Shown one piece after another: positions 1-64,000 of a DNA stretch of 64,000 nt; within the stretch, counting starts at the first letter, position 1, and each line of letters opens with the position of its first letter. This stretch comes from a virus. The stretch lies in the IMG/VR virus record IMGVR_UViG_3300045988_175722, positions 40,206-104,205 of that record. One strand, given 5' to 3'. Both the position numbers and the translations under genes were made by a program. Under the pieces are notes generated by a model that saw nothing but the letters and a program-made list of their open reading frames with translations, ran no database searches and was not told where the DNA came from.

Positions 1-180
1 GATGGGGATAGACTTCCAGCTTTTGCGGATAAAATGAAGTATTTCATCATGTACAAAAAACATTGGTGGCAGAGGTATAGATACTTTAATGATTATTTCG
101 GCCGCCCCATGAAGTTTGGCAGCCAAGAGGAAGCCGAAGAGTATCTGGAAAGGAAAGGTATAAATTATAAGGGAAAATAA
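1..180 (+). CDS. hypothetical protein, 5' partial at window edge
   Basis: Frame 1 is open from base 1 to TAA at 178-180. There is an internal ATG at 34. The stop lies 2 nt before the next start. Confidence 0.3.
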   Translation, partial: DGDRLPAFADKMKYFIMYKKHWWQRYRYFNDYFGRPMKFGSQEEAEEYLERKGINYKGK

Positions 181-182
181 CT

Positions 183-638
183 ATGGCAAAGAAAGAAGAT
201 CCAAAGAAAGAACCGGCAGAAGAATATGCAGGTTTAGGTAAGGAAGTCTTCATCTGTAAGAGAAAAGACTTCGGCAATCCTTCCCTGTGGCACAAAGTTT
301 CTCTTGCCGATAATGGCACAGTTGCTATCTTCAGCGATTCTGCCACAGGTAAGCAAACGAGCAAGAAAAAGCCCCGTAGTTTCACCGGCACTTTCATACT
401 GGTAGATGATAAGAAAGCACGATATGAAGCTCAGATGTTGGCAGTAACGGTCTTGCCAGTATTCAGCAAGTCTATACTATCCATCACCATGCCTCATGTG
501 CCATTCCAGATGCGGGACGAGTTTACGAAGTTATATCGCAACCCTATCAATTTCTTCTATAATGAATTGGATGACCGCTTATCTTACTCTATCCGGAAGT
601 CGAAGTGGTTTCCATCGTTGGTAAAAAAAAGTAGGTAA
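183..638 (+). CDS. hypothetical protein
   Basis: 151-aa ORF packed head-to-tail with its neighbours. No motif recognised. Confidence 0.5.
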   Translation: MAKKEDPKKEPAEEYAGLGKEVFICKRKDFGNPSLWHKVSLADNGTVAIFSDSATGKQTSKKKPRSFTGTFILVDDKKARYEAQMLAVTVLPVFSKSILSITMPHVPFQMRDEFTKLYRNPINFFYNELDDRLSYSIRKSKWFPSLVKKSR

Positions 639-639
639 T

Positions 640-1395
640 ATGGCAGAAGAAAGTTTTTCAAAGCAGATCTATACCCTCGAAGACTTGGCAAATGATATGT
701 TCTGGCGAGACTCGAAAGAATTCCCGGCAGACCAGGTTTATTGGAACCACGGTCTTTGGGCAGAACAGGAGCGTTTACGCAAAGCTCTCGATAAAGGTAT
801 AGTGATTGACAATGAATGGTGCAATGAGAACTTCTGCATTCCGAGAACCCTGCATCATGGAATGTATGAATACTTAAAAGGTGCCGACGAGTTTCGTCAC
901 AGAGTAGGAGTTGTCTTGAACTATGGCGATAAATTTACGCAAGATGGTGCGTGCTCGTCCTTCTATTCAGGAGATACGAAATACCAGCAGCGTCCTGCAC
1001 CCGATTACGTCGCTCGTTATTTTGCTAAAAGAAGACAGACTATGACAGAGAAAAAAGTGTTATCCCTCGTCCTGGAAAAGAAATGGTTCAAGAAAATCGT
1101 TTCGGGCGAGAAGACGGAAGAATATCGGGAAATCAAACCCTATTGGGCTTCCCGACTGGTAAATCAGCAAGCCGAAAGTGGCGAGGTATTGTTTGATGAG
1201 TTTGGCGGCTATTGCCGTGTACTAGGCGAGCCGGAATACAAACCCTTTACCCACGTCCTCCTCTATGGCGGTTACGCCAAGGGGCGCCAGGTAGTAGAGA
1301 AGAAAATCGAAAGCATCTCCATCGGCAAACCGCAGAAGGGTATGTGTCCCGAAGAGTGGTTAAATAAAGATGTTTTCATCATCAAATTCAAGTAG
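640..1395 (+). CDS. hypothetical protein with a possible ASCH-like C-terminal domain
   Basis: 251-aa ORF. The C-terminal KKWFKKIVSGEKTEEYREIKPYWASRL resembles the ASCH-domain signature, judged by eye only. Confidence 0.5.
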   Translation: MAEESFSKQIYTLEDLANDMFWRDSKEFPADQVYWNHGLWAEQERLRKALDKGIVIDNEWCNENFCIPRTLHHGMYEYLKGADEFRHRVGVVLNYGDKFTQDGACSSFYSGDTKYQQRPAPDYVARYFAKRRQTMTEKKVLSLVLEKKWFKKIVSGEKTEEYREIKPYWASRLVNQQAESGEVLFDEFGGYCRVLGEPEYKPFTHVLLYGGYAKGRQVVEKKIESISIGKPQKGMCPEEWLNKDVFIIKFK

Positions 1396-1397
1396 CA

Positions 1398-1535
1398 ATG
1401 GTAAAGAGAGAAGAGAAATGTTGTGGTAACTGCTTCTGGTTTGACAACGAGGATGCTTATGGACAAGGCTGGTGTATTGATGAGCAGTGCGAAGTATCCT
1501 GCGGCAGCATTTGTGGTAATCATTTAAACAGATAA
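1398..1535 (+). CDS. small Cys-rich protein
   Basis: 45 codons below the track cutoff: MVKREEKCCGNCFWFDNEDAYGQGWCIDEQCEVSCGSICGNHLNR. It fills the gap between its neighbours. Confidence 0.35.
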   Translation: MVKREEKCCGNCFWFDNEDAYGQGWCIDEQCEVSCGSICGNHLNR

Positions 1536-1539
1536 GCGT

Positions 1540-1962
1540 ATGACACAAGAAGAATATATTAAATCATATCCTACTATACCCTGTACTGAGAGTGTAGATG
1601 CTGATGAGCTGGCAGAAGGTAGAATATATGCCGCAGAAACAATAGAAGCGGATTCGATATTAAAAAGGTCGTTTCTTTGCGTGAAGCAGGTATATCCTCA
1701 AGGCCTTGGAGTCTCACTTTATTTCGGAGTATATTTTGAAATAAATGGTACACTGGTTCATATATTGGATTCTCAAGCAGAACATTACCAGAGTGTGGCT
1801 TCTTCGCAATATGCCAATTTTATATATAAGAATATAGGCATACGACGAATTGACAATTACCATTTCTTTATCCCTGGCCAAGGGCAGGTAAAGAACGCCT
1901 TAAATATTCTCAGCAGTTTGGGGTATGAGTTTGTGGACGGTGAGATAAGAAAAAAGAAGTAG
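1540..1962 (+). CDS. hypothetical protein
   Basis: 140-aa ORF preceded by the recurring TAAGCGTATG junction. Confidence 0.5.
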   Translation: MTQEEYIKSYPTIPCTESVDADELAEGRIYAAETIEADSILKRSFLCVKQVYPQGLGVSLYFGVYFEINGTLVHILDSQAEHYQSVASSQYANFIYKNIGIRRIDNYHFFIPGQGQVKNALNILSSLGYEFVDGEIRKKK

Positions 1963-1965
1963 CGT

Positions 1966-2103
1966 ATGAAAGAAAGTCTTAGAGATTATTATTATCACCC
2001 GGAATTTACAATGATGGACAAGTCCTTTATGATAGTTCCTACCCCGAAAGATTTCGGGCAGTATTTACAACAGAAGAAACGTAATAGGAGAAGAAAGAAA
2101 TGA
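1966..2103 (+). CDS. small basic protein
   Basis: 45 codons (MKESLRDYYYHPEF...KKRNRRRKK). Start sits in a TAGCGTATG junction and the stop overlaps the next ATG (ATGA). Confidence 0.3.
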   Translation: MKESLRDYYYHPEFTMMDKSFMIVPTPKDFGQYLQQKKRNRRRKK

Positions 2104-2357
2104 CGTTAGAGTTATCGACGGAGGAAAAGATAATCGTAACTATTCTTTGGGTATTTACGATATTCTTCCTGGTGTTGGTTTCCGGAATATTGGAAGGTAG
2201 GCATGAGCCTATAAAGCCGCCGAATATTCCGCCACCGCCGCCTCCATCTCGCCCTCGCCCTCTGCCATTCCGTCGCAGATCAAGAGTAAGAACTAACAAA
2301 AGAAGAAAATATGTTATACGAAGCAAAACAAGGATCAAAGGCTTACGAATATATTAA
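2100..2357 (+). CDS. small membrane protein with a Pro-rich tail
   Basis: 85 aa with a hydrophobic segment IIVTILWVFTIFFLVLVSGIL followed by PPNIPPPPPPSRPRP. It overlaps the next gene by 47 nt. Confidence 0.35.
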   Translation: MTLELSTEEKIIVTILWVFTIFFLVLVSGILEGRHEPIKPPNIPPPPPPSRPRPLPFRRRSRVRTNKRRKYVIRSKTRIKGLRIY

Positions 2358-2832
2358 GAGTATTCTTGATGCGGAGAAAAGAGAGCGTCAGGCTTATATG
2401 GAGAGAGTAAAAGAAGCTGCGGGCTTCGAGTTCGATGATTACCTATGTTGTCTAGCTAACGACAGCAATGATCGAAAAATCGAAATATCCTATATCTGGG
2501 TGTCTTTTAAACGATACGAAACACTAGATAACAAGGCATGGCGAGTAATGAATTGGGATAAACGAGAGGATGGCCGATATGTAGCTATAGTGCCCAATAA
2601 GCGCTATAAGCAAGGAAGGCTATTAGCTGGCGTATTCGACTCCTATAAACCTGTCATCGGAAAAGATGAGATACTCAAGGAATTGGGAATAGATGTGTCT
2701 CATGTTAGCCCTTTTGGTAATAAAATTATGCTCTTTCGTCGTAAGGACTGCATTTTCGTTTCTTTTAATGACCGTGCCCGAGTCGAAGAGTGTAATCTTG
2801 ATTTCAATAAAGTCGAGATAGAAGGATATTAG
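2311..2832 (+). CDS. hypothetical protein, paralog of 3789..4337
   Basis: 173 aa. The N-terminus MLYEAKQGSKAYEYIK is identical in the paralog, and NKRYKQG is shared. Confidence 0.55.
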   Translation: MLYEAKQGSKAYEYIKSILDAEKRERQAYMERVKEAAGFEFDDYLCCLANDSNDRKIEISYIWVSFKRYETLDNKAWRVMNWDKREDGRYVAIVPNKRYKQGRLLAGVFDSYKPVIGKDEILKELGIDVSHVSPFGNKIMLFRRKDCIFVSFNDRARVEECNLDFNKVEIEGY

Positions 2833-2865
2833 AATTTTATTAATAGTGATAAAAGAAAATAGCGT

Positions 2866-3447
2866 ATGATTGCAGTAACATCTCCTCTCTTGGTAATTCT
2901 GTTTATGCTCTTAGTAATGCTTATATTTGTAATATGTGACAAGGTAAAAACAGAAAGATCTTATAGATTAAGTCATAGACTTTGGACAGGAGAGGAGAAA
3001 TGCCAATGGGATATAGAGTCTCAGTTCATCACTGGAGATTTGGTGTCAATAGATTCACATCTTGTATATGAAGTCTTGGGGCGTATTTCGGAAACGGAAT
3101 ATCTAGTCACTTATAATCGACTTTTGAAAAAGGGACACCTAGTCGTGCATGTATCTAACATGAATGGTATCAGAATTACACCTGAAAGATTGATACGTGC
3201 AGGTTTTTCCTGTCCGGACTATGATCCGGAAGATATACGTTTCGATGTGCCTTATAAAAAGGTGTTCAAAAAGGATGGAACTGAAGTTATGATAACTCAT
3301 AGCGCCAAGAGCACTATACTAAGAGACTATTGGAATGTTCATTTAGAACATTACGATTTTGTTACCCCGTCCAAAAAAGATATTGTTTACATCCACGAGT
3401 TGCAGCATTTTCTTTTTGGTCTAGGTCTTAATTATCGAGATGAATAA
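2866..3447 (+). CDS. hypothetical protein with an N-terminal TM helix
   Basis: 193 aa with the N-terminal segment SPLLVILFMLLVMLIFVI. Confidence 0.5.
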   Translation: MIAVTSPLLVILFMLLVMLIFVICDKVKTERSYRLSHRLWTGEEKCQWDIESQFITGDLVSIDSHLVYEVLGRISETEYLVTYNRLLKKGHLVVHVSNMNGIRITPERLIRAGFSCPDYDPEDIRFDVPYKKVFKKDGTEVMITHSAKSTILRDYWNVHLEHYDFVTPSKKDIVYIHELQHFLFGLGLNYRDE

Positions 3448-3521
3448 TTTTTAAAGCGTATAAAAGAAGGAGAACGTGCAGCCTTGGCTGCGAGATTAAA
3501 GTAATAAAAACATTAAAGATT

Positions 3522-3785
3522 ATGGCATGTGATTGTATTAGCAGAGTTGAAAAACTTATCAAGGCGCAGACCAACGAGAGTGGTTGTCTTGACACAAGTA
3601 TCGGTGTTCCATCGGGCATTGTGATGGTAAACATTTATGGTCTGTTCCATAAGCAGAAGAAGGATGGTTCCTTCTGCGAGAAGTGGAACAAGGTAAATAT
3701 CCTCCCAGAGTATTGTCCTTTCTGCGGCAAGAAGTATGTGGATGATAAGAAAGAAGATGTTCAACAGAAAGAAAAGGAGAAATAG
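3522..3785 (+). CDS. small zinc-ribbon-like protein
   Basis: 87 aa with CDC...CPFCG cysteine pairs. Confidence 0.45.
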   Translation: MACDCISRVEKLIKAQTNESGCLDTSIGVPSGIVMVNIYGLFHKQKKDGSFCEKWNKVNILPEYCPFCGKKYVDDKKEDVQQKEKEK

Positions 3786-3788
3786 TGT

Positions 3789-4337
3789 ATGTTATACGAA
3801 GCTAAACAAGGTTCAAAGGCCTACGAATACATTAAGGGTATTCTCGAAGCTGAAGAAAAAGAGTATCAAGCCTACATGAAAAGAGTAGATGAAGCCGTTG
3901 GCTTCGAGTTTGAGAAGTGGCAAGGTTATCAGCCTAACCGCAGTCTGCTGCGAGAGTATGAGATAACCGCTATCTGGGTACCGTCCGAGCGATATGAAAC
4001 GCTGGATAAGAAGGTATGGCGAGAGGTAGGTAGCCAGTTGTTTAATGATGGCCGTTACGTTTGCGTAGCGCCTAACAAGCGATACAAGCAAGGTAAGGCT
4101 ATCGCCGCTGTACTTGCCTCCTATAAAGCTACCACCAATCATTTCAAGATATTGAAGGAGTTAGACATAGGGGGTTCTCAAGGTAACTCTATCTCCATCA
4201 CTCAGCTTCTCCGTTGCAAGGACCGCATCTTCGCTTTCTTTGATGATAGCATTCGAGCCGAGAAGCGCAATCCTGATTTCACGGAAATCACGATAGGAGA
4301 GTATGAGGATCTTATTAATAGTGATAAAGAAGGATAG
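3789..4337 (+). CDS. hypothetical protein, paralog of 2311..2832
   Basis: 182 aa sharing the N-terminus and central motifs with 2311..2832. The 3' junction TTATTAATAGTGATAAA...TAGCGTATG is also duplicated. Confidence 0.55.
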   Translation: MLYEAKQGSKAYEYIKGILEAEEKEYQAYMKRVDEAVGFEFEKWQGYQPNRSLLREYEITAIWVPSERYETLDKKVWREVGSQLFNDGRYVCVAPNKRYKQGKAIAAVLASYKATTNHFKILKELDIGGSQGNSISITQLLRCKDRIFAFFDDSIRAEKRNPDFTEITIGEYEDLINSDKEG

Positions 4338-4340
4338 CGT

Positions 4341-4805
4341 ATGAAGATAAATATGAATCATGTAAAGGAGAAGATAGCAGGCATTATCTTTGACCTTATC
4401 ATAGAATCGGGCAGTAAGTCTAAATTCTTCCGTAAGTACACCAACCATCGCTTCCGTAAGCAGTACGAACGATTGAAGGATGATTCCTATTTTCATCAGT
4501 ATAAACGCAACAACGCTTTAGAAAAAGCAAATAGTAAGCTGCATGAAAGGATCAGCGCTTTAAATTACAGACTTCACTCTATTTATGATGCGGTGAAAGT
4601 CGTAGCTACGGAGTACCCTAAGAACATCCCGTGCCCTCACGGAGAAAAAGATGAAGAAAACGATTGCCCCGTCAGAACAGATTCCACTGAATGCTGGTGC
4701 TGCCCAGGTTTCGTATGTAGAATACCTGAAAAAGGTACCATTATCTGTTGGAACGAGAACTTTGAACAGAGTGAGGATTTAGAAAATAAAGAAAAAGAAG
4801 AGTAA
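4341..4805 (+). CDS. hypothetical protein, Cys-rich C-terminus
   Basis: 154-aa ORF with a C-terminal cysteine cluster CPHG...CPV...CWCCPGFVC. Confidence 0.5.
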   Translation: MKINMNHVKEKIAGIIFDLIIESGSKSKFFRKYTNHRFRKQYERLKDDSYFHQYKRNNALEKANSKLHERISALNYRLHSIYDAVKVVATEYPKNIPCPHGEKDEENDCPVRTDSTECWCCPGFVCRIPEKGTIICWNENFEQSEDLENKEKEE

Positions 4806-4838
4806 TAATCAGTAACAAAGAAATTAATAGAAAAAGAT

Positions 4839-5663
4839 ATGGCAAAGAATAACGATTATCTTGTAAAAGCAAAAGAGTACCTAGCCGCAATGAAGACTAT
4901 GTACAACCTAGAGCAGTTGGCAGATGGGGTCCGCCCTGATAAATACAAGTACATCTGTCAAAAGTATGGTATTGATGAGGGCGAAGCCATGAACATGTAC
5001 TCTGTTCTTCAGAAGATGAAGAAGGAGTATTACATGGTGAACTATAAGGACTCGGCAGCCTTGGAGCGCGTCCTGTCTATCGCTGAGGAAGCCTATGTTA
5101 CCTACAAGCATGATCGTGTTGATTTTTATGTAGAGCTACACTCCCCTGAAACAAGATACAAGTATATTCTTGTAAGTTTCCACAAACCAGGCGAAAAGTT
5201 GGTTCAACAGGAATTCAATATAACAGACCCGAAAACCTTTCCGGCTGTTACCGACATGATGAATAACGGCTTCGAGATTGTCGGAATGTCACGACAGGCA
5301 GACGAGATAGAAAGTACAAAGTACGATGGAGTCGATGACAATAGAAGGATTTACATCCCTATCTATGATGGCGACGTGCTCCTCTGCTACTTAGAGAATC
5401 CTGACAGTATTTTCTCTCATCATAAAGAATGTGGTCTCTATCTCTGCCATGCTGGTGTTTATCATCGCCTCGTCTATACTCCTGGCAAGGGGTACGTAAG
5501 ACATCATGAGCCAGATGAGGATGAAGATTTCGAGTTGGATATTAGCGAAGAGCCTTTCAGCCAGTACGTCTTGACATTATCTAAGAGATTTCGTAAGTTG
5601 GGTAATATTCATTCCGGCATCGGGTTCCTCATGGAAGAAGATAACAAGAAAGAAGAGAAATAG
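4839..5663 (+). CDS. hypothetical protein
   Basis: 274-aa ORF with no motif recognised. Confidence 0.55.
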   Translation: MAKNNDYLVKAKEYLAAMKTMYNLEQLADGVRPDKYKYICQKYGIDEGEAMNMYSVLQKMKKEYYMVNYKDSAALERVLSIAEEAYVTYKHDRVDFYVELHSPETRYKYILVSFHKPGEKLVQQEFNITDPKTFPAVTDMMNNGFEIVGMSRQADEIESTKYDGVDDNRRIYIPIYDGDVLLCYLENPDSIFSHHKECGLYLCHAGVYHRLVYTPGKGYVRHHEPDEDEDFELDISEEPFSQYVLTLSKRFRKLGNIHSGIGFLMEEDNKKEEK

Positions 5664-5666
5664 CCT

Positions 5667-6008
5667 ATGACAAAGCAAGAGTTGTTATCTAGCCCTGCCT
5701 TTCAGACGGCGGGGGATGATGCTATTATCTATCTCGTAGCATGGTTCGATGGTGGTCCATGGATAAGATATGTTACAGCTCCTAAGAAAGAGGATCAAAC
5801 TAGAGATTGCATTCGTTTCCGCTCATTTGAACCGCTGATTAGCAAGATACGTCTGTTGACAAATCTTTCTTTTCTCCATTCAAGGGGAGGTAAAGTTTTG
5901 ACCTTCCAGTATCCAAATGGCTGGCATAAAACGGGAGAATGCAGCGTTGATATTGACTCAGACGAAAATATCGTAATTAGAGAAAAAAATAAAAGAAGAA
6001 GATTATGA
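5667..6008 (+). CDS. hypothetical protein
   Basis: 113-aa ORF whose stop overlaps the next start. Confidence 0.5.
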   Translation: MTKQELLSSPAFQTAGDDAIIYLVAWFDGGPWIRYVTAPKKEDQTRDCIRFRSFEPLISKIRLLTNLSFLHSRGGKVLTFQYPNGWHKTGECSVDIDSDENIVIREKNKRRRL

Positions 6009-6712
6009 AAAGTAAATTAAAGTATTACACCCAGGTTATAGGTGTTAATTTGTTGGCGGCATTGGTACCGATCCTTGCCGTTATCCTTATCTATGGTCTC
6101 GGCAAGCTGAAGAATATCTATACACACCCTTGCGTTTTATCGCAGGAGATATACGATTGCTGCCTAGAGGCAACCATTGTAGTATTGGCTGGGTTCTCCG
6201 TAGGTCTCTTGTTTGTCGGTTGGGCTGATAAGTGGCGAAAGACAAAACTCAGTGTTCTAAAAATCAAAAGAGAGCGTGAGGAAGAAAAAAGAGCTGCCAA
6301 AATCTGTCTTGCTATGGGAGTAGATCCTACTATAGATAGAGTAGAGCCTGAAGTGAATACGGCAGAGCAGGAGAATGCGCCTGTACCTGGTGATTCCGAG
6401 TTCGAGGATATTTCCGGATTGACAGTTAAGGAGATTTGGGAACTCTATAAGGGGCGTGAGATAGATCTTTTAGGTGGTAATGTTTTTATTGCTGGTTACG
6501 ACGAGGCGCCTAACTTCGTTGTTGTCGGCACTAAATTAGCTCAACCTAGTATAAGTTATGACGAGATGGTAGAAAGGATGGCTAGTAAAGACCCCGATAA
6601 GTGGCATGTAGAAAAAGGCTATGCGGATTACGGAACACTTTCTACCGAATACGTCCACGTTTACAAAAAAGAAGCAATAATTAGATGCAGAAGCTTATGG
6701 CAGCACGCCTAA
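6005..6712 (+). CDS. membrane protein
   Basis: 235 aa with two hydrophobic segments near the N-terminus. Confidence 0.5.
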   Translation: MKSKLKYYTQVIGVNLLAALVPILAVILIYGLGKLKNIYTHPCVLSQEIYDCCLEATIVVLAGFSVGLLFVGWADKWRKTKLSVLKIKREREEEKRAAKICLAMGVDPTIDRVEPEVNTAEQENAPVPGDSEFEDISGLTVKEIWELYKGREIDLLGGNVFIAGYDEAPNFVVVGTKLAQPSISYDEMVERMASKDPDKWHVEKGYADYGTLSTEYVHVYKKEAIIRCRSLWQHA

Positions 6713-7029
6713 GTGATTACAAGACGTATTACGCCAATCTTTATTATACAAACCCATCGGCATGTGAAGGTAAGGCATTCTTTATGCGTCCTATCCCGGA
6801 ACACATGAAGCAGTTCTTACCTGTTGCCGATGCGGATGCAGCTATAGCGCAAGCTCTATCTTTTGCGAAAGCTCATCCCGATTTCTGCATGAAAAGGTTA
6901 TGTGTAGTAACGTCTTTCTATACAAAGAAAGACAATTATAATTACCGTACAGATTACCAGTGGTACAGATGGGATAAAACTTTGCATAATTTTGAGCGAG
7001 ACGAATATCAGAAAGATGTGCATTGGTAA
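6685..7029 (+). CDS. hypothetical protein
   Basis: 114-aa ORF. Confidence 0.45.
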   Translation: MQKLMAARLSDYKTYYANLYYTNPSACEGKAFFMRPIPEHMKQFLPVADADAAIAQALSFAKAHPDFCMKRLCVVTSFYTKKDNYNYRTDYQWYRWDKTLHNFERDEYQKDVHW

Positions 7030-7057
7030 TATAGAAAGAATAATAAAAAGAATTGTT

Positions 7058-7675
7058 ATGAAGAAGAATTATTTGTTTGATGTTGGCGGCTTGCTACAGG
7101 TGCTGCAAGCCATCCAGGAGGGAAAGCCCGTGGAGTATCGTCCATTAGAGGAACCTAATTGGCGAGAGTTCAACCCAGAGGATTGCGGTATTGATACTGA
7201 GAACTGTAAATATCGCGTTAAGCCTTGCGAGTATGGAGACAGCTCGGGTATAGAACCTATCCGTCCGGAAGATTTAGAGGAAGACAGAATCTATCTTTTG
7301 AGAAGCCGAGATTACGGTAATGATAAGGGATTTCTTTGCGTAAAAAGTAATATGTGGAAATGGAATAAGTTAATGTCTTTGCATTTTTCTTATATTATTG
7401 AGAATGACAGTAGCGCTGTGTTGAGTATATGCGATCCTAATACCTGGAAATGTAGTCATAGCGAGTACTCGGAAAGTTTTGCCAACAGCATTTCCTCTAA
7501 TCTCGCAGTTTGTAACTTTGATGATGTAGTGTGCTATGAGCCATCTTTAGCACAAGTTCAGATGCTGGAGTCTAAGCTGCGCGAAATAGGTTATGAGCTC
7601 AAAAACGGAGAAATGATAAAGATAGATGAAAACGAAGAACAAACAACAAGGCATGAATGCAGAACAGCAAAATGA
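7058..7675 (+). CDS. hypothetical protein
   Basis: The track ORF is 6992..7675. The first ATG after the upstream stop is at 7058 (MKKNYLFD). Confidence 0.5.
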   Translation: MKKNYLFDVGGLLQVLQAIQEGKPVEYRPLEEPNWREFNPEDCGIDTENCKYRVKPCEYGDSSGIEPIRPEDLEEDRIYLLRSRDYGNDKGFLCVKSNMWKWNKLMSLHFSYIIENDSSAVLSICDPNTWKCSHSEYSESFANSISSNLAVCNFDDVVCYEPSLAQVQMLESKLREIGYELKNGEMIKIDENEEQTTRHECRTAK

Positions 7676-8000
7676 TACGGCGAGTTTCTTGCGTATACCC
7701 GTTCCTTGCTTCATGCTTCCTTTGTATAAGGAAAGAAAAATAAACATAGCATTCGTACCTTTTTACTCAGAGTGGAAGAAAGAATTGCTTTTGTCAGAAA
7801 AGCCTACAGGTGATGGAGGCATGGAATACATTTTTAAGCAATATGATTTCGTGCAGATATACAATGAAGATGATCCATCCATGCAGGTAACGAGAATGTT
7901 TCAGGGATTTGCCCTGGATAGTTGCGGAACTCCCGAGGAGAAGAAGAAAACTCCATCGGTAGGCATTAACTTTAATCAGGTTGTTATCTATTTCAGATAG
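7626..8000 (+). CDS. hypothetical protein
   Basis: 124-aa ORF. The start is uncertain because it overlaps the previous gene. Confidence 0.4.
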   Translation: MKTKNKQQGMNAEQQNDTASFLRIPVPCFMLPLYKERKINIAFVPFYSEWKKELLLSEKPTGDGGMEYIFKQYDFVQIYNEDDPSMQVTRMFQGFALDSCGTPEEKKKTPSVGINFNQVVIYFR

Positions 8001-8052
8001 ATAAAGTAATTTGCCCGTAGGTAAGTCAAGAAAATAAAAAGATTTATAGATT

Positions 8053-8706
8053 ATGGAAAAGATTGAATTTACGAAGGAACAGATAGAAAAGATAGCTGAA
8101 GACATCAGCGTAATCTGCTTCCGCTCTAACTCGGAGGCAAAGAAGTTTTTGCTTATGGAATATCCGAAGGTTAAAGATGTGTTTGGTAACTCTTGTATCT
8201 GGGATGATCCTATCTATAATAAGGAACACCCCCAGGAAGTGAAAAGCGTGCTGCCTAGTTTTGAGGCAGTGCATACTTTTGGCTCACCGGCTTTATTCAA
8301 ACCAACTCTTGCTGAGATTATCCAGGCTTGCCCTATCAACCTTCTTGGGAACTTTAACGCTGTCACTATCCATTATAATGGTTTTGCAGAGAATGCTTCC
8401 AAGCATCAGAGTATCGTGACTCCTTACGTGATTTGTGAGAAGAAGAAGCCATTCGTTCCTTGTTTCAGTGATGAAGAGGAGAAGAAGCTGCATCCTTCGC
8501 CATTGAAGATAGGCGACCTTGTAGGTACTATCATTGACGAGTTCTGCCAGGTAAGCATTGATACTATCCAGCCTGATACCCGCAACCTTCAGACCTTATT
8601 TGAGGGTCCGATGAATGAAGTCCCCGAGAAGTACCTGGATAAGCATTTCCGTCCGATAGAGATTATTAAGGACTACGGAGATGAGATACATTTAATCATT
8701 AACTAA
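8053..8706 (+). CDS. hypothetical protein
   Basis: 217-aa ORF. Confidence 0.5.
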   Translation: MEKIEFTKEQIEKIAEDISVICFRSNSEAKKFLLMEYPKVKDVFGNSCIWDDPIYNKEHPQEVKSVLPSFEAVHTFGSPALFKPTLAEIIQACPINLLGNFNAVTIHYNGFAENASKHQSIVTPYVICEKKKPFVPCFSDEEEKKLHPSPLKIGDLVGTIIDEFCQVSIDTIQPDTRNLQTLFEGPMNEVPEKYLDKHFRPIEIIKDYGDEIHLIIN

Positions 8707-8714
8707 GCTTTATC

Positions 8715-9296
8715 ATGTTTGAGATATACGTTAAAATGAAGAGAAAGAAGTGCTGGAAACTCGCTATAGAGGTTCCCAACGCTTGGGGTGGAATGCCTCA
8801 CCTTTGGATGTATTTAGAAAAGAAATACCTTCCATCTTACGTACCGGTAGGAGTTGATGGGAAACCGCTGGATATGGAATGGGTGAAGGAAAAACAGGCA
8901 AAAGGTGAATATGCAAGCCGTTGGGTCTATGCTTCATCCAAAAAGGAGATTGAGGACCTACAGAAAGATTTCCGCCTAACTTATGAGGAAATGATGGTAT
9001 TCAGATCTACTTTTGATTTTGCAAAGGTTCTAGGCGAAGATATACCAGTTTACCTTGAATGCTTGAAGGTTGTCGCTGATGAATGTGGAGGCATATATCC
9101 ACAACAATACGAAAAGCTGAGAGCCTTTATTAAGGTTCATAGCATAAATGACATAGAGGCAATCGCCTTCAACCAGACAAGCGTAAACTGTGCCTATGAT
9201 TTCTTTGGCAACAGATATAATGCGCCAGTAGATAACTTTTGGGACTGTATGTGTCCAAAGGATTTTTACAACAACCTCAGAAAAGAAACGAAATGA
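8715..9296 (+). CDS. hypothetical protein
   Basis: 193-aa ORF. Confidence 0.5.
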   Translation: MFEIYVKMKRKKCWKLAIEVPNAWGGMPHLWMYLEKKYLPSYVPVGVDGKPLDMEWVKEKQAKGEYASRWVYASSKKEIEDLQKDFRLTYEEMMVFRSTFDFAKVLGEDIPVYLECLKVVADECGGIYPQQYEKLRAFIKVHSINDIEAIAFNQTSVNCAYDFFGNRYNAPVDNFWDCMCPKDFYNNLRKETK

Positions 9297-9799
9297 ATGC
9301 AAGAGCGTTTTTCGATCTGGTGACTAATATAAATAGTAAGATTATGAAAAGAAATTTTAAGTATATGATTAAAAAAGCTGTCGTTAAGCTGAATGACGCA
9401 TTAGAACTTCTCTTGTCGGCCACCCTAATCTATGCTTTAGAAAAACTGGCGATTATCGTTCTCTCTCCTAACCCACCAACGCAAGAGGTGCAAGCCCGCT
9501 TCATTTTTGCTCTAATAGTAGTCTTTCTCGACATCATTTATTATTTCATTATCGATTTCTTCACGATAAACTGGAGAAGATGGAGAAGAAGAAGGCTTGC
9601 GAAGTTAAAGGCGCAGAAAGATACAGAAAAGTCTCGAACAGCAGCAGAGAATAGTAAGCTAGCGGCTGCGATTATCCAGGCAGAAATAGAGAAGGGCATG
9701 GCGGGTTTTTGGGGAGGTATAGAAATTCCGCAAAGGCGGATGAGTAAGGAAGGTATCAATAAGACTGAAACGTTAAAAGATAAAAAGAAAAAACAATAA
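9293..9799 (+). CDS. membrane protein
   Basis: Frame of track ORF 9239..9799. The ATG at 9293 overlaps the upstream stop (ATGA). TM segments are present, plus an RRWRRRR stretch. Confidence 0.45.
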   Translation: MNARAFFDLVTNINSKIMKRNFKYMIKKAVVKLNDALELLLSATLIYALEKLAIIVLSPNPPTQEVQARFIFALIVVFLDIIYYFIIDFFTINWRRWRRRRLAKLKAQKDTEKSRTAAENSKLAAAIIQAEIEKGMAGFWGGIEIPQRRMSKEGINKTETLKDKKKKQ

Positions 9800-9808
9800 G
9801 ATTACTAG

Positions 9809-9838
9809 CCCCCGTTCCCAGCGATTCCATCGCTGGTC
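9809..9838 (+). repeat. gene-boundary hairpin element copy 1
   Basis: CCCCCGTTCCCAGCGATTCCATCGCTGGTC, 10 nt after the stop at 9799. Confidence 0.85.
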
Positions 9839-9869
9839 AGCAGGCAAAAGCAGCGGCGGGCAATACCCT

Positions 9870-9906
9870 TTTGTCCCCGCCATCCAAAAATTAAGTATTA
9901 ACTTTG
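9870..9906 (+). promoter_or_regulatory. bipartite promoter P1
   Basis: TTTGTCCCC, then a 25-nt gap, then TAACTTTG. It lies 31 nt upstream of the ATG at 9937. Confidence 0.45.
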
Positions 9907-9936
9907 CAAATAGAAAAATAAAGATTTATAGAGAAT

Positions 9937-10407
9937 ATGACAGAATTGGAACAATATGAACTCCTGGGGGAGTTGAAAGACCTTGCAGAATGGATGCAAA
10001 ATAGCGCACCTGGTTTCGATGTAGAGGAGTATAGATCGCTCGAAGAGCAGATAAAGAGTCTGAATCAGGATTCGGGTGATTTCTATGAGGTCATTATTGA
10101 AATCCATTTTAATAATGGCAGATACATCATTCTCCACAATCAAGCCTTTGAGGCTTTGGTGCAGGATTCATATATAGGTGATGAGATTGATGCTACGTCG
10201 AAGGATACGGTGATAGGAGTTACATACACAGACCCAGAGACAGACTATACGCAGATGGTGATTCCTATCAGTTCCATCTGCTACATTTCTGCCTACACCC
10301 AAGAAATCAAGTGGCAGGAGCGATGGGATGCACTGAGCAGAGATAAGAAAGATGACTGCATTGCAGCCTTCGACAAATGGTATTCCAAGAGCCAGCAAGA
10401 GAAATAA
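9937..10407 (+). CDS. hypothetical acidic protein
   Basis: 156-aa ORF lying 31 nt downstream of a TAACTTTG -7 box. Confidence 0.5.
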   Translation: MTELEQYELLGELKDLAEWMQNSAPGFDVEEYRSLEEQIKSLNQDSGDFYEVIIEIHFNNGRYIILHNQAFEALVQDSYIGDEIDATSKDTVIGVTYTDPETDYTQMVIPISSICYISAYTQEIKWQERWDALSRDKKDDCIAAFDKWYSKSQQEK

Positions 10408-10602
10408 GAATTTTTCATTCTTCTAAATAATATATATAATAGTTTTCAATCTTGTTTTATAAGATAGTTTTTATTTATAATGTATTTAGATTACCTAAGC
10501 CCTCCTTCGTTGTGATAACGCGGGAGGCTTCTTTAGTCAAGGTCAAACGTGTAATAATGTAGTTTTTGTATTCTTACAAATAATTGGTTTTGTATAAAGA
10601 AG

Positions 10603-10633
10603 AGGGGCGATTGTCGTGATGACAGTCGCCCCT
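10603..10633. terminator. bidirectional hairpin between convergent genes
   Basis: AGGGGCGATTGTC GTGAT GACAGTCGCCCCT, a 13-bp stem with one mismatch. It is T-rich on both sides and lies 15 nt from the terL stop. Confidence 0.55.
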
Positions 10634-10647
10634 TTGTTCTTTACTTG

Positions 10648-12651
10648 CTATACGTTCCTTCCGTCCGGCAATACGAACCAGCCGATATTGCCTCGCCAGA
10701 ACTTGCAGCCAAGATATAAGGAGTCGAAGGCATCAGTGAAGTCTGTTCTCTGCTGCAACGGCAGGTTGTCTTCCGTCTCCGCTTTCTTCTCCTGACTTTT
10801 ATCCTTTCGGAATCCCTGGTAGCCGATGCTCACTTCACAGAGCTGCATGGCGATAATCAAATCGGGGTTCTGAGTCTGATTGATACGGATGGCAGGATAT
10901 TCTATGCCGGCAAGAGAATTATTGATAATGCGATGTTTCACCTCGTGCTTCTCCGGCACACCCATATCTATCGCCGTCACATTCCATCCATTACGCTCCA
11001 ATTCTTTAATTACAGCCTGATAGAATCTCTCATCAGTCAGTGCATACGATGCACCCTGCTTGGCGGTGGCATCGTAGAAGTAAACCACGTCTCTGTTGAT
11101 GGCTCTCTTCGGAGCATAGTAATGCGAGAAATCATCTACCAACTCCCTCAGTTTGCGCTCGTTCTTCACATAAAAACTCTTGATAACATTCACTGCCTCT
11201 ACTCCGTCACGCTGATATACCTGGCCTACCACCAGGGTATTGATGTTGGCATTATAGTCAAATGCGAGATAGAGAGGAAGGTCGTTCACGCAGTCAGCAT
11301 CCATACGGCAATCGTTTCTCTCGGACAGTTCCTTCAAGTTCGGCTGATAACTTTCCGAAGTAATCTTCTTGCCGCCGATGATACCCATAGCCTTCTGGGT
11401 GCTCCAGTTGGCTTGACTCAGAGGGTCTATTCCCTCGTCAGGAATATAACCGTGAACATGATCTATATCCAGATTAGAATAGAAACCATCGTTCGATTTC
11501 TTGATTTTTACGTTCAAAATACTGACCATGAAGGTGTAATTAGGCAAATCTCGCTTCATGGTGCGGATGTAGTCTTCACTCAATAAGTCCACATTGTCGA
11601 GGGTAGAAGCACGCCTAACGAGAAATGCCGAGCGGCGAAGCTCTCTCAGTTCGTCTTCCCGAAACTCTTTTGATTTGTCGAACTTTTGCATCTCCCACCA
11701 TTCTTCATCAGTTACCAGATATTCGTAATCATAGATGAGTTCTGCATCCGCTGCATCCACCAGCTTGTAGTTTACCGCCATATCCACCATGTTCTTGGTG
11801 AGCTGGTTGCCGTGGTTAGGCAGAATCTTAAACTGCCCCTCGTGCTTAATCATCTTGAGGGCGATGGCACGTATCATCAATCTCAAATCGGGTGGCACGG
11901 CATGAGGGGTATGCCCGGTCTTTTTGGCATTATAGATAAGGTCGTTGTAACGGATAATCTTGTTTGCATAGTCTTCCAACTGCTCCTGCACCCATCGGTA
12001 AGTCTTGCCTTGAAATTTACCTGATTCTATCGTAAGGTCAAGTTTCTCCTCCTCGCGCTCCAGCCAACTGCCCTTGGTAGTAAGCGAAGCATCAGATAGG
12101 AATCTTGTCGATTTATAGAGTGGGTTGTAATCAGTAAAGTTGATGTTGCCCAAGGGGTGAGTCTGGCCTGATAATGCCGGCATCAACTCATCGGTTACTT
12201 TCTTGTAAGGGAAGAACCTGGCTTCGTCACCTACCATCGCGGAAAAAGTGTAACTGTTGGCACTTGCGGTCTGCGAGAGGGAGATGAGCACCCACTGGGC
12301 ACCATTCGCAAACCAAATAATATTGTCATAGCTTTTCGGCTTAAAGATAGCCTCACGGGCGTGCTTCGGTGGTCGTCCCCAACCGAAATGAATGCCCTGC
12401 GTAAAGCCGAACATTCTCTCCATGGCAGCCATGGTACCAGGAATAGTTTTGCCGAATCCCTGCTGCCGTGATACGGCTACCCAGGCTCCCAGCATACCGG
12501 GCATAGAGTTAGAAGCCATCCAGACGTAAGGAGCCACAAGACCGTCGGTTTTACCCACACGTCTTGCGGCAATCACCCTTTCATCCTTCGCAGCCATATA
12601 TAATGACTGCTGCTGGAATTTGGTTAGGTATATCAAATGTGGTTGTTGCAT
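10648..12651 (-). CDS. terL: terminase large subunit (putative)
   Basis: 667 aa with a Walker A-like RRVGKTDG and a Walker B-like MVGDEARF. The size is typical for TerL. No search was run. Confidence 0.65.
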   Translation of the reverse strand: MQQPHLIYLTKFQQQSLYMAAKDERVIAARRVGKTDGLVAPYVWMASNSMPGMLGAWVAVSRQQGFGKTIPGTMAAMERMFGFTQGIHFGWGRPPKHAREAIFKPKSYDNIIWFANGAQWVLISLSQTASANSYTFSAMVGDEARFFPYKKVTDELMPALSGQTHPLGNINFTDYNPLYKSTRFLSDASLTTKGSWLEREEEKLDLTIESGKFQGKTYRWVQEQLEDYANKIIRYNDLIYNAKKTGHTPHAVPPDLRLMIRAIALKMIKHEGQFKILPNHGNQLTKNMVDMAVNYKLVDAADAELIYDYEYLVTDEEWWEMQKFDKSKEFREDELRELRRSAFLVRRASTLDNVDLLSEDYIRTMKRDLPNYTFMVSILNVKIKKSNDGFYSNLDIDHVHGYIPDEGIDPLSQANWSTQKAMGIIGGKKITSESYQPNLKELSERNDCRMDADCVNDLPLYLAFDYNANINTLVVGQVYQRDGVEAVNVIKSFYVKNERKLRELVDDFSHYYAPKRAINRDVVYFYDATAKQGASYALTDERFYQAVIKELERNGWNVTAIDMGVPEKHEVKHRIINNSLAGIEYPAIRINQTQNPDLIIAMQLCEVSIGYQGFRKDKSQEKKAETEDNLPLQQRTDFTDAFDSLYLGCKFWRGNIGWFVLPDGRNV

Positions 12652-12703
12652 ATTTTAAAATTTTGTTATCCTGAATGTATGTTGATTTAGCCGCGTCCTT
12701 GCG

Positions 12704-12738
12704 CCCGTTAGGCGTTCCTGCGGATTTGAAATCCGCAG
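12704..12738. repeat. dispersed partial copy of the IR-A/IR-B unit
   Basis: CCCGTTAGGCGTTCC followed by CTGCGGATTTGAAATCCGCAG. Confidence 0.7.
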
Positions 12739-12759
12739 ACATGCCAGTTTTTTACAGTC

Positions 12760-13041
12760 TTAGAGAAATTTTGCGGGCTGGCAATCATCGATTAGCTTGC
12801 GTGTTTCTTTGGCACACTCAGCCACGCATCTCTCGACTGCCTCGGTGATGTCTTGAATTTGATTCTCACGCATATTGCCGTATTTATCGCAAGTATCGTT
12901 TATTATTTTGTAGAGAACCTGATTTTGTAAAGCCTCCATATAATCTACGTACTCCTTGCAAGTACTGCGCCGAGGTGCTTGCACCCATTTAAGGAAGTCC
13001 TGTTTCCAGTCTTTCCATGTTTTTATTTTTATTACTATCAT
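12760..13041 (-). CDS. hypothetical protein
   Basis: 93-aa ORF in the leftward operon. Confidence 0.45.
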   Translation of the reverse strand: MIVIKIKTWKDWKQDFLKWVQAPRRSTCKEYVDYMEALQNQVLYKIINDTCDKYGNMRENQIQDITEAVERCVAECAKETRKLIDDCQPAKFL

Positions 13042-13047
13042 TGTTGC

Positions 13048-13371
13048 TTACATTTTAAATTGTCGTTTCAAAAACTGGTTGCTCTTTATGAGTTCTATCA
13101 TTTCTTCTTCTGAGTGTACTCCCTCCCAGAAGAGTTCGGTATGGTCTCCGACCCTATCTTCATCTACAGAGAAAGGCACGCCATAGTTAGTATAGGTTTC
13201 GCCGTGGTGTTGAATCAGGTGACGACCTGGATTTTTCCGGATGTTTTCTATCCAGACTTCATTATCACACTCGCACCATTTATTATACTCCTCTCCTGTC
13301 AGTGTCATATCAATACCGATAGGGTAGTGCCCGGAGCACCCATTGGTTCCGAAGTAAATAATCTTTGCCAT
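13048..13371 (-). CDS. hypothetical protein
   Basis: 107-aa ORF in the leftward operon. Confidence 0.5.
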   Translation of the reverse strand: MAKIIYFGTNGCSGHYPIGIDMTLTGEEYNKWCECDNEVWIENIRKNPGRHLIQHHGETYTNYGVPFSVDEDRVGDHTELFWEGVHSEEEMIELIKSNQFLKRQFKM

Positions 13372-13383
13372 AATTTCGCAGAT

Positions 13384-14154
13384 TTAAAATAGGCTAGGCT
13401 GCGCCATTTCGAGCTGAATACGCTTGCAAGCCTTGTCGTAATATTCTTTGTTCAGCTCAAAGCCGATGAAGTTCCTCTTTTCTCTGATGCAGGCGATTGC
13501 GGTAGTTCCGCTGCCCATGCAATTATCGAGAACGCACCCCCCCACATTAGTATAAGTACATATAAGATACTGGATAAGAGCTACTGGCTTTTGCGTAGGG
13601 TGGAAGGTATCGGCAGAATGTTCTTTATCAAAGCAGATAATGCTCTTTGGGAATTTTTCATCTGATACGATAGTAGGCACTTCTTTATGGTCTCCATAAC
13701 AGCCTCGCTTCAAACTATGCGAGCCATCTCCCCTTCGATGATTCCTTTGATGTGGCGCACATTTTACCATTTGAGGATTGTAGACAGGTTGTTTTCGATA
13801 AAATACAGCAATATCCTCATGTGAGCGCAGAGGCATCTTGTTGGCATTCAGAAAGCCTGTTACCCGTTGTTTGCTCCAAATAAGATTATATTTCCAGAGT
13901 TTCGGCTGCGACATCATAAGTTGTGCGGTAAACATACCTTGGCAGAAAAGGATAATGGCTGCATTGGGTTTGGTTATGCGCAGATATTCCTTCCATAATG
14001 GCTCAAGCGGGATAATGCTATCCCAGCCACCGCCCTCACTCTTTTTATTGAGAACGCCATACGGCAAATCGCAGATAATGCAATCCACGCTTGCGTCCGG
14101 AATCTTTTTCATTCCTACCAGGCAATCCTCATTATAAATCTTATTTAATTCCAT
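13384..14154 (-). CDS. DNA methyltransferase, N6-adenine/N4-cytosine class
   Basis: Motifs DLPYG (DPPY-type) and FHPTQKPVALIQYLI...VLDNCMGSGTT (AdoMet binding). A coding-strand G7 tract at 13537-13543 is in frame. Confidence 0.85.
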   Translation of the reverse strand: MELNKIYNEDCLVGMKKIPDASVDCIICDLPYGVLNKKSEGGGWDSIIPLEPLWKEYLRITKPNAAIILFCQGMFTAQLMMSQPKLWKYNLIWSKQRVTGFLNANKMPLRSHEDIAVFYRKQPVYNPQMVKCAPHQRNHRRGDGSHSLKRGCYGDHKEVPTIVSDEKFPKSIICFDKEHSADTFHPTQKPVALIQYLICTYTNVGGCVLDNCMGSGTTAIACIREKRNFIGFELNKEYYDKACKRIQLEMAQPSLF

Positions 14155-14174
14155 CCTCTATAAAACTGTTTTTA

Positions 14175-14772
14175 TCAATTAAACCATTTTAGAATAGTTT
14201 CTCCTTTATATCCTTTTTCCCAGATAAACCAGGCATAGGCTTGAGCGCTACCAGCCATTGCATCGAAATCGCCATTGGCAGCACATTTCAGTCGTGAACT
14301 GCTTACCCATACTCTGCATGGAGGCTGTGTTCTAAACAGATGCCTTCTTCCTTTCCCTTCAAGAAAAGTAAGTTTTAGAAACATAGCAACCTTTCTTCCT
14401 TTCGGAATAATCTGCAAAGCCTTTTCCACGAACTCTAACGCAAATCGGTATGGTGGATTGGTAACAATATCTCCATTCCATTCTATGTTGTCGATGGAAA
14501 GAAAATCTGCAACATCACCATAACCTCTATCTATCAAGTCACGGCTGACTACATCGTAGCCATGAGCCTTTAACACTTTGCTAATATGTCCTTCGCCGCA
14601 GGAAGGTTCCAAAATTACCCCCCCCCGTAAAATGCTCTATCTTACAGAGCCATTCGGTAGCTGCGGGTTCTGTGGCATAGTAGTCTTCTTTTTGGCGCTC
14701 ACCATTTTTGTGATTGCTAGCGCCCAAAGTCTTAAACACGGCAGCCTTGCCGCCTACCCAGTCTTTTGCCAT
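14175..14772 (-). CDS. N6-adenine DNA methyltransferase, interrupted by a frameshift at a G9 tract
   Basis: Track ORFs 14581..14772 (…YYATEPAATEWL…EHFTGGG) and 14175..14612 (EPSCGEGHI…TNPPY) are two halves of one MTase. They join as TGGVILEPSCGEG if the tract at 14618-14626 had 8 rather than 9 nt. Confidence 0.75.
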
Positions 14773-14805
14773 AAAGTCTATAAACTATTAACTATAAATT
14801 ATTAA

Positions 14806-15033
14806 CTATCTTAACTTTCCAATGTGCCATTTCGAGCACACCTTGCACTGATAAGCCGTATATCCTGCAGCCATGATTTTTTGGTGCAGCTTCAGAAACT
14901 CGCAGGCTTCATCTTCACTCTCGTAGGCAACCTTGGCTTTCCAGCCGTGACTGCTTTTCCTCGTCCAGTGTTCCGGATCAGGACGGAAGGGAGGTATCTT
15001 GTTGGGATGATGATTTCCGTATCGCTTACTCAT
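14806..15033 (-). CDS. small zinc-finger-like protein
   Basis: 75 aa with a C-terminal YQCKVCSKWH. Confidence 0.45.
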   Translation of the reverse strand: MSKRYGNHHPNKIPPFRPDPEHWTRKSSHGWKAKVAYESEDEACEFLKLHQKIMAAGYTAYQCKVCSKWHIGKLR

Positions 15034-15811
15034 CGGCTGGTTCCTCCTTCATTTCTTTAGCCTGCTGACCAGCCTCCTTCTCTTCCATCACCTCTTCCAT
15101 ATAGTCGAAGTAATCAGGAGCTTTTTCCGGAGTAGCATTCAGACTCTCCTCATCGGCTATCTGCTGCATATCCTTCACCGTAAGACCGTACTTGCGAGCC
15201 ATCTTGCGCTTATACTCATCGGTATAGTTGATGCGGTCGTGCTTCACGATGCTAACATCCTGCGTAATGGCAATGCGGCTCATATCCGGCATCTCATCCG
15301 TAGCATCCTTATCCTCCACGAAGTTGCCATATACATTAGCCAGGGCTTGCATACCCTTATCCACCGCTCGGTCGTTGTTCTGCTGTTTGCCGGTACGAAT
15401 CAGCCATTCAGCGCTGCTCAGATACATCGCCTTGTGACGAGGGCTTTCATCGGTCTGGAAGAAACGGATGATGTGGTTGCATACCGCCACATCATTATTC
15501 AGTTCCGTAACCGTTCGGGGTTTGATATTTCCTTCCTCGTCAATATCAATATGCAGCGCCATCACCATCTCCTGCGCCTCTTTGTTGCCCTGTCCTGCCT
15601 GGTTCACGAAGAGCGTATAATCGCGCCGTGCGATATTGCGGCAGGTGGTACGCGGGTCTATATCGTTGTTCTGCACCCATCGCTTGTAGAACTCGGCACA
15701 AATCTGCATGCGGTACCGCTGTTCCAGTTTGGGGAACATCGTCTCCATGCTGAGACCATTGGATAGCCACTTATCTATCCTCTGCAGGGTGTTTTGCGTT
15801 AATTGGCTCAT
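15026..15811 (-). CDS. hypothetical protein, first gene of the leftward operon
   Basis: 261 aa with an acidic C-terminus. Its position would suit a small terminase or DNA-binding protein, but no motif supports that. Confidence 0.5.
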   Translation of the reverse strand: MSQLTQNTLQRIDKWLSNGLSMETMFPKLEQRYRMQICAEFYKRWVQNNDIDPRTTCRNIARRDYTLFVNQAGQGNKEAQEMVMALHIDIDEEGNIKPRTVTELNNDVAVCNHIIRFFQTDESPRHKAMYLSSAEWLIRTGKQQNNDRAVDKGMQALANVYGNFVEDKDATDEMPDMSRIAITQDVSIVKHDRINYTDEYKRKMARKYGLTVKDMQQIADEESLNATPEKAPDYFDYMEEVMEEKEAGQQAKEMKEEPADE

Positions 15812-15851
15812 TTTGCTTTGCAGTGTTTAATGTTATTTTTATATCTGCCCA

Positions 15852-15888
15852 CAAAATTACGAAATCACCCCTAAATGATTGGGACAAG
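15852..15888 (-). promoter_or_regulatory. bipartite promoter P8 (leftward)
   Basis: On the minus strand: CTTGTCCC, then 25 nt, then TAATTTTG. Same architecture as seven + strand copies. Confidence 0.45.
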
Positions 15889-15896
15889 GGGGATGC

Positions 15897-15984
15897 AGTT
15901 GATAGTTGATAGTTTATAGTTAACAGCATCCTTGCTCAAAGGCGCTAGCTTCTATAAACTATAAACTGTAAACTATCAACTATA
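15897..15984. promoter_or_regulatory. operator-like inverted arrays of GATAGTT/TATAGTT heptamers
   Basis: The left arm is GATAGTT GATAGTT TATAGTT. The right arm is the reverse-complement array CTATAAACTATAAACTGTAAACTATCAACTAT. It lies between divergent promoters P8 and P2. Confidence 0.5.
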
Positions 15985-15986
15985 TT

Positions 15987-16023
15987 TTTGTCCCCGTCTT
16001 AGGGCAAAAATATTCTACCTTTG
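15987..16023 (+). promoter_or_regulatory. bipartite promoter P2
   Basis: TTTGTCCCC, then a 25-nt gap after the TTTG, then TACCTTTG. It lies 47 nt upstream of the ATG at 16070. Confidence 0.45.
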
Positions 16024-16069
16024 TATCGTATTAAAGACAACATAGGATAACATTAAAAAGAAAAAAGAA

Positions 16070-16696
16070 ATGCAAAGTTTAATTCCAACCCTTACCAGGT
16101 TTCTTGCAGCCATCATTGGCTTGTTGTGGTGTACACTGGAACCATCCCTTAACTACATCGCCGTATGCTTCTTCGCCCTTATCTGCGACTGCTACACGGC
16201 TTGGCGGTGCAACTGCCGCATCTATTCCCGCTATCGGGAGGCTATCAAGAAAGACCCTCGATGCAAAATCGACGGGAAACTGAAATCTAAGAAAATGGCA
16301 AAGATGGTGAAAGATTTCTCCGTCCTCATCCTTGCGATATTCTTGGCCACGATGGTAGATACCGTGATACTCGATTTTCAGAACCCTTTCCATCTCGCCA
16401 ACTATCTTGCTGCTATCTATTGTGGTGTGCAGCTCGTAAGTATTCTCGAAAACGAGAGTACCTGTAATGGGGCACCCTGGGCAAGAGTGATGCAGAAGAT
16501 TGTGGCCGATAAAACCGAAAGGCACTTCAACGTGAAGCTGAAAGACTTGATGAAGGAAGAAGAGGAGGACAGCGAGAAAGAAGAGGTAAAGGATAAAGGT
16601 AAGGCAGATACAGATAATGCAGCCAAGCCGGATAATGGTGCAGATAAAGATGAGTGGATTCCGTCGAAATTAGGTGGAGATGCTTATGATATATAG
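16070..16696 (+). CDS. holin-like membrane protein
   Basis: 208 aa with several TM segments. The QLVSILENES motif resembles phage holin family 4, and the tail is acidic. Confidence 0.5.
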   Translation: MQSLIPTLTRFLAAIIGLLWCTLEPSLNYIAVCFFALICDCYTAWRCNCRIYSRYREAIKKDPRCKIDGKLKSKKMAKMVKDFSVLILAIFLATMVDTVILDFQNPFHLANYLAAIYCGVQLVSILENESTCNGAPWARVMQKIVADKTERHFNVKLKDLMKEEEEDSEKEEVKDKGKADTDNAAKPDNGADKDEWIPSKLGGDAYDI

Positions 16697-16758
16697 TGCC
16701 AACAACTCTTAATTTCTGTACGCCATCAGTTAATAATGTGTTAAAATCCTTTTGAATT

Positions 16759-17361
16759 ATGACAATATCAAATGTTTTGGAACACTGGGCTACGATATAC
16801 AAGCCCTTATCCCATGACCCGACAAGCAAGAAGCTGGAGGATCAGAGTTTCTTTCGCATTCGTGATATTGATGAGGAAAATATCTTTTCCCGAAACGCCA
16901 ATATCATTCACTCTCCCTGTATGCTCTATCGTGTAGTTAACTCCGGAGAGCTAAAATCGGATAAGCAAGCCCTGATTACCTATCAGGTCTGCTTCCTTAC
17001 CCGACTGAAAGATTCCTCTGCTACGTTGGGCAGATATGATGGCAGCAAATTGCAGGCTGCATCGGATGATCTGATGGAGTATTGCGAAGACCTCGCCTCT
17101 TATCTCACTCAGCTTCGCCGCACGGGTATCTGTCCTATCACTGGCAGAAACTTCAAGACGGAAGAGCCTAAGTTGGGCATAGAGTTATCATCCGTCGATA
17201 TAGAGAGTTTTGCCTATGGTGTAAACCCTCTTTTCCGTGGTCCGAGCTGGCTCCTCGCTGATTGCTATTGGCAGACCATCCGTCCGCTCTATAACTTCCA
17301 ATGCGGGAAGGAGCAGAAATATATCATTCCTGCATCAACAGAAGACGGAAAGGAGGGATAA
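16759..17361 (+). CDS. hypothetical protein
   Basis: 200-aa ORF upstream of the tape measure gene. Confidence 0.5.
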   Translation: MTISNVLEHWATIYKPLSHDPTSKKLEDQSFFRIRDIDEENIFSRNANIIHSPCMLYRVVNSGELKSDKQALITYQVCFLTRLKDSSATLGRYDGSKLQAASDDLMEYCEDLASYLTQLRRTGICPITGRNFKTEEPKLGIELSSVDIESFAYGVNPLFRGPSWLLADCYWQTIRPLYNFQCGKEQKYIIPASTEDGKEG

Positions 17362-17364
17362 GCT

Positions 17365-17919
17365 ATGCCTATCAGAACCCAACCCATCAAGTCGCCTTTT
17401 GCCCCCTTAAAAGAGGTGGCAGGTGTATATCTGAAGCAAGCCCTTCTTGATATAGAAGTTAACTTCAATACCCAGAAGATTTATCCGGTAGAGGTATATC
17501 GTGGCTACGAGAAGGTGAATAAATATCGTGAGGAACACGGCATGTGGTACTCTACGGGTGAAGGCAAGAAATCCTTTGAGGGTACGGTATATCAGGCTGA
17601 TGAAAAGACGGGTAATCTGATGGTAGGAATCCGTTATAACGATTATCTCCGCTATGTGGATATTGGTGTAGGTTTGACGGGTGATCCTCGTGACCCTGCA
17701 GCCCATATCACTGCCGATAAGGTGGACCGCTCGAAAAAAGCCAAGTTCAAAACCCGCTATATCGGCAAGTGGGATAGAAGGGCAGGTAAATCTCACCGTC
17801 CTGCCATCATGCGAACCGTCCGCAGGTTGAAAACGAGATACGAAAACCATCTTGCCGATTACTACGGCTATCAAGGCTTGTTACAGATAATGAACGCCCT
17901 GGAAGACAAAGGCGATTAA
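17365..17919 (+). CDS. hypothetical protein
   Basis: 184-aa ORF upstream of the tape measure gene. Confidence 0.5.
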   Translation: MPIRTQPIKSPFAPLKEVAGVYLKQALLDIEVNFNTQKIYPVEVYRGYEKVNKYREEHGMWYSTGEGKKSFEGTVYQADEKTGNLMVGIRYNDYLRYVDIGVGLTGDPRDPAAHITADKVDRSKKAKFKTRYIGKWDRRAGKSHRPAIMRTVRRLKTRYENHLADYYGYQGLLQIMNALEDKGD

Positions 17920-17928
17920 CCCATCTCG

Positions 17929-17958
17929 CCCCCGTTCCCGGTGATTCCATCGCCGGTC
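17929..17958 (+). repeat. gene-boundary hairpin element copy 2
   Basis: The stem variant CCGGTGAT/ATCGCCGG has a compensatory A>G with T>C change plus a U-G wobble. It lies between the stop at 17919 and the TMP start. Confidence 0.85.
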
Positions 17959-17996
17959 TCATATCCCCCAAAAATAAACATTAAAAATAAAAAGCA

Positions 17997-20900
17997 ATGG
18001 CAAAGAATAAAACAGAGGCTATCATCACGCTCAATGGCCAGCAACCGCTCCAGGTACTGAAGCAGTTGCAGGAGGCTGCAGCGGGTATATCCGAGCAGAT
18101 AGATGCGGCTCAGGCGAAGCTGAAAAACCTGAAGCCGAACACTGATCCATATAAAACGCTCGATGCCACCATCAAGGATTTGAAGAAGCAGTATGATTTG
18201 CTGGCTTCTGCACAGATTAAGGATATAGCTGCCAATGAACGTTTGCAGAGTGTAGTGGACCAGCTTAGTAATACTTCTCTCCGCAATCTGCGCCGTGCAT
18301 TGGGCGATGGCAAGCGTCAGCTCGAAGGTTTGTCGGAGGCAGAGCTGGAGCAGGCTAATTCCATCCGTGCGATGATGAAGGAAGTAGGCGATGAGATACG
18401 TCTGCTCGAAGGTAAGTATGTGAAGATTAAAGAAGGATTGAAGGATGTTGATGAGCAATCCGACCAATGGCTCAGTAAGGCTCTTACTCAGCAGAGAGAA
18501 CTCGTTTCCTCTTTAAAAAAAACCGATGCCAGCTATCAGTCTAATCTTGACACATTGAAACAACTGGAGGCGGAGGAGGATAGGCGCAAAGGCAAGATGA
18601 GTGTTTGGGAGGCTACTGGCATCGTTAACAGAAAGCACGCATCTGCATCTGATTTGCGCAGGGCAAAGACAACCCTCACGGAAGCTAGGGATAATACTGA
18701 TTTATCTGATGAGAATAAGATTAATTCTTATAACGAAAGCCTTGCTACCATCGAAAAGCGTCTGGAGGCGGTTTCCGGTAAAGCTCAGAAGGCTTCTATG
18801 GATTCTATTACGCTCTTAAAAATTCTGAGTAACCCTAACGGACATCCTGCAGAAGATATTAAGGCGGCAATGGATGCTATTCAAAAGCAGATTCAAAAGT
18901 TGCCTGTAGGCTCACAGGAGGTGGCAAAACTCCGTCAGCAGTATGCTATGTTGGAGAAAGCCCTGAAAGGTACCTATCTTTCGCATAGTCAGCTTAATGA
19001 TGTTATCGAGAGAGGAAGAAGGGGGAAAGCTTCTATCAATGAGTTGAAACAGGCTTACAATCAGCTTTCCGAAGAGTTGAATCAGTTAAACACCAAAAGC
19101 AAGGAGTTTAACGAGAAACAAAAAGAGCTGAAGGATTTAAAAAAGAATATCGATAATGCTACCGGGTCAATAAGCCAGCAAAGTAAATCCTGGCAGACGG
19201 CAGTGAAGAACCTTACGGCATACGTGGGTCTCTTCCAGGTCTTCAATGCTATCAAAGATACAGTTACTTCTGCTATCAAGAAAAACTTTGAATATTCTTC
19301 GTCTTTGACGGATATTCGCAAGGTGTCCGGACTCACGATGCAGGATGTCAATAAACTGTCTGAGGAATTGGCTAAGATTGATACTCGTACTTCTGTTGAT
19401 GGTTTGGCTCAACTTGCCTACCAGGGTGCAAAACTTGGTATGGGTAAGTATGGCGTGGAAGGTATGAAGCAGTTCGTAGCTGCTGCAGACCAAATCAATG
19501 TAGCAATCGGTGAGGAGATGGGAGAGGAAGCGCTGCCGGCTCTGTCTAAGATGGTGGAGACGATGGGGCTTATCCCGAAGATGGGTATTGAAAAAGCGAT
19601 GCTTGCTACGGGTTCGGCTATGTTCAAACTGTCTTCTACCTCTACATCTACATCTACTAATATCGTAGAGTTTGCCAAGCGATTAACCGGTGTGAGCCGT
19701 ACTGCAGGTATCACTACCGACCAGTTGTTGGCTCTCGGTTCTGCATCCGATTCTCTCTTCCTGATGCCGGAGGTGAGTGCCACGGCGATGTCTAAGTTCA
19801 TCGTAGCTTTGCAGAAGAATCATAACCTTATCGAGAAGGATTTGGGCATTCAGCAGGGTACTATCAAGAATATGTATGCCGCTGGCCATGCCATGGATGC
19901 CATCGTTCTTGTATTGGAGAAGATGCGTGACAAGGGCAACATGAATGCTCTTGGTGAAATCTTTAAAGACCTTGGTTCTGACGGACAAAGACTTATTACT
20001 TCTATGGTAACTATGTCTAAGAACGTGGACGTACTGAAGGATCATCTCTATGAGTCTAAGGAGGCATTCGAGGAGGCAAGCGCTGTAACCAATGAGTACA
20101 AAATGCAGCAGCAGTCTGCTGCAGGTATATTGGATAGAGCCAACAACCTTTGGGAGAAGGCATTTGTCAACCCTGATGGCGTGGAGAGTGTAAAGGCTAT
20201 GGCACAGGCTTGGTACGATATGTCGCAGATGATCTTGCAAAGTCCGGTGTTCAAGAATACGCTTCAGGCAGCCCTGTGGAGCGTGATAACTGCTTGCAAG
20301 GTATTTATAACCCTTCTTCCTCTTATCGCCAACTATTTCGCTGCTCTGGGTATTTACAAAACCGTTTCGTTTCTTTGGGAATTAGGCAAGGCTTTAAAAG
20401 CTGCAGCAGCTGCGCAAACGTTGTTTAATTCAGCAGCCAAGGTAAATCCTTATGTAGCTATTGCAAGTGCGATTCTTACCGCCGTAGGAGTGGTATGGTC
20501 TTTTGCGGAAGCGAATAGAGAAGCTGCTGCTGCGGAAGCAGAGGCAACACGTAAAGCTAATTCCTGGAAAAAAACACTTAACGAGGCGGCAGTAGAAACG
20601 AGTAACCTTAACAAGAAACTCGATAATTATAAGCGAATGATGAATGAGGCGAACCTTTCGCAAAAGGAACGCCAAGGTCTCGTATCCAGATTCAATCGGG
20701 ATTTCCGCTCTTATATTGCTAATCTCGGTATAGAGATAAAGAATGTAAAAGACCTTCGTGACCATTATTCAGAGTTGGCACAGGAAGCGCAGAGGGCAAC
20801 TTATTACCGTATGCGTGAGAAAGCCAAACAGCAGGCTTTGCCGAAATTTGATTCCGACAGAAACGCAGCTTCAAACGTTTTGATGGAAAAGGTTCGTGGT

Positions 20901-23900
20901 TTAGGTCTTGATAAGCTTGGAGTGTCTTTTCAGGATATAGACCGATGGGTCAGCAAGGGTGCAAGCGGTACCTCCGTGTTCTGGTACTTAGCTAAAAAAC
21001 TGCCGAAAAATAAATCAGGCTTGATTAGCGGTGAAAATTGGAAAGTTGATAATAAGGGTTTCGTTTACCGCCAGGGTTATGACGGCAGAAAGATTTCTCC
21101 CTCTTCCAGTGACCCGCAAATGGTATTCAAACTTCGTGATTTGCTTTCTGCGTCTCGCTGGTACACAAACGCTACGCATCGTAGAGGCAATAAAGAAAAG
21201 GAAATTGAGAAGGCTTATGCGAATTGGGTTCCAGAAGGATATACTGATTATCCGGAAGAAAGTCCTGGCACTCTTGATAATAATGCACCCGATCCTGATG
21301 CTATCGCTGCTGCGAAGCGGGAGGCACGTGAACAGAAGCAGGCGTTGCGTGACCAGCAGCGTTCCTGGCGTGATGAGCTGAAGCAGAAGCAGGACGAGGC
21401 GAGTGCTATCATGGATAACGTTCGCAACTTCTATGAGCGACAAATTAACGAGAAGCTATCCCAGGCAGTAAGCCTCGGAAGGGATGAGACAGAGCAGAAA
21501 TTCTATATAGAACCGATAAAGAGACGTATGAATGAAGCTCTTGCTCAGGTGCGCCTTGCTATCGCTGGTCAGGCTAACACCTGGGAGGAGTTCAAGAAGA
21601 CGATGGATAATGATCTTGTTGAGAAGACCGATGAGACTGGCGTGAATCTTTCTCAAAATCTCCTCGCTTCCATCCAAAAGAATAACGTCGATGCCCTGCG
21701 TGAGAAGATGGCTCAGTTGGGTAATAGTCTGAACCGCTCGATGAACTCCATCACGTCTGAAATCTTTGCCAAGGCTACCAAGAATCAGCAGAATAATATA
21801 ACGCTGGAGGCTCAACAGGCAGAAGCTCGGCGAAAGATAGCCCGAGAGCACAACTATACTGGAGCCGTGCAGCAGAGCATGTACGATGATTTCAATCAGA
21901 TGGGCTTCGCTAACCCAACCGGTTTTGAGCTAGCGGATGAGGAACGCGCAGAAAAACGCAAGGAGCATATCATCGCCATGTACGAGCAGGCAAGAAAGCA
22001 AATTGCCAACCTTTATACAGTTGATGTCAGCAGTAAAGAGGGTAGGGGATTGTTGATGCAGATGCTCTTTGGTGATGATCCTTATGCACTGGGTGCCCGT
22101 ATTCAGAATATGTTGGGCGATAATGCGGAGGACTGGCATGTGTTCTATAATAAACTCATTCAGTATTCTGATGAATATACCGAAGCTCAGAAGAAGACCT
22201 TCGACCAGGCAAAGAAGATTGCCGAGCAGATGTGGAAGGTGAACCAGCGCAATCTTGCCAATCAGGAAGCCCTTCGCAAGATGCAGCAGGAAAGTGCGCT
22301 CTTCGGCAAGCGAACTAATATGTGGTCGAACCTTGGACTGGGTAATCTCACCGCTGACCCAGAGGTGGAGCTGATGAAGATGAAGATGCAGATGGCAGAA
22401 GATTACTATGCCTTTGTATTCAAGAACTCAAAGAACAAGCAGCTCCTCGATGAAGCTGACAAGGCTCGTCAGGAGGCAGAACTCGCCTACGTCAACCAAA
22501 TGGCTACGGCGATGAGGAACCGCCTTTCTCAGATGCAGCAGCTCGTGCAGCCTATCGAAACCTTCGGTGCAGAAGTAGGCAAGGCATTTGCCGAAATGCG
22601 CAACGATGCAAAAAGCGCACAGGAGAGCATCAAGAACGCCCTGAAGTCTATGCTCGAATCGTGGGGTAACATGGCACTCAACGACGTGAATACGCAGATG
22701 TGGAAGGCTATCAATGATGCTGGCGCCAAGCGAGCCAAGAAGAAAGCACAACCTGGTATTGATGCAGCGAGAGCCAACGCTGATGCCAATGCCGTGAAGG
22801 AAGATTTCTCTCATCTCGGCACAAAGGCGAATCCGATGTATGTGCGACTGGTAGATGAGGGTGCATCTTATCTTACTCAGCAGCCGCAGTCTAGTTTCGA
22901 GAATATGAGTTCACGGCAGCAGCCTATCGGTTGGAATCCTGATGGCTCGCCTATCATGCCTGGCAAATCTCCTGTTGCGCCTGATAACACTCCCGTCGTG
23001 CCTTATGCGCCTACCGATACCAAGCAGCAGGGCACGCAAGAGCAGCAAAACGGTGCTCCTCATGCGTGGGCACATCGCAACCGAGACAATGCTAATGCGT
23101 TCTACCAGGATGCAGCCACGCAAACGGGTGCAGCCGCAGCCGATGTTATCTCGGGCGGTAGCTCTTTCAATGATGCCGCAGCCGGTATCGCTGGTTCCTC
23201 CGTTGGAGGAATGATGAACACCGAGTTCAAAACTGGCGGCAAATCCAAGGAGGATAAGGAAAAAGCCGAGCAGTTGAAGAAGGAAAAGAAGCACCAGAAG
23301 GAGCTGAGTAAAGAGGTAAAGAAGGGCAACAAGGAACGTGAAAAGGTAACTACCCAGGGTGTTAAGAACATCACAGATGTAACCGCTGCCGGAAACAAGG
23401 AGCAGAACGAGGGTACTAAGGTGACTTTGAATGCAGGTATGCAGATGACGGAAACGGCCCTTAATACCAACCTTGCAAAGACAAAGGAGAACAACCAGGA
23501 AGTAACCGAGTCAGATGCCAGCCGCACGCAGGCTGAAATGACCTTCTCTATCGCTGGTGCGATGGCGAAGTGTTTCGAGTTCCTGGGTCCTATCGCTGGT
23601 CCTATTGCAGCCGCAGGCGTAATGGCCACCCTTATGGGCTTACTCCAGTGGGCACTCAACTCTGCCTTCAGCAGTGGCAAGAAAAAGAACACATCTTCTT
23701 CCACCAATACCAAGCTCACCTCCGGCATGCTTACCTACGATAGTGGTAACGTGCAGGATTTGAAGCCTTTCGTGGCCGATAATGGCGAGGTGTATTGGGC
23801 AAAAGAGGATGATGGAAAGCAGATGCAGGGCGTGAAGATGCTTACCACTCCTACCGCCACCACCGTAAACGGGCAGCCGTCTTTGGTAGCCGAGAAGGGA

Positions 23901-24272
23901 CCGGAAATCGTCATTGGTAGAGAAACTACCCATGCCATGATGATGAATAACCCTGGTTTGCTGAAAGCCCTTGTGAATTTCGACCGTAACTACTCAGGCA
24001 GAAACTCAGCAAGAAGGGCATTTGATAATGGCAACGTGGGTGATGTTCTTGCAGCAGGCACGCAAGCAGGCAATGGTAATCTTTCGTCTGGCGCGTCAGC
24101 GACAGGCGACCTGGTTACCGCAAGCATTGCAAGCAATGCGGCGCTTCTGCAAGCCGTGAATGCGCTCATTCAGCGTTTGAACGAACCTATCAATGCCAAG
24201 ATTAATATGTATGGTCGTGACGGACTGCATGATAGCCTGAATAAGGCTAATCAGTTTATGAAGAATAAATAG
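17997..24272 (+). CDS. tail tape measure protein
   Basis: 2091 aa with extended coiled-coil-like sequence. It has a TMP core-like block (SLTDIRKVSGLT…LAQLAYQGAKLGMG…AADQINVAIGE) and hydrophobic segments. Confidence 0.85.
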   Translation: MAKNKTEAIITLNGQQPLQVLKQLQEAAAGISEQIDAAQAKLKNLKPNTDPYKTLDATIKDLKKQYDLLASAQIKDIAANERLQSVVDQLSNTSLRNLRRALGDGKRQLEGLSEAELEQANSIRAMMKEVGDEIRLLEGKYVKIKEGLKDVDEQSDQWLSKALTQQRELVSSLKKTDASYQSNLDTLKQLEAEEDRRKGKMSVWEATGIVNRKHASASDLRRAKTTLTEARDNTDLSDENKINSYNESLATIEKRLEAVSGKAQKASMDSITLLKILSNPNGHPAEDIKAAMDAIQKQIQKLPVGSQEVAKLRQQYAMLEKALKGTYLSHSQLNDVIERGRRGKASINELKQAYNQLSEELNQLNTKSKEFNEKQKELKDLKKNIDNATGSISQQSKSWQTAVKNLTAYVGLFQVFNAIKDTVTSAIKKNFEYSSSLTDIRKVSGLTMQDVNKLSEELAKIDTRTSVDGLAQLAYQGAKLGMGKYGVEGMKQFVAAADQINVAIGEEMGEEALPALSKMVETMGLIPKMGIEKAMLATGSAMFKLSSTSTSTSTNIVEFAKRLTGVSRTAGITTDQLLALGSASDSLFLMPEVSATAMSKFIVALQKNHNLIEKDLGIQQGTIKNMYAAGHAMDAIVLVLEKMRDKGNMNALGEIFKDLGSDGQRLITSMVTMSKNVDVLKDHLYESKEAFEEASAVTNEYKMQQQSAAGILDRANNLWEKAFVNPDGVESVKAMAQAWYDMSQMILQSPVFKNTLQAALWSVITACKVFITLLPLIANYFAALGIYKTVSFLWELGKALKAAAAAQTLFNSAAKVNPYVAIASAILTAVGVVWSFAEANREAAAAEAEATRKANSWKKTLNEAAVETSNLNKKLDNYKRMMNEANLSQKERQGLVSRFNRDFRSYIANLGIEIKNVKDLRDHYSELAQEAQRATYYRMREKAKQQALPKFDSDRNAASNVLMEKVRGLGLDKLGVSFQDIDRWVSKGASGTSVFWYLAKKLPKNKSGLISGENWKVDNKGFVYRQGYDGRKISPSSSDPQMVFKLRDLLSASRWYTNATHRRGNKEKEIEKAYANWVPEGYTDYPEESPGTLDNNAPDPDAIAAAKREAREQKQALRDQQRSWRDELKQKQDEASAIMDNVRNFYERQINEKLSQAVSLGRDETEQKFYIEPIKRRMNEALAQVRLAIAGQANTWEEFKKTMDNDLVEKTDETGVNLSQNLLASIQKNNVDALREKMAQLGNSLNRSMNSITSEIFAKATKNQQNNITLEAQQAEARRKIAREHNYTGAVQQSMYDDFNQMGFANPTGFELADEERAEKRKEHIIAMYEQARKQIANLYTVDVSSKEGRGLLMQMLFGDDPYALGARIQNMLGDNAEDWHVFYNKLIQYSDEYTEAQKKTFDQAKKIAEQMWKVNQRNLANQEALRKMQQESALFGKRTNMWSNLGLGNLTADPEVELMKMKMQMAEDYYAFVFKNSKNKQLLDEADKARQEAELAYVNQMATAMRNRLSQMQQLVQPIETFGAEVGKAFAEMRNDAKSAQESIKNALKSMLESWGNMALNDVNTQMWKAINDAGAKRAKKKAQPGIDAARANADANAVKEDFSHLGTKANPMYVRLVDEGASYLTQQPQSSFENMSSRQQPIGWNPDGSPIMPGKSPVAPDNTPVVPYAPTDTKQQGTQEQQNGAPHAWAHRNRDNANAFYQDAATQTGAAAADVISGGSSFNDAAAGIAGSSVGGMMNTEFKTGGKSKEDKEKAEQLKKEKKHQKELSKEVKKGNKEREKVTTQGVKNITDVTAAGNKEQNEGTKVTLNAGMQMTETALNTNLAKTKENNQEVTESDASRTQAEMTFSIAGAMAKCFEFLGPIAGPIAAAGVMATLMGLLQWALNSAFSSGKKKNTSSSTNTKLTSGMLTYDSGNVQDLKPFVADNGEVYWAKEDDGKQMQGVKMLTTPTATTVNGQPSLVAEKGPEIVIGRETTHAMMMNNPGLLKALVNFDRNYSGRNSARRAFDNGNVGDVLAAGTQAGNGNLSSGASATGDLVTASIASNAALLQAVNALIQRLNEPINAKINMYGRDGLHDSLNKANQFMKNK

Positions 24273-24377
24273 AAAATATGAAGAACGAGTAAAAAGAATA
24301 AATAGAAAACGATTTTTTGTTGATTGTTAGTTGTTAGTTTTAAGTTTTTATTAGGTTTTTATTAGGTTTTTAGTAAG

Positions 24378-24410
24378 GCTGCTCCGCTGTGAAGCGTGGC
24401 AGCTTTTTTA
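24378..24410 (+). terminator. intrinsic terminator after the tape measure gene
   Basis: GCTGCTCCGCT…AGCGTGGCAGC hairpin followed by TTTTTT. Confidence 0.6.
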
Positions 24411-24425
24411 TTTGAATTTCTTCCT

Positions 24426-24984
24426 GGTCCCATTTTGCGACCAAGGGGAGAAATTAGTGGGCTTTTGATAACTCGCTGATTTTGTGGGCTTTTTGGTCTC
24501 AAAATCATATCTTGGTCTCATTTTTCCCCGAAATTCACTACTATATATAAAATTTTCCGTGTATTTTTTCTTCTTCCCAAAAACAAAATCCCCTAACCTC
24601 AAACTAGAAGTTAGTAGCATTAACGGCTTTGCCGTAAACATCAGACAATAAGGTGGTTATGGGGATATAAGAGGATGGCAACTAGCGAGGGAAATGCAGG
24701 ATTTTCTACATATTTTCTACATATTTCAAATATATTTTTGCATTCCTGCGTACATTAGTTTATAGAAATTAATTAAAAAATGAGACCAAAAATAAGAAAA
24801 TCGCTGAAAAACAAGCAGATAGCAAAAAATCGTAGTGGGCTAGCAGGGGGACAATGGTGGGTCAGCAGGGGGACAAAATACCCCATTTTTGCAATTAATG
24901 GGCTTTAACATTTCTGCTAATAAAATTAAAATGGGACCAGAATGGGCAAAATGAGACCAGATTTCGCATCCTGGTCCCATTTTT
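24426..24984. promoter_or_regulatory. iteron-rich non-coding region, candidate replication origin
   Basis: Seven copies of AAAATGRGACC or its complement GGTCYCAWWWT at 24426, 24495, 24514, 24775, 24928, 24948 and 24973. The region is AT-rich with direct repeats and sits upstream of the primase-like gene. Confidence 0.45.
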
Positions 24985-25002
24985 GAAAAAATATCCTCTG
25001 CG

Positions 25003-25032
25003 CCCCCGTTCCCAGCGATTCCATCACTGGTT
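25003..25032 (+). repeat. gene-boundary hairpin element copy 3
   Basis: The right arm is ATCACTGG (one mismatch). It sits at the right end of the iteron region. Confidence 0.8.
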
Positions 25033-25161
25033 CACCCTCTCAAACCTATATTAAATGTTAAAAATATAACTTGTTTCAAATATTATATAGCTTACCTATA
25101 CTGTTTCCGATTTATTTTTGTATCTTTGCAGCAGTTTTAGTACAATTAATATATATAAGGT

Positions 25162-26280
25162 ATGTTTGAGGAGATATGTTCCGTCTATCGGGATGCGAAG
25201 GATGCACTCGGAAGATATGTCGATATGGAGACGGGCGAGTGCATCACGCAGATGTCTATCCGTGAGTTCTGCCTGACGGACAGATGGAAGCCGTATGTAG
25301 AGAAGCTGAGAGCCATGAGGCAACAGTATGGCAGTGCAGCTAAGAAGATGCCGGAATACGTAGATACCAAGAAGATGCTTCCTGGTGCCACGCTGAGCGG
25401 TCTCTTCGCTACCTACGAGGACAATAGTCTTACTCATCCAGGCCAGCGGGTGATGGTTTCCCGAAGAGAAAGCCACCTTCAACGGCATACAGGATGGTTG
25501 GCAATAGATATTGACCTGCAAGACAACCAAGGTATAGCCGATTTCGAGAATATCCGCAGGGTATTGGCATTTCGCCCCGAGGTAGCCCTGCTGATGCGTT
25601 CCTGTTCCGGAACGGGATTGTTCGGATTGGTTCGCTTGGCTTACCCTGACCATCACAAAGAGCAGTTCAAGGCATTACTGCAGGAGTATGCTGCCCTGGG
25701 CATTATGCTTGATGGCTCTTGTGGAAATATCGGTCGTGTGCGCTTCGCCTCATGGGATGATCCGCAGCATATATATATTAATGAACGTGCGATACCATAC
25801 ACCAGACTACCCGATAATGTGCCTACGCCGATGCCCGTGATGCAGTATGGCAACACGTTTTTCAGTGGCAGCCATCCGACAGGTGCCCGCTTTGGCGGAA
25901 ACTATTCGCATGGTGGATATAGGTGTGACACTCCCGAGATCACCTATCACAAAGCGCTGCGCCTTGTTGAGAAGATAGAGGCACAAGGCATTGATATTTG
26001 CGCAGGCAAGGATGCTAATAGTGGCTATCTGGGTTGGGTGAAATGCGGCATGTCGCTCTATCACGTGGATCGCGTGGCAGGCTATGACCTGTGGCGAAGA
26101 GTTTCCCGCTTCCGTCCTGCTGATTCCACCTGCGGCCACAACGAGATGGATTTTCGCAAGCGATGGAATCAGTTTGCTAATTACAACAAAATCTCTGAGG
26201 CAACTTTCTTCGACTACTGCAAGCGGTCGGGCATCATCCTCACCAAGGAAGACTGGAAAGAGATATACCAGAATACATAA
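25162..26280 (+). CDS. primase / replication-initiation-like protein
   Basis: 372 aa. WLAIDIDL…MRSCSGTGLFGLVRL…GRVRFASWD resembles the BT4734/VirE N-terminal primase-type domain, judged by eye. Confidence 0.5.
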   Translation: MFEEICSVYRDAKDALGRYVDMETGECITQMSIREFCLTDRWKPYVEKLRAMRQQYGSAAKKMPEYVDTKKMLPGATLSGLFATYEDNSLTHPGQRVMVSRRESHLQRHTGWLAIDIDLQDNQGIADFENIRRVLAFRPEVALLMRSCSGTGLFGLVRLAYPDHHKEQFKALLQEYAALGIMLDGSCGNIGRVRFASWDDPQHIYINERAIPYTRLPDNVPTPMPVMQYGNTFFSGSHPTGARFGGNYSHGGYRCDTPEITYHKALRLVEKIEAQGIDICAGKDANSGYLGWVKCGMSLYHVDRVAGYDLWRRVSRFRPADSTCGHNEMDFRKRWNQFANYNKISEATFFDYCKRSGIILTKEDWKEIYQNT

Positions 26281-26285
26281 AAAGC

Positions 26286-26315
26286 GCCCCGTCCCCAGCG
26301 ATTCTATCGCCGGTC
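26286..26315 (+). repeat. gene-boundary hairpin element copy 4
   Basis: The loop is TCT and the right arm is ATCGCCGG. It lies 6 nt after the stop at 26280. Confidence 0.8.
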
Positions 26316-26357
26316 CACAAGCAAAAAAGTTTTTAATACATTTAAAGATTATAGATT

Positions 26358-26644
26358 ATGGCAAAAAGAAAAGTAGAAATCCCTAAAGGGTCATGGCTTG
26401 ACCAGAAAGGTCAACGTTGGGTAAAAGTAGTGTTCGATGTAATGTCCGGATTCGGGGGGGCAAAAAGTTCCTTCGTCAAATCACAATGACGTTCCCGGCA
26501 AATCTCGATATGGCTTTAGGCAAATACTTAATAGATATGGGCGATATGGATGATTTCAGAGACAGAATAAATCATCAATACCCATCATTGGAACACCTTA
26601 AAAATCTCACCTTTATCCCTACGGGAGACAAGGTTTTGAGATAG
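26358..26644 (+). CDS. hypothetical protein, split by a frameshift at a G7 tract
   Basis: The ATG at 26358 reads MAKRKVEIPKGSW…MSGFGG up to the tract at 26454-26460. With 8 G it continues as GKKFLRQITMTF… in the frame of track ORF 26417..26644. Confidence 0.4.
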
Positions 26645-26801
26645 TAAAAGTAAATGACAGGTAGCTTCGGCTAAATTCATGGAACAGCCATTGGGCAATC
26701 ACTGAATATCCATTGAACATTCACTGAATATTCAGTGGTTGCCCCGTGATAGTTCTATTACGTGGATTTTATATATAGCATATTTTACAAAATAAAAAGA
26801 T

Positions 26802-27411
26802 ATGAAACAGAAGATTATCGCAATTATGGGTCCATCTGGAGCAGGCAAGGACACGGTGGCAAATATCCTTTCCGTCGCCCTGAACATTCCCTTGCTTTGT
26901 TCCTTCACCACCCGTCCCATGAGGGATGGCGAGGTAAATGGCAAGGAGCATTTTTTCGTGAGGGAGTGTAAGACTCCCAAGGAGGATATGCTTGCCTACA
27001 CCGAATATGGTGGCTACGAGTATTGGACGGAACTCGCCCAGGTAAAAGATACAGCCATCTATGTGATTGACGAAAGAGGATTTTCTGGGCATCTGCGAGC
27101 ATTTTCCGGATATTGAACTGATGAGCATTTATGTGGCTGCCAAGCCCGAAACGCTGAAGGCTCGCGGTATTGCTCCTGAAAGAACCAACCGTGATGAATA
27201 TCGTGTATCGCTGGATATTAACTCCTTCGATTACGTTATCAGCAATAATTCGTCACTCTATCGTTTGCTGACCACTACGCTGAATGTAAAAAAGTGCATT
27301 CAAGCTGCCAACGAAGAAACGTCGAAGTATGAAGCAGAGGTGGAAGAGAGACTGAAAAAAGGAGGATTGGTAGCAAAAAACTTAATCCGCATTCTCAGCT
27401 CCTTCCTTTAA
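26802..27411 (+). CDS. guanylate/dNMP kinase-like protein, frameshifted
   Basis: P-loop GPSGAGKDT and TTRPMRDGEVNGKEHFF are present. The frame changes near 27075-27085 (A3/T4 runs) and continues as FLGICEHFPDIELMSIYVAAKPETLKARG. Confidence 0.6.
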
Positions 27412-27480
27412 AAGAAACCATCTGTTCCGTGAAAACGAAAAGCAGATTTTTAATATATAAAATATCAAATAAGAAACAAT

Positions 27481-28377
27481 ATGAAAATGATAATTCCTGG
27501 TGTTGAGTGGTGGCCTCAGAAGACCGCTGCCCAGCAAATAGCCCGTGTGGGCAGGATTTGCTATAAGAGCAAAGTCAAGCAGCCTGATGAGAATCTTTCT
27601 GAAGACAAGAAAGATGAGTTTTTTGAGGAGCAGGCAGTAAAGTTGGCCAACCGATTCTGGGAGAGCGGGCACCGCTCCATGTATCGCCATGGCACCCTCT
27701 ATTTCTTCGTCAAGAACGACTCAAAGCTGCCAAAGCATCTTTGGTCGTTCCTCGTTGCGTCGCCATATATCAGCTATGCGGTGCAGGAAAAGAAGGTATG
27801 GATCAGCAGCAATATGCAGTTCCTCTGCGAGCATGGTAACTTACTTGAAATCCTGTCTCCATTCAATGTAAAGGAAGCCGAGTTTATCGAGAAAGCACAG
27901 AAATATGATTTCACGGATGCACTCTATATTCTCCGTATGACACTGGTCGTTACCACGCAGATCAGTACCAGCCGTGAGCTGAACCGCACGTCGCCAAATT
28001 GCATCAGCGAGCAGAGCACCCGTTACGTGAATATGGAGAAGAAGGGTGGCGTGCAGATTGCCCGTCCGCATTGGCTGCATGAGGGTACGAGATGGCAGAA
28101 GTTCCTCTATCTCACTGGCTGCAAGATTTCCGACTGGCTCTATCGCCGATTGCTGAAATCGGGCATGAAGCCGCAGGATGCAAGAGGCATTCTCCCTCTC
28201 GATACCTATACGGTGGTAGCCTACACTTACACCATCAGCGAGTGGAAGCATATCCTCGACCTCCGCTTCCGTGAAATTACCGGCAAGGCGCATCCTAACG
28301 CCAAGGAGATAGGCTATCTGATTCACCGTATCATAACCGAAAGAATGAAGGCTTATGATGAAGATTTTGCAATATAA
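27481..28377 (+). CDS. ThyX-like (flavin-dependent thymidylate synthase fold) protein
   Basis: GHRSMYRHGTLYFFV and SRELNRTSPNCISEQSTRY align by eye to ThyX GHxxxxEH and RHRxxSxxxxSxRY. The RHR triplet is replaced by NRT. Confidence 0.6.
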   Translation: MKMIIPGVEWWPQKTAAQQIARVGRICYKSKVKQPDENLSEDKKDEFFEEQAVKLANRFWESGHRSMYRHGTLYFFVKNDSKLPKHLWSFLVASPYISYAVQEKKVWISSNMQFLCEHGNLLEILSPFNVKEAEFIEKAQKYDFTDALYILRMTLVVTTQISTSRELNRTSPNCISEQSTRYVNMEKKGGVQIARPHWLHEGTRWQKFLYLTGCKISDWLYRRLLKSGMKPQDARGILPLDTYTVVAYTYTISEWKHILDLRFREITGKAHPNAKEIGYLIHRIITERMKAYDEDFAI

Positions 28378-28481
28378 TTCAGATGTGATAGCATTAGCCG
28401 TTAAGGGCGATTATGATTAATAGAACTTCTTATGTCTCTATTTTACGACGGTTTCCAAAATTGCAACTGTCGTAGATGGAG

Positions 28482-28512
28482 CCCCCGTTCCCAGCGATTC
28501 CATCGCTGGTCC
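28482..28512 (+). repeat. gene-boundary hairpin element copy 5
   Basis: Canonical sequence, lying between the stop at 28377 and the ATG at 28551. Confidence 0.85.
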
Positions 28513-28550
28513 GCAAAGAAAAAAAAGCAAAAAGGCAAAAACAAAAAACA

Positions 28551-29525
28551 ATGGGAACAAAAAACAAAAAACAGCAGCAGCAGGCTCTAGCCAAGCGTGA
28601 GCAGCAGATAAGAAACACGCCAACAATTTACACCTTTAATTTCAAAGATGTGTCTGCTGAGAAATATACCGCAGCCCTGGAAGCCCTCTTCTCTCACCCC
28701 GATTTTGCAGCAGCCCTGCAACACCGCAACGAACTCGTGCGTGCTGCGAACCGCGTGCCTTCCAGCTCCCCACAGATGGGTGCCCTTATCAAGGCGATTC
28801 AGGAGAGAGATGCCAAACTCGCCAAACAGATGTATGGCTTGCTTGTACAGGTAAACCTGCGCAGCGAAGTGAGTTACGATTTCCTGAACTTCGGCCATCT
28901 GCTTCGCTACTACGTAGATTATTCTCAGCCCGATATGCAGCAGAAGGTAACGAGACTTTCCGACAACCTCAACAAAGTGGCGTTCCTCGCCGATGCACTG
29001 GAAAGCATCGTAAGACAGATTCAGGCTGATATGATGGAAATCTTCAATGGCAGCGTAGAGTTCAACCAATTTGATGCCGTGACCCAGGTACTGAAGCAGT
29101 TGGATGTCTTCTTCAACTTCTCCCGAACCAAGGACATCAACTCCAAGGATAATAGCCTCTATTGCGAGTATTCTGATAGCATCAACGCCTACGTAGATAA
29201 GCGCATGAAGACTTATTCCGAGAAATACCGCAAACTGCACCCTTCCCTTCCTGGCTTCACCCAGGAGCAGATGGTGGAAGCCATCAATCTCTTCTTCGGA
29301 GAAGACAAGAAGTTCAATGAGAGTTTCATCGCCAAAACCGAGTCAGGCGGCTGCTACATCGACGGTATGAAGCTCTTCATGAACCTTAATGAGGAGCAAA
29401 CTACCAAGCTCGATAAGCTGGTACCTCGCCCGAAGGAAGGCAATAGCATGCAGAAATACTTCCTCAACGTCACCGATGCCATCATGCTCTACTATGCCCA
29501 GCAAAAAGGCATCGCTCTGAAGTAG
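28551..29525 (+). CDS. hypothetical protein
   Basis: The track ORF starts at 28476, but that extension is just the translated hairpin element. The first ATG after it is 28551 (MGTKNKKQQQQ). Confidence 0.55.
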   Translation: MGTKNKKQQQQALAKREQQIRNTPTIYTFNFKDVSAEKYTAALEALFSHPDFAAALQHRNELVRAANRVPSSSPQMGALIKAIQERDAKLAKQMYGLLVQVNLRSEVSYDFLNFGHLLRYYVDYSQPDMQQKVTRLSDNLNKVAFLADALESIVRQIQADMMEIFNGSVEFNQFDAVTQVLKQLDVFFNFSRTKDINSKDNSLYCEYSDSINAYVDKRMKTYSEKYRKLHPSLPGFTQEQMVEAINLFFGEDKKFNESFIAKTESGGCYIDGMKLFMNLNEEQTTKLDKLVPRPKEGNSMQKYFLNVTDAIMLYYAQQKGIALK

Positions 29526-29562
29526 AAAGCAAAAAGGTAAAAAGCCCCTTAACCCCTTTGCG

Positions 29563-29593
29563 CCCCCGTTCCCAGCGATTCTATCGCTGGTCC
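29563..29593 (+). repeat. gene-boundary hairpin element copy 6
   Basis: The loop is TCT. It follows the stop at 29525. Confidence 0.85.
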
Positions 29594-29616
29594 CTCATTC
29601 ACAAACAAAGAAAAGT

Positions 29617-30348
29617 ATGCCAAATATATACCTCCGCCTTCCCACTTCCCGCTGTCAGTTCTTCCGGCACCGCGATCCCAAGCTCGTCCTATCCAAGGAT
29701 GATCCGATAGTGTTCAGCAACTTCTCGCACGAGTACTTCATTATGAGAAATTCGCTCATCAATGCCCCAGCCCGCAGCAACCGCATCGACCTTTCCTGCT
29801 TTTCTCAGCAGCAATGGTGCAATATGCTCGCGGGCAGGCATCCAGCCGGAGGCAAGGTGATGATGCGCCGTGATGCCGGAAGCTGGCTCACCTTCCAGGA
29901 AGTTCAGCAGCTTAACGGTCGCCTTACCGATGGCAAGGGTACCAATGATGATTACCTCTGTATCCGCCTGCCCAGCGAAGTGGAGCTTGTCGATACCGTT
30001 TATCCGGTAAAGCCTACCTTTACGCTCGATACCTATGGTGTCCGCGCATTGGTAGTATCGCTCAACAATGATTTCAAGCGCAGTCTCGTGGAATGGGCAC
30101 TATCCACCTTCGATTTCTGCACTTCCAAGGGCAGGGTCATCGCCCGCTCCCATAACGCCATGCTGGAGCGCTATCTGATGCGTTACGGCATAGAAGTCAA
30201 CGAGGAAGAGAAAGATGTATTGCGTCGCATCGTCGGCAGGTGGTTCCGCACGGAACACTGTTTCTTCAAGTCCTATTCCTGCATGGATATGCGGTTCAAG
30301 GATAGCCGTGATAAGCCAAACCGCATCGACGAAGTGCAGTGGATGTGA
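29617..30348 (+). CDS. hypothetical protein
   Basis: 243-aa ORF. Confidence 0.55.
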   Translation: MPNIYLRLPTSRCQFFRHRDPKLVLSKDDPIVFSNFSHEYFIMRNSLINAPARSNRIDLSCFSQQQWCNMLAGRHPAGGKVMMRRDAGSWLTFQEVQQLNGRLTDGKGTNDDYLCIRLPSEVELVDTVYPVKPTFTLDTYGVRALVVSLNNDFKRSLVEWALSTFDFCTSKGRVIARSHNAMLERYLMRYGIEVNEEEKDVLRRIVGRWFRTEHCFFKSYSCMDMRFKDSRDKPNRIDEVQWM

Positions 30349-30422
30349 TTTTATATCTTATATAATAGGTGTTAATTTACAAGATAATAAACGTTAAATA
30401 ATTAATAAATCAAGGAAACAAT

Positions 30423-30911
30423 ATGAAATCAGCCGATAATTGCAGAGAGTTATTTCTTGATGGAGTAACCGATGCTTATTTTTACGCCGCAAAGGAAAGC
30501 ACCCTTCCTATCCCGTTCATTGTGCAGCGGGTATTGCAGATGAATGGCTGCAAGTTTGCTGGTGAAGCGCTCCATGTTGCCACCAGCGAAGGCGATAATT
30601 ACGTGGTAACAGATGCTATCACCGCCAAGCAGACCTCTCAGGAAGGTGGCAATGGCACCGCATTCAGCTTCGAGATTACTGCCAATATCGAAGCCGGAAA
30701 GGAGAATATACCCGAAATCATCAAGAATATGCACGGAAACGACTATTATATAGTCTTGCGCAAGCAGGATGACTCACTCCATCTCTGTTATACGCTGCCC
30801 GATACCTTCCGTATCACCGATTCCGTAACCAGTCAGAGCAGTGCAGAGACCCGTAGCGTTACGGCAACTTGCATGGCGATGTCTGAGTTTATTCCGATTA
30901 CACTTTCATAG
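30423..30911 (+). CDS. hypothetical protein
   Basis: 162-aa ORF. Confidence 0.5.
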   Translation: MKSADNCRELFLDGVTDAYFYAAKESTLPIPFIVQRVLQMNGCKFAGEALHVATSEGDNYVVTDAITAKQTSQEGGNGTAFSFEITANIEAGKENIPEIIKNMHGNDYYIVLRKQDDSLHLCYTLPDTFRITDSVTSQSSAETRSVTATCMAMSEFIPITLS

Positions 30912-30993
30912 TCAGTTAAAAATAAAATGCCGGTTCTTAATTATTATAGATTCAAAGTATAAAATTGTTTTAGTTTAAGATTTGTGTATATAG

Positions 30994-31026
30994 CCCTGCC
31001 GTCCGTGAGGATAGCAGGGTTTTTTG
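30994..31026 (+). terminator. intrinsic terminator
   Basis: CCCTGC…GCAGGG hairpin followed by TTTTTTG. The same hairpin sequence recurs inverted at 63707-63734. Confidence 0.65.
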
Positions 31027-31067
31027 TTTTCCCCTAAATCATAGCAAATTCCACGCATAGGCTCATT

Positions 31068-31104
31068 TTTGTCCCTATTTACCCACGTTTTCCCATTACC
31101 TTTG
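31068..31104 (+). promoter_or_regulatory. bipartite promoter P3
   Basis: TTTGTCCC, then a 25-nt gap, then TACCTTTG. Upstream of the protease gene. Confidence 0.4.
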
Positions 31105-31208
31105 CCGTCAGAAAATATATAAGAGTCTTCTTTTGCAATCAAGGTAAGGAGATTTGTATTTCAGGATAACGATAACATACATTAATTTTTAAAATTCTAT
31201 TACCCACA

Positions 31209-32873
31209 ATGAAAGGTCTATACGAAATTCTGACCGAGAAAAAGTGGATGATTTCGCCTGACTTTGTTCACGGAATCCGTAAGGCATTGGAGCAGAATCT
31301 GAATGCACATGCCATATACGAACGCCCTGCACCTACCTGCGGCTTCGTAACCGTGAGGGCAGCCGATGGCTCAATCTATTACCCAGAGGAATATCAGATT
31401 TCCGAGGATGGTAAGAAGGTGAGAGGTCAGTGGGCGTTGGAGGATGAGAACGAGCAGACCTTTCCGTTTGTTTCTGTGCTCACCGTCGATGGTCCTATCA
31501 CCCGAAATGGTGGCGGTTGTTCGTATGGTTCTATCGACCATCGCAACATGATGATCAATGCGGCCAATCATCCCCTCTGTCGAGGTCACATCTTCATCAT
31601 CAACACTCCTGGTGGCTCCGCTTGGGCAAAGAACGATTATGAACAGGCTATCAACTATGCCCGTTCGCAAGGTCAGCCAGTCATTGCCTTCATCGACGGT
31701 ATGTGCGCATCGGCAGGTATGTATCTCGCTTCTCTCTGTGATGAGCGTTACTACATGCACCCGAAAGATCAAATCGGTTGTATCGGTGTGATGGCATCTT
31801 TCTACACGCAGGCTGATGGCAGTAAAAACCAGTTTACCGATGAAACTTATCACGAGTTGTACGACCCTGAGAGCTTCGACAAGAACCGAGAGTTTCGCGA
31901 TATTGCCAACGATGGTGATAGCGAAAAGCTGGTAAAAGAGCTTGCCGAGTTGGGCGTGGAGTTCAGAGCCGACGTAAAGAAAGCCTGCCCTGCTGCAAAG
32001 GATGAACATCTTCATGGTAAGGTATTCGATGCCGAGGAAGTAAAGGGTATTCTAATGGATGCCCAAAGTGACTTCTTCTCTTGCGTAAAGCGTTGCTTCG
32101 ACCTTTACAATGGTGTAGCTCAGCCTATCATCAGAAAGCCATCTGATGATGATGACGAAACCAAAAGCAGTTTGAACGAGCCATCCGACCATCCGGCACA
32201 CGACCCTCAGTTGGAGCCAGACAAGGATTCTTCGGCAAAGAAAGGAAATCATCAACATACAAATAATCAAAATTTCATCAATATGGCAAATTATCCAAAA
32301 ATCAATGCCGCTTGCGGTATGCAGGATGGTCAGCAGATTGAGGTGAAGGAGGAAGGCGCATTCATGAATGCGCCATTACTCGACACCCTCGAAGCTCATC
32401 TCGCATCGCAGGAGCAGGCAGTGGCTGATGCCAAGCAGAAAGCCACCACAGCAGAGCAGAGTCTTGCCGATCTCCAGGCAAAGCACGATGCACTCGCTGA
32501 GACCATCGCCCAGAAGGACGAGGAAATCAAGAACCTGAAAGAGGCAAAGGCTAAGGCTGATGAGGACATCAAAGCCCTCAACGACGCAAAGGCAAAGGCT
32601 GATGAGGAGAAGGCAAAGACAGGTGAGGAGTTGAAGACTGCCCAGGCTTCACTTGCTACTGCCCAGCAGACCATCGCTGACAAGGACGCTCAGATTGCTG
32701 AGTTGAACGAGAACCCAGGCGAGGAGCCGGCACAGGGTGCCGCACCTCAGAACAACGGCGAGGGTGCAAAAGTAGAAACTGCAAAGACAGGCTACCCAAC
32801 TTGGAATCCAGCCGATCCAGTAGGTTCTAAGAAAGCTATCGAGGAGTACAAGAGAGAAAACGGCCTCCTCTAG
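31209..32873 (+). CDS. S49-family prohead protease fused to a scaffold-like coiled coil
   Basis: IINTPGGSAWA…IDGMCASAGMYLASLCD…IGCIGV matches the SppA/S49 serine protease pattern. The C-terminal 170 aa is an Ala/Glu/Lys-rich coiled coil. Confidence 0.75.
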   Translation: MKGLYEILTEKKWMISPDFVHGIRKALEQNLNAHAIYERPAPTCGFVTVRAADGSIYYPEEYQISEDGKKVRGQWALEDENEQTFPFVSVLTVDGPITRNGGGCSYGSIDHRNMMINAANHPLCRGHIFIINTPGGSAWAKNDYEQAINYARSQGQPVIAFIDGMCASAGMYLASLCDERYYMHPKDQIGCIGVMASFYTQADGSKNQFTDETYHELYDPESFDKNREFRDIANDGDSEKLVKELAELGVEFRADVKKACPAAKDEHLHGKVFDAEEVKGILMDAQSDFFSCVKRCFDLYNGVAQPIIRKPSDDDDETKSSLNEPSDHPAHDPQLEPDKDSSAKKGNHQHTNNQNFINMANYPKINAACGMQDGQQIEVKEEGAFMNAPLLDTLEAHLASQEQAVADAKQKATTAEQSLADLQAKHDALAETIAQKDEEIKNLKEAKAKADEDIKALNDAKAKADEEKAKTGEELKTAQASLATAQQTIADKDAQIAELNENPGEEPAQGAAPQNNGEGAKVETAKTGYPTWNPADPVGSKKAIEEYKRENGLL

Positions 32874-32924
32874 TTTTTGAAATTTAAATCACATACATAA
32901 ACAAGCAAAATTTGTATTCTAATT

Positions 32925-34214
32925 ATGGCAGCACCAAACAACTTTATTGGTATCAGCGCCCTCGAGGAGGTCGCTAACCAGGTATTCAAGAGCGTTGTGC
33001 AGGGTCCGGCTTATGCTAACCCCGAAGAGATGAAGCGTCTTGGTATCAAGATTATCAGCGGCGTCCAGTTCCAGCGCACTATCAATGTATTCATCCGTAA
33101 GGGTGGTACTACTCGCCGTAAGGATGTAAATCCTAAGTTGAACAGTGAAATCGGTTTCCTCAAGGAGCGTAAGTTGACAGCCAAGCTTGCTTGGTTCCAC
33201 GGTACCGATAACATGGATCGCTATTGTGAGACAAACCTTGGTACAGGCTCACATGGCGCTTATCCTCTTTCTACCGTAGCTATTGAGGCGGTATTGAAGA
33301 CTTATGCTGACGACCTTTACAACAACCTCTGGTGGGGTGACATTGACAGAGACGTTCCTGGCGCTTCAAATCTGGAGAAGTCTATGGCTCTCTATGATGG
33401 CTTCCTCACCGGTCTCAAGCACGATATTGAGGATGGCCTTATCAGCGAGGCTAACCACAACCTCATCCACACCGAAGCTATCACTGCACCAGCCAATGCG
33501 ACGGATAGCTCTGCATACAAGATCTTCCGTGGGGCTTACATGAAGCTGGACCCACGTATGCGCCGTCAGAATGTTTTCGCTTACATGACTCCTGAGACAG
33601 CCATCGCTATTTCTGATGCTTACGCACTCCAGTCATACGGTACTCATAAGCTCAATGTGGTAGATGGCGGTAACTACGTTATCCCAGAGCTTCCTAAGTG
33701 TACCATCGTTCCAGTTGAGGGCTTGGGTATCGGTGATCGCGTTCTCTTCTCTATCAAAGACAACCTCGTTTATGCAGTAGATTCTGAGGGTAACGACACT
33801 AAGGTTATGATTGGTAAAGGCAGTCCAGACGACCTGAGAGACATCACTATCCAGGCACAAAGTATTCAGGGCTGTTATGTGGAAAATCCATTCTCTTGGG
33901 CGTTCGCAATGACAGACGGAAACCTCGAAGCCGCAGAGTTCGTTTCAGGCGACTACACCGAGTCTAACATTACCGTTTCTCTTGCTAAGACCGTATCTAC
34001 CGCAGAGGGCGAGATCGATGGTAAGGTAAAGGTAAACGATGTTGAGTACACTAAGCCAGTGGAGACAACTCCTAACGCTATTGTTACTCTTGAGGCAGTG
34101 GATGGCACCAACTACGTCTTCGATCACTGGAACACCGGTGGCAAGGAGAAGAAGATCCAGTTCGCTGCAACAGGCATGAGCCAGGGCTTCACCGCCTTCT
34201 TCAAGAAGGGTTAA
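32925..34214 (+). CDS. major capsid protein (putative)
   Basis: 429 aa directly downstream of the protease/scaffold gene. The call is by position only. Confidence 0.55.
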   Translation: MAAPNNFIGISALEEVANQVFKSVVQGPAYANPEEMKRLGIKIISGVQFQRTINVFIRKGGTTRRKDVNPKLNSEIGFLKERKLTAKLAWFHGTDNMDRYCETNLGTGSHGAYPLSTVAIEAVLKTYADDLYNNLWWGDIDRDVPGASNLEKSMALYDGFLTGLKHDIEDGLISEANHNLIHTEAITAPANATDSSAYKIFRGAYMKLDPRMRRQNVFAYMTPETAIAISDAYALQSYGTHKLNVVDGGNYVIPELPKCTIVPVEGLGIGDRVLFSIKDNLVYAVDSEGNDTKVMIGKGSPDDLRDITIQAQSIQGCYVENPFSWAFAMTDGNLEAAEFVSGDYTESNITVSLAKTVSTAEGEIDGKVKVNDVEYTKPVETTPNAIVTLEAVDGTNYVFDHWNTGGKEKKIQFAATGMSQGFTAFFKKG

Positions 34215-34224
34215 CCCCCTCTCG

Positions 34225-34255
34225 CCCCCGTCCCCAGCGATTCCATCGCTGGTCC
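34225..34255 (+). repeat. gene-boundary hairpin element copy 7
   Basis: CCCCCTCTCGCCCCCGTCCCCAGCGATTCCATCGCTGGTCC, starting just after the capsid-candidate stop. Confidence 0.85.
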
Positions 34256-34361
34256 AACAGTCAAAAGGCAATCCTCTATAAATCCTCGGCGGCGGTCGCT
34301 TGACCTGGCGGAAAATGGCTTCCGCCGCCATTTCTTTTCATTTTAAAAATAAGATATAATT

Positions 34362-34931
34362 ATGGCAGATAACGTAACATGTCCACAGCTTGCGGACGTA
34401 TTGAACGAGAACGAGTGCCTGGAGAACCGTGCAGGTGTAGGTGTCACTGTCTATCTCGGTTTGAAGAGTGAGCTTGCAGCCCCTCTTACTGCTACCGAGA
34501 ATATGTACTCCACTCCTGCCTTCCAGACCGGCAAGGGTCTCTACAAAGTAGAGTGCAAAGACGATACCAACCAGGTTCAGGGTTCATCCCTCGGCTATCG
34601 CAAGGGTTTTGAGTTGACCTTCAACTTCGGTATCGACTCTGTAAATCCTGCAGCGGGTAAGTTGGCGCGCGCCATCAACAACCGCGACATCTTTATCATC
34701 GTCAAGGACAATGATAAGTCTCAGATTATGTACGACCCAGACCGCAAGGTTAAGTTTGACTCAGGTGGCATTAAAACGGACACGGGAGCCAAAAGCGACG
34801 ATGAACGCAGCACCACCTTCGAGGCAAAGTTGTCAAGCGTAAATTATCCAAACCTTTACGTAACAGAGCCTACAGAGAAGGGTTGGGATTCCCTTCTCGC
34901 TTCTGCGGCAACAAAGAAGCCGGGGGAATAA
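34362..34931 (+). CDS. structural protein, possibly a tail tube or head-associated protein
   Basis: 189 aa. The overlapping -1 frame stays open for 73 more codons beyond a G5 run at 34921-34925. Confidence 0.5.
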   Translation: MADNVTCPQLADVLNENECLENRAGVGVTVYLGLKSELAAPLTATENMYSTPAFQTGKGLYKVECKDDTNQVQGSSLGYRKGFELTFNFGIDSVNPAAGKLARAINNRDIFIIVKDNDKSQIMYDPDRKVKFDSGGIKTDTGAKSDDERSTTFEAKLSSVNYPNLYVTEPTEKGWDSLLASAATKKPGE

Positions 34932-35277
34932 CAGGCGGAACAGATCAGAGCGAAACCGCTTCCGCCTCTGAGCAGCCATCTGAGCCAAGCGAGCAGGTAA
35001 CTCCCACCCAGGAGTCTCCTGCCGCTATCAGCAAAGAAGATCAGACTCCTCCCGAGAATCAGCCTTCTGATGAAGAGCAGCCTTCTACTGAAGAGGAAGT
35101 CGCCCCTATCAAAAAGGTGGCTTCCTCTAGCAAAGGTGGTAAGTAATCGCTCCCCCATCAAACTCCAATGCGTTTCCATTGGCAATTTACTCTATAGATC
35201 AAGAGCCTGGCAGAAAGAAATTTCCTCGCCAGGCTTTTTCGCTTTGTTATCTTAAAAGAACCTCACCCCCTCTCTAG

Positions 35278-35308
35278 CCCCTGTACCCAGCGATTCCATC
35301 GCTGGTCC
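35278..35308 (+). repeat. gene-boundary hairpin element copy 8
   Basis: The 5' flank variant is CCCCTGTACCC. Promoter P4 follows. Confidence 0.8.
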
Positions 35309-35351
35309 CCATTCCCCTTTCTGCTAGGCACTAGAGTCCGCTAGGTATCTC

Positions 35352-35388
35352 TTTGTCCCCATCATCTTCTTAGCATTTGCTATCTTTG
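35352..35388 (+). promoter_or_regulatory. bipartite promoter P4
   Basis: TTTGTCCCC, then a 25-nt gap, then TATCTTTG. It lies 38 nt upstream of the endolysin ATG. Confidence 0.45.
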
Positions 35389-35425
35389 CCCTCAGAAGAA
35401 ATAAAAACGATAAAACAGAAAAGAT

Positions 35426-35980
35426 ATGGCAAAGATTCAACCTCTTGCAGATTTTATCCTCTCCTTCGAGGGAGGCTATGCGAACCACCCCAACGACAAG
35501 GGTGGTCCTACCAACATGGGTGTAACCCTCAAAACCTGGCAAACCCAGGGCTACGATAAAAACCATGATGGCCGCATAGACGCAAAGGATGTAAAGCTCA
35601 TCACAAAAAATGATGCCGTCTCCATCCTTCGCCGTTGCTATTGGAACCGCTGGAAAGCCGATGGCATCAAAGACCAGAGCATCGCCAACATCCTGGTAGA
35701 TTGGGTATGGATCAGCGGCACCCCAGGCGTAACCCTGGTGCAAGCCATGCTAGGCGTAAAAGCCGATGGCATTGTAGGCAGCAAAACTCTCAAGGCGCTC
35801 AATAACCAGAACCCTAAGCGGTTTTTCGAGCGCATCAAGGCACGCCGCAAGCAATACATCGCTAGAGTCATTGCCCAGTGCCCTAGTCAGAAGGGCTTCG
35901 AGGCAGGCTGGCTCCGTCGCCTCAATGCCATCAGTTACGGCAGTCTAATCGCCAACAATGGCAAAGAAATAAAGTGGTAA
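35426..35980 (+). CDS. endolysin: GH108 muramidase with a peptidoglycan-binding domain
   Basis: The N-terminal ILSFEGGYANHPNDKGGPTNMGVT is the GH108 signature. LGVKADGIVGSKTLKALN is a PG-binding motif. Confidence 0.85.
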   Translation: MAKIQPLADFILSFEGGYANHPNDKGGPTNMGVTLKTWQTQGYDKNHDGRIDAKDVKLITKNDAVSILRRCYWNRWKADGIKDQSIANILVDWVWISGTPGVTLVQAMLGVKADGIVGSKTLKALNNQNPKRFFERIKARRKQYIARVIAQCPSQKGFEAGWLRRLNAISYGSLIANNGKEIKW

Positions 35981-35981
35981 T

Positions 35982-37088
35982 ATGGAAGCAAAGATAAACC
36001 TCACCATCCCGAAAAGCTGGAATCAATGCACCCCCACCCAGCTAGAGCAGATTGCCCTCATCATGCTAGAGCAGATAGAGAAATCCAAGGTAGACCGCTA
36101 TCACCCCTTCGATATGCAGAAGGTGAAGATAGCTGTCTTCTTTCTCTTTGCCGGGATAAGCATCAACGCCTATCCCGACCCTCGCCAGCCTATCAATGAG
36201 CAGCACTACCTGGTAAGCATAGAGCCGCAGAAGAAGAGCCTCCTAAAGAAGCTCTTCTCCCTCTGCGCCTCCGTTCCCAGCGATTCCATCGCTGGTCCCC
36301 AGTCTTGCAGCCACTTCCCTCTCTATCTTTGGCAGCTCAACTATTGGCTTTCCCCGAAAGCCAAAACCAACGATAAAACCTCCCCCGAGTATATCTCCCA
36401 AGGCGCAGGTCTCCTCGATTGGCTGGATGCGGATAGCGGCAATTTTCTCACCCTTTTTCCCTATCCATCCATCAAGCAGAAATCCAAGTGGTACCATCGC
36501 AGCAAAGCCTTCCAGGGTCCGCACCCAGACCTCGATGGTTTCTCCTGGCAGCAGTACCGCTTCGCCAGCGATATGATGCAAACCTACACCAAGTTAAACA
36601 ATAACCTGGTTAAGATGAAGAAGATGGATAAATTCACCGAGGCGCAGTTGCATCAGCAAGCCGAGAGTGTGCGTAGTGCAAAAAGCATGTTCTTAGCCGT
36701 CATCTTTAACACCACTACGAATTACATCGACTCTACCACTGGCATAAAGAAATACGATTTCCACTATGAGGCAAAACAGCTCACTGCCCATGCCAAGTAT
36801 TTCGTCGATTTCTCCGAAGCCCAGTGGCAAGTAGTTTTATTCTGGTGGACGGGCATCATGCACACCCTGGCTCATCGCTACCCTCATGTGTTCAAGGTGC
36901 AGAAGGTAAACAACAGTAAGCCACAAACTCCGATGGAAATCTACACCGCTACCACCGCCACGATGCAGAAGTATGCCGGCTTAACAGAAGATCAGATCAA
37001 CACCCAATCCTATTCCTTGGTTCTAGAACACTTAGAAAGGTTATCGAAAGAGAATGAGGAAATGGAAAAGATGAGGAGAAGCAAATGA
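35982..37088 (+). CDS. hypothetical protein carrying an in-frame hairpin element
   Basis: 368-aa ORF. Element copy 9 at 36266-36297 is translated as CASVPSDSIAGPQ. Confidence 0.5.
   Translation: MEAKINLTIPKSWNQCTPTQLEQIALIMLEQIEKSKVDRYHPFDMQKVKIAVFFLFAGISINAYPDPRQPINEQHYLVSIEPQKKSLLKKLFSLCASVPSDSIAGPQSCSHFPLYLWQLNYWLSPKAKTNDKTSPEYISQGAGLLDWLDADSGNFLTLFPYPSIKQKSKWYHRSKAFQGPHPDLDGFSWQQYRFASDMMQTYTKLNNNLVKMKKMDKFTEAQLHQQAESVRSAKSMFLAVIFNTTTNYIDSTTGIKKYDFHYEAKQLTAHAKYFVDFSEAQWQVVLFWWTGIMHTLAHRYPHVFKVQKVNNSKPQTPMEIYTATTATMQKYAGLTEDQINTQSYSLVLEHLERLSKENEEMEKMRRSK
36266..36297 (+). repeat. gene-boundary hairpin element copy 9 (inside an ORF)
   Basis: GCCTCCGTTCCCAGCGATTCCATCGCTGGTCC lies within 35982..37088. 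Confidence 0.8.
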
Positions 37089-37231
37089 TAAAGATAGATT
37101 ATCATTTTCCGAATACGGGGGGGGTATTCACTCAATGTACAAAGGATTTCAATAATGGCCCCTTATGGAATTTGAGCCGTTGCGTCAAGGCAAGCGTTCT
37201 CGATACAGGCGTAATGCTAGAATATGAATAA
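37085..37231 (+). CDS. C5-MTase TRD-like mini-ORF 0a
   Basis: MIKIDYHFPNTGGVFTQCTKDFNNGPLWNLSRCVKASVLDTGVMLEYE. The ATG overlaps the upstream stop (ATGA). The G8 tract at 37117-37124 is in frame. Confidence 0.45.
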   Translation: MIKIDYHFPNTGGVFTQCTKDFNNGPLWNLSRCVKASVLDTGVMLEYE

Positions 37232-37352
37232 CCATCGCTTTTACCAATACCCACGAGGCGAGAATATGGGCGGTATTCTAGATACATCACTCTGCCTTAC
37301 CATCACTATTAATTCGTAGGAACAGAATGTGTTTCTAATAGAGGAATTATAA
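37224..37352 (+). pseudogene. TRD-like mini-ORF 0b with an in-frame TAG
   Basis: MNNHRFYQYPRGENMGGILDTSLCLTITINS, then TAG at 37317, then EQNVFLIEEL. The TAG sits where other cassettes carry the G tract. Confidence 0.3.
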
Positions 37353-37358
37353 AGATTT

Positions 37359-37667
37359 ATGAGTTATAGTACATTAAAAATAGAGAAGAATAAATTCAGA
37401 GAACACTCTGTATTTTTATCCCGTTCAACCGTAAGTGATACGGTTGTAATCAAGTGTGGTTCAGAAAGCGTGTGTCTTGAGCAAGACGAATTTAAAGCGC
37501 TGGCACATCTCATGTGCTATGATTTCTATACACGAGGTATGATCGAGAAAGCTCAAGAACATAGCCGGAATGATGTTCGTCCATACGATATATATTCTAC
37601 TACCGATATAGAAGGTTACGACGAGAAGATTAATTGGGATTTGGATGTAGAAAATAACAACAAATAG
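37359..37667 (+). CDS. hypothetical protein
   Basis: 102-aa ORF. Past its TAG the same frame reads HFQRTREFIEYD then stop, which is the cassette-type tail. Confidence 0.4.
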   Translation: MSYSTLKIEKNKFREHSVFLSRSTVSDTVVIKCGSESVCLEQDEFKALAHLMCYDFYTRGMIEKAQEHSRNDVRPYDIYSTTDIEGYDEKINWDLDVENNNK

Positions 37668-37727
37668 CATTTCCAAAGAACAAGAGAATTCATTGAGTAT
37701 GATTAAAGATTTATAGAGCAAAACAAA

Positions 37728-39029
37728 ATGATAACAAAATTCAATTTTAAGGATAAGACCATCAAGTCTTATGCCATCCGAAAGCTGACACCTTTCGAGT
37801 GTTTCCGACTGATGGGTGTTCGTGATAATGTGATACAAACCATGCAGAGCACCAATGCCCAGGCAGCCGAACGCATCGCCAACTACAAGGGCAAGGGCAA
37901 ACCTGAAGATATGGCAGTATCAGCCAGTCAGCAATACAAGCAGGCGGGTAACTCCATCGTGGTAGATGTGCTTGCAGCCATCTATCAGCAACTCTGGTAC
38001 CAGAAAGAACCAAAGCGTGAGGCACAGACCTCCCTCTTTGCCGATTTCTTCCCAGAAGACCAACTCCCTACCTATCCGGTAGATAAGAACGATGATGAGA
38101 AACTTATTCTTACCACCTTCTCCGGTTACGACTCGCAGTTGATGGCAGCCGATGTGCTCGCCCAGCAGCATCCTGATTTCCGCTGGACGTGCGTAGGCTG
38201 GAGCGATATAGATAAGTATGCCTGTCAGATGCACGACCTTATCTTTCCGCAGTTTTCCGACAAAGCCTTGGGCGATATAACCAAAATCGACTGGCAACAG
38301 GTAAAATCTAATACGGGGGGGCAAGAAATTGACCTCTTTACCTATTCTTCACCTTGTCAGGATATATCGCAAGCCGGCAAGCAGATGGGTCTGAAGGAAG
38401 GTTCCGATACCCGCTCTGCATTATTGTGGCGAGTAGTCGATGCCGTAGAGGTATTGCGGCCTAAATACCTGCTCCAAGAGAACGTAGCAGCCCTGGTAAG
38501 CAAGAAGTTTATGCCCGATTTTCAGAAGTGGCTTGATAAGCTCTCTTCTCTTGGCTACGTAAGCCGATGGGCACGCCTCAATGCCAAAGACTATGGTGTT
38601 CCGCAGAACCGCGACCGAGTTTTCTGCCTCTCAATGAGAAAAGATGTAGCCTTCGATTACCAGTTTCCCGACCCTATTCCGCTGAAGAGAAAGTTGGAAG
38701 ATGTGTTGCAGGAAGAAGTAGATACAAGGTTCTTCTTGAAAGATGAATCCGTCAGCAAGTTCCTCCAGGCAAACGATAAAGACACCTGTGTCTTCCATCA
38801 GTTTGAGATAGAGCCGAGCCACGAGAATGCCATGGCATTGAAAGCCATCCTTACCCTTTTCGTAGAGCAGTATGATTGCTGGAACCGCAAGCCTAAGAGA
38901 ATGCAGGAGCTACTTGTTTCTTCTCACGAGGATATTATCATGCCATTATTCAATGATTGGAAAGAGAACGGCAAGTTCCAAAATCCAAAGTTAGATAGTT
39001 TGTACCATCAGTTTTTGGAGAAGAAATGA
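37728..39029 (+). CDS. DNA (cytosine-5) methyltransferase core, circularly permuted (IX-X-I…VIII), with no TRD
   Basis: AIRKLTPFECFRLMG (IX) and QAGNSIVV (X) lie at the N-terminus. They are followed by FSGYDS (I), SPCQDIS (IV), QENV (VI) and QNRDRVF (VIII). The G7 tract at 38315-38321 is in frame. Confidence 0.85.
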   Translation: MITKFNFKDKTIKSYAIRKLTPFECFRLMGVRDNVIQTMQSTNAQAAERIANYKGKGKPEDMAVSASQQYKQAGNSIVVDVLAAIYQQLWYQKEPKREAQTSLFADFFPEDQLPTYPVDKNDDEKLILTTFSGYDSQLMAADVLAQQHPDFRWTCVGWSDIDKYACQMHDLIFPQFSDKALGDITKIDWQQVKSNTGGQEIDLFTYSSPCQDISQAGKQMGLKEGSDTRSALLWRVVDAVEVLRPKYLLQENVAALVSKKFMPDFQKWLDKLSSLGYVSRWARLNAKDYGVPQNRDRVFCLSMRKDVAFDYQFPDPIPLKRKLEDVLQEEVDTRFFLKDESVSKFLQANDKDTCVFHQFEIEPSHENAMALKAILTLFVEQYDCWNRKPKRMQELLVSSHEDIIMPLFNDWKENGKFQNPKLDSLYHQFLEKK

Positions 39030-39215
39030 TTTGCAGTTTAACCCATGTTGCGAAGCCTTCGCCTATGATTAGGGGGGGGGTATCAGCAGGTAGTAAACGT
39101 AACAGACGGAGAAAGCGCAGCCACCTTAACAACTCGCTATGAGTCGATAGGTCCTACCAACATTTTAACGCTTGCGCATTACCCTATGACAGTAGTGTTA
39201 TATGAATACGAATAA
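39026..39215 (+). CDS. TRD mini-ORF C1 (out of frame as sequenced)
   Basis: MICSLTHVAKPSPMIRGG, then a G9 tract at 39072-39080, then YQQVVNVTDGESAATLTTRYESIGPTNILTLAHYPMTVVLYEYE. It needs 8 G. As sequenced it stops at 39142. Confidence 0.45.
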
Positions 39216-39353
39216 TACGATAGACAAAATAGGCAACATTTACTTTAATGAATGGAAGCCCGGTTTTGATGGTAATATCTGTGGCGTGAAAGGTATATAC
39301 CCTACCATTACTCTATCCAACAATACGGGGGGGTACTGTTAGAGTATGCTTAA
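39202..39353 (+). CDS. TRD mini-ORF C2 (tail out of frame as sequenced)
   Basis: …IGNIYFNEWKPGFDGNICGVKGIYPTITLSNNTGG, then a G7 tract at 39327-39333, then VLLEYA. It needs 8 G. As sequenced it ends YC at 39342. Confidence 0.5.
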
Positions 39354-39513
39354 AAAGAACGCACGTCTGGAGCGTATGTATCAGCGCGGTTTCCGTCCAC
39401 ATCACGCCATGTGGATCGATACCTATAATAAGCAATATGGCAAAGATATTATCTATACTGTTTTAGCTGGTATCAGTAGTAGAAACCATTATTACGTAGC
39501 AGTAGAACTATGA
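39346..39513 (+). CDS. TRD mini-ORF C3 (intact, no tract)
   Basis: MLKKNARLERMYQRGFRPHHAMWIDTYNKQYGKDIIYTVLAGISSRNHYYVAVEL. The start lies inside the C2 tail and the stop overlaps the C4 ATG. Confidence 0.5.
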   Translation: MLKKNARLERMYQRGFRPHHAMWIDTYNKQYGKDIIYTVLAGISSRNHYYVAVEL

Positions 39514-39658
39514 ATAGTAATCGCCCGATCATCCTCGGCTCTTATAGCCCATCCCAAAACGGCATTATCGTTCACCCTAAAGGTATCGCCCTATGCCTTT
39601 GTGGGGGGGCAAAGGGCATGATGTAGATAAACCGAAAATATTATTAGAGTATGAATAA
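39510..39658 (+). CDS. TRD mini-ORF C4 (tail out of frame as sequenced)
   Basis: MNSNRPIILGSYSPSQNGIIVHPKGIALCLCGG, then a G7 tract at 39603-39609, then GKGHDVDKPKILLEYE. It needs 8 G. Confidence 0.5.
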
Positions 39659-39802
39659 GGTTATTCCTTTCGTAAAACGATTTAAGGAGCTATGCCCACG
39701 ATTAGATGGTTACTCTACAGCCTTGTCATCAAGGTACGATGGATGGGGGGGCTGTACGACAACCACGGGCAGCATACTATGTTATTGTTAGTATATGATT
39801 AA
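39651..39802 (+). CDS. TRD mini-ORF C5 (tail out of frame as sequenced)
   Basis: MNKVIPFVKRFKELCPRLDGYSTALSSRYDGWGG, then a G7 tract at 39745-39751, then LYDNHGQHTMLLLVYD. It needs 8 G. Confidence 0.45.
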
Positions 39803-39939
39803 ATTGATAACAATCAATACCCCCCCCCATAATCTGTGGTGCTATCACTGCTCATTATTTTAAGGATGGGGTATCGAATATCCTTCCAAATACAAACTCG
39901 CAGATAAAGGCTGCGGCAATATTAGCAGAGTATGAATAA
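39795..39939 (+). CDS. TRD mini-ORF C6 (out of frame as sequenced; C tract instead of G tract)
   Basis: MIKLITINTPP, then a C9 tract at 39820-39828, then IICGAITAHYFKDGVSNILPNTNSQIKAAAILAEYE. It needs 8 C. As sequenced it stops at 39833. Confidence 0.4.
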
Positions 39940-40033
39940 GGTTATAATAGATAAAGGTAGCATTCCTCCTTCTGAAGAGAAAGAGGATGATTCTAATGAT
40001 ATGCCGCCATTCGTATTGATAGAATATGATTAA
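39932..40033 (+). CDS. mini-ORF C7 (short, acidic, cassette-type ends)
   Basis: MNKVIIDKGSIPPSEEKEDDSNDMPPFVLIEYD. It shares the 19-nt junction AGAGTATGAATAAGGTTAT with the C4/C5 boundary. Confidence 0.4.
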   Translation: MNKVIIDKGSIPPSEEKEDDSNDMPPFVLIEYD

Positions 40034-40202
40034 GATATTAGCCATTCACGAGGCAAGAACAGAGCACGCCAAGGAAGTACGCAAGCAGACTGGTACCAAC
40101 GATTATCGGGATAAAGCCGTCTTCTTCCGTGATAGTCCTTTGATGCAGTGCATCGGTACTTTCTCCACAAAGGATAATCTTCTTGCCTTCAGATATGAAT
40201 AA
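40026..40202 (+). CDS. TRD mini-ORF C8 (intact)
   Basis: MIKILAIHEARTEHAKEVRKQTGTNDYRDKAVFFRDSPLMQCIGTFSTKDNLLAFRYE. Confidence 0.5.
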   Translation: MIKILAIHEARTEHAKEVRKQTGTNDYRDKAVFFRDSPLMQCIGTFSTKDNLLAFRYE

Positions 40203-40211
40203 AGAAAAGTT

Positions 40212-40376
40212 ATGAACGAAATACATCCGATAGTAGTAGGCTTGCTGAATACGCCTCCCTTTGACAAGCGCTTCGCCCAGATAAGGCGAGTGTTCGCTAT
40301 CCAAGGTCTAGCGCCTACTTGCGATACTTGTGGGGGGGGCGGTACTCAGCCCAAGATACTGGTGGAGTATGATTAG
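40212..40376 (+). CDS. TRD mini-ORF C9 (intact, G8 in frame)
   Basis: MNEIHPIVVGLLNTPPFDKRFAQIRRVFAIQGLAPTCDTCGGGGTQPKILVEYD. The G8 tract is at 40332-40339. Confidence 0.5.
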   Translation: MNEIHPIVVGLLNTPPFDKRFAQIRRVFAIQGLAPTCDTCGGGGTQPKILVEYD

Positions 40377-40551
40377 GCAAGCCATCATTACCCACTATCG
40401 AACCGAAGAAGCGAAGGCATATCGCAAGATACACGGCGACAGAGGCGGTTGCCGTTATCAGGATAAGTATCATCGCCCAAGTCCCTACCCCTGGAGTAAC
40501 TGCATTTCCACCGTAACAAAAGATAATCTTTTATGGCAACAATACGAATAA
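40369..40551 (+). CDS. TRD mini-ORF C10 (intact)
   Basis: MIRQAIITHYRTEEAKAYRKIHGDRGGCRYQDKYHRPSPYPWSNCISTVTKDNLLWQQYE. This is the frame of track ORF 40330..40551. Confidence 0.5.
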   Translation: MIRQAIITHYRTEEAKAYRKIHGDRGGCRYQDKYHRPSPYPWSNCISTVTKDNLLWQQYE

Positions 40552-40691
40552 GAACCTGCGCAAGCAGAGGCAGAGCCGATGGTGATTGGTACTACAACCC
40601 TCACTCCCAAAGGTTAGAAATTGGGGGAAGCATCAGTAATGCCATCTCCTCCATCGCTAAGGATTTTATGATTATCATTGAACACCGCTAG
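40533..40691 (+). CDS. TRD mini-ORF C11 (intact)
   Basis: MATIRIRTCASRGRADGDWYYNPHSQRLEIGGSISNAISSIAKDFMIIIEHR. It ends inside repeat IR-A. Confidence 0.45.
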   Translation: MATIRIRTCASRGRADGDWYYNPHSQRLEIGGSISNAISSIAKDFMIIIEHR

Positions 40692-40878
40692 GCGCTCGGC
40701 GGATTTGAAATCCGCCGTTAAAAAATGTCCTAACCTTTTTAGGCTCTGCGGATTTGAAATCCGCAGCAAGCAAGATTGTATCAAAGAATAGGGGGATTAC
40801 AGATCCCCCAGTTTAATAGGTCGAACCTTTTTTGACGGTGGATTTCAAATCCGCCGGAACGCCTAACGGAAGACTTTG
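40685..40878. repeat. composite palindrome-cluster repeat IR-A
   Basis: Contains GGCGGATTTGAAATCCGCC (40698), CTGCGGATTTGAAATCCGCAG (40746), GGGGGATTACAGATCCCCC (40791) and GGTGGATTTCAAATCCGCC (40837). Its reverse complement aligns along its length with 50501-50695. Confidence 0.8.
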
Positions 40879-40911
40879 TCCCCATCAAAACCACAAAAAG
40901 CCCTAACTTTA
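40875..40911 (+). promoter_or_regulatory. bipartite promoter P7
   Basis: TTTGTCCCC, then a 25-nt gap, then TAACTTTA. Upstream of the gene at 41003. Confidence 0.35.
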
Positions 40912-41002
40912 CACTCAGAAACAAGAGAAAAGCGGGCGTGCGTATATCGCCGCCCTTCTCTCTTCCATCACATTCAGGATAACATAAAAAAGAAACGCAA
41001 AA

Positions 41003-42844
41003 ATGGCAAGCAAAAACAAAAACAGAGTAACCAACTTGCAGCAGTTCCAAAATCGTAGTGAGGAACTGAAAGATGCAGGCTACGTAGCCGTTCGCCCAGA
41101 TGCCTTTACGTCGCCAAAGAACGGCGGCAATAAGGTCTTTTCCTGGAACGGCTACGTTCACAGCATGCTCCTAACCACAGCCGGTATGTCGGCAAGCGGT
41201 GGCGATGCAAGCGGTTCTGCAGCACGTCAGCAAGTCTCAACTATCTTTGCATCGAGTGGCGGCGAGAACCTGGGCAAACCGAAAGGCGTAGGTACCGAAG
41301 GCTTAGGCTTTATGGAATGGGGTATGGCAAACCGACTGCCAAACCTTATCTGGATGCTCTCTCGCATGTCGCCTTTCACCGCAGCAGGAGTAGATTACAT
41401 CAAGAAAATATTGGTAGGTCGCGGTCCCGCAGCCAAGTATCACTACACCCAGTACGTAGGCGGTAACATCACAGAAAAATATATCCCCTACGAGAGTGCC
41501 GGAGTTTTGCTCCGTGGGCAGATAGCCGACCTGAAAGCCCAGGAAGAGGCAGCCGCCGAAGCCAAGCGCCAAAGAGAAGAGCAGCAGAACCGAAACAACC
41601 AGCAGAACCCCAATGAGCAATCTCAGCAGTCAGAGCCACCGTTCCATGCGATTCCATCGCAGGTCTCCTCATCCCCCGAAGAAGAGGAAAGCGAGGAGAT
41701 GAAATCCCTAAAAGAAGCTCTCCAAAAATGGGAAGAAACCAATGCCCAGCTTCGTGATTTCCTAGAAAACAACGACCTGATGCAGACCTTCCTCGACCTG
41801 GCAGGCGATATGGCTTTGATGTCACAATGCTTTGTAGAACTTCAGCTCAACCAGCGTTCCCTCGACGAGAGCGGCAAAGCCGTTCCCACCGCTCAATGGA
41901 CTCCGAAGGTGATCGGCCTAAAGCACCGTAGTATCTTCACCACTCGCCTGGAGCGCATGGATGAGAACTACCGCATCAACTATGCCTACGTGAGCAATCA
42001 ATGGCTCGACCCTACCCAATACGTCGGCGTACAGAAAGAGGAAGACCGCAAGATAGCTGCTATTCCTTATCTCCCTACCACATCGGCAGTAAAGGATTTG
42101 CAGCGCAATATCCGTGAGGCACGTCAGAAGCAGGTAAGCCGCAAGAAACGCCCTACCCGCTTCATTATGTCGCCAAGAGATTTTGGCGGTCCCTATTATG
42201 CCGATGCCCTTTGGCATTCAATCTTTGCCGGTAGCATTTTTGAGTATGCCTTTACTATCGTGGATGACCGCCTTACCCGAAAGCGCAACAGCAATATCAT
42301 CGGTAGAGTTATCTATATCCATCAGGACTACATCAATAAGCTCTATCAGCAGCAGGGCGAACAGAAGAAGAAAACCATCGGTGAGATTCAGATCGAAATC
42401 TTCACCTCTATCAATACCTGGCTCGCCAATCCCGATAATGCAGGTCAGGCGCTCATCTCCTCTGCCTTCACGGGCAGCGACGGAAAGGAGCACAAGGCTT
42501 GGGAAATCGTGGAAATCGAAACCAAGGCAAACGATCAGGCAAATGCCGATAAAACCGAGTTGCAGGAAATAAGCAGCATTATCTTCTTTGCCATGGGTCT
42601 TGATGCAAAGCTCATCGGTAATACTCCTGGCGATACGGCATCATCGGGCGGTACCGACCTGAGAGAACGTTTCCTAGTCAAGCAAATCCAGTTTGCTCCA
42701 TTGCAGCAATTAATGATACGTCCTCTGGAAGTTTTGAGCCGTTTTAACGATTGGGATGAGCACCTGGTATGGCAGATAGATCGAGAGGTATTGACCACCC
42801 TCGACAACTCAAAAACCGGAGTTGCAAAGCAGGGGCAGGAATAG
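41003..42844 (+). CDS. portal-like virion protein (tentative)
   Basis: 613 aa. FMEWGMANRLPNLIWMLSRMSPFTAAGVDYIKKILVGRG recalls N-terminal portal motifs of Bacteroidota phages, from memory only. It has an acidic/Gln-rich insert carrying degenerate hairpin element copy 10. Confidence 0.4.
   Translation: MASKNKNRVTNLQQFQNRSEELKDAGYVAVRPDAFTSPKNGGNKVFSWNGYVHSMLLTTAGMSASGGDASGSAARQQVSTIFASSGGENLGKPKGVGTEGLGFMEWGMANRLPNLIWMLSRMSPFTAAGVDYIKKILVGRGPAAKYHYTQYVGGNITEKYIPYESAGVLLRGQIADLKAQEEAAAEAKRQREEQQNRNNQQNPNEQSQQSEPPFHAIPSQVSSSPEEEESEEMKSLKEALQKWEETNAQLRDFLENNDLMQTFLDLAGDMALMSQCFVELQLNQRSLDESGKAVPTAQWTPKVIGLKHRSIFTTRLERMDENYRINYAYVSNQWLDPTQYVGVQKEEDRKIAAIPYLPTTSAVKDLQRNIREARQKQVSRKKRPTRFIMSPRDFGGPYYADALWHSIFAGSIFEYAFTIVDDRLTRKRNSNIIGRVIYIHQDYINKLYQQQGEQKKKTIGEIQIEIFTSINTWLANPDNAGQALISSAFTGSDGKEHKAWEIVEIETKANDQANADKTELQEISSIIFFAMGLDAKLIGNTPGDTASSGGTDLRERFLVKQIQFAPLQQLMIRPLEVLSRFNDWDEHLVWQIDREVLTTLDNSKTGVAKQGQE
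41636..41667 (+). repeat. gene-boundary hairpin element copy 10 (degenerate, inside an ORF)
   Basis: CCACCGTTCCATGCGATTCCATCGCAGGTC. An A-T to T-A swap keeps the stem paired. Confidence 0.6.
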
Positions 42845-42882
42845 CCACTATGGTGCGATAACCGCTCCATAGCCCCCTCTCG

Positions 42883-42913
42883 CCCCCGTCCCCAGCGATT
42901 CCATCGCTGGTCC
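42883..42913 (+). repeat. gene-boundary hairpin element copy 11
   Basis: Canonical sequence with the CCCCCTCTCG leader. It follows the stop at 42844. Confidence 0.85.
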
Positions 42914-42944
42914 CATATTATAATAACGTAAAAGCAAAAAGAAA

Positions 42945-44186
42945 ATGATAATCTCTACGAACCAAGAATTGCGTCTTCACGTTCCTAGCAACGCAATCGA
43001 CGATATAGCCACTATCCAGGGCATACTGGATAACAGCGAAAAAGATGTACTGAAGGATAAGCTCGGCGCATCACTCTATAACCGCCTGTGTGAGGAATAC
43101 AAGAAGCTCGACCCGCTCGATTTCTACAACCACGTGCAGGATGGTACCTACATTCAATACCCTTGGGAAGAACTTCTGCTGAACGCCCAGCGTGTAGTAG
43201 CTAACGAGGCGATGGCTCGCTTTGCCTATCAGCAGGTTATTTCTATCAATGGCGCAGGAGTCAACATCGCTTCCAGCAACGACTACGATGCAGCCAGTGA
43301 AAAGCTGCTGGATAAGGGTGTAGCCGGATATAAGAAGGAAGCCATGGTTTCCCTCAATAACCTTCTGCTCATGCTCGAAAATATGGCGAAGATGGTGAAG
43401 ACTTCGGCGAAAATTGCAGGCACGAATAATACGGAACATGCAGATTCAGAAAGTTCTGAAACACCAAAGAACGAGAGTTCCGAAGTGCAAAAGGACGATA
43501 GTACTAACGTACCAAAGAACAATAATACTAATGTACCAAAGAGTGACAGTACGAAAGGCGATGATACGAAAGGCGATGGTGACACAGAAGGAACACCCTC
43601 TCAGCCTACCAAGGACGAAATTCACGCCGCTCTAGAAGATATTATTCTCTTGTGGCAAGAAAGCCGATATTACTATCTGCATCATGATCTCCTCATCCCA
43701 ACCTGCGAAATCATGCAGCAGTATCTCGACATCTACGATAGCCGGGATAAGTTCATTCGTCTCATCCCAGATATGCTTTTTATTCAGAGCGAGTATCTGG
43801 AAGAAGCTTTTGGCGAAGATTTCATTCCTCGCCTCTTGCAGGCCGATGAAAACGACAAGATGCTGAAGAAGGCACGCCAACTTGTAGTGGCTTATCTCAA
43901 AGAGCGTACATCAGTCATTAATTTCGATAAGCTAGCCCGCTCCACAGCTCATAACGATGCCGTCACCGTAAGAGAAAGCATCCATCGGTTGCTGAAGAAA
44001 GAGGAAGCCGAGGCACAAGCCAAACTCGATGCAGCCAAAGCTGATAGTGCCACAGAAGGCGGCAATTCTTCCTCATCTACGAGTAACGCCTCCGGCGTTT
44101 CCCCATCGGGCAGCAAGGATAGCAATGAAGGTTACGAGAACAATCAAAAAGGTTCTCGCATCTTCGTAACCCCTATCCTGTGCTAA
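42945..44186 (+). CDS. hypothetical virion-module protein
   Basis: 413-aa ORF with a low-complexity Ser/Thr/Asn/Lys central region. Confidence 0.55.
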   Translation: MIISTNQELRLHVPSNAIDDIATIQGILDNSEKDVLKDKLGASLYNRLCEEYKKLDPLDFYNHVQDGTYIQYPWEELLLNAQRVVANEAMARFAYQQVISINGAGVNIASSNDYDAASEKLLDKGVAGYKKEAMVSLNNLLLMLENMAKMVKTSAKIAGTNNTEHADSESSETPKNESSEVQKDDSTNVPKNNNTNVPKSDSTKGDDTKGDGDTEGTPSQPTKDEIHAALEDIILLWQESRYYYLHHDLLIPTCEIMQQYLDIYDSRDKFIRLIPDMLFIQSEYLEEAFGEDFIPRLLQADENDKMLKKARQLVVAYLKERTSVINFDKLARSTAHNDAVTVRESIHRLLKKEEAEAQAKLDAAKADSATEGGNSSSSTSNASGVSPSGSKDSNEGYENNQKGSRIFVTPILC

Positions 44187-44321
44187 AAAAAAGCTTATTT
44201 TCGCTTTTGTGTCGCATCAAGCGCTTTCAAAACCGCTTAATTTGACGTTTAATCGGGAATCAAGCTAAAAATAGGCAAAAAATATTCTTAATTTTCAAAT
44301 AAGCAACAAAAAAAAGGATTT

Positions 44322-45413
44322 ATGGAAAATTTATCTAAAGAACAGATTGTTCAGATTCTTGCCCCTGTCATTGGAGCCAGAATGCTTACCGCCGATCAGC
44401 GAGATGCTTTCGAGCAGGGTCTTTCCATTTTGGAAAGTACCACCAAGGCAAAATCATTTGTAAAAGACTCACGCCGATTTAAAGACTACCATCGCCGTGT
44501 GCGTCAGATGATAACTTATCTGCAAACCCTCGATGCCAGCAGCGCAGTTTCTGCCACCGATAAGCGACGTGTGGGCAGACCGACAAAAGAGGAACAGGCA
44601 GCCTATGCCGAGCTCCAAAAGCAGAAAGCCCTGGAAGAGGCAAAGCAATCCCTCTTCCCTAACATGAAGCCCGACACCACCGTGCAGCCGCTTACTTACA
44701 ATGGTATCGTAGCCAATCCAAACGGCGAGAGCATCGCAGCCACCATGCCAAACCTGATGCAGTTGCGTCCGTTCCTCTCTACCGCTCTTCAAGAGCAGGT
44801 GAACAACGTGCGTGATCTCCGCAGCGAAATGGCGAGCAAAGCAGAGCAGGCTAAGACGATGGCAGAAGCCAACGAGAAAGCTATCTCACAAGGTAAGAGC
44901 GCCATCTACACCGAGGATGAGATTGCCGCTCTCGCCACAAGAGCCGTAGAAATCGAGAGCGATATTCTCCCCGAAATCTTCAAGGCAGTAGATAGAGAGA
45001 TGGGTGAGTGCTACCTGCGACTGAGCGAGAAGACCGGAGACCCTGAGTATATCGCCTATGCAAAGAAGGCCTTCACCATCGACCCTCAGACCCTCCGCAC
45101 CCAGTTTAAGCCATTCTACGAGAAAGCGCAGTCTCGTGACCCTCGTTTCGCCGAGCAGGTAGCCGAGAAGATTGCCAGCGACCGCCCCGAAGTAAAGGCA
45201 GCCCGTGATGCAGCCGCCAAGCACAAGGCAGAAGCCGATGCCCTTATCAAGTACATCATCCGCAAGGATAAACCATCTACCAAGACAAGAGTAAAAGGCA
45301 TCAAGGGCCGTATCGACGATCTCCGCAACAAATACTCCGACGTAGTAACCGAGGAGGAACTAAAAGGCTATGAAGCCATCCTCGCCAAAACAGAAGAGGA
45401 AAGTGCGTCTTAG
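44322..45413 (+). CDS. hypothetical protein, helical/coiled-coil-like
   Basis: 363-aa ORF, Ala/Glu/Lys-rich. Confidence 0.55.
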   Translation: MENLSKEQIVQILAPVIGARMLTADQRDAFEQGLSILESTTKAKSFVKDSRRFKDYHRRVRQMITYLQTLDASSAVSATDKRRVGRPTKEEQAAYAELQKQKALEEAKQSLFPNMKPDTTVQPLTYNGIVANPNGESIAATMPNLMQLRPFLSTALQEQVNNVRDLRSEMASKAEQAKTMAEANEKAISQGKSAIYTEDEIAALATRAVEIESDILPEIFKAVDREMGECYLRLSEKTGDPEYIAYAKKAFTIDPQTLRTQFKPFYEKAQSRDPRFAEQVAEKIASDRPEVKAARDAAAKHKAEADALIKYIIRKDKPSTKTRVKGIKGRIDDLRNKYSDVVTEEELKGYEAILAKTEEESAS

Positions 45414-45450
45414 AAATACAAAAGGCAAGAAGCGTCTTGCTAGCTTGCAC

Positions 45451-45487
45451 CACCGTTCCCAGCGATTCCATCGCTGGGTTCTTTTTT
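45451..45487 (+). terminator. gene-boundary hairpin element copy 12, terminator-type variant
   Basis: The stem is extended to CCCAGCGAT/ATCGCTGGG and followed by TTCTTTTTT. Confidence 0.7.
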
Positions 45488-45521
45488 GTCCCCCCTAATA
45501 AGAAAAAATCTCCTATCTTTG
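45485..45521 (+). promoter_or_regulatory. bipartite promoter P5
   Basis: TTTGTCCCCCC, then a 25-nt gap after the TTTG, then TATCTTTG. It is fused to the T-run of hairpin element copy 12. Confidence 0.45.
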
Positions 45522-45545
45522 CCTTATAAATAAAAAGAAAAAGCA

Positions 45546-46223
45546 ATGGCAAAAAATAAAGAAACCCCCGAACAGCGCACCCAGCGGTTCAAATCCCTCT
45601 GCATCGGCATCCTTGCCCAGAGCGGCAACTGCCAGGAATCGCAGTCAGCTTTCCATCGGGCAGAATCCATCCCCGATATGTGCGAGGCGTGGCGCAAGTA
45701 CTGGCACGGTTTAATCACTGAGGTGCCGCAGCAGGTAATAGATGCTTTCAAGGCGGTTTATCCTGAATTTAAGGCAGATATAAACCGAGGCGGTATCTTT
45801 TACAACGAAGACTCGCCCACCGGAAACGTTCTTGTGGGCGATACCGATGAAATTATCCATCTCTACTCCTCCCGAAAGATATACATCCTCGGTAAGGCGC
45901 ACGTGGTGCTCCATAATGCCGCCACTGCCATCGCCATGAACCCCCACTGCAAGGTAGAACTCTACGATGGCAGCAAGGCAACGCTGAAGGCAGGTTACGG
46001 CATAGCCCACAACTATGCCCACCTGGTAACTTGCGGCGAAGCCGAGTGTTACGACCAGAGTGTGGTTTTCATTACCGATGGCACCCTTCACGACTACGGG
46101 CACAAGAAAATCAACGCCTTCGGTAATGCCCTGGTGGACACCTTTACCCATCGTCTGATTGACACCTACGATAGGGCGAGAATTGAAGTAAGGAAGCAGC
46201 CATCAGAACCATTCATCGTATGA
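45546..46223 (+). CDS. hypothetical protein
   Basis: 225-aa ORF. Confidence 0.55.
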   Translation: MAKNKETPEQRTQRFKSLCIGILAQSGNCQESQSAFHRAESIPDMCEAWRKYWHGLITEVPQQVIDAFKAVYPEFKADINRGGIFYNEDSPTGNVLVGDTDEIIHLYSSRKIYILGKAHVVLHNAATAIAMNPHCKVELYDGSKATLKAGYGIAHNYAHLVTCGEAECYDQSVVFITDGTLHDYGHKKINAFGNALVDTFTHRLIDTYDRARIEVRKQPSEPFIV

Positions 46224-46266
46224 TGAAGCATTCACAGATAAACATCAAAGAAATAAACACCAGAAA

Positions 46267-49161
46267 ATGAACTCACATCTCGCAATATTAATCAACGACA
46301 AGCCGGTAGCCCTGCCCGATGATTTCTCCATCGATATAGAGGATCAGAACCCCGTGTTCAACGATACGGAGATGTTCTCCTATCCTTTCTCTATTCCCCT
46401 GGATGGCAATCGCTGGCTTGTCAAGAACATAGAAGACGTGCATGCTGCCGTGAGAGCCGTGAACATGGAGCATTTGCCTACCCGAATCCATGCCGACGGA
46501 CTTCCCTTCCGCAGCGGTACCCTGGTGATGCAGGACGATGAGGAGATAACCAACTCGCTTTCGATGAATATCGATGCCAGCACGCAGAGTTTCAGCGACC
46601 TGATCAGCAACCTGCAATGCCGGGATATTCCGGTCAAAGACCAGCTTATCATCGGCGAGAAGATAGGCAATGTAAGGGTGGATATTTGGAGCAATCCGAC
46701 CATCCAGGTGCATCTTCACAGCGACGGCAAGAAGGGCGGCAAGAATGCCACCGCTACCGTGAAAGCCACTCCTCTCAGGGCAAGTAAAGTGCTTGAACCG
46801 CAGGCACTCGGTTTCTCCTATCCTGGCTCTTGCAGGGAATACACATATAATACAAGTGACCACCATATCGGCGATGCCTACAACAAAGGCACGAAGTCAT
46901 ACGCTGCCAGCAAGGTGAACGTCAATATTCCGCAGGAAATTTCGCAGGGAAGCTATATCAATACCTCGGCCGCCTATGGCGAAACCGATAACGCAGGCAG
47001 GGCTACCGCATATTGCAATGCCCGCATTTGCTACAGACATCATGCGCTGGAAGATGATGGCAGTACGTCGAGCGACACCATCAAGATGGATAAGTGTACA
47101 TGGATAGATGAGGATCTTTATCCTTACTGGGTATTGGATGCCAAGCGTCCGCAATCGGGTATCTGCTTCTACGTGCTCTATTTCCTGGATTGCCTCTTCG
47201 CTCATCTGGGCGTAAGTTTCGACAAAAGAGCTTTGCTAAAGATAGAAGACTTGAAGCATCTCTGTTTCTTCACCACTGTTTGCGGCTACGATACCATCGA
47301 ACACCCACATCACGGCGATTATTACGAAGCGAAGGAAATTCAGGATGCCAAGGATATTGTCAACGACAAAAAGTACAAAAAAGGCAGCAATCCAGAGGCG
47401 GAGATTATCGCCGAAAAATCGGTAGGAGAAATCAAGACGGGTTTTTTCTCCTCTCAGGAACACATCAATTCCTGGCTCGAAAGCCGCGGTTGCGGCGGTC
47501 AGATTGAGATAACCAAAGCCGAGGATAAGGAGGTGCAGGAACTCGACCTTGCCGTAACGGAAAATGGCGTGACGACTACCCGTCATATTCAGGTGGGAGA
47601 GGTGGTTACTTTTCCTCCTGGCAAGGGAATGAAGGTAACGGGTATTACCATTGAATCGAATATTGAGAAATTCGAGGTACAGGGCAATGTGCTCTATATG
47701 GTAGCCAATAGCGACAACTTCCCCGACGAGAGTGTAAGTACCGTTATTTCTTCGCTCGAGAATGCGTTTGGTATCAAGTTCTCTTACGATTACGAACAGA
47801 AGAAAGTAACCGCTTATCTCACTCGTGATATTCTCCGCAGAAGCGGTGATACGCCAAGAAATTTCCACGCCAACATCCACTCGATGGTGCCCATGAGCGA
47901 GAAGATTACGGGTGTGCGTATGCGATATTCTGCCGAAGCCGACAAAAAAGAGCAGCAGGGCTACACCAAGCGCAACGCCCAGGGAGATTATCTTGATTCC
48001 GGCTACGACACCGATTATAACTATACGGAATACCCTCTGCCCGATGGCGACTCGAGCAAATCGGGTAGAACCATTACCAACATGAAATACGTAGAATTTT
48101 TCCACAACATCAGTAACCCTGGTGATAGAAATTGCTACATCGACCGCGCCACTGGCAATGCTTATCGCGTAAAGGTAAACAAGGAAGCAAGGACTTCCAA
48201 TGAGCTGAAACCTGTATTGTTCGAGGTGGGTCAGTTCAAGGGTGTTGAGTATGGGGATTGCCGTGAAGAGAATGAGGATTTCATCCACGACATCAGTATA
48301 GATTTCACGCCAGTACCCTTCAATGACGTAAACTACTTCAAGGAGGTGGAAGCCGCTTATGGTATTCACTCCGCAAAGGGCGATAACGGCGAAGATTATC
48401 TTGCCAATATCAGGGGGGTGCAGCAGCCTATTCTCTGCGCTTATGTAGATGAGGATATGGAGCACGAGTTTGTAGAGCAGGAAATCAACCAGGTTATCTC
48501 TTCTGCCTTCTGCAATTACTATATGAAGCAGAAACTGAAGCTCGTGGAAAGCTATGACCCGTCGGGTACCGATGATGGCAATTCTCCTTTGCAGGATAAA
48601 TCCCGTTGGGGCTTTGCGGTAGCCTTGATGCGAGGCGGTGGCAGCGATGCCACCCTGCAACCTTACGATTACAACTACGACCATTTTGGTACATCCAAAT
48701 GGCGCACCAATGCCGGTGAGTATGCCCTAGCCTGCGATTCACTGGACATGATGGGCAATGTGTTTGATTATAACGGTGTGCAGGAAGGTGTAGGCACTGG
48801 AGAGCGTTTCTCGCTAAAAATACGAGCTTTCAAGGAGCCATCGTGGATGAATGATCCGAAATACAAGGATATAGTGGTCTGCAATGAAGATGAGATAGAT
48901 GAGAACGGGGAGGTAGTAACTAAAATCCGCTCCCGTGGTCTCTTTGATACCTTCATTCTCCCCTACGCCTATTTCCTCTTGAATAGGAAGAAATTCAAAA
49001 TAAGATGCACCACCACGGTAGCCCAGGTTGCTGATATACCAAACCACTGGCAGGAATGGTGGAACATAGGCGGCATGAAGTGCCTCATTGACAAGGTAAA
49101 CACCACCATCGATGCCAAGACGGGCATGGGCGAAGTAGAGCTAACGGTATATGCCCTCTAA
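46267..49161 (+). CDS. large virion protein (baseplate or tail-associated, unassigned)
   Basis: 964-aa ORF. No catalytic motif recognised. Confidence 0.6.
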   Translation: MNSHLAILINDKPVALPDDFSIDIEDQNPVFNDTEMFSYPFSIPLDGNRWLVKNIEDVHAAVRAVNMEHLPTRIHADGLPFRSGTLVMQDDEEITNSLSMNIDASTQSFSDLISNLQCRDIPVKDQLIIGEKIGNVRVDIWSNPTIQVHLHSDGKKGGKNATATVKATPLRASKVLEPQALGFSYPGSCREYTYNTSDHHIGDAYNKGTKSYAASKVNVNIPQEISQGSYINTSAAYGETDNAGRATAYCNARICYRHHALEDDGSTSSDTIKMDKCTWIDEDLYPYWVLDAKRPQSGICFYVLYFLDCLFAHLGVSFDKRALLKIEDLKHLCFFTTVCGYDTIEHPHHGDYYEAKEIQDAKDIVNDKKYKKGSNPEAEIIAEKSVGEIKTGFFSSQEHINSWLESRGCGGQIEITKAEDKEVQELDLAVTENGVTTTRHIQVGEVVTFPPGKGMKVTGITIESNIEKFEVQGNVLYMVANSDNFPDESVSTVISSLENAFGIKFSYDYEQKKVTAYLTRDILRRSGDTPRNFHANIHSMVPMSEKITGVRMRYSAEADKKEQQGYTKRNAQGDYLDSGYDTDYNYTEYPLPDGDSSKSGRTITNMKYVEFFHNISNPGDRNCYIDRATGNAYRVKVNKEARTSNELKPVLFEVGQFKGVEYGDCREENEDFIHDISIDFTPVPFNDVNYFKEVEAAYGIHSAKGDNGEDYLANIRGVQQPILCAYVDEDMEHEFVEQEINQVISSAFCNYYMKQKLKLVESYDPSGTDDGNSPLQDKSRWGFAVALMRGGGSDATLQPYDYNYDHFGTSKWRTNAGEYALACDSLDMMGNVFDYNGVQEGVGTGERFSLKIRAFKEPSWMNDPKYKDIVVCNEDEIDENGEVVTKIRSRGLFDTFILPYAYFLLNRKKFKIRCTTTVAQVADIPNHWQEWWNIGGMKCLIDKVNTTIDAKTGMGEVELTVYAL

Positions 49162-49171
49162 CTCCCTCTCG

Positions 49172-49202
49172 CCCCCGTTCCCAGCGATTCCACCGCTGGT
49201 CC
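49172..49202 (+). repeat. gene-boundary hairpin element copy 13
   Basis: The right arm is ACCGCTGG. It lies 11 nt after the stop at 49161. Confidence 0.8.
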
Positions 49203-49232
49203 CATAACAAGAAACATAAAAACGAAATAAAA

Positions 49233-50441
49233 ATGGATAGAAAAATAATAATCACCGGAACCGGCATCCTTTCCGCTATGGGCAGGAATACAAAGGAAGT
49301 AGCCATGAATCTTTATCATGGCAAATGCGGCTTGCATCATGATGAATGCCGTGATAACTACATCTCCGATTTATGCGGCGACGTGTGTAGCTACGAAAAA
49401 GATTACCATGATATTCTTACTCATGCACAATGCGAATGTATGCCTGTACACGGTTTCGACGTGCTCGATGCAGTATTCGAGGCGCTGAAGGAAGCAAAGG
49501 TTAGTAAAGAGTTCTTGGAAAACCATAACGTTTCCATCGTCGTAAGCAACGATTCTGAATGCTACGAGAGTAGGTGTGTAGTGAATCATGTAGATGAGGA
49601 CAACTTCAATAATTCCTTGCCGGTAAGTACCCTCTTCCGCTCACTTAATTCCACCATCAGCATGAACCTGGCTACCATCCTCGGTATTCATGGCTTATCA
49701 CTTACTGTAAGCGCAGCTTGTGCAGGAGGTGGCCACGCCATTGGTTTGGCGAAGATGCTTCTCGATAGCAAACAGACCGAAATGGTAATTGTGGTTGGCG
49801 CGCAGGAATACGAGTCTCAATATTGCATGGAAGCTTTCGATGCCCTGGGTGTCTTCTCACCCGATAAAGTGCAGCCATTTGGTAAAGGCAGAAATGGACT
49901 CGCACCATCGGGCGGTGCAGCCTGCATCATCCTCGAACCATCGGATAGCCTTCGCCTGAAAGAAGAGAAAGTGCATTCCTTCGCTTCTCTTTCCGGCTAT
50001 AGCTTTTCAACAACCGGAAAAGCTATCACTACTCCTGATGCCTATCAGGAAGAAGTATCTATGGTCAATGCCATCGAGAACGCGGGTCTGGATGAAGGCA
50101 TGATAGATGTGGTTCTCGCCCACGCCACGGGTACCCCAATGGGTGATGCAGCGGAAGCGGAAGCCATCGGAAAGATTTTCTCTATCTGTCCGAATGTGGT
50201 AGCCACGAAGGGCATGACAGGCCACGAGTGCTGGATGGCAGGCGTATCGCAAGCCGTGCAAGCCGTAATCATGTTCACCTATGGCCGTCTGTTTCATGCA
50301 GCCACTACCGAGGAGAATGCCTTCCCGGAATTGAACCTGGTGATGCGCCCTAAGTATTACTCACCTCATCATATCCTCTGCAATGCCTTCGGTTTTGGTG
50401 GTACCAACGCATCCTTTGTCGTCTCAAAGGTTCCTCGTTAG
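49233..50441 (+). CDS. beta-ketoacyl-ACP synthase (KAS I/II type)
   Basis: Active-site Cys in SAACAGGGHAIG, His in HATGTPMGD, Lys/His in ATKGMTGHECW, and C-terminal NAFGFGGTNASFVV. Confidence 0.85.
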   Translation: MDRKIIITGTGILSAMGRNTKEVAMNLYHGKCGLHHDECRDNYISDLCGDVCSYEKDYHDILTHAQCECMPVHGFDVLDAVFEALKEAKVSKEFLENHNVSIVVSNDSECYESRCVVNHVDEDNFNNSLPVSTLFRSLNSTISMNLATILGIHGLSLTVSAACAGGGHAIGLAKMLLDSKQTEMVIVVGAQEYESQYCMEAFDALGVFSPDKVQPFGKGRNGLAPSGGAACIILEPSDSLRLKEEKVHSFASLSGYSFSTTGKAITTPDAYQEEVSMVNAIENAGLDEGMIDVVLAHATGTPMGDAAEAEAIGKIFSICPNVVATKGMTGHECWMAGVSQAVQAVIMFTYGRLFHAATTEENAFPELNLVMRPKYYSPHHILCNAFGFGGTNASFVVSKVPR

Positions 50442-50450
50442 TCTTTCCCG

Positions 50451-50525
50451 CAAAGTCTTCCGTTAGGCGTTCCAACAAAGTCTTCCGTTAGGCGTTCCAA
50501 CAAAGTCTTCCGTTAGGCGTTCCGG
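50451..50525 (+). repeat. 25-bp tandem repeat x3
   Basis: CAAAGTCTTCCGTTAGGCGTTCCAA repeated three times. The third copy runs into IR-B. Confidence 0.9.
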
Positions 50526-50695
50526 CGGATTTGAAATCCGCCGTCAAAAAAGGTCCCAACCTATAAAACCGGGGGATTTGCAATCCCCCAATCATTATCA
50601 GCACCCTTGCTTGCTGCGGATTTCAAATCCGCAGGGCATAAAAAGGTTGGGTCATTTCTTAACGGCGGATTTCAAATCCGCCGAGCGCCTAGCGG
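50501..50695. repeat. composite palindrome-cluster repeat IR-B (inverted copy of IR-A)
   Basis: Palindromes at 50524, 50571 (GGGGGATTTGCAATCCCCC), 50614 and 50664. It aligns with the reverse complement of 40685-40878. Confidence 0.8.
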
Positions 50696-50751
50696 GATAA
50701 AGCGCCTAGCAGGATAAAGCGCCTAGCGGGATCGAGCACCTAGCGGAAGAT
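50684..50751 (+). repeat. 17-bp tandem repeat x4
   Basis: AGCGCCTAGCGGGATAA, AGCGCCTAGCAGGATAA, AGCGCCTAGCGGGATCG, AGCACCTAGCGGAAGAT. Confidence 0.85.
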
Positions 50752-50804
50752 AAGGATTTGCAATCCGCACAATCAAAATTCAAACAATATTTCAGCAAAA
50801 AGCA

Positions 50805-51056
50805 ATGAAGCAAGAAGAAATAACCCCTCGCATCATCGGCATCGTGAATAGTTTAAAAACCTCGTGGGTCAACCACGAGGTTACGCCTTCTTCTAATCTC
50901 CGAGACGAAATCCAGCTTGAATCCATCGATATGCTCGATATGATTCAGCAGGTGGAAATGATGTTCCATATCAGAATCACACCCGAGGAAGCCGCGAAAT
51001 GTAAGCTCGTCTCCGATGTAATCAACCTGGTTTCTATTAAACAAAAGCAAAAGTAA
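50805..51056 (+). CDS. acyl carrier protein
   Basis: 83 aa. LESIDMLDMIQQVEMMFHIRITPEE fits the ACP DSL-helix II pattern, with Ser in ESID as the candidate phosphopantetheine site. Confidence 0.7.
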   Translation: MKQEEITPRIIGIVNSLKTSWVNHEVTPSSNLRDEIQLESIDMLDMIQQVEMMFHIRITPEEAAKCKLVSDVINLVSIKQKQK

Positions 51057-51057
51057 T

Positions 51058-52125
51058 ATGGCAAAGAAAATCACCCTTACATCGGGTTCCATCCTCGCCG
51101 GAAACCCGATAACGCTCTCTATTCAGCCCGAGGTACTGAAATCTCCCACCTTTCATCGTGTCATTGTGGAAGTAACCTTTTCCAATCTTCAGGATGATTA
51201 CGAAACCGTGGCACTCTCGGTTCCCGTGACCCAGGAAAAAGAAGGTGCAGAGGTGTCTCTCGATATCTCTTCCGCCATCCGCATTCCGCTGGATAGCTAC
51301 ACCTACTCGCCGCTACCTGCCACCTATCCCAAGGTAAGCTGGTACGTAAGAGCCTACGATGAGTACATGGATAACAACGGCAGACTGCATACGGGCGCAG
51401 ACACGGGTGCGGTTTATTTTCCGCAAGCACCGCTAAACGGCATCAACACCAACCTGCGCTGCATAGCGGGTGCCTTCAACGATATGGAACGATTAAAAGC
51501 TGGTGTAACGAAAGCCGTGACGAATCTTTCCGCCAAGCCTACATCAAGTCCGGAACCATTCGTAGTAGGCGAATCCTTCATCTACCCAGTTCCTTATGCA
51601 GAGCCGCAGACGTTAGCCGCTAGTGCTACCCTGGCCGCGCCCTCGTCTTCTGGAACCATCATCTTTCAAGAAGGCATGCAGACCATCAATGACCACCACC
51701 CTATCTACGCCCTACCCGATACGGAAGCAGAAAACCGCACCACCTTCCGCTTCATCAACCGTTTCGGTTGCCTGGAAAGCGTAAATGTGCCGAAAAGCTA
51801 CAGCCAGAAGATGAGTGCGGACAGCGCATCCTATACCATCGCCAAGCAGGAAACCTTCAATGAGTTTTCTCACTTCGTCATTCACAAGCAGAATGACCGG
51901 GAATCCTGGCTTTTCCAAACCGACCCGTTAGATAAAGAGTGGCTGCAATGGTACTATCACGAGTTTCTGATGGCAAAGCATGTATGGCTGAAAATCTCCG
52001 ATACCTGGGTTCCATGCACCATTGCCCTGGAGGATGAAATCACCATCAAGGACGATACCGCGCATACGTATCACGCCGTAAGCTTCACGGCAACGCTGGG
52101 TATCAACGGAAGCCCACTAGTGTAG
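51058..52125 (+). CDS. hypothetical virion protein
   Basis: 355-aa ORF that starts 1 nt after the ACP stop. Confidence 0.55.
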   Translation: MAKKITLTSGSILAGNPITLSIQPEVLKSPTFHRVIVEVTFSNLQDDYETVALSVPVTQEKEGAEVSLDISSAIRIPLDSYTYSPLPATYPKVSWYVRAYDEYMDNNGRLHTGADTGAVYFPQAPLNGINTNLRCIAGAFNDMERLKAGVTKAVTNLSAKPTSSPEPFVVGESFIYPVPYAEPQTLAASATLAAPSSSGTIIFQEGMQTINDHHPIYALPDTEAENRTTFRFINRFGCLESVNVPKSYSQKMSADSASYTIAKQETFNEFSHFVIHKQNDRESWLFQTDPLDKEWLQWYYHEFLMAKHVWLKISDTWVPCTIALEDEITIKDDTAHTYHAVSFTATLGINGSPLV

Positions 52126-52141
52126 CTAATAGTCAGTCCTG

Positions 52142-52181
52142 CCCCCGTTCCCAGCGATTCCATCGCTGGGTTCTTTTTTTT
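52142..52181 (+). terminator. gene-boundary hairpin element copy 14, terminator-type variant
   Basis: Extended stem CCCAGCGAT/ATCGCTGGG followed by TTCTTTTTTTT. Confidence 0.7.
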
Positions 52182-52215
52182 GTCCCACCCATTTCCTCCT
52201 TTTCTCGTACCTTTG
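52179..52215 (+). promoter_or_regulatory. bipartite promoter P6
   Basis: TTTGTCCC, then a 25-nt gap, then TACCTTTG. It is fused to the T-run of hairpin element copy 14. Confidence 0.45.
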
Positions 52216-52283
52216 CATTATCACATTCAAAGAAGAAGTATCGCATACACAAACATCAAAAAATAATAATAAAGGAAAGATAA

Positions 52284-54440
52284 ATGGCAACAGAAGCAAA
52301 AACCACCAACTATTGGATTTCGAGCAATGCACTCTATATCCAGCTCAACGCCATGGGTGAACCCGACTACACGCAATGCAGTGTGGCCACGGGTGCATCC
52401 ATCCTCTGCTATATGCAGGGCGTAAAAGGCTTGGAGTATGATGCAGGGCACAACTACCAGCGGTGGCCTCTTGCTGCATACCCTTCCATCTTCCCCGATA
52501 GCGAAAAGAAATATGTGTATGCTGCCATCCCCCGTACCCGTCTCTCGGAAGGCGACCAGGCTACTATCGTGTTCCCTGGGCAGCGTATCGACCTCTATGG
52601 CAAGGCGATCATCTCAACCAAAAACGAAGATGGTACCACATCCGAAACCGAGGGCGAACAGATAGGTAACGAGGGCTTTTATTACATCTTCCTGCAAGGT
52701 ATCATATCGGAAGTAAAGACTGATACCGACGGCGTGACCCGCAAGCGTGAGTGGAGCCAGCAGATGAACTTCGGTTCCCTGGCCACCGATGAAGCCTTGG
52801 CTTCGGGCGGTGAAGGCGCATGGTGGAAATATAACTCTGCCTCTGATACCGTCACCTTCTTAAAAACCATTCAGAAGGCGAATTTCGAGGAACTGGCTGC
52901 GAAATCAGCCACCCTCACTAAGCTCATCCTCGGCAATAGCCCACTCACGGGCATTGCCAATGCTGAAACTCTGGATGATAACAACGAGCGCATCGTAACG
53001 CCGCTCTATCTGGGTTTGTTCGGCGAGAAGCATTTTCTGGCCAAAGACAAGGATGATACCGCCCATGGCACCATCACCTTTGAGAAGGTGCAGAAGTTTC
53101 TCAGCGGTTTGGTAGCCCAGAAGGAATCGAGTTTTAAAGGTGGTGCAACCTTCGGCGATTTCGTCAAGGGCATCTTAATCGGCAGCGGTGCCAATATTGA
53201 TGCCCTGGGCAATGCTGAGTTTCAGAGTATCACGGCACGCAGTTCGATTATCGCCAAGGAACTCATCGTAAACCGCCAGACCGCCATGGAAAGCAACTTT
53301 GTCTTCACAGAAAGCGGATTGGTGGAAAAAGTGATTGAGCATGCTCCGGAAGCGGAAGGCGGAAATCCTACCTACACCCTGCAGCTTCAGAAACGATGGG
53401 AGAATGATTTCACGGCATTCAAGGAAAATGACGTGGTGCTCGCCTCCGTCAACACCCTGATGCAGGACGGCAAATACTACGATATCTGGTTCCGCATCCT
53501 CGATGTAAACACGGTGAAGAATACCATCGATGTGGTGTGCTATCCAGATAATGAGGTGCCGAGCCAGAAGAACTATCCGCCCTGCGAACTGGCACGACTG
53601 ATACGATGGGGTAACGCCACTGATACTGCCAGACAAAGTTGCTGGTATATTTCATCGGAAAACGGCGTATTGGTATGGCTCGATCACGTAACCAAGCCTA
53701 TCATTGATATATCGAATTACTCCGTGGCTATCGGTAGAATGCCTGACGAACTGCGGAATTTCGTGTTCAAGGACTATCCTATCAACGATAGAGACAGCGC
53801 CTTCTACGCCAAATACCTTGCCGTGCAGAAGCAGGTGCAGGTGGATTTCCAGGGCAACGTGATACAGAAGGTGGTAGATAGAGGTATCTGGTCGCTCACC
53901 GTAGCCGAGAGCAGCAACCCCTACCGCTGTACTAATATCGAGGTACACGATGTGTGGCACAATGGCTGCAAATGGCGCTGCCTGAAGGATAAGACGGCAA
54001 ACAAGCCACAATATGCCAGTACTGACTGGGCGTTTGTGGAAGGCAACCCTGAGTTTACCTGCAAGATTTTTGGTGCTGAAGATATTTTCGATGGCGATTA
54101 TATCTCGCAGCCCGATGCCAACGGCAAATATCCGGTGTTTACCACACTGAGTGTAAAAGGTTATCTTTACAACGAGGACGTGACTGCCCACATCAAGGAA
54201 CGCCATGTAACATGGACCCGTGACAGCGGCAATGTGGCAGAGGATAACACCTGGGCAGCCATACATGCCAACTCCGGCTTTTCGGTGCCGCTCACCTGGG
54301 AAGACCTGGGCAAGAACGCATCCGAACGCTTCAGCTGTAAGTTTAAGGTAACGGTAATCATCATCGATGAGACCACTGAAACCAACGCCACGGACACCAA
54401 CCGCACCAAGCAGGCAAGCGATGAACTGACATTTAATTAA
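52284..54440 (+). CDS. tail fibre or baseplate-like protein
   Basis: 718-aa ORF within a run of large late genes. Confidence 0.5.
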   Translation: MATEAKTTNYWISSNALYIQLNAMGEPDYTQCSVATGASILCYMQGVKGLEYDAGHNYQRWPLAAYPSIFPDSEKKYVYAAIPRTRLSEGDQATIVFPGQRIDLYGKAIISTKNEDGTTSETEGEQIGNEGFYYIFLQGIISEVKTDTDGVTRKREWSQQMNFGSLATDEALASGGEGAWWKYNSASDTVTFLKTIQKANFEELAAKSATLTKLILGNSPLTGIANAETLDDNNERIVTPLYLGLFGEKHFLAKDKDDTAHGTITFEKVQKFLSGLVAQKESSFKGGATFGDFVKGILIGSGANIDALGNAEFQSITARSSIIAKELIVNRQTAMESNFVFTESGLVEKVIEHAPEAEGGNPTYTLQLQKRWENDFTAFKENDVVLASVNTLMQDGKYYDIWFRILDVNTVKNTIDVVCYPDNEVPSQKNYPPCELARLIRWGNATDTARQSCWYISSENGVLVWLDHVTKPIIDISNYSVAIGRMPDELRNFVFKDYPINDRDSAFYAKYLAVQKQVQVDFQGNVIQKVVDRGIWSLTVAESSNPYRCTNIEVHDVWHNGCKWRCLKDKTANKPQYASTDWAFVEGNPEFTCKIFGAEDIFDGDYISQPDANGKYPVFTTLSVKGYLYNEDVTAHIKERHVTWTRDSGNVAEDNTWAAIHANSGFSVPLTWEDLGKNASERFSCKFKVTVIIIDETTETNATDTNRTKQASDELTFN

Positions 54441-54458
54441 AAATAAAAAGTAAGAATC

Positions 54459-55685
54459 ATGATTATTTCAAAGACAACCAAACTCGACATCCAGCATGAA
54501 CCGCTAGACGTGAGTTGCAACATCGTCGCCCACGGCGGTATTCCCGACCGGCAGGTGTTTGATAGTGCCAGCGGCGGTTATACTCCCGACTATTCGGTAG
54601 ATGCTCCGCTCTGTCTCTATCCGCAGTGCCGAGCCTTCGGTTCCAACGAGAGTACGCCGGATGGCGGTATCGTTAACAGTGACGCAAAGAACTTTTCTTT
54701 TGCCTGGTATGAGCTTGTGTTCGATAAGGCGAAAAATAAGTACGTGCGTGGCGAAGCCCTTAAAAGCAGTGCTTCCTACACTGTGGTAGAAACATCAGCC
54801 GATGGACTGATTCGAGGCATGCTGCTGGTACGCAAGAATGCCCAGCCGAACAATCCGATCCGTCTGGAGTTTGAAGCCAATTACACCGACAAGGCAAACC
54901 GCGTACTCCACTATCTGGGGCAGAAGAACGTAACCTGCGATGATATGGAGGCTGCCACTCCAGTGATGCACCTTACGCCTACATCGTCTATCTTCAATCC
55001 TCTGAAGGAAAATTCAAAGGTGACTTTTGATGTATTGATTACCGACGGCAACAGCAATATCACTAACAATAAAAATGTGCTTATCAAGTGGTACCGCAAG
55101 GTGAACGTGAACGGCACATCTTACGATTTGCAGGAGGTGAAGGCTAGCGGCATTGACGATGTAGAAGTTCTTGAACTCTCTACCAAAACCGTTACCATCG
55201 ACGGCAAGGACGTAAGTTCGCCGGGCAGCAAGCTCACCATCGACCGCAGTCTGATAGGCGAGGAGATACAGTATGTGTGCAAGGCAATACGCCGTCCTAC
55301 CCTGTCAAAATCAGATGATTTCACCGATCGAGATCCATCGCAGACCGTGGGTGTGCGCTGGCAACTTCCAGCCATCAAGGTGACAACCTACGGCATGATG
55401 GACACCGCCGACGAGCAGCAGGAGACTATCAATCCTAGCTTCGATATTCGTGACGTGCAGACGCAGGAAGTATATGAAAACTGGGCTGACTTCTACAACA
55501 TCTCCTGGCAGGTGAAGAATCCGGGCGAAATCGCCTTCAAGGAAGTTTCTACCGAAGCCAACCCTTCTATTCCGTTTATAGCGGGCATGGGGGTGCAGCT
55601 GGGCGTAGAGCCAAAGGGACCGAAGAAACTGGTTACTGCAGGCGGCAAGCAAATGACGATAGACGGCAAGTTCCTGGTAGTATAA
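54459..55685 (+). CDS. hypothetical tail-module protein
   Basis: 408-aa ORF. Confidence 0.55.
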   Translation: MIISKTTKLDIQHEPLDVSCNIVAHGGIPDRQVFDSASGGYTPDYSVDAPLCLYPQCRAFGSNESTPDGGIVNSDAKNFSFAWYELVFDKAKNKYVRGEALKSSASYTVVETSADGLIRGMLLVRKNAQPNNPIRLEFEANYTDKANRVLHYLGQKNVTCDDMEAATPVMHLTPTSSIFNPLKENSKVTFDVLITDGNSNITNNKNVLIKWYRKVNVNGTSYDLQEVKASGIDDVEVLELSTKTVTIDGKDVSSPGSKLTIDRSLIGEEIQYVCKAIRRPTLSKSDDFTDRDPSQTVGVRWQLPAIKVTTYGMMDTADEQQETINPSFDIRDVQTQEVYENWADFYNISWQVKNPGEIAFKEVSTEANPSIPFIAGMGVQLGVEPKGPKKLVTAGGKQMTIDGKFLVV

Positions 55686-55687
55686 AG

Positions 55688-55718
55688 CCCCCGTCCCCAG
55701 CGATTCTATCGCTGGTCC
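55688..55718 (+). repeat. gene-boundary hairpin element copy 15
   Basis: The loop is TCT. It lies 3 nt after the stop at 55685. Confidence 0.85.
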
Positions 55719-55768
55719 AATAACAAATAAGAAAAATAAATTATTAACAAAAAAAAATAAAAGAAATT

Positions 55769-56278
55769 ATGGGTACAGATTTTCCTAGAATCAAGGTTAC
55801 ACCGAAGGTAGCCAAGCTCTTTGCTAATTTGCAGATGCGCAACAAAACGCGCGATGGTAATTACATTCTCTGGATGAGTGATTTGGACACGGTTCCGGGT
55901 GATACCATCGCCGATAGAGCTGCCTACGTAGGCGGTGCTTTGCTTACTCCTATGGAGACCAAGATGGAGTGCCAGGGCACGGCAGCTCAGTATAAGTCGG
56001 TCTCCACTCCGGTTTATCTGGATAAGGACGCAGAGACAGAAGCAGCCAGCAATAAGCAGGCGACAGACAACAACGGCAGCGAGAGTACCGATACGGGCTA
56101 TGTGGCTCCCGAGGTAGTAGGTGGCAGCATTCCGTCGGTAGTTGCTCCGGCAGGTGATAGTCATGCACCGGAAGAGAACACAGAGGGTACAGAAGGCGCA
56201 GATAGTGCAACAGGCAGCGAGAACGGCGACCATGCCGACAGTGCCGCAGCCGATGCAGCAGCAAAGAAGAGTAAATAA
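55769..56278 (+). CDS. hypothetical protein, acidic low-complexity C-terminus
   Basis: 169-aa ORF. Confidence 0.45.
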   Translation: MGTDFPRIKVTPKVAKLFANLQMRNKTRDGNYILWMSDLDTVPGDTIADRAAYVGGALLTPMETKMECQGTAAQYKSVSTPVYLDKDAETEAASNKQATDNNGSESTDTGYVAPEVVGGSIPSVVAPAGDSHAPEENTEGTEGADSATGSENGDHADSAAADAAAKKSK

Positions 56279-56300
56279 TTAAAGCAGGAGGACATAGACT

Positions 56301-57425
56301 ATGAGTAATCAGGCTTCATATATTACCAACGTGGCTTATTCAAGAAGCGGTGGTACCTATTCGGCACGCATGGTGTCAGATTATGGCGACATCTATCAGA
56401 ACTACACGGCGTATGACAGTGCCACCAAGCAGGCATCAGGCATTTCGCCATCATTCGTAACCAATCCGCCTACCGTGCAGATTGCTATTTTCAATAGTAA
56501 GAAGGTAGGTCAGGTTTCGGGTTCCGACAATTCGGTAAATACAACGGGTGAGGTTTATCCGGGTAGTGTGGTGTGGACCGCCATCGGACAGGAACTTACC
56601 TTTGACAGCAAGGGTATTTCTACCAATACTTTCAACGGCGAGACGGGTCATTTCCAGCTTGTCAATGCCAACGCGGCAACCAATACCCGTGCGGGTTTGA
56701 AAATCATCAAGAACGTGGTTGTTGCTTCACAGGCAACTCCATTCTCTATTGATGCCGTAGCGAGCGTGGCAAACGGTAAGGGTTCTACCAAGGTTCCTGC
56801 ATCTTTGTCAGTGGCAATTAAGAAGGTGAGCACGGGTTCGGTAGTGGTGAATATTACCGCTACAAATGGCGGCATTATTTACGCTGGAGCTGGAGGCAAA
56901 TACAAAACAACAAGGCTTACTGCTACCGTTTCTAGTATCAGTGATGATACCTCTTCGTCAGGCTTAACTTATGAGTGGTATGCGCAGAATCTGGAAACGG
57001 GCGAATTTGTCATTATGGATGGCGAGATTAAGAATTACATCGATGTCGGTTTGGATATGGTTGACCAGTCTCGACTTTTCAAGGTAACGGTATCTGCCAA
57101 AGGCTCCGCGATTGGATCTGATACTTGTGCAGTATTTGACCAGTCAGATCCTCTGCGTATTGACGCGAACCCGGTTCCGTCTGACGAGACCATAAGAGAG
57201 GGCGATGCAACTGCCAGTCAGGTCAAATGGACTCCGGTGCTGATGCGAGGCAATGATGCTGTCGATGATTCTAAGGTAGAATGGAAGTTCCGTATTTACG
57301 ATTCTGTAGGACAGACGGTTTATCCGCAAGATTTGACCGATAAGGCGAAATTCATCGTTACCGAGCAGATGTTTGGTGATTTGGGTTCTCTCCAGGCGTG
57401 CATCTTCGCCAAGACAACCGCATAA
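56301..57425 (+). CDS. hypothetical tail-module protein
   Basis: 374-aa ORF, beta-rich in appearance. Confidence 0.55.
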   Translation: MSNQASYITNVAYSRSGGTYSARMVSDYGDIYQNYTAYDSATKQASGISPSFVTNPPTVQIAIFNSKKVGQVSGSDNSVNTTGEVYPGSVVWTAIGQELTFDSKGISTNTFNGETGHFQLVNANAATNTRAGLKIIKNVVVASQATPFSIDAVASVANGKGSTKVPASLSVAIKKVSTGSVVVNITATNGGIIYAGAGGKYKTTRLTATVSSISDDTSSSGLTYEWYAQNLETGEFVIMDGEIKNYIDVGLDMVDQSRLFKVTVSAKGSAIGSDTCAVFDQSDPLRIDANPVPSDETIREGDATASQVKWTPVLMRGNDAVDDSKVEWKFRIYDSVGQTVYPQDLTDKAKFIVTEQMFGDLGSLQACIFAKTTA

Positions 57426-57477
57426 AAAGCGCTTTTCGCACAAAGGATTTTTTTAGAATAAACATAAATTAATCAAT

Positions 57478-60342
57478 ATGCAAAACGGAGCAGTATATAC
57501 CACGCAGGTGGGCTATGTAAAAAAGGGTGCGGATGCGGTTTCCTACGAAATCGTACCCTCCACCCGCTCCTTGCTTGTCCTTGCTAATGGTCATTGGGCG
57601 GAGGGAACGACGACGAGCACGAGCTTTGCAAAGGTAACTTGCTCGGTATATAAGGTAATCGGTTCCAAGCGAGAGCTATGTACCGAGAAGTTGTATTATT
57701 CGGCAAGCAGTGCTTATATTAAAGGCTTCATGTTCGACAAGGGTACCTTTTACCTGATAATCCCCCGCAGTGCCACCATTGTGGATGTTTCCATCTTTGT
57801 TTGTGACAAAACTACATCGAAGCCTACAGGCAATCCGCTTGCCATGATCAGCATCCCCGTGGTTCACAATGGAACCGATGGCACCAGCGGTGCATCGCTC
57901 CTCTGTCAGTATTCCAGCAATGGAACGGGCAACTGGCATGATGATTATCAGCAGGGCACGGATTTCTGGATGCACCAAAAGCTTTCCACCGATACCAACT
58001 GGAGTGCTCCGATGCGCATTATAGGTGAACAGGGCATCAAAGGCAAGGACGGCAGCTATACCGAGTTTGGCTACGGTATCAGTAGCATGGAGGCTACCAG
58101 CAGCCCTACCACATCGCCTACAGATGTAAGCGAATGGTTTGATGGTCCGCAGAAGACTACCGCCAAGAAGCCTTATCTCTGGATGACTACCTGCAGGTTT
58201 TCGGGCGACGGCAAGGAAGGCACGAGATATTATGTCAGAATCAACGGTAAAGATGGTGCCAATGGTACATCTATCAACATCAAGGGCAATTTAGCCAATT
58301 CGGGCTTGCTCCCTACATCAGGTGCAGCCCTCGGCGACTGTTATCTGATAAACGGCGAACTCTGGGTGTATGTAGGTGAACAGGAAGGTGGAAACACTGA
58401 TACCATGGTGTATGGCTTCGTGAACTGCGGCAGCATCAAGGGTGCCCCTGGCGCTAATGCCACCCAGTACTTCTACCATGTGGCCTGGGCGAACAACATC
58501 ACCAAGCAGGAAGACGGCTCCATCGTAGCAGAAGGTTTTACTACCTCTAACCCCGCGGGCGCAGCCTATGCCTATATGGGTGTGTGCTACAATACCAACG
58601 GCAAGACCGACCCTGATACGCCATCGGTGTACAAATGGGTAAAGGTGGGAGGCAAGCCGGCCATTACGTGCGAGGTTCGCCTTGATACCAACACCGTGAC
58701 GCTGAATGAAAAGACGGGCAAGTTCGTAACCGAGAAGCTGGGTAAGTTCCGCTACATCAAGCATGTGGGTGGAACGGAAGAAGAGATAAACTCGGTGTAT
58801 CTGTTATCCAATAACCTGGCGATATTTCTTAAGGATGGTGTAGTAAAGGGCGGTCTCATGGCCAGCGGTGAGTCTGACATCATGAAGTTCATCGAGAATA
58901 GCAAGATAGCTCAGACCGACATCGACATGATCCGCTTCTTCTGGTACGACCAGATGCTGCTGAATCTAAACAGTGATCCGAACGGTACCATCCTTAAGAG
59001 AATCAGGGATGCGCAGGGTATTCCGCCCGCCGATACAGGAATCAAAATCCTGGCAAGCAGCACCTTTACCGTATTGCGCCAGCCGAAAGATGGCGAACGG
59101 GGCAGTGCGGGAGCCAAGTGGCGACAGCACAAGGGTTTCGTTAAGGCTTCGGAAGCTGAACCTTACGGCTATATGGCAGGTGGTGAAGGAGAAGAGTTCA
59201 TCGACGTGGTATTGGTAGGCAAGGTGTGGTACCGCTGCCAGAAATCGTACCAATCTACGGGCATCACTGACCCTAACAATACCCTGGGCACATCTGCCTT
59301 TGAGGAATATTGGGGTGCCCCATTTACCAATGCCGATTTCATAGCCACGGATTTGTTCTTGGCTGAGAATGCCAAGATTAACCTTCTGGGTTCCAACGAG
59401 GTGAATCTTTATGACAGCAGCAGCGATGGCAACGAAACAGGTAAACTCTTCGGTTCTTATCGTGTGCCCGTAGTGACGGCAGGTAGTATTCCGTATGCCT
59501 TATGGCTGGGAGGAGAGACAGGTGCAGATGCCCCATTCTCGGTAACGAAGGGTGGAGAGATTTATGCCACGGCGGGACAGATTGGTTCGTTCAATATTGT
59601 GACAAAAAAAGACCTGGTATCGGACTACGTTTTTTACAGTCTTTCTGCCTATTCAGAAGGCACGATATATGGCCTTCCTCCCTGTTGTACCGTCTTGGAT
59701 AATTACGGAATTTTTGTTCACAGTGATATAGCGGTACCGGGAAACTGGACGCATATTGAGTTGGGTAGAGAGAGTGAGCTAACAAGCAATGATACGAGCA
59801 TAGATCCTATGTACCGATATGGAGCAGGTAAGCTCGTTAGGATAAACGGAGATACATCTAGTGTAGAACTTGATATTACGGGTATCTATGTAAGCGTAAG
59901 GTCTCATCCCGATAATAGGAGCTATGCTTTCTATGCGGACAGTGGTGACATAAGGGTTTATCAGGGCAAGATAGAAGTAGATAGCGGCGATGTAGAGGTA
60001 AAGAAAGGCGATTTCGTAGGCACGCACCGTCCGCCTACGGCGGTTACGGACAAAGACAAAGCTCTGACTGATGCTGATTATTTTGTTGTTTGTACGAACG
60101 GCGAAAGGACCACCATCACTCTCACGCTTCCTCTTTTTCCAAAAGAAGGTCAGTCATACCAGATATATCAGGCAGGCAAAGGTAAGGTAGTGGTGAAATC
60201 TACAACATCCCGCCACCCCATCGTATCACACAACCACGATTATCCGGGCGGTTCGCAGGATTTCACGTCCAACACGACCAACCAGACCACGTGGGTTATC
60301 TATGCACAAGGCAAATGGTATCTTAATTTTTTAAATCATTAA
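57478..60342 (+). CDS. tail fibre protein (putative)
   Basis: 954 aa. WSAPMRIIGEQGIKGKDGS is a fibre-like motif. It lies immediately upstream of the DGR target gene. Confidence 0.6.
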   Translation: MQNGAVYTTQVGYVKKGADAVSYEIVPSTRSLLVLANGHWAEGTTTSTSFAKVTCSVYKVIGSKRELCTEKLYYSASSAYIKGFMFDKGTFYLIIPRSATIVDVSIFVCDKTTSKPTGNPLAMISIPVVHNGTDGTSGASLLCQYSSNGTGNWHDDYQQGTDFWMHQKLSTDTNWSAPMRIIGEQGIKGKDGSYTEFGYGISSMEATSSPTTSPTDVSEWFDGPQKTTAKKPYLWMTTCRFSGDGKEGTRYYVRINGKDGANGTSINIKGNLANSGLLPTSGAALGDCYLINGELWVYVGEQEGGNTDTMVYGFVNCGSIKGAPGANATQYFYHVAWANNITKQEDGSIVAEGFTTSNPAGAAYAYMGVCYNTNGKTDPDTPSVYKWVKVGGKPAITCEVRLDTNTVTLNEKTGKFVTEKLGKFRYIKHVGGTEEEINSVYLLSNNLAIFLKDGVVKGGLMASGESDIMKFIENSKIAQTDIDMIRFFWYDQMLLNLNSDPNGTILKRIRDAQGIPPADTGIKILASSTFTVLRQPKDGERGSAGAKWRQHKGFVKASEAEPYGYMAGGEGEEFIDVVLVGKVWYRCQKSYQSTGITDPNNTLGTSAFEEYWGAPFTNADFIATDLFLAENAKINLLGSNEVNLYDSSSDGNETGKLFGSYRVPVVTAGSIPYALWLGGETGADAPFSVTKGGEIYATAGQIGSFNIVTKKDLVSDYVFYSLSAYSEGTIYGLPPCCTVLDNYGIFVHSDIAVPGNWTHIELGRESELTSNDTSIDPMYRYGAGKLVRINGDTSSVELDITGIYVSVRSHPDNRSYAFYADSGDIRVYQGKIEVDSGDVEVKKGDFVGTHRPPTAVTDKDKALTDADYFVVCTNGERTTITLTLPLFPKEGQSYQIYQAGKGKVVVKSTTSRHPIVSHNHDYPGGSQDFTSNTTNQTTWVIYAQGKWYLNFLNH

Positions 60343-60361
60343 TTATAATAAGTAAAATAAT

Positions 60362-61117
60362 ATGGCAATTCAAACAATCGATTTCAATGAATGGGTAAAA
60401 GCGAACCCATCGGTAGTAAGCAGCGCCATCAAGAGCAATTTCTTGCAGGCGGCTAAATCGGACATGGTGGAGCTGATGAACCAGAACCTCCGTCCGTTGC
60501 AGGATGGTGTGTATATCGGTAAGATTCAGAAAGAGACCTGGGGTAGCTACATGCGTACCGAGCCATGGCAGACTACCAACATCGGTATTACTGCAGCAGA
60601 TGCAGATGCCATCGTGATTCAGTTCGGCGGCTATCGCCTCGGTATCGCACTTACTGAGCCTGATGCCCTGAAATGGGGCAGTAGTACCACGGTGCGTGTA
60701 AACGTGGCAGATGATCTGAACAGCTATGATGGCAAGCAGCTCACTGCCAACATCATAAAGAATGATGCGTACAAAAATGATGCTGCCGCTACTTACGCCG
60801 TGGCATACGCCTACGCCTACAGTAAGGGGCACACGGGTGATCCAGGTGGCGATGTAAGTATTCCGGCTAAGAGTTGGTGGCTGCCTACCATGGGTGACCT
60901 CGCCTTGATTCACCGCTACTTCGAGACCATCAATCTCGCCCTGACAAGAATCAAGAACGCAGGTAAGCAGACCGTGACCCTGCTCCAGCGCGCCGGCTAC
61001 TGGAGTTGTTGTGAGACCAGTGCAGGCAACGCTCGCCATCTGGTTTTCTCCAATGGCATTCGCGGCAACTACGGTAAGGGTATTACGGATCGTGTGCGAC
61101 CTGTTACGGCATTTTAA
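60362..61117 (+). CDS. DGR variable protein (receptor-binding candidate; DUF1566/C-type-lectin-like C-terminus)
   Basis: 251 aa. WWLPTMGDLALI…YWSCCETS…VRPVTAF fits the pattern of DGR targets. The VR occupies the last 44 codons. Confidence 0.85.
   Translation: MAIQTIDFNEWVKANPSVVSSAIKSNFLQAAKSDMVELMNQNLRPLQDGVYIGKIQKETWGSYMRTEPWQTTNIGITAADADAIVIQFGGYRLGIALTEPDALKWGSSTTVRVNVADDLNSYDGKQLTANIIKNDAYKNDAAATYAVAYAYAYSKGHTGDPGGDVSIPAKSWWLPTMGDLALIHRYFETINLALTRIKNAGKQTVTLLQRAGYWSCCETSAGNARHLVFSNGIRGNYGKGITDRVRPVTAF
60986..61113 (+). repeat. DGR variable repeat (VR)
   Basis: 128 nt, identical to the TR except at 12 positions, each of which is A in the TR. Confidence 0.9.
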
Positions 61118-61148
61118 CCTCTTTATCTCTTTACCTCTTTATCTCTTT

Positions 61149-61164
61149 CCCGCCGCTAGGCGGG
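61149..61164 (+). promoter_or_regulatory. GC hairpin downstream of the VR (candidate DGR target-recognition hairpin)
   Basis: CCCGCC GCTA GGCGGG, starting 35 nt after the VR end. It is preceded by a duplicated CCTCTTTATCTCTTT. Confidence 0.45.
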
Positions 61165-61221
61165 CAAGCAAGGATGGAAGCAGGAATGGAGGCAAGAAAC
61201 GCAGCCAGAAAAGCATTTATT

Positions 61222-61248
61222 CTCGCTCGCCATCGGCGAGCGAGTTTT
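61222..61248 (+). terminator. intrinsic terminator
   Basis: CTCGCTCGCC ATC GGCGAGCGAG followed by TTTT. Confidence 0.65.
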
Positions 61249-61364
61249 CACCGAAAATCGGGGCGTTTCGCTCCGATTTTCTTATTTTTGGGGCAAAAAT
61301 CGGATTTTTATCTTAAATGGCGTTAAATTTTGGGCTAGAATTTGATGGTATCAAAATTTATTAT

Positions 61365-61372
61365 TACTTTTG
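61365..61372 (+). promoter_or_regulatory. -7 box candidate for the avd-TR-RT unit
   Basis: TACTTTTG matches TAnnTTTG. Confidence 0.3.
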
Positions 61373-61496
61373 CAGAAAATAAATTGTTTAACATAAATTT
61401 AAAAAGAAAAGCACAATTACTTAGACTAGCTTATCCGAGCGCCTTTGGGCGCAAGTGATAGCCAAGTCTCTGCAAATTGTCAGCAAGAGTTTTGAT

Positions 61497-61844
61497 ATGG
61501 CAGAAGCAAGACAGCTCCCGATTTATCGGGCTACGTATGAGCTTGTGAGCAAGTTGACCTCCTGGGTAGAAAACTTCCCTAGGATACATCGCTTTACACT
61601 TGGCGACAGGGTGGTATGCAACGCCATCGACCTGTTCAATTACATCCAGCTCGCCAATATGTATGCAGACCAGAGAAAACAGTACCTCATGGGGTTTACA
61701 ACGAAACTGGAACTCGTAAAAACGCTGTTACGCCTATGCTTTGAGAGAAAACTTTTCTCGACAAAACAATCGGCTGACATTTGTAGAATGATGACCAATA
61801 TCGGTAAACAGGCTACCGGCTGGAGGAACTCCAAGAAGGTTTAG
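61497..61844 (+). CDS. avd: Avd-like four-helix-bundle accessory protein
   Basis: MAEARQLPIYRATYELVSKL…FPRIHRFTLGDRV… matches the four-helix-bundle (23S rRNA IVS protein) family pattern. It lies between the target and the TR. The track ORF starts at 61455. Confidence 0.8.
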   Translation: MAEARQLPIYRATYELVSKLTSWVENFPRIHRFTLGDRVVCNAIDLFNYIQLANMYADQRKQYLMGFTTKLELVKTLLRLCFERKLFSTKQSADICRMMTNIGKQATGWRNSKKV

Positions 61845-61992
61845 TACCCTTGGTTTGAAAAGCAAGAGTATGGTGTTGCCAAGGCGCACCATAGAGACGA
61901 TCCTTCTAGAATAATGGTCCCACCACTGTCAAGTCGCATTCTTGTTTGTAAAAGATTGCGAACCAGTTAAGATGTATTTAGAGTGGGAATAA

Positions 61993-62120
61993 CAGCGCAC
62001 CAACTACTGGAGTTGTTGTGAGAACAGTGCAGACAACGCTCGCAATCTGAATTTCTCCAATGGCAATCGCGGCAACAACGGTAAGGGTAATACGAATCGT
62101 GTGCGACCTGTTACGGCATT
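61993..62120 (+). repeat. DGR template repeat (TR)
   Basis: Rich in AAC/AAT codons (…ACC AAC TAC…AAC AGT GCA GAC AAC…AAT CTG AAT…). It sits 12 nt upstream of the RT ORF. Confidence 0.9.
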
Positions 62121-62132
62121 AGTTTAAGGAAA

Positions 62133-63389
62133 GTGGGAAAGAGTACGGTTATGGTACAAGCAGAAGAGATTTTGGCGGCACATTGCGATTGCATTGATGG
62201 TAAGGCATCGTCACCCGATGCCATTGCGTTTGACGTGGCTCTCTTTGAGAACATCATCAGCCCTACCGACAGCATCAATGCACGTGACTACCAACCTCTG
62301 CCTTCCATCACATTTGTCGTTCCCAAGCCTGTTTATCGTGAGGTGTTTGCTGCCAACTATCGTGATAGAGTGATTCATCACTACATAGCCCTGCGCCTTG
62401 AACCCCTTTACGAAGAGGTATTTAGCGACCGCACCTTTAATTGCAGACGCGGCAAAGGCCAGCTTTACGGCATCAAGCGCCTGGAGGCAGACATCCGAGA
62501 AGCTAGTGATAACTATAAGTACCCCTGCTGGTGCCTACGTGGCGACATGCAGGGCTTTTTCATGAGCATCCCTCGCCAGCGCCTCGCTGACAAGGTGGAT
62601 GCTTTTATCGTCAAGAACTACAAGGGCGACGACATAGAGGATTTGCGCTATGTGAGCCGCATTACCATTATGAACGATCCTACCCGTAATTGCATCCGCC
62701 GTTCGCCCGAGAGCGAGTTTGCGAAAGTTCCGGCAGGCAAAACCCTGAGTACTACCAAGCAGGGCTGCGGCTTGCCTATCGGCAACCTGACCAGTCAGCA
62801 TGATGCCAACTTCTGGCTTAATGATTTCGACTGGATGTTTGAAATTTTCCTCCATATTTATTACCACGGCAGATACGTGGATGATTTCTATGCCGTGCAT
62901 CGCAGCAAGATGGTTCTCGTGAATGCCATCCCCTATATTCGCCATTATCTGGGCGACTATGGCATCAAACTGCACCCAAGAAAAATCAGTCTTCAGTTAT
63001 GCAGCCGTGGTGTAAAGTTTACAGGCATGGTGGTGAAAAACGGCAGGATTTATGCCAGCAACCGCACCGTGGCCAACTTCCGTGACTTAATCTACAAGAT
63101 GAATCTTTTGCCGCAAGACTACACGCTGGATCAGATAAACGCCTACCTCTGTTCCATCAACAGTTACCTGGGCTACATGCGCCATTGCAGCAGTTACGCC
63201 ATCCGCAAAAAGGTGATGCTGATGATGGACCGCCGCTTTTACCGGCATATCTATATCAAGGGCAGATACGAGAGCGTAGCCTTGAAAAACAAGTATAAAC
63301 GCCTGCGTGAAGCAAGAAAGATACTAGCCCATGCCAGCAGCAAGAAGTTTGATTATCTGATGGATAATTACGATAAGCTCTGTGCGTAA
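62133..63389 (+). CDS. DGR reverse transcriptase
   Basis: GLPIGNLTSQ (DGR-type [ILV]GxxxSQ motif) and GRYVDDFYAV (YxDD). The first ATG is at 62151. Confidence 0.9.
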   Translation: MGKSTVMVQAEEILAAHCDCIDGKASSPDAIAFDVALFENIISPTDSINARDYQPLPSITFVVPKPVYREVFAANYRDRVIHHYIALRLEPLYEEVFSDRTFNCRRGKGQLYGIKRLEADIREASDNYKYPCWCLRGDMQGFFMSIPRQRLADKVDAFIVKNYKGDDIEDLRYVSRITIMNDPTRNCIRRSPESEFAKVPAGKTLSTTKQGCGLPIGNLTSQHDANFWLNDFDWMFEIFLHIYYHGRYVDDFYAVHRSKMVLVNAIPYIRHYLGDYGIKLHPRKISLQLCSRGVKFTGMVVKNGRIYASNRTVANFRDLIYKMNLLPQDYTLDQINAYLCSINSYLGYMRHCSSYAIRKKVMLMMDRRFYRHIYIKGRYESVALKNKYKRLREARKILAHASSKKFDYLMDNYDKLCA

Positions 63390-63469
63390 TCGGGCATTTT
63401 TTTATATGTATATATGGTATAAAAAATATACGTTTTATCAATATTAAATCTAGAAAATGTAAAGAAATC

Positions 63470-63634
63470 ATGCAGTATAATTTATCAAGAAATCGCGATA
63501 AAGTGAAGATAATTTCAAAATTAACCCTAAAATCCCTCCCTTCTGAGCAAGAAATTGCAAAAATCATAAAAAATGGATATGAAATCGAGTTCTTCCGTCA
63601 GGGCAATGATGTGGTATGCCTAATAAGCGAATAA
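63470..63634 (+). CDS. small hypothetical protein
   Basis: 54 codons below the track cutoff: MQYNLSRNRDKVKIISKLTLKSLPSEQEIAKIIKNGYEIEFFRQGNDVVCLISE. Confidence 0.3.
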   Translation: MQYNLSRNRDKVKIISKLTLKSLPSEQEIAKIIKNGYEIEFFRQGNDVVCLISE

Positions 63635-63698
63635 AAAGCCTATCAGCTACAAACTACAAGATCGAAGCCTATCAACTATAAACTAGCAGCTATAAACT

Positions 63699-63734
63699 AA
63701 AAAAAAGCCCTACTATCCTCACGGACGGCAGGGC
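63699..63734 (-). terminator. intrinsic terminator for leftward transcription
   Basis: The minus strand reads GCCCTGCCGTCCGTGAGGATAGTAGGGC followed by TTTTTTTT. The hairpin sequence is shared with 30994-31019. Confidence 0.55.
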
Positions 63735-63881
63735 GCATCAATTTTAATACTTTTTCTTTTAAAGATTATAAGCCCACTTCCGGAAGAAGCGAACTTTTAG
63801 CGCCTGCAAAGTTACGAATAAAATTCCGATTACGCGCAATTTTTGGAATAAAAAGAAGATTTTCTCTGAAAAATCCCTCAA

Positions 63882-63917
63882 AAAGTCTTCCGCCAGGCGT
63901 TCCGGCGGATTTGAAAT
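63882..63917. repeat. dispersed partial copy of the IR-A/IR-B unit
   Basis: AAAGTCTTCCGCCAGGCGTTCCGGCGGATTTGAAATC, with a truncated palindrome. Confidence 0.65.
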
Positions 63918-64000
63918 CATAAGTGGTTGAAAGATTATTTTAGGCATGTTGCTCTATAAAGTAGGATTTCCTTTTTTAAGGAATCCTACTTCTTATAGTA

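Follow-up and report, generated by a model that had tools for sequence, protein, structure and literature searches.

Attenuation of transcription and stabilization or processing of RNA are the classical roles proposed for REP elements. In phages, repeated co-directional hairpins are known to punctuate long transcripts, as in the promoter-stem-loop modules of T4-like phages and the RNase III sites of T7. Tagged REPs are situated behind ORFs, in the gaps of unidirectional or convergent gene pairs, occur as in-frame intragenic units and form inverted dimers (PMC3733652), and a CGTC-tagged REP superfamily, which includes the Rickettsia palindromic elements, has been reported in Bacteroidetes (Di Nocera et al. 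2013, PMC3733652). Here we analyze a hairpin that recurs along a 64,000-nucleotide stretch of phage DNA (IMG/VR record IMGVR_UViG_3300045988_175722), hereafter the window.

Fifteen Hairpin Copies on One Strand of the Window

An earlier note on this DNA had described fifteen + strand copies of the hairpin, placed shortly after stop codons at gene ends and oriented like the flanking genes. Searching both strands of the whole window for CCCAGCGATTCCATCGCTGG with up to 3 mismatches, we recovered these 15 copies, all on the + strand, 8/15 of them exact and every one oriented like its neighbors (Table 1), while 100 dinucleotide-preserving shuffles gave 0 matches. Two further matches, on the minus strand, are copies 45458 and 52150 again, read as palindromes (copies are named by core start). 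A covariance model made from the 15 copies and run on the window with filters off scored them at 49-69 bits and the best remaining match at only 11 bits, indicating that no diverged copies were overlooked. The spacing from the stop codon holds for 10/15 copies (1-37 nt), but not for 25011, 28490 and 35286, which lie 729, 103 and 130 nt from the previous stop; nor does gene-end placement extend to 36276 and 41644, which sit inside ORFs and are translated through in different frames. The ORF preceding copy 7, located after the head protease gene, is probably the capsid gene.

Table 1. Hairpin copies in the window, with ORF coordinates and downstream features
Copy	Positions	Strand	Core start	Element	Placement and context
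1	9808..9839	+	9817	exact core	8 nt past stop of ORF 9293-9799; promoter-like motif downstream, TTTGTCCC at +34, TAACTTTG at +63
2	17928..17959	+	17937	stem CCGGUGAU/AUCGCCGG	8 nt past stop of ORF 17365-17919; tape-measure gene ATG 40 nt on
3	25002..25033	+	25011	one C.A stem mismatch	within 890-bp non-coding stretch behind tape-measure gene; TAnnTTTG box 83 nt downstream, ahead of primase-like gene
4	26285..26316	+	26294	CGTC tag, TCT loop, one A.C mismatch	4 nt past stop of primase-like ORF 25162-26280
5	28481..28512	+	28490	exact core	103 nt past stop of ORF 27481-28377; ATG at 28551 begins 41 nt further on
6	29562..29593	+	29571	TCT loop	host-style upstream context AAAGGTAAAAAGCCCCTTAACCCCTTTGC; ATG 26 nt on
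7	34224..34255	+	34233	exact core, CGTC tag	9 nt past stop of ORF 32925-34214
8	35277..35308	+	35286	exact core	followed by promoter-like motif of endolysin gene 35426-35980, TTTGTCCC at +47, TATCTTTG at +76
9	36267..36298	+	36276	exact core	inside ORF 35982-37088, translated VPSDSIAGP
10	41635..41666	+	41644		inside ORF 41003-42844, translated PPFHAIPSQV
11	42882..42913	+	42891	exact core, CGTC tag	37 nt past stop of ORF 41003-42844; next ATG 34 nt on
12	45449..45488	+	45458	exact core, 9-bp stem + UUCUUUUUUG, terminator-like	T-run is start of promoter-like motif TTTGTCCC (+8), with TATCTTTG (+37)
13	49171..49202	+	49180	one A.C mismatch	9 nt past stop of ORF 46267-49161; next ATG 33 nt on
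14	52141..52180	+	52150	exact core, 9-bp stem + UUCUUUUUUUU, terminator-like	adjoins promoter-like motif TTTGTCCC (+10), with TACCTTTG (+39)
15	55687..55718	+	55696	CGTC tag, TCT loop	1 nt past stop of ORF 54459-55685; next ATG 53 nt on

The Hairpin Structure Is under Selection

The conserved unit reads CCGTY-C-CCAGCGAT-TCY-ATCGCTGG-TC: the CCGTY tag is unpaired, the stem has 8 bp, the loop consists of 3 nt (UCY), and a UC(C) tail follows. C-rich 9-mers often stand directly before it, forming a C-rich, unpaired flank (CCCCYTYKC-GCCCCCGTYCC), and the hairpin folds with an energy of -11.9 kcal/mol, leaving the flanks unpaired.

This structure is under selection on the sense strand. The compensatory stem changes that the earlier note had pointed out are present, as an A-U to G-C change plus a U.G wobble in copy 2 and an A-U/U-A swap in copy 10, and the covariation analysis that it proposed gave, among 114 distinct copies, 99.5% of stem positions paired and double compensatory changes in 6. 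Mismatches on the + strand across the family (G.U 16, A.C 10) show no clear strand asymmetry. Relatives that are 72-90% identical still have copies at the orthologous sites, including those inside ORFs. Copy 36276 occupies an unchanged position in relatives with 77-90% identity in its flanks, and 19/20 core bases are kept in relatives that were not selected via this copy. In relatives, the stem of 41644 varies to CCAUGCGAU/AUCGCAGG, CCCUGCGAU/AUCGCAGG and UCUGCGGU/AUCGCAGG, all paired, the last through two G.U pairs that exist on the + strand only, while the encoded peptide differs (PPFHAIPSQV, PPFPAISSQV, SPFSAVQSQV). Such compensatory changes in a diverged copy within an ORF thus argue for selection on pairing.

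The Element Is a Repeat of the Host Chromosome

The hairpin is a small palindromic repeat of REP type that belongs to the host, Segatella (Prevotella) copri, a bacterium of the gut. Over 120 stretches of S. copri and Prevotella genomes contain the exact 20-mer core of the hairpin, and the complete chromosome NZ_CP152484.1 contains at least 9 separate sites. Core genes flank the host sites (trpD/trpC, rlmH/uvrA, PTS IIC subunit, TonB receptor, rhamnulokinase). Between same-direction genes, 51 host copies are co-oriented with transcription vs 6 opposed; a further 36 lie in convergent intergenic regions and 1 in a divergent one. Large chromosomal contigs taken on their own gave 21 co-oriented, 1 opposed, 11 convergent and 0 divergent copies. 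Host dimers are tag-to-tag in 7 cases and tail-to-tail in 7. Placement, inverted dimers and in-frame units inside genes all agree with the published account of tagged REPs (PMC3733652). In the phage family, both flanking genes point the same way as the copy in 108 cases and the opposite way in 3; copies lie a median of 29.5 nt past the upstream stop, and 69/71 multi-copy phage loci are unidirectional.

The earlier note had taken the element for a phage-specific signal, an idea it would have given up for a generic host repeat at random positions and orientations. The element is indeed repeated in the host chromosome, but it is not random there: given that host copies follow gene 3′ ends and are transcription-oriented, this refutation is only partial. 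Its comparison with stoperators, by contrast, is not supported, since the identical sequence occurs in an unrelated phage group as well as between core genes of the host.

RNA Polymerase Most Likely Reads Through

The element is most likely not a strong terminator, RNA polymerase usually passing through it. A U-run is missing from 13/15 window copies, and a T-run follows the hairpin in 11/216 phage copies vs 0/41 host chromosomal copies. The combination of a 9-bp stem and a T-run is, as previously noted, restricted in the window to 45458 and 52150, the two best terminator-like matches on the + strand between 40 and 58 kb. Calling them canonical intrinsic terminators fits their form, but their T-run comes from an adjoining promoter motif (TTTGTCCC, 21 nt, TAnnTTTG), whose 5′ end is T-rich. 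A TAnnTTTG box lies 37-83 nt downstream of 5 copies (9817, 25011, 35286, 45458 and 52150), which would mark phage transcription-unit ends. The element occurs within the host trp operon, and the next ATG is often only 35-40 nt beyond it, leaving no room for a promoter. A canonical terminator is found downstream of 1/51 host copies between same-direction genes and of at least 11/36 convergent ones (at least 31%), where the element therefore lies inside the 3′ UTR.

Proposed Role and Alternatives

We propose, with a probability of about 0.55, that the element, a REP-type repeat of the host, is a transcribed gene-end hairpin that is usually read through and acts as a decay barrier or weak attenuator; its transcription, the read-through and an effect on mRNA level are what we infer from sequence. 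The element would be transcribed into mRNA as the last part of a cistron or transcription unit, where it would fold into a hairpin of ~-12 kcal/mol with single-stranded C-rich flanks that RNA polymerase mostly passes. The hairpin would then punctuate the operon, either by impeding 3′-to-5′ mRNA decay or by attenuating transcription weakly, possibly in a factor-dependent manner, and so set the ratio of upstream to downstream message. At 45458 and 52150, the hairpin and the T-rich start of the promoter may together form a full intrinsic terminator, followed by the promoter. The near-invariant tag, stem and loop point to recognition by a sequence-specific host factor, which could be a repeat-spreading protein or an RNA binder; this is the least certain step. 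The attenuator and RNA stability or processing readings offered by the earlier note both survive here. An almost invariant stem sequence is more than a pure structural role would need, and the benefit of a decay barrier or attenuator inside two ORFs is not obvious. A decay barrier would add nothing in host 3′ UTRs that already have a strong terminator at their end, suggesting that host copies may be selfish or neutral.

It is possible, though we consider it unlikely, that the element is a selfish REP- or MITE-like repeat, moved by a host enzyme in trans, that lands in phage DNA during infection and is tolerated chiefly right after stop codons, with no phage role. Near-identical copies in host and phages, the sharing of the element by at least two unrelated S. 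copri phage groups, in-frame intragenic copies like the Rickettsia RPEs, and the enrichment of a stop triplet at two set distances from the tag (-16 and -6), suggestive of a unit that brings or targets TAA/TAG, are consistent with such spread, as is the polymorphic site of copy 13, where L047 and L063, two relatives, have an A-rich repeat of the GGTAAAAAG type in place of the hairpin. However, the repeat reaches a density of ~1 per 4.3 kb in the window vs roughly 1 per 47 kb around ascertained host sites, orthologous sites are retained, and the diverged in-ORF copy shows compensatory changes. Moreover, a CTCT-type leader precedes 66/228 phage copies vs 2/42 host copies, suggesting long residence in phages rather than repeated invasion. 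Among 120 host stretches, none showed a transposase gene between inverted copies, and no Y1 transposase was detected.

Rather less plausible is a factor-dependent (e.g., Rho) terminator or attenuator, in which the C-rich, G-poor leader would load the factor and the hairpin would pause polymerase. The unpaired C-rich flank, the 5 window copies that precede promoters, where insulation between transcription units is expected, and the near absence of the element from divergent intergenic regions all suit this mechanism, and REP/BIME in E. coli are reported to attenuate transcription. Yet the C-rich tract spans only about 25-30 nt, in-ORF copies are conserved, and at least 31% of convergent host sites have a canonical terminator beyond the element. 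Given that the element is found inside the trp operon and that many start codons follow 26-53 nt beyond the element with no promoter between, termination cannot be efficient.

We give little credence to the 8-3-8 palindrome being a duplex DNA site for a protein of the host or phage (stoperator-like roadblock, nucleoid protein, gyrase). REPs in E. coli bind gyrase and IHF, and the almost invariant, perfect 19-bp palindrome and the lack of a strong excess of G.U over A.C mismatches would agree with such a site, but tag, loop and tail are strictly asymmetric and transcription-oriented in host and phage. The diverged copy holds pairing rather than sequence, which a sequence-specific duplex site would not tolerate, and a phage repressor site is unexpected between core host genes. 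Finally, an N4-like hairpin promoter for a phage RNA polymerase, or a phage sigma factor site, is barely credible: the 3-nt loop, which the earlier note had remarked on, and the position of copies upstream of many genes (26-53 nt to the ATG) recall such promoters, but no RNA polymerase or sigma domain was detected in ~65 window proteins or among the Pfam matches listed for 102 further family proteins, and in the host the element occurs between core genes and follows gene ends in most cases, convergent pairs among them, with only 1 host copy between divergent genes, where promoters are found.

Comparison with Known Systems

Like mycobacteriophage stoperators, the element is a short sequence repeated many times in one orientation along a phage genome, but stoperators bind the repressor of the phage itself and are asymmetric, neither hairpins nor host chromosomal repeats. 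The T4 and T7 modules are phage-specific, whereas the module here is the host's own repeat, with a stem far too short for RNase III. With intrinsic terminators it shares a G+C-rich hairpin behind genes and, in two copies, the longer stem and U-run; unlike them, most window copies and all 41 host chromosomal copies have no U-run, and the element sits inside operons and ORFs. The resemblance to the CGTC superfamily extends to an unpaired, CGTC-like terminal tag (here CGTC in 11-24% and CGTT in the remaining copies), an 8-bp stem, a 3-nt unpaired tail, in-frame intragenic units and no evident dedicated transposase. Because the loop is 3 nt here and 4-5 there, the stem starts with CC rather than AT, the tail is TCC rather than CCA, and one or two C separate tag and stem, membership in that superfamily is not established.

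The element also resembles the REP/BIME/REPIN elements of Proteobacteria (E. coli, Pseudomonas), which are likewise imperfect palindromes of 20-40 nt with many copies per host genome, extragenic, behind genes in unidirectional or convergent regions, present as singletons and inverted dimers, and proposed to act at the transcript level as stabilisers or attenuators. Unusual here are the dense one-directional carriage by phages, of which we found no report in the literature, and the nucleotide-level conservation inside ORFs. The element differs from REP/BIME/REPIN in that its host belongs to the Bacteroidota, its tag is CCGTY rather than GTAG, no RAYT transposase was seen in a limited search, its singletons are strongly transcription-oriented, and phages carry it densely in one direction.

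A hairpin element recurs on one strand of the window

We searched the window for the core CCCAGCGATTCCATCGCTGG of the element, which consists of a C-rich leader, a CCGTY tag and a hairpin, allowing at most three mismatches. The search returned 15 sites, all on the + strand and eight of them exact, and no match was found in 100 dinucleotide-preserving shuffles of the same sequence. All fifteen + strand copies reported in the earlier note were thereby recovered at their positions, and the observation is real and highly non-random. When aligned, the copies (named here by core start) display a conserved unit, GCCCCCGTY-C-CCAGCGAT-TCY-ATCGCTGG-TCC, and a covariance model built from them, run on the window with filters off, retrieved the same 15 sites alone, at 49-69 bits, the next match scoring 11 bits. 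The stem is 8 bp long, or 9 bp in copies 45458 and 52150, the loop is 3 nt, and the RNA hairpin folds at -11.9 kcal/mol, leaving the C-rich flanks unpaired; the C-rich leader measures ~25-30 nt. The copies are confined to 9.8-55.7 kb of the window, at a density of one per 4.3 kb of window; the element-free regions are the small + strand genes at 1-9.8 kb, a minus-strand block at 10.6-15.9 kb, and 55.7-64 kb.

The placement at gene ends that had been proposed for these copies stood for most of them, as 10 of the 15 begin 1-37 nt past a stop codon. It did not stand for copies 36276 and 41644, which are internal to ORFs 35982-37088 and 41003-42844, where they are translated through in different frames, nor for copy 25011, whose nearest stop is 729 nt upstream. 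As the earlier note had also stated, a 9-bp stem combined with a T-run occurs in 45458 and 52150 only, and no other + strand site within 40-58 kb is as terminator-like as these two.

The window belongs to a tailed phage (see table). Among GenBank phages, neither megablast of 17-25 kb nor tblastn with the putative capsid gene found a close relative, and the 43-nt element had a single match, in an unannotated 10.8-kb faecal phage fragment. No tRNA was found in the window. Rfam gave no match at the gathering threshold in the window, and noise-level matches only around one phage copy and one host copy of the element. The putative capsid protein (32925-34214) and the protein encoded by ORF 44322-45413 had no PDB sequence match beyond noise, exact-protein look-ups for extending the window returned short contigs only, and a search based on the reverse transcriptase found no related loci.

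The window has several other features. After the tape-measure gene and just upstream of the primase-like gene lies an 890-bp non-coding stretch with three short tandem-repeat arrays and several -7-like boxes on both strands, possibly an origin of replication or a control region. Two further tandem arrays, one with 3.5 copies of a 25-mer and one with 3.7 copies of a 17-mer, occupy the non-coding gap between ORFs 49233-50441 and 50805-51056, and a run of very small + strand ORFs (30-73 aa), free of element copies, lies between the C5 methylase gene and ORF 41003-42844.

Features of the window and sites of the double-tagged variant
Feature	Location	Detail
Element copies (core start)	9817, 17937, 25011, 26294, 28490, 29571, 34233, 35286, 36276, 41644, 42891, 45458, 49180, 52150, 55696	+ strand
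Promoter-like motif	9870-9906, 15987-16023, 31068-31104, 35352-35388, 45485-45521, 52179-52215	before six + strand genes/operons
Tape-measure protein		2091 aa
S49-type head protease
GH108 endolysin and holin
DNA methylases		several
Primase-like protein		BT4734-type domain
Non-coding stretch	24273-25161	tandem arrays at 24340, 24701, 24835
Tandem arrays in non-coding gap	50436-50523, 50684-50746	25-mer in the first, 17-mer in the second
Run of very small ORFs	39026-40800	+ strand
Diversity-generating retroelement	60362-63389
Variable repeat	60986-61113	3' end of ORF 60362-61117
bAvd-like protein	61497-61844
Template repeat	61993-62120	91% identity to variable repeat
Reverse transcriptase	62151-63389
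Double-tagged variant, host stretches	L155 7899-7929, L226 6759-6789
Double-tagged variant, phage stretches	L001 9012-9042, L096 404-434

A promoter-like motif follows several copies

A second motif recurs in six places of the window in a fixed 29-nt register, TTTGTCCC(C) followed after 21 nt by TAyCTTTG. We take its TAnnTTTG part to match the Bacteroides -7 box, the gap between TTTG and this box being longer than is typical of Bacteroides promoters. The motif is found +8 to +47 nt after four copies of the element (9817, 35286, 45458 and 52150), and downstream of copy 25011 is a -7 box, at +83 nt. In 45458 and 52150, the two copies previously described as canonical terminators, the T-run is the T-rich start of this motif. 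Several copies are thus situated where transcription units end. The remaining window copies are intercistronic; the next ATG follows 26-53 nt later, and nothing promoter-like lies between. We rejected the element itself as a promoter: no standard Bacteroides-type promoter pattern occurs within or after it, and the existing -7 boxes are part of the separate motif downstream of five copies.

The element is carried by two unrelated groups of phages

IMG/VR contigs of 56-110 kb contain the exact 20-mer of the element in more than 116 stretches, and 66 of these contigs share proteins with the window. A second group of phages or mobile elements, unrelated to the phage family of the window (stretches L055, L061 and L114, from IMG/VR contigs 172382, 183438 and 169638), encodes a P22-like portal, a terminase and a 3469-aa polyvalent protein, and carries one copy directly after the terminase stop codon.

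Among 216 non-redundant copies of the family, 108 point the same way as the genes on both sides, 24 the same way as the upstream gene alone and six as the downstream gene alone, and three point against both; their distance from the upstream stop has a median of 29.5 nt. Multi-copy phage loci are strictly unidirectional in 69 of 71 cases, the two exceptions being a symmetric double-tagged variant, and they contain no true inverted dimers. This variant, CCCCCGTTCCCAGCGAT-TCC-ATCGCTGGGAACGGGGG, has tag and leader mirrored on the 3' side, giving a potential 17-bp stem, and was seen in both host and phage stretches. In many phage copies, the stop codon of the upstream gene sits at a fixed offset within the C-rich leader, as in GGT-TAA-CCCCCTCTC-GCCCCCGTC. 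A CTCT-type leader is found in 66 of 228 phage copies versus two of 42 host copies, and an A-rich array in 26 of 228 versus 32 of 42. These differences indicate that the part common to host and phage is the 27-nt tag plus hairpin, and that the phage copies form a sub-population of their own.

The element is a repeat of Segatella copri chromosomes

The earlier note had proposed a search of host genomes as a check for a host-derived repeat, and that search was positive: more than 120 bacterial genome stretches contain the exact 20-mer, almost all of them from the gut bacterium Segatella (Prevotella) copri or unnamed Prevotella, and the complete chromosome NZ_CP152484.1 has no fewer than nine separate sites. 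The neighboring genes are ordinary core genes. One copy lies inside the trp operon, between trpD and trpC, and others lie next to rlmH and uvrA or genes for a PTS IIC subunit, a TonB-dependent receptor, a rhamnulokinase, a rhamnogalacturonidase and a hybrid histidine kinase. Two 20-mer matches in Planctomycetota bins lack the leader, and a 20-mer would have as many by chance in 596 Gb. Among the small contigs from metagenome bins that carry the element, some are clearly phage. Eight further stretches, six from a bin labelled Lachnospiraceae (L152, L159, L188, L199, L209 and L227) and two labelled "bacterium" (L163 and L168), carry the full element in an S. copri-type context and look misbinned.

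After removal of duplicate contexts, copies between same-direction genes were co-oriented with them in 51 cases and opposed in six (21 and one on large chromosomal contigs), and 36 copies lay between convergent genes (11 on large contigs) versus one between divergent genes (none on large contigs). About 93% of host copies are extragenic. The element is thus a mark on the 3' side of genes, pointing the way they are transcribed. Which strand a copy occupies in NZ_CP152484.1 does not track chromosome position, so replication direction is not the organizing factor. The usual host layout is, in order, a stop codon, an array of (G)GTAAAAAG 8-9-mers, AGAGCCTTAACCCCTTTGC and the unit, with the next start codon often just 35-40 nt past the hairpin. 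A canonical terminator follows the element in one of 51 same-direction cases versus at least 11 of 36 convergent cases, indicating that the element either stands between cistrons and is read through, or forms part of a 3' UTR closed by a separate terminator, and that it is not itself a strong terminator. Within 120 host stretches, inverted pairs no more than 250 bp apart comprise seven tag-to-tag and seven tail-to-tail pairs, and no transposase or other gene is flanked by inverted copies.

Two further repeats accompany the element in S. copri intergenic regions (for example at L119, L129, L133 and L156; also window 29540-29561 and the phage stretches L047 and L063). The first is the 8-9-mer array, which supplies stop codons in several frames; the second is palindromic and terminator-like, AAAAAGAGC(A)CCTAGC...GCTAGGCTCTTTTT. 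The A-rich array also occurs in phages, where it substitutes for copy 49180 in two relatives (L047 and L063).

The hairpin is conserved in phages, even within ORFs

Across 114 distinct copies of the family, 99.5% of stem positions are paired and six changes affect both sides of a pair, the stem sequence, CCGT tag and loop being near-invariant. Three mismatches in the window, all of them A.C when read on the + strand, pointed to a possible minus-strand RNA; we dropped this idea, as + strand mismatches across the family comprise 16 G.U and 10 A.C, without clear excess.

The two copies inside ORFs give the strongest evidence that the structure is selected. Copy 41644 exists in three forms among relatives, all of them paired, one with two G.U pairs (A.C if read on the opposite strand), and the encoded peptides are PPFHAIPSQV, PPFPAISSQV and SPFSAVQSQV. 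These relatives were chosen independently of the copy, since 41644 never fits the search pattern. Copy 36276 keeps 19 of its 20 core bases, third codon positions included, in relatives whose flanks are 77-90% identical, and several of these have a TCT loop and hence were not selected via that copy. The two in-ORF copies argue for selection on the sense-strand nucleic acid rather than on the protein.

Possible functions of the element

Taken together, the element is a host repeat located at gene ends, oriented with transcription, mostly devoid of a U-run and compatible with operons. The orientation rule is unusually strict, suggesting a role at the transcript level and a specific binding factor, and the invariance of tag, stem and loop likewise suggests that a putative host factor recognizes the element. 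We propose, as the most likely mechanism, that the element is transcribed, that its hairpin would form at the end of a cistron, and that the polymerase would mostly read through it. The hairpin may then restrict 3'-to-5' decay of the upstream message, or weakly attenuate transcription, and would in this way shape the relative expression of neighboring genes. Joined to the adjacent T-rich start of the promoter-like motif, it would make a full terminator. A more novel reading, to which we give about one chance in five, is that the 27-nt tag and hairpin constitute an "end of gene" code specific to the S. copri lineage, which the host would read in the transcript with a factor dedicated to it, for instance an RNA-binding protein or one that acts in termination or processing, and which at least two unrelated phage lineages would have adopted as their main operon punctuation and kept under selection even in coding sequence. 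If so, these phages would have copied a host genomic repeat and would use it to adjust the expression of their genes.

The main rival explanation is that the element is selfish DNA, merely tolerated by the phages. Against it stand the compensatory changes, the retention at orthologous sites and the high density in phages, roughly ten times that of the host by a rough and biased host estimate of ~1 per 47 kb, drawn from extra copies in 8-kb bins around the matches listed. At the sole polymorphic site, the element is swapped for another repeat, with no clean insertion boundary or target duplication. A factor-dependent terminator, such as a Rho-dependent one that would load on the C-rich leader, overlaps with the attenuator or decay barrier proposed here. 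As a general role, intrinsic termination was rejected, because a T-run follows the hairpin in two of 15 window copies, 11 of 216 family copies and none of 41 host chromosomal copies. The earlier note had also suggested a stoperator-like binding site, which finds no support, as stoperators are phage-specific, asymmetric sites for the repressor of the phage itself and the element is a palindromic hairpin common to the host chromosome and an unrelated phage group. A further suggestion of that note, an N4-type hairpin promoter, likewise finds no support, as the element lies between core host genes and no RNA polymerase domain was detected in window or family proteins; among ~65 window and 102 further family proteins, no RNA polymerase, sigma factor or Y1 transposase was detected. 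The 3469-aa ORF of L114, considered as an RNA polymerase or sigma factor, is the polyvalent protein (C5 methylase, PBECR5 nuclease and ADP-ribosyltransferase) of an unrelated element. Mimicry of a CRISPR repeat or solitary repeat was discarded, as spacing is regular in neither host nor phage.

The 27-nt signature links an uncultured family of ~100-kb tailed phages, as well as a second phage group, to S. copri as host. Phages that carry a dense, one-directional and ORF-conserved host repeat offer a natural test of REP-type function versus mere spread. Genetic tools for Segatella are scarce, and both the element and the promoter motif next to it are candidate parts for them.

Comparison with known REP sequences

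Rather than a new system specific to phages, the element is a REP-like repeat of S. copri. We found no description in the literature of this REP-like family in a major human gut bacterium, nothing specific on the sequence of the element or on P. copri REPs, and nothing on REPs common to phages and their hosts. Like REPs in general, the element is a short (20-40 nt) imperfect palindrome forming a stem-loop, here with an 8-bp stem and a 3-nt loop, dispersed in many chromosomal copies, as the host stretches attest, and placed outside genes, downstream of ORFs (57 host copies between same-direction, 36 between convergent and one between divergent genes). It also shares with them inverted dimers, in-frame intragenic copies, an unpaired tag and a 3-nt tail. 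A survey of tagged REPs describes the same habits, namely location behind genes in unidirectional or convergent regions, inverted dimers and in-frame intragenic units (PMC3733652). No Y1_Tnp (RAYT) domain was found in the phage proteins scanned, and neither a repeat-flanked gene nor a REPtron, with a transposase between inverted copies, was found in the 120 host stretches.

The same survey defines a CGTC-tagged superfamily with 8-9-bp stems, 3-nt tails and no dedicated transposase, which is found in Bacteroidetes, takes in the Rickettsia palindromic elements, and allows TGTC and CCTC as tag variants, CGTT not being listed (PMC3733652). The element resembles this superfamily in its stem of 8-9 bp and its unpaired 3-nt tail. 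It differs in that the tail is T(C)(C) instead of the consensus CCA, the loop has 3 nt (TCC, TCT or TCA) instead of 4-5 nt, and the stem opens with two C-G pairs instead of A-T pairs (PMC3733652). The tag of the element is moreover more often CGTT (181 of 228 phage and 32 of 42 host copies) than CGTC (24 of 228 and 10 of 42). Given the differences in loop, stem start and tag, we file the element as REP-like rather than as a proven member of the CGTC superfamily. What sets it apart is its adoption by phages, in which it is unidirectional, dense and selected inside coding sequence.

Follow-up and report, generated by a model that had tools for sequence, protein, structure and literature searches.

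Modification genes and G/C tracts of the window

The stretch analysed here (the window) is 64 kb of ENA scaffold COST17-1_SAMEA4545385_132, from an abundant human gut phage of ~100 kb. It carries two methyltransferase genes (MTase A and MTase B) on the minus strand, a small ORF, and a C5 cytosine methyltransferase core (Table 1). About a dozen mini-genes of 33-62 aa, here called cassettes, flank the core, with starts that overlap the preceding stop (junction GAGTATGAWTAAG). MTase B is split by its tract, and the corrected protein matches phrog_799 'DNA methyltransferase' (E 2.8e-67); Pfam and PHROG searches with the 95-aa product of the small ORF returned no match.

Table 1. Modification genes, small ORF and cassettes of the window, with their G/C tracts (plus strand) and the lengths of these tracts elsewhere.
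Feature	Position	Strand	Product	Tract in window	State	Tract in other genomes	dN/dS
MTase A	13384..14154	-	N6/N4 DNA methyltransferase, 256 aa; PF01555, E 4.3e-31	C7, 13537-13543	in frame		
MTase B	14175..14772	-	adenine-type methyltransferase; EPSCGEG and NPPY motifs; 198 aa at G8	C9, 14618-14626 (G9 on coding strand)	out of frame		
Small ORF	26358..26644	+	95 aa at G8	G7, 26454-26460	out of frame		
Cassette 0a	37085..37231	+	TRD-like, 48 aa, ends LEYE	G8, 37117-37124	in frame		
Cassette 0b	37224..37349	+	degenerate; in-frame TAG at relatives' Trp	no tract involved			
C5 core	37728..39029	+	C5 cytosine methyltransferase core, 433 aa; PF00145, E 1.7e-50, match in two stretches	G7, 38315-38321	in frame		0.10
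Cassette C1	39026..39215	+	62 aa at G8; start over the core's stop	G9, 39072-39080	out of frame	G8 (4 relatives), G9 (1)	0.11
Cassette C2	39202..39353	+	50 aa at G8, ...PTITLSNNTGGVLLEYA	G7, 39327-39333	out of frame	intact homologue in L022	
Cassette C3	39346..39513	+	55 aa, ends VEL	no long tract	intact	G7-G9 at GGG site (L004, L009, L018)	
Cassette C4	39510..39658	+	49 aa at G8, ...GIALCLCGGGKGHDVDKPKILLEYE	G7, 39603-39609	out of frame		0.11
Cassette C5	39651..39802	+	50 aa at G8	G7, 39745-39751	out of frame	G6, G7, G9 (orthologues); G8 (L222)	0.06
Cassette C6	39795..39939	+	47 aa at C8	C9, 39820-39828 (coding strand, Pro-Pro)	out of frame	C9 (L019); C8 (L203, L204, L206, L222); C7 (L231)	
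Cassette C7	39932..40033	+	33 aa, acidic, ends IEYD; not TRD-like in appearance	no tract			
Cassette C8	40026..40202	+	58 aa, ...CIGTFSTKDNLLAFRYE	no tract	intact		0.03
Cassette C9	40212..40376	+	54 aa, ...RRVFAIQGLAPTCDTCGGGGTQPKILVEYD	G8, 40332-40339	in frame	G7 (three relatives)	
Cassette C10	40369..40551	+	60 aa, C8 paralogue		intact		0.05
Cassette C11	40533..40691	+	52 aa, ...GSISNAISSIAKDFMIIIEHR		intact	G7-G10 at IGG site; 7, 8, 9 in flank group 'ggttagaaatc'	

Eleven G/C runs of at least 7 nt occur in the 64 kb, and the only others of at least 6 nt are C6 at 45490 and G6 at 48413. The first-pass annotation had listed the eleven and the G6, and its coordinates, lengths and frame states all agree with our re-reading of the sequence and its ORFs. 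Four tracts are in frame, those of MTase A, the core, cassette 0a and cassette C9. In MTase B, the small ORF and cassettes C1, C2, C4, C5 and C6 a single-base change to 8 restores the gene, as had been claimed, and relatives having the restoring tract length encode the full ORF. An in-frame length of 8 follows from the codon pattern NNG GGG GGG GNN; the length is 7 where the following codon has no initial G.

The enrichment of these tracts is not due to chance. The window contains 19 matches to GGGGGGG, compared with 4.65 +/- 3.0 in dinucleotide-preserving shuffles, none of 100 of which reached 19. The concentration in methyltransferase genes that the annotation had pointed out is borne out: methyltransferase and cassette sequence occupies 4.5 kb (7.0%) of the window and contains ten of the eleven tracts (P = 2.9e-11). 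In 80 related loci, tracts of at least 7 nt number 0.320/kb near the methylase array and 0.021/kb in the flanks, a 15-fold difference. The tracts encode Gly-Gly as GGGGGG despite the rarity of GGG, which accounts for 38 of 984 Gly codons (3.9%) in 39 long genes; among the 68 Gly-Gly pairs of these genes two are GGG-GGG, and both are tracts (MTase A and the core).

Cassettes as TRD mini-genes around a TRD-less core

Motifs read in the sequence indicate that the core is circularly permuted, with motifs IX-X followed by I-VIII and a helical tail, and that it lacks a target-recognition domain (TRD) of its own. Its tract encodes N-T-G-G-Q. Cassette C9, searched against 1.84 billion cluster representatives, hit 123 of them at E <= 1e-3. 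These include PF00145 methylases in which two to five C9-like units separate motif VIII from motif IX, proteins consisting of a TRD plus motifs IX-X, and many free-standing ORFs of 43-125 aa, and a de-permuted chimera containing cassette C9 aligns through the TRD of M.HhaI and M.MpeI. The cassettes thus share homology with the TRDs that stand in tandem in multispecific C5 methyltransferases, from which the present arrangement differs in that the units are separate mini-genes and the core has none. By this homology most cassettes are assigned as free-standing single TRDs. Their identity as separate TRD mini-genes for a TRD-less core is more specific than what the first-pass annotation, which called them cassettes, could see. 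A natural fusion of a core with a C4-type TRD also exists (P0091); its AlphaFold model is poor, with a mean pLDDT of 57.6 and the TRD below 30.

In about half of the mini-genes the tract covers the conserved Gly-Gly of the TRD. The cassettes evolve under purifying selection, with dN/dS values of 0.03-0.20. The start codon of cassette 0a shares ATGA with the stop of the preceding gene, and the source assembly annotates the cassette as a gene of 48 aa; its family comprises 47 copies at 40 loci, 18 of which need a one-base fix. The cassette 0b family (...CPTLTINSWQQNVFLIEEYE) is found in 42 loci, and cassette C7 in 18 loci with none needing a fix.

Tract lengths in near-identical genomes

All tract lengths given here are consensus values of assemblies. 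The tracts are hypermutable: orthologous tracts in relatives, a comparison that the first-pass annotation had proposed, range from 6 to 12 nt, being neither an invariant 8 nt nor fixed at out-of-frame lengths. Two scaffolds from a sibling sample (SAMEA4545384) match the window with no substitutions over 5.4 kb and 6.9 kb (12.3 kb in total), yet four of six shared tracts differ in length between sibling and window (C1, G8 vs G9; C2, G8 vs G7, the sibling also having a 17-nt deletion; C4, G8 vs G7; C9, G9 vs G8), whereas those of cassette 0a and the core are equal. The OFF tracts of the two assemblies fall in different genes. Five further independent assemblies encode an identical core protein and are 0-14 substitutions apart; the core tract is G7 in all five, and their other tract sets include G12/G8/G7/G7, G8/G8/G9/G9 and G10/G9/G10. 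The difference reaches 5 nt (G12 vs G7) between contigs separated by no substitutions, one of them at 205x coverage. Because tract lengths change between otherwise identical genomes, the phage probably switches individual methylation specificities by replication slippage, and the slipped-strand reading of the annotation is well supported by these comparisons. In IMG/VR pairs at least 99.5% identical, shared tracts were of equal length in 12 of 12 cases, so consensus states are heritable and switching is too slow to randomise every sample. Variation among relatives extends to A/T runs of 7-8 (9-23%, vs 36-48% for G/C), so general homopolymer instability accounts for some of the effect.

Frameshifts are almost confined to uninterrupted runs, as is seen at the C4 site and in the small ORF. 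At the Gly-Gly-Gly site of C4 in 73 genomes, runs of up to 5 are in frame in 58 and out of frame in one, and runs of at least 6 in four and ten, respectively (P = 1.7e-8). None of the 17 relatives in which the run of the small ORF is interrupted (16 of GGGGGTG type and one GGGGGGTG) is frameshifted at the tract, whereas 25 relatives with uninterrupted G7-G10 divide into 11 in frame and 14 out. The tract of MTase A is an in-frame G7 in 21 relatives and out of frame (G6, G8 or G9) in seven. That of MTase B is G6, G7, G8, G9 or G11 in relatives, of which G8 and G11 give the 198-aa protein; the other copies are truncated and otherwise 90-99% identical over residues 1-198. Across these genes a one-base change returns the full ORF of OFF alleles, which carry no further lesions, and in consensus sequences some 22% of the cassettes that can be recognised are OFF.

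The core behaves differently and serves as an internal control, since its G7 is in frame in 23 of 23 IMG/VR relatives compared with 22 of 29 for the G7 of MTase A (P = 0.013). The core tract is G8 and OFF in one assembly (L224); in another (L222) the same +1 slip is compensated by the loss of one base 15 nt downstream. Retention of the reading frame and the compensated slip point to selection on the core.

A probable slippage switch and its alternatives

We propose that the G/C runs are hypermutable simple-sequence repeats (contingency loci) within the reading frames of DNA-modification genes. When the phage DNA is replicated, slippage would add or remove one G and so move a gene between ON (in frame) and OFF (out of frame) while the core stays ON. 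A TRD peptide would dock in trans on the core and supply one sequence specificity, so that each tract would toggle one specificity independently, and further tracts would separately toggle methylases A and B and the 95-aa protein. Several methylation patterns would then coexist in the phage population, among which the differing restriction systems of hosts and methylation-dependent type IV systems would select, and the arrangement would serve adaptive bet-hedging. Taken as a whole, this combination of a slippage switch with a trans-acting TRD module is in our judgement the likely explanation.

The first-pass annotation had cautioned that homopolymer miscalls could give the same pattern, the tracts being truly of in-frame length and the OFF alleles arising in sequencing or assembly. 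Such errors may contribute: C1, C2 and C4 are all G8 in the sibling, A/T homopolymers vary between assemblies too, and a kinase-like gene that is intact in five relatives is frameshifted in the window by a T3-to-T4 change outside any tract, so some assembly error is possible and individual tract lengths in the window are not beyond doubt. As the main cause, however, miscalls are very unlikely, and the variation does not appear to be mainly sequencing error. Near-identical independent assemblies differ at the tracts only, and the sibling is OFF at cassette C9 where the window is ON, so that neither assembly is 'all 8'. The G12 and G7 tracts of substitution-free contigs, the complete agreement of tracts in the IMG/VR pairs, which random error would not yield, the contrast between the G7 tracts of the core and MTase A, and the compensating deletion beside the core slip, a biological signature, all argue against miscalls. 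The A8 runs in the 2091-aa and 954-aa ORFs of the window are also in frame, and SPAdes/MEGAHIT-type contig names suggest that the compared contigs are short-read assemblies. Runs of 7-9 identical bases can allow RNA-polymerase slippage, and transcriptional slippage or ribosomal frameshifting might let OFF-length tracts be decoded in full, giving protein regardless of DNA length. We regard such programmed recoding as highly improbable, as DNA lengths are found both above and below the in-frame value with no conserved 'off' length and the other frames have no conserved product.

It is unlikely, although not to the same degree, that the tracts are mutational hot spots that arose by chance or from local G-rich codon usage, with frameshifts that are neutral or mildly deleterious losses of dispensable accessory genes and no selected reversibility. 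Most genomes are ON at the C4 Gly-Gly-Gly with interrupted runs; the site lacks a long run in 59 of 73 genomes, so TRD function does not depend on the tract, which could have arisen by repeated mutational accident and not as a selected device. In addition, cassettes are gained and lost between relatives, cassette 0b of the window was inactivated by an ordinary nonsense change, and the share of OFF cassettes fits this reading too. Against it, tracts turn up in at least eight different families within the modification module but hardly ever in the >50 kb that other genes occupy, and GGG-GGG is used against the codon preference. Moreover, OFF alleles free of secondary lesions in genes with such low dN/dS require either that genes often switch back to ON or that many lineages lost them independently and very recently. 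The cassettes might instead be silent donors, entering the core gene by recombination or fusion, or what is left of a broken-up multispecific methylase, with the tracts acting on fusions. Direct repeats at cassette junctions coincide with the breakpoints of gain and loss, the P0091 fusion is of the expected kind, and in L071, L070 and L072 a tract is placed so that a one-base change would fuse cassette to core. Nevertheless this architecture is unlikely: each cassette has its own ATG over the previous stop and its own stop, even in relatives whose core is only ~70% identical, purifying selection acts along the full length of the cassettes, fusions are rare (one among the 120 best core homologues), and the free-standing homologues form dozens of 50%-identity clusters.

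The slippage switch proposed here has parallels in known systems. The first-pass annotation likened the tracts to phasevarions, and the likeness holds for the switch mechanism and not for the system, since phasevarion mod genes belong to restriction-modification systems and the poly-G genes here are phage orphan methylases. Hypermutable poly-G tracts are described in Campylobacter phages (Sorensen 2021, as cited in PMC12823448), and phage contingency loci include the DNA-glucosylation gene agt of T2 (bioRxiv 10.1101/2025.10.21.683753).

Homopolymer tracts in the window

Eleven G/C tracts had been reported in the first-pass annotation together with their lengths and frame states, and a run scan of the 64 kb recovered each of them in place and at the reported length; all are uninterrupted runs of 7-9 nt lying within ORFs, and three-frame translation returned the same frame states. 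There are no further G/C runs of 7 nt or more in the 64 kb, and the only runs of six are a C6 at 45490 and a G6 at 48413. MTase A (G7), the C5 cytosine methyltransferase (hereafter the core, G7), cassette 0a upstream of the core (G8) and cassette C9 downstream of it (G8) are in frame, or ON. A one-base change to 8 does restore a complete ORF, as had been claimed, in the out-of-frame (OFF) MTase B, 95-aa ORF and cassettes C1, C2, C4, C5 and C6. The in-frame length is 8 because of the codon pattern NNG-GGG-GGG-GNN, and is 7 where the next codon begins with C or T, as in the core (N-T-G-G-Q) and MTase A (N-V-G-G-C).

Features of the window discussed in the text, with positions in nucleotides
Feature	Position	Strand	Remarks
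MTase A	13384-14154	-	N6/N4 methylase, PF01555
MTase B	14175-14772	-	corrected protein matches phrog_799 'DNA methyltransferase' (2.8e-67); EPSCGEG and NPPY motifs
95-aa ORF	26358..26644	+	
P-loop kinase-like gene	26802-27411		
Cassette 0b	37224-37349		
C5 core	37728-39029	+	PF00145, E 1.7e-50, matched in two stretches
Cassettes C1-C11	39026-40691		
Direct repeats flanking C5-C6	39637-39664 and 39918-39945		28 nt, 93% identical
GCGGATTTGAAATCCGC palindromes	40694-40856		three copies

The pattern is more than chance. GGGGGGG matches 19 times in the window, compared with 4.65 +/- 3.0 in shuffles, and 10 of the 11 tracts fall within 7.0% of the window (P = 2.9e-11), so that the tracts are concentrated in DNA-modification genes. 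Among the 39 long genes GGG makes up 3.9% of Gly codons, and GGG-GGG encodes only two of 68 Gly-Gly pairs, both of which are the tracts themselves. Two other roles, a G-quadruplex or similar structural function and a replication-strand effect, were discarded because the tracts are single runs that track the coding strand of both plus- and minus-strand genes.

A C5 core and its array of mini-genes

Read directly, the core presents its motifs in the order IX (RKLTPFE), X (QAGNS), I (FSGYDS), IV (SSPCQD), VI (QENV), VIII (QNRDR) and tail, and so carries all the C5 motifs looked for (I, IV, VI, VIII, IX and X). It begins 15 residues ahead of motif IX without a target-recognition domain (TRD), motifs IX-X are N-terminal, and 3' of motif VIII there is only a pre-TRD segment and a predicted-helical tail. 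In this polypeptide motifs VIII and IX do not enclose a TRD; TRD-like sequence is confined to neighbouring mini-ORFs. Judged by this motif order, the core is a circular permutant that lacks a TRD.

The mini-ORFs encode 33-62 aa; eleven lie downstream of the core, and upstream there are one and one degenerate. Each starts with an ATG overlapping the preceding stop, and in most the protein closes with hydrophobic residues and then E-Y-[E/D]; a junction repeat, GAGTATGAWTAAG, accounts for the overlapping start and the ending alike. A separate ATG and stop for each unit is conserved across 80 loci, with fusion seen once. TRD hallmarks (PTITLS..TGG, GIALCLCGGGKG, GLAPTCDTCGGGG) occur in most of them. 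Single cassettes gave no meaningful match in Pfam or PHROG, so TRD identity was taken from an exhaustive HMMER search and a chimera alignment. In the search, against 1.84 billion cluster representatives, C9 (54 aa) had 123 matches at E <= 1e-3, including PF00145 methylases of 485-600 aa in which 2-5 tandem C9-like stretches separate the catalytic part from motifs IX-X, shorter proteins (220-300 aa) in which C9-like units are followed by IX-X, and dozens of free-standing proteins of 43-125 aa. The de-permuted chimera (I-VIII + C9 + IX-X) gave an unbroken alignment to M.MpeI and M.HhaI, which places 'RRVFAIQGLAPTCDTCGGGG' of C9 over 'ERIYSTRGIAITLSAYGGG' of HhaI. By homology, then, the mini-ORFs are TRDs, and together with the TRD-less core they make the locus look like a multispecific C5 methylase taken apart into a core and separately encoded TRDs. 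That these homologous units serve this particular core is suggested by their adjacency and by the core's missing TRD. P0091, a metagenome protein homologous to the core, is a natural fusion of the core C-terminus to a C4-type cassette through a frameshift in the tail; its AlphaFold2 model, built on a 25-sequence alignment, has a mean pLDDT of 57.6 and below 30 over the TRD, too poor to judge docking.

Within the downstream array the overlapping starts take the form ATGA or GAGTATGAWTAA; such overlap implies translational coupling, so an OFF cassette might lower translation of the cassettes downstream. At G7 rather than G8, the C9 tract (40332) lets the frame continue into C10 as a 112-aa fused ORF, a state assembled in several relatives (loci L004 and L009 among them), which is probably just OFF for C9 but might give a fused product. 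In another relative a G7/G8 tract that precedes the start of the core by 40 nt (L071, 5960) could fuse an upstream cassette to the core N-terminus, and L070 and L072 (7347) are also listed as occasional covalent core-TRD arrangements. Frameshifting by +1 at the EYE-stop junction was rejected, the P-site codon being unable to re-pair. Immediately beyond the array, ahead of a portal-like gene, lie the GCGGATTTGAAATCCGC palindromes, two of which make up an inverted repeat of 32 nt; a role as terminators or as a regulatory element is possible.

The array is mosaic, and the boundaries of block presence and absence fall exactly at junction repeats. Many relatives lack exactly the stretch between the two direct repeats that flank the C5-C6 block, which argues that recombination at the junction repeats adds and removes cassettes. 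Cassette 0b, of a family (...CPTLTINSWQQNVFLIEEYE) present in 42 loci, is inactivated by a TAG codon in frame at a position that is Trp in relatives, so ordinary mutation makes cassettes decay as well. The assembly of a sibling sample, SAMEA4545384, breaks between ~39685 and 39975, and 14 of 19 C9-bearing contigs are shorter than 2 kb.

Tract lengths in relatives and near-identical genomes

Close homologues of the core number more than 7,900 in a protein collection from public metagenomes, and 133 relatives were confirmed in IMG/VR, of which 80 loci were fetched, mostly on contigs of 50-110 kb; when the array and the MTase A/B region were compared by megablast with 50,697 GenBank phage records, there was no match. 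Lengths at orthologous sites vary from 6 to 12 nt, in line with slipped-strand phase variation, the interpretation put forward in the first-pass annotation. One upstream cassette has 6 nt in four relatives, 7 in four, 8 in twelve, 9 in two and 11 in one, and C4 has 7 in six and 8 in three. In relatives at least 90% identical, the tract of MTase B is G6, G7, G8, G9 or G11, and roughly one in two of these genes is out of frame; that of MTase A is G7 and in frame in 21 relatives and out of frame in 7. Calls of frame state by the longest ORF through a tract are noisy for genes of 50 aa, as alternative frames enter neighbouring genes, and we therefore relied on orthologous groups and single-site tables. 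Of 17 genomes whose run in the 95-aa ORF is interrupted (16 of GGGGGTG type, one GGGGGGTG), none is shifted at the tract; of 25 with an uninterrupted G7-G10, 14 are out of frame. The clearest single-site contrast is at the Gly-Gly-Gly of the C4 family (73 genomes), where a longest run of 5 or less goes with 58 genes in and one out of frame, and a run of 6 or more with four in and ten out (P = 1.7e-8). As counter-evidence, A/T runs of 7-8 are variable too, at 9-23% versus 36-48% for G/C.

A frameshift-tolerant census found 665 cassettes in 81 loci, forming 33 similarity groups, 22 of them with at least three members; ~22% of the cassettes require a one-base correction in the tract. Tract density is 0.320/kb around the array versus 0.021/kb in the flanking structural genes. 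Beside MTase A/B, some relatives (loci L087, L091, L104 and L106) have further genes that are not in the window: one is a tract-bearing gene whose 283-aa product has a PAPS-reductase domain (PF01507) and which is in frame at G7, and the other encodes a Dam-like D12 methylase (PF02086) whose low-complexity linker contains two tracts, of G6-G10.

The same mixture of lengths would come from homopolymer miscalls, as the first-pass annotation itself cautioned, and the closest genomes bear most directly on this. An ENA scaffold, COST17-1_SAMEA4545385_METAG-scaffold_132 (104,194 bp), is identical to the window; its 'COST17-1' label may point to a stool-processing comparison study, and the literature gave no match to either sample accession, SAMEA4545385 or SAMEA4545384. 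Two scaffolds of the sibling sample show no substitutions against the window over 5.4 kb and 6.9 kb, yet across these 12.3 kb four of six tracts differ (C1 G8 vs G9, C2 G8 with a 17-nt deletion vs G7, C4 G8 vs G7 and C9 G9 vs G8, sibling first), cassette 0a (G8) and the core (G7) being unchanged. OFF tracts fall at different genes in each assembly, so neither can be taken as just the error-free one. The difference between the two samples, and the break of the sibling assembly inside the array, could be indirect signs of frequent, reversible switching in a clonal population. Five assemblies from different samples, with an identical core protein and 0-14 substitutions between them, likewise differ at three of five tracts (G12/G8/G7/G7, G8/G8/G9/G9 and G10/G9/G10), with the core at G7 in all five. 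Their contig names are of SPAdes or MEGAHIT type, which suggests short-read assembly, and one has 205x coverage. Counting against such free variation, 12 of 12 shared tracts have the same length among IMG/VR pairs at least 99.5% identical, indicating that consensus states are inherited and not random. On the side of miscalls stands the frame shift that had been noted in the kinase gene, which we confirm: a T3-to-T4 insertion near 27089 splits a P-loop kinase-like gene that almost all of 42 relatives encode as a single ORF of 190-203 aa, and the five relatives aligned lack the extra T. This insertion, the only non-tract frameshift found, may be a genuine mutation or an error of assembly, and given its presence any single tract length in this assembly could be an artefact; miscalls are nonetheless an unlikely explanation for the phenomenon as a whole.

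Decay of the OFF genes into pseudogenes also fits poorly with their sequences. With frames set by the ON length, pairwise dN/dS is 0.03-0.20 for C1, C3, C4, C5, C8, C9 and C10, and it is 0.10 for the core. OFF alleles regain a full ORF with a one-base change and have no second lesion, and OFF copies of MTase B keep 90-99% identity across all 198 residues; a change in length thus toggles an otherwise intact gene between full-length and truncated forms. The core tract is in frame in 23 of 23 IMG/VR relatives. In a Logan assembly (L224, position 219) it is G8 and the core is split, and in a SPAdes contig (L222, 109-140) G8 is followed 15 nt on by a compensating one-base deletion that turns GGQEIDLF into GGARNRPL, rewriting five residues and restoring the frame. 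This deletion has the character of a biological suppressor and is no sequencing pattern, and to judge from these comparisons selection treats the core differently from the other tract genes.

Proposed mechanism and relation to known systems

Comparison between genomes, in which near-identical genomes differ at tracts and orthologous lengths span 6 to 12 nt, supports the slipped-strand interpretation. It argues that the tracts are hypermutable and that tract length decides the readability of an otherwise intact, selected gene; we consider it probable that these are contingency tracts in functional modification genes. Replication slippage would be the cause of length change. Each TRD peptide may dock on the core in trans and confer one specificity, each tract then toggling one specificity and the core's own tract acting as a rarely used master switch; on sequence grounds, the chance that the TRDs are trans-acting subunits seems to us about even. 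A mixture of methylation patterns could be selected if host restriction favours methylation and methyl-dependent type IV systems penalise it, and competition of many TRDs for one core could matter too. The fullest version, which we offer tentatively and rate slightly below even, is a TRD-less core programmed by ~12 free TRD mini-proteins (~5-12 kDa) per genome, drawn from 22 or more families that recur across the clade, many of them individually phase-variable through poly-G over a conserved Gly-Gly, with 2^N methylation patterns as a bet-hedge against restriction and methyl-dependent restriction in a widespread human-gut phage.

Such an arrangement suggests population-level tuning of counter-defence by epigenetic marks through many independent switches. 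If it acts in trans, the array would be a new build of multispecific C5 methylase and a natural toolkit of swappable 50-residue specificity modules. In practical terms, metagenome assemblies break up at the locus because of the tracts and junction repeats, which also lead to methylase genes being annotated as pseudogenes, and methylation-based host linking of this phage could differ between samples.

The phasevarions of Haemophilus, Neisseria, Helicobacter and Moraxella are simple-sequence-repeat contingency loci with phase-variable methyltransferases (PMC6902483, PMC5149525). The likeness drawn to them earlier holds for the switch, a homopolymer or short repeat in a methyltransferase ORF where one-unit slippage toggles the frame and lengths are polymorphic among close relatives. 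It fails for the component: these are genes of a virulent-type phage encoding orphan C5 and N6/N4 methylases (PF00145 and PF01555), not mod, hsdM or hsdS, with no res or hsdR gene adjacent. Unlike phasevarions, they give no reason to posit a regulon, selection probably acts through host restriction and not through gene regulation, and many tracts lie in recognition-domain mini-genes, not in the catalytic gene.

Among phages, poly-G tracts occur in receptor-binding genes of Campylobacter Fletchervirus (Sorensen et al. 2021, Cell Rep 35:109214, as cited in PMC12823448). A-runs in T2 agt and T4 rIIA are contingency loci, that of agt toggling a DNA-modification gene between McrBC and TgvAB sensitivity, and a poly-G tract in a 'thymine methylase gene' of phage BPP-1 is mentioned in passing in the same source (bioRxiv 10.1101/2025.10.21.683753). 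Here too, as the between-genome comparison suggests, hypermutable homopolymers in phage coding sequence would yield ON and OFF subpopulations, and T2 agt is a close functional precedent, a modification gene whose loss and regain trades off two restriction systems. In those phages the tracts are one or a few, in genes for receptor binding or glucosylation, whereas this genome has eleven in methyltransferases and a recognition-domain array, which allows combinatorial states. Phage contingency loci, shown so far for receptor-binding genes and T-even agt and rIIA, would thereby come to include DNA methyltransferases, in a phage that is very common in the gut.

The multispecific C5 methyltransferases of Bacillus phages studied in the Trautner laboratory (M.SPRI, M.Phi3TI, M.H2I, M.Rho11sI) combine one catalytic framework with several TRDs of ~40-60 aa and separate specificities, the TRDs standing consecutively in one polypeptide between motifs VIII and IX. 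C9 resembles them in its homology to tandem TRD units (2-5) of PF00145 proteins. The present locus differs in that its TRDs are not contiguous in a single polypeptide: each is its own ORF with start and stop, many have a slippery tract, and the core is circularly permuted. Naturally split or permuted C5 methyltransferases include M.AquI alpha/beta, M.BssHII, M.Alw26I and others, and the natural permutants of type H start with the TRD (TRD-IX-X-I..VIII; PMC5944983). Our core, which starts at motif IX without any TRD, falls outside type H (the M.BssHII group), and where M.AquI has two fixed subunits, the phage would have one core and a library of interchangeable TRD peptides. A full-text literature search found no description of a phage with many tracts concentrated in methylases, of separate TRD mini-genes beside a TRD-less core, or of both combined. 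Taken singly, the elements have precedents: slippage switches in bacterial methylases, phage contingency loci, and C5 methylases that are multispecific, split or permuted.

Follow-up and report, generated by a model that had tools for sequence, protein, structure and literature searches.

Organization of the Locus

The stretch of viral DNA analysed here (the window, 64,000 nucleotides; positions 40,206 to 104,205 of IMG/VR record IMGVR_UViG_3300045988_175722) contains a gene for the catalytic core of a C5-cytosine DNA methyltransferase. On either side of this core lie mini-ORFs, 13 in all and 33-62 codons long, here called cassettes; eleven tile positions 39026-40691 and two tile positions 37085-37352 (Table 1).

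The core has the motif complement of the C5-cytosine DNA methyltransferases (I, IV, VI, VIII, IX, and X), in the order AIRKLTPFECFRLMG (IX, aa 16-30; on direct reading of the sequence also RKLTPFECFRLMG), QAGNSIVV (X), FSGYDS (I), SPCQDIS (IV), ENV (VI), and QNRDRVF (VIII, aa 293-299). Both this order and the PF00145 match, which falls in two stretches, place IX-X N-terminal to I-VIII, as in the permutation of the M.BssHII type. De-permuting the core and inserting a cassette gives a single Pfam stretch covering positions 23-322 of 324. The polypeptide opens with a beta-hairpin and motifs IX-X, continues with motifs I-VIII, and closes with a helical tail of ~80 aa. The preliminary description of this DNA had proposed that the core is permuted and that its ORF stops before the target-recognition domain (TRD), and both proposals hold: every cassette or TRD profile run against the core polypeptide was without a match, and the stop at 39029 is genuine because more than 100 homologue clusters keep the ORF at 431-442 aa.

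The usual junction between cassettes is an 8-nt stop/start overlap, TATGAnTAA or TATGA[AT]TA[AG]. The latter occurs 12 times in the 64-kb window, 10 of them inside the locus (P ~2e-11). The ATG of cassette A likewise overlaps the stop of the upstream ORF 35982-37088 (ATGA). The tiling and positions of the 13 mini-ORFs also stand, but five of the eleven downstream of the core (C0, C1, C3, C4, and C5) are each split in two frames by a ±1 frameshift at a homopolymer run and B carries an in-frame TAG; six of the 13 are thus off or broken in this genome. The hyphenated peptides that had been quoted as intact (GG-VLLEYA, GGG-KGHDV...) were in fact spliced across these frameshifts. Between B and the core lies an inserted ORF for which searches of Pfam and PHROG gave zero matches, and then a remnant of a cassette end (REFIEYD-stop at 37668-37706). 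The L081 array likewise holds non-TRD inserts.

Table 1. Features of the locus (ON, in frame; OFF, out of frame; slash, change of frame).
Feature	Position	Strand	Length	Sequence and state
Cassette A	37085..37231	+	48 aa	MIKIDYHFPNTGGVF...VMLEYE; G8 (37117-37124) in frame, ON
Cassette B	37224..37352	+	42 codons	TAG at 37317-37319 inactivates; orthologues have TGG (...TITINSWEQNVFLI...)
ORF inserted in array	37359..37667	+	102 aa	not TRD-like
Cassette-end remnant	37668..37716	+		HFQRTREFIEYD-stop with embedded ATG, then 5-codon stub MIKDL-stop
Permuted C5-cytosine methyltransferase core without TRD	37728..39029	+	433 aa	PF00145, E 1.7e-50
Cassette C0	39026..39215	+		...YQQVVNVTDGESAATLTTRYESIGPTNILTLAHYPMTVVLYEYE; G9 (39072-39080), OFF; G8 restores
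Cassette C1	39202..39353	+		...GIYPTITLSNNTGG/VLLEYA; G7 (39327-39333), OFF; G8 restores
Cassette C2	39346..39513	+	55 aa	...WIDTYNKQYGKDIIYTVLAGISSRNHYYVAVEL; no tract, intact
Cassette C3	39510..39658	+		...ILGSYSPSQNGIIVHPKGIALCLCGG/GKGHDVDKPKILLEYE; G7 (39603-39609), OFF; G8 restores
Cassette C4	39651..39802	+		...STALSSRYDGWGG/LYDNHGQHTMLLLVYD; G7 (39745-39751), OFF; G8 restores
Cassette C5	39795..39939	+		MIKLITINTPP/IICGAITAHYFKDGVSN...AILAEYE; C9 (39820-39828), OFF; C8 restores
Cassette C6	39932..40033	+	33 aa	acidic; terminal strand-like ends only (MNKVII...FVLIEYD)
Cassette C7	40026..40202	+	58 aa	...ARTEHAKEVRK...STKDNLLAFRYE; intact
Cassette C8	40212..40376	+	54 aa	...GLAPTCDTCGGGGTQPKILVEYD; G8 (40332-40339) in frame, ON
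Cassette C9	40369..40551	+	60 aa	...HYRTEEAKAYRKIHGD...SNCISTVTKDNLLWQQYE; intact
Cassette C10	40533..40691	+	52 aa	...ASRGRADGDWYYNPHSQRLEIGGSISNAISSIAKDFMIIIEHR; intact

Similarity of the Cassettes to In-Line Recognition Modules

A profile of C7/C9, run against a library of 1.84 billion proteins, matched multispecific C5 methyltransferases of the conventional kind in their TRD region, with E-values of 2e-19 to 1e-6. The targets are long PF00145 proteins with two to three tandem copies of the module between motifs VIII and IX. In a comparison with a panel of 21 proteins, 10 of the 13 cassettes in the window resembled in-line TRD modules, every one of the matches falling between motifs VIII and IX. 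Seven cassettes matched at E 4e-4 or better, including C7 (P0169, a multispecific methyltransferase of 612 aa, in its third TRD module; E 8e-14), C10 (P0274, E 1e-8), C8 (P0302, E 1.7e-8), C0 (in-line TRD of P0270, E 3e-6), and C5 (P0244, E 4e-4). The matches of C2, A, C3, and C1 in this panel were weak (E 1e-3 to 7e-3), those of A being to the in-line modules of P0244 and P0302. The earlier proposal that the cassettes are TRDs is supported for these ten, but for B, C4, and C6 no TRD similarity was detectable in the panel. With only 33 aa, C6 falls short of a full TRD; it is conserved as family 10.

The ends of the modules correspond, with ...LIVEP in the fused enzymes and ...LLEYE-stop in the free cassettes. 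The likeness to M.HhaI that had been pointed out appears inside a longer alignment only, the cassette profile by itself not being significant. Searches of solved structures with the C9 and the C3/C8 family profiles gave zero matches, and in an AF2 model of a C8-core fusion the cassette part had a pLDDT of ~27, with a mean of 52.9 for the whole model. On the basis of their sequence similarity, the cassettes would provide several TRD modules for one catalytic core, as in enzymes of the SPR/phi3T type.

Tracts of G or C as Putative Switches

The preliminary description had guessed that specificity might be switchable, without reporting the runs of G or C that now give this guess a concrete form by setting cassettes on or off. 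Seven cassettes carry such a run of 7-9 bases, and a length of 8 puts all seven in frame; in the window, lengthening or shortening the tract by one base gives back a full ORF for each OFF cassette, none of which has secondary damage. Runs of at least 7 bases are concentrated in the 3.6-kb locus, which holds 8 of the 11 in the window (P ~1e-8). The core has its own in-frame G7 tract (38315-38321), which is kept as G7 in 22 of 23 relatives.

Orthologous cassette tracts span 6 to 11 bases among the relatives, and both ON and OFF lengths are found among the orthologues of C0 (G8 in four, G9 in two), C3 (G7 in six, G8 in three), and C8. The orthologues of C2 have a G7-9 tract at the ...KQFGGG position, and the tract present in the orthologues of C10 is interrupted here (GGGGGAAG). 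In 15 of 30 pairs of loci with identical 200-nt flanks, compared between assemblies rather than within one clonal population, the tract lengths differed. Judged from tract lengths across assemblies, these are coding tracts with ON and OFF lengths in close relatives, as in contingency loci. Among the tracts with an ON length of 8, 11 of 39 actually have this length in the assemblies, which fits switching but would fit a loosened constraint on the ON state as well.

GGG makes up 3.4% of the Gly codons in the long ORFs of the phage versus 17.8% in the cassettes, and GGG-GGG accounts for 0 of 58 Gly-Gly pairs in the former versus 22 of 223 in the latter. That long G runs use an otherwise rare Gly codon suggests selection for mutability. 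In the OFF state, the distance from the stop to the next ATG varies from 4 to ~70 nt, so a simple termination-reinitiation coupling cannot be uniform. At G7, the frame of C8 would continue into C9, and P0161 is such a run-on product. Two other methyltransferase genes in the window carry G tracts; one of them is put out of frame by G9 and would be in frame with G8.

Conservation and Variation among Related Phages

The same layout was found in more than 80 related gut phage contigs of ~100 kb, with 80 IMG/VR loci among them, and in one unrelated 146-kb contig from another lineage. Across hundreds of contigs, each mini-ORF retains an ATG and a stop of its own, and the start/stop overlaps are conserved in 81 loci and in the second phage lineage; among 308 pairs of successive cassettes, the overlap is 8 nt in 175 and 4 nt in 43. 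Matches from a word search with C9 are all 41-86 aa long, and C3-type matches are 46-95 aa among the 120 listed of 301 clusters. In the ten largest cassette families, dN/dS is 0.10-0.19 per family; pooled over cassettes, it is 0.15 in frame versus 1.35 and 1.56 in the shifted frames. Such ratios indicate that the cassettes are under frame-specific purifying selection and speak for their translation.

Even close relatives differ strongly in cassette content and order. Chimeric cassettes occur, such as P0157, which has the head of C9 and the tail of C10, as do, in some tract states, run-on products spanning two cassettes (P0161, P0164). The relatives do not carry one ordinary uninterrupted enzyme; the sole fusion is P0091, a rare cluster in which the C-terminus of the core is joined to a single C3-type cassette, apparently as a result of deletion and recombination.

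Comparison with Known Systems

The Bacillus-phage enzymes M.SPRI, M.Phi3TI, M.Rho11sI, and M.H2I and the metagenomic P0169 (612 aa) and P0193 (587 aa) resemble the present locus in having one core and several TRD modules of ~40-60 aa. Families common to the window cassettes and these multispecific enzymes include RTEE..K..R...SNTI(S/T)TV.KDNL, G(I/L)(A/S)PT..T..GGG..PK(I/V), and GR....QRLE....N..T.V.KD, among others, and the module boundaries coincide with those of the free cassettes. As for the phage-borne enzymes of the SPR/phi3T type, a role against restriction is expected here. In the multispecific enzymes, however, the TRDs are in tandem between VIII and IX in one polypeptide with the canonical I-X motif order, an arrangement that is absent here, where the core is permuted and has cassettes upstream as well as downstream, each TRD has its own gene, and many cassettes have an ON/OFF tract.

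The motif permutation of the core is that of M.BssHII, M.Alw26I, M2.Eco31I, M.Esp3I, and M2.BsaI, in which IX-X precede I-VIII and the permutation point is in the variable region (PMC5944983). These enzymes keep the TRD in the same polypeptide, whereas the present core lacks it and only the rare P0091 resembles them. In M.AquI and M.EcoHK31I (alpha and beta), separate polypeptides restore activity, with the break in or next to the variable region, and complementation between fragments split in the variable region has been obtained experimentally for M.BspRI, M.SssI, and M.HhaI (PMC3404938, PMC2836561). The natural split enzymes have one fixed partner carrying conserved motifs (IX-X, or IX alone); the putative small partners here, in contrast, would be TRD-only, ~50 aa long, numerous, alternative, individually switchable, and without a catalytic motif.

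Reversible frameshift switching by coding tracts is found in phasevarions (Type III mod, Type I hsdS/hsdM, with simple-sequence repeats) and in phage poly-G contingency loci (Fletchervirus receptor-binding proteins; T-even, PMC12633550). As in these systems, the tract lengths at the present locus are polymorphic among near-identical genomes. In the known bacterial cases, what switches is an entire enzyme or a single specificity subunit, and in the phage cases a receptor-binding protein, whereas here up to seven independent switches may gate the specificity modules of one phage C5 methyltransferase. The claim that there is no described precedent agrees with the literature searched, in which no description of such a system was found.

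Alternative Explanations

One explanation would be that expression yields a single multi-TRD protein, with programmed frameshifting, readthrough, or bypassing linking the cassettes across the junctions and G tracts, so that the product would be an ordinary permuted multispecific methyltransferase. Conventional enzymes have the same modules covalently linked, P0161 and P0164 run over two cassettes, P0091 fuses core and cassette, and homopolymer runs can promote transcriptional or ribosomal slippage. However, the frame offset varies from one cassette to the next (+1, +2, or 0, resulting from overlaps of 8, 4, 19, 14, and 13 nt and from gaps of 3 and 9 nt), which is more than any single recoding signal could bridge. 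Moreover, the ATG of each cassette lies at or just before the preceding stop, which is a signature of re-initiation rather than of readthrough, and at the end of the core, where the TGA is overlapped by an ATG (ATGA), no slippery site or G tract was found. This explanation is consequently improbable. Another possibility is that of a silent donor library like pilS, in which recombination at the junctions would move a cassette into a core-fused expression site and the free peptides would have no role. This might account for the variable content and order of the cassettes, for chimeras such as P0157, and for P0091, and donors would also show coding constraint, so the dN/dS values are compatible with it. 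Yet the expression site would normally be empty, because more than 100 core clusters lack a TRD at their end and fusion is confined to one rare cluster. Start codons and exact stop overlaps, which silent cassettes could do without, are conserved, ON/OFF tracts would be purposeless inside silent donors, and no recombinase is evident adjoining the locus, all of which makes a donor library distinctly unlikely.

The tract differences and frameshifts might instead be sequencing or assembly errors, with the cassettes constitutively in frame (G8) in a fixed multi-subunit enzyme that does not phase-vary. It is true that no tract in the window is more than one base away from the in-frame length, that homopolymers are error-prone on some sequencing platforms, and that the assemblies come without a stated technology. 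Errors are nevertheless unlikely as the cause, because they would not spare the sole tract that must stay in frame, the steady G7 of the core, while cassette tracts range from 6 to 11; the deviations, furthermore, run in both directions, up to +3, the pattern is repeated over many independent assemblies, and the G runs draw on a Gly codon seldom used elsewhere. Finally, the disrupted state of six of the 13 cassettes, together with nonsense codons in three of 80 related cores, might be taken to mean that the array is the functionless, decaying wreck of a once continuous multispecific methyltransferase gene. Such decay is very hard to reconcile with purifying selection on one frame of the cassettes, with start/stop overlaps conserved in two phage lineages, with OFF cassettes that are exactly one tract step from a full ORF, and with a core that is intact and conserved; we give it very little credence.

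A Proposed Mechanism

The reading that we prefer, and hold to be somewhat probable, is that the locus encodes a split multispecific C5 methyltransferase of a gut phage with separately translated, individually phase-variable TRD subunits. There is perhaps an even chance that these act as free TRD peptides of ~50 aa that exchange on the TRD-less permuted core, the gene for each being gated by its own hypermutable G8 tract. We infer from the sequence that the cassettes would be translationally coupled and would serve as free subunits. To our knowledge, a free peptide of ~50 aa that replaces two covalent connections goes beyond any known split C5 methyltransferase, which counts against this reading.

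In this reading, the catalytic core comes from one gene, starting at the beta-hairpin before motif IX and ending shortly after VIII, and the tandem TRDs of polypeptides like M.SPRI and M.Phi3TI are cut into separate genes of ~50 codons, the ATG of each lying within the final codons of the gene before it. In the proposed mechanism, a free TRD peptide might bind a core molecule by non-covalent docking, with the C-terminal strand of the peptide (...ILLEYE) pairing with the N-terminal hairpin of the core and its N-terminal strand with the core strand VFHQFEIEP. This docking would rebuild the small domain, so that each peptide would specify one methylated sequence. The G or C tracts, which encode Gly-Gly or Pro-Pro, might slip during replication and thereby bring each cassette into frame (length 8) or out of it in a reversible manner. 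The phage population would then be a mixture of methylation patterns, which could hedge against differing host restriction systems and methylation-dependent restriction.

If this is true, the methylome states open to one phage genotype could number up to 2^n, which would amount to epigenetic bet-hedging of a combinatorial kind against restriction and methyl-dependent restriction, and the enzyme would be the first natural one to take its DNA sequence specificity from a library of interchangeable mini-subunits. The topology proposed for core and cassette is supported by the natural variant P0091, in which the two are joined at the C-terminus of the core.

Organization of the Locus and Its Core

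The locus combines a permuted C5-cytosine methyltransferase (the core), which lacks a target-recognition domain (TRD), with a library of TRD-module mini-genes, or cassettes, that is under purifying selection and contains hypermutable in-frame tracts. The core is a circular permutation: the order of its motifs (IX (AIRKLTPFECFRLMG), X (QAGNSIVV), I (FSGYDS), IV (SPCQDIS), VI (ENV), and VIII (QNRDRVF)) and the splitting of its PF00145 match confirm the layout put forward in the preliminary description. Its termination at 39029 without a TRD, which had also been proposed, is borne out: a length of 431–442 aa is common to more than 100 clusters of core homologues, so the stop is real, and searches of the core with the cassette peptides and with profiles of the cassette families gave no match. 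Past motif VIII, the core has the usual 'RFFLKDESVSKFLQ' segment and then the strand VFHQFEIEP, which is the counterpart of the '...GFRFEP' strand before the first TRD in conventional enzymes, and it ends in a helical tail of around 80 aa. When the core was de-permuted and C3 or C9 was inserted, the Pfam match became one continuous stretch (positions 23–322 of 324). A natural fusion of the expected topology, in which the C-terminus of the core is joined to a C3-type cassette, is found in the database cluster P0091.

Features of the locus, of its flank, and of the other methyltransferase genes in the window
Feature	Position	Strand	Details
N6/N4 DNA methyltransferase	13384-14154	-	PF01555, E 4e-31
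Third DNA methyltransferase gene	~14175-14780	-	motifs LEPSCGEG, NPPY; phrog_799, E 9e-68 after frame correction
Cassettes A, B	37085-37352		two cassettes, tiled
Cassette-end remnant	37668-37706		
C5-cytosine methyltransferase core	37728-39029		433 aa; PF00145, E 1.7e-50, two matched stretches
Cassettes C0-C10	39026-40691		eleven cassettes, tiled
Four palindromic hairpins (GCGGATTTGAAATCCGC and variants)	40694-40854		~46 nt spacing; occupy the interval from the last cassette to the portal-like gene (41003)

Nonsense codons occur in three of the 80 related cores retrieved, each as a single codon at a conserved position: TGA at a Trp in L009 (6001–7300), TAG in L056 (6001–7300), and TAG at a Gln in L069 (from 1437). 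Either these alleles are dead, or they hint that stop codons are recoded in some of the relatives. Modelling of a C9–core fusion from a single sequence gave a mean pLDDT of 37.5; a C8–core fusion with a 24-row core alignment gave 52.9, with around 27 for the cassette part, and only the C-terminal helical tail of the core was confident (AlphaFold).

The Cassettes as Separate Genes

Of the 12 copies in the window of the junction between cassettes, TATGA[AT]TA[AG] (...E-Y-E/D-stop, which contains the ATG of the following cassette), 10 lie in the locus (P ~2e-11). The conservation of an ATG at each cassette stop argues, at the level of sequence, for re-initiation. No Shine-Dalgarno sequences were evident upstream of the genes inspected; translation initiation in Bacteroidota generally takes place without them. 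The array of mini-ORFs originally described stands as to its 13 cassettes and their embedded-ATG junctions but not as to their integrity, since five of the eleven downstream cassettes are split by tracts and cassette B is disrupted by the change of a TGG to a TAG. TAG recoding was rejected as an explanation of the stop in B because the orthologues have TGG and the large ORFs of the phage are intact under the standard code.

A TRD-less core homologue was present in all 80 of the IMG/VR loci retrieved, and most had arrays; the comparison with related phage genomes proposed at the outset thus showed that cassette content differs among most of these loci. The layout was confirmed at 133 loci in IMG/VR, with several hundred clusters of mini-proteins, and the same arrangement was found on a 146-kb contig from a different phage lineage. 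A chain-walking script identified 378 cassettes in 81 loci (296 unique, around 12 families, median 54 aa), where the counts per locus are lower bounds because the chain breaks early in many loci; successive cassettes (308 pairs) overlap by 8 nt in 175 cases and by 4 nt in 43. The C3-type family comprises 301 clusters, of which the 120 listed are 46–95 aa long and, where named, are termed 'hypothetical protein', while all of the matches in a word-based search with C9 were of 41–86 aa. The cassettes, the 102-aa ORF, and the upstream 368-aa ORF match no family in Pfam or PHROGs. Non-TRD ORFs of 102–163 aa are interspersed in the arrays of different lineages (37359–37667 in the window; 4365–4856 and 5688–6059 in the related locus L081), and these have no family match.

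Relationship of the Cassettes to Multispecific Enzymes

A full HMMER search of 1.84 billion representative proteins with the C9-family profile gave 299 matches, mostly to mini-proteins, and also matched long PF00145 enzymes in two to three stretches (P0169, 612 aa, E 2e-19; P0193, 587 aa). These long enzymes are classical multispecific methyltransferases: motifs I–VIII come first, next a chain of up to around seven modules that all terminate in ...(I/L/V)xEP, and finally a hairpin with motifs IX–X. When the window cassettes were scored against a panel of 21 multispecific enzymes, all of the matches fell between motifs VIII and IX of the target enzyme: C7 (E 8e-14), C10 (1e-8), C9 (1.5e-8), C8 (1.7e-8), C0 (3e-6), C5 (4e-4), C2 (1e-3), A (2e-3), C3 (3e-3), and C1 (7e-3). 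Cassettes B, C4, and C6 gave no convincing match to this panel, and C6, which at 33 aa keeps only its terminal strand-like ends, cannot be a complete TRD. The proposal that the cassettes fit TRDs is consequently supported for 10 of the 13, weakly so for C2, A, C3, and C1.

The likeness to M.HhaI noted in the preliminary description fared less well. Within the de-permuted core construct, C3 (ILGSYSPSQNGIIVHPKGIALCLCGGGKG) was aligned by phmmer to residues 227–257 of M.HhaI, a segment that holds the two recognition loops of that enzyme. However, the profile searches that had been suggested, which reached multispecific C5 enzymes, returned nothing relevant and no solved structure when the C9-family and C3/C8-family profiles were run against PDB sequences, so the resemblance is not independently significant. 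The putative identity of the cassettes as TRDs rests on the multispecific enzymes rather than on M.HhaI.

Homopolymeric Tracts as Candidate Switches

A feature missed in the preliminary description is the presence of G or C runs (tracts) in the coding sequence. Eight of the eleven runs of at least 7 bases in the window lie in the 3.6-kb locus (P ~1e-8), seven of them inside cassettes. Five tracts split a cassette into two frames (G9 in C0, G7 in C1, C3, and C4, and a run of nine Cs in C5), and in each case a change of ±1 restores a full ORF that closes with the junction motif; the in-frame (ON) length is exactly 8 bases for each of the seven cassette tracts. Given the five split cassettes and the TAG in B, the set predicted to be in frame in this genome is A, C2, C6, C7, C8, C9, and C10. 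The ON and OFF (out-of-frame) calls were made with an end-motif criterion and the chain-walking algorithm; a 'longest ORF' heuristic was dropped because it misjudged tracts whose wrong frame runs on.

Among relatives, orthologous cassette tracts range from 6 to 11 bases, and the tract of the core itself is G7 in 22 of 23. In a comparison between assemblies, 15 of 30 pairs of loci with identical 200-nt flanks differed in tract length. A length of 8 is the one most often inferred to be in frame; at such tracts, the counts in the assemblies are 22 for G7, 11 for G8, and 6 for G9. Some orthologues have an interrupted tract, as do C10 and C2 in the window, which would lock the cassette ON.

With the tract of cassette C8 (40332–40339) at G7, the C8 frame runs into the C9 frame (40369–40551) to give a product of around 112 aa in which half of C8 precedes a complete C9 TRD. 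Run-on products of this kind are in the databases (P0161, P0164), so some OFF states may create fusion proteins rather than simple truncations. In other lineages, a tract of eight Cs in the core encodes the Pro-Pro of motif IX (KLTPPE), as in L054 and L066 (+61 from the core start) and in L081 (position 1879), where it truncates the called core gene; in these lineages, phase variation may accordingly extend to the enzyme as a whole.

A Possible Mechanism and Its Alternatives

In the mechanism that we propose, a TRD peptide would dock on a core molecule. The C-terminal strand of the peptide (...ILLEYE), the equivalent of ...LIVEP in fused enzymes and of GGYLVNG in M.HhaI, would pair with the N-terminal hairpin of the core (ITKFNF-KDKT-IKSYAIRKL), and its N-terminal strand would adjoin the core strand VFHQFEIEP. 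The set of methylated target sequences would grow by one with each in-frame cassette, and replication slippage would toggle cassettes, so that a lysate would be a mixture of methylomes. That this fold can be assembled non-covalently is shown by two-subunit C5 enzymes and by complementation between fragments split in the variable region (PMC3404938, PMC5944983).

Other explanations are disfavoured. One is that the array encodes a recoded polyprotein; the offset in frame from one cassette to the next differs along the array (+1, +2, 0), and no single recoding event could join them. A silent donor library is likewise disfavoured, since cores that end without a TRD make up more than 100 clusters and only one rare cluster is fused. 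So is decay; dN/dS is 0.10–0.19 in each of the ten largest cassette families, and for the pooled cassettes it is 0.15 in the annotated frame, whereas the two shifted frames give 1.35 and 1.56. The same is true of an artefact at homopolymers: cassette tracts vary in length where the core tract scarcely does, and the G runs in the cassettes appear to be selected rather than accidental, since GGG makes up 3.4% of Gly codons in the phage and 17.8% in the cassettes, and GGG-GGG accounts for 0 of 58 Gly-Gly pairs in long ORFs and 22 of 223 in cassettes.

The ingredients of the locus are known, namely multispecific TRD modules, permutation, split C5 methyltransferases, and poly-G contingency loci, some of the last in phages (PMC12633550), whereas a full-text literature search did not find the combination of free-standing TRD genes, a TRD-less core, and a switch per TRD gene. 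Should free TRDs prove functional, the specificity of a DNA methyltransferase would here have a naturally occurring plug-in architecture, with one core and many interchangeable recognition peptides of around 50 aa. TRDs would then be autonomous units needing no covalent link to the core, which bears on the old question of how one catalytic site is shared by the several TRDs of a multispecific enzyme, and the system would provide a small scaffold on which programmable writing of 5mC could be based. As a viral contingency system with multiple switches, the locus would diversify the virion methylome and not a receptor-binding protein. Human-gut phage contigs commonly carry this layout; its mini-proteins are annotated as hypothetical or not called at all, so gut virome annotation and predictions of phage–host restriction barriers miss the system. 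It is of interest as a locus that is widespread, unannotated, and open to direct testing.

The Window, Its Relatives, and Other Tracts

The window has a G+C content of 46%, most of its long ORFs are on the + strand, and it encodes a tape-measure protein, a head protease, and a portal-like protein. Its IMG/VR relatives are contigs of around 95–110 kb from human-gut datasets, and the sole named relative of the portal protein infects a member of the Bacteroidota. A nucleotide search of deposited phage genomes with the locus gave no match, and the core protein matched these genomes only at less than 60% identity.

Methylation genes hold 10 of the 11 long G/C runs in the window. In the gene for the PF01555 enzyme, a G7 tract that is in frame immediately precedes the GSGTT motif (C7 on the + strand, 13537–13543), and the phrog_799 gene is split by a G9 tract on the coding strand (C9 on the + strand, 14618–14626) and would be in frame at G8, which is the ON length of the TRD cassettes. 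The only long G run outside recognised methyltransferase genes, a G7 at 26454–26460, sits where three short frames meet, between the ORFs at 26084–26386 and 26769–27128, and could mark another frameshift-prone gene. The hairpins downstream of the last cassette could be terminators or a protein-binding array.
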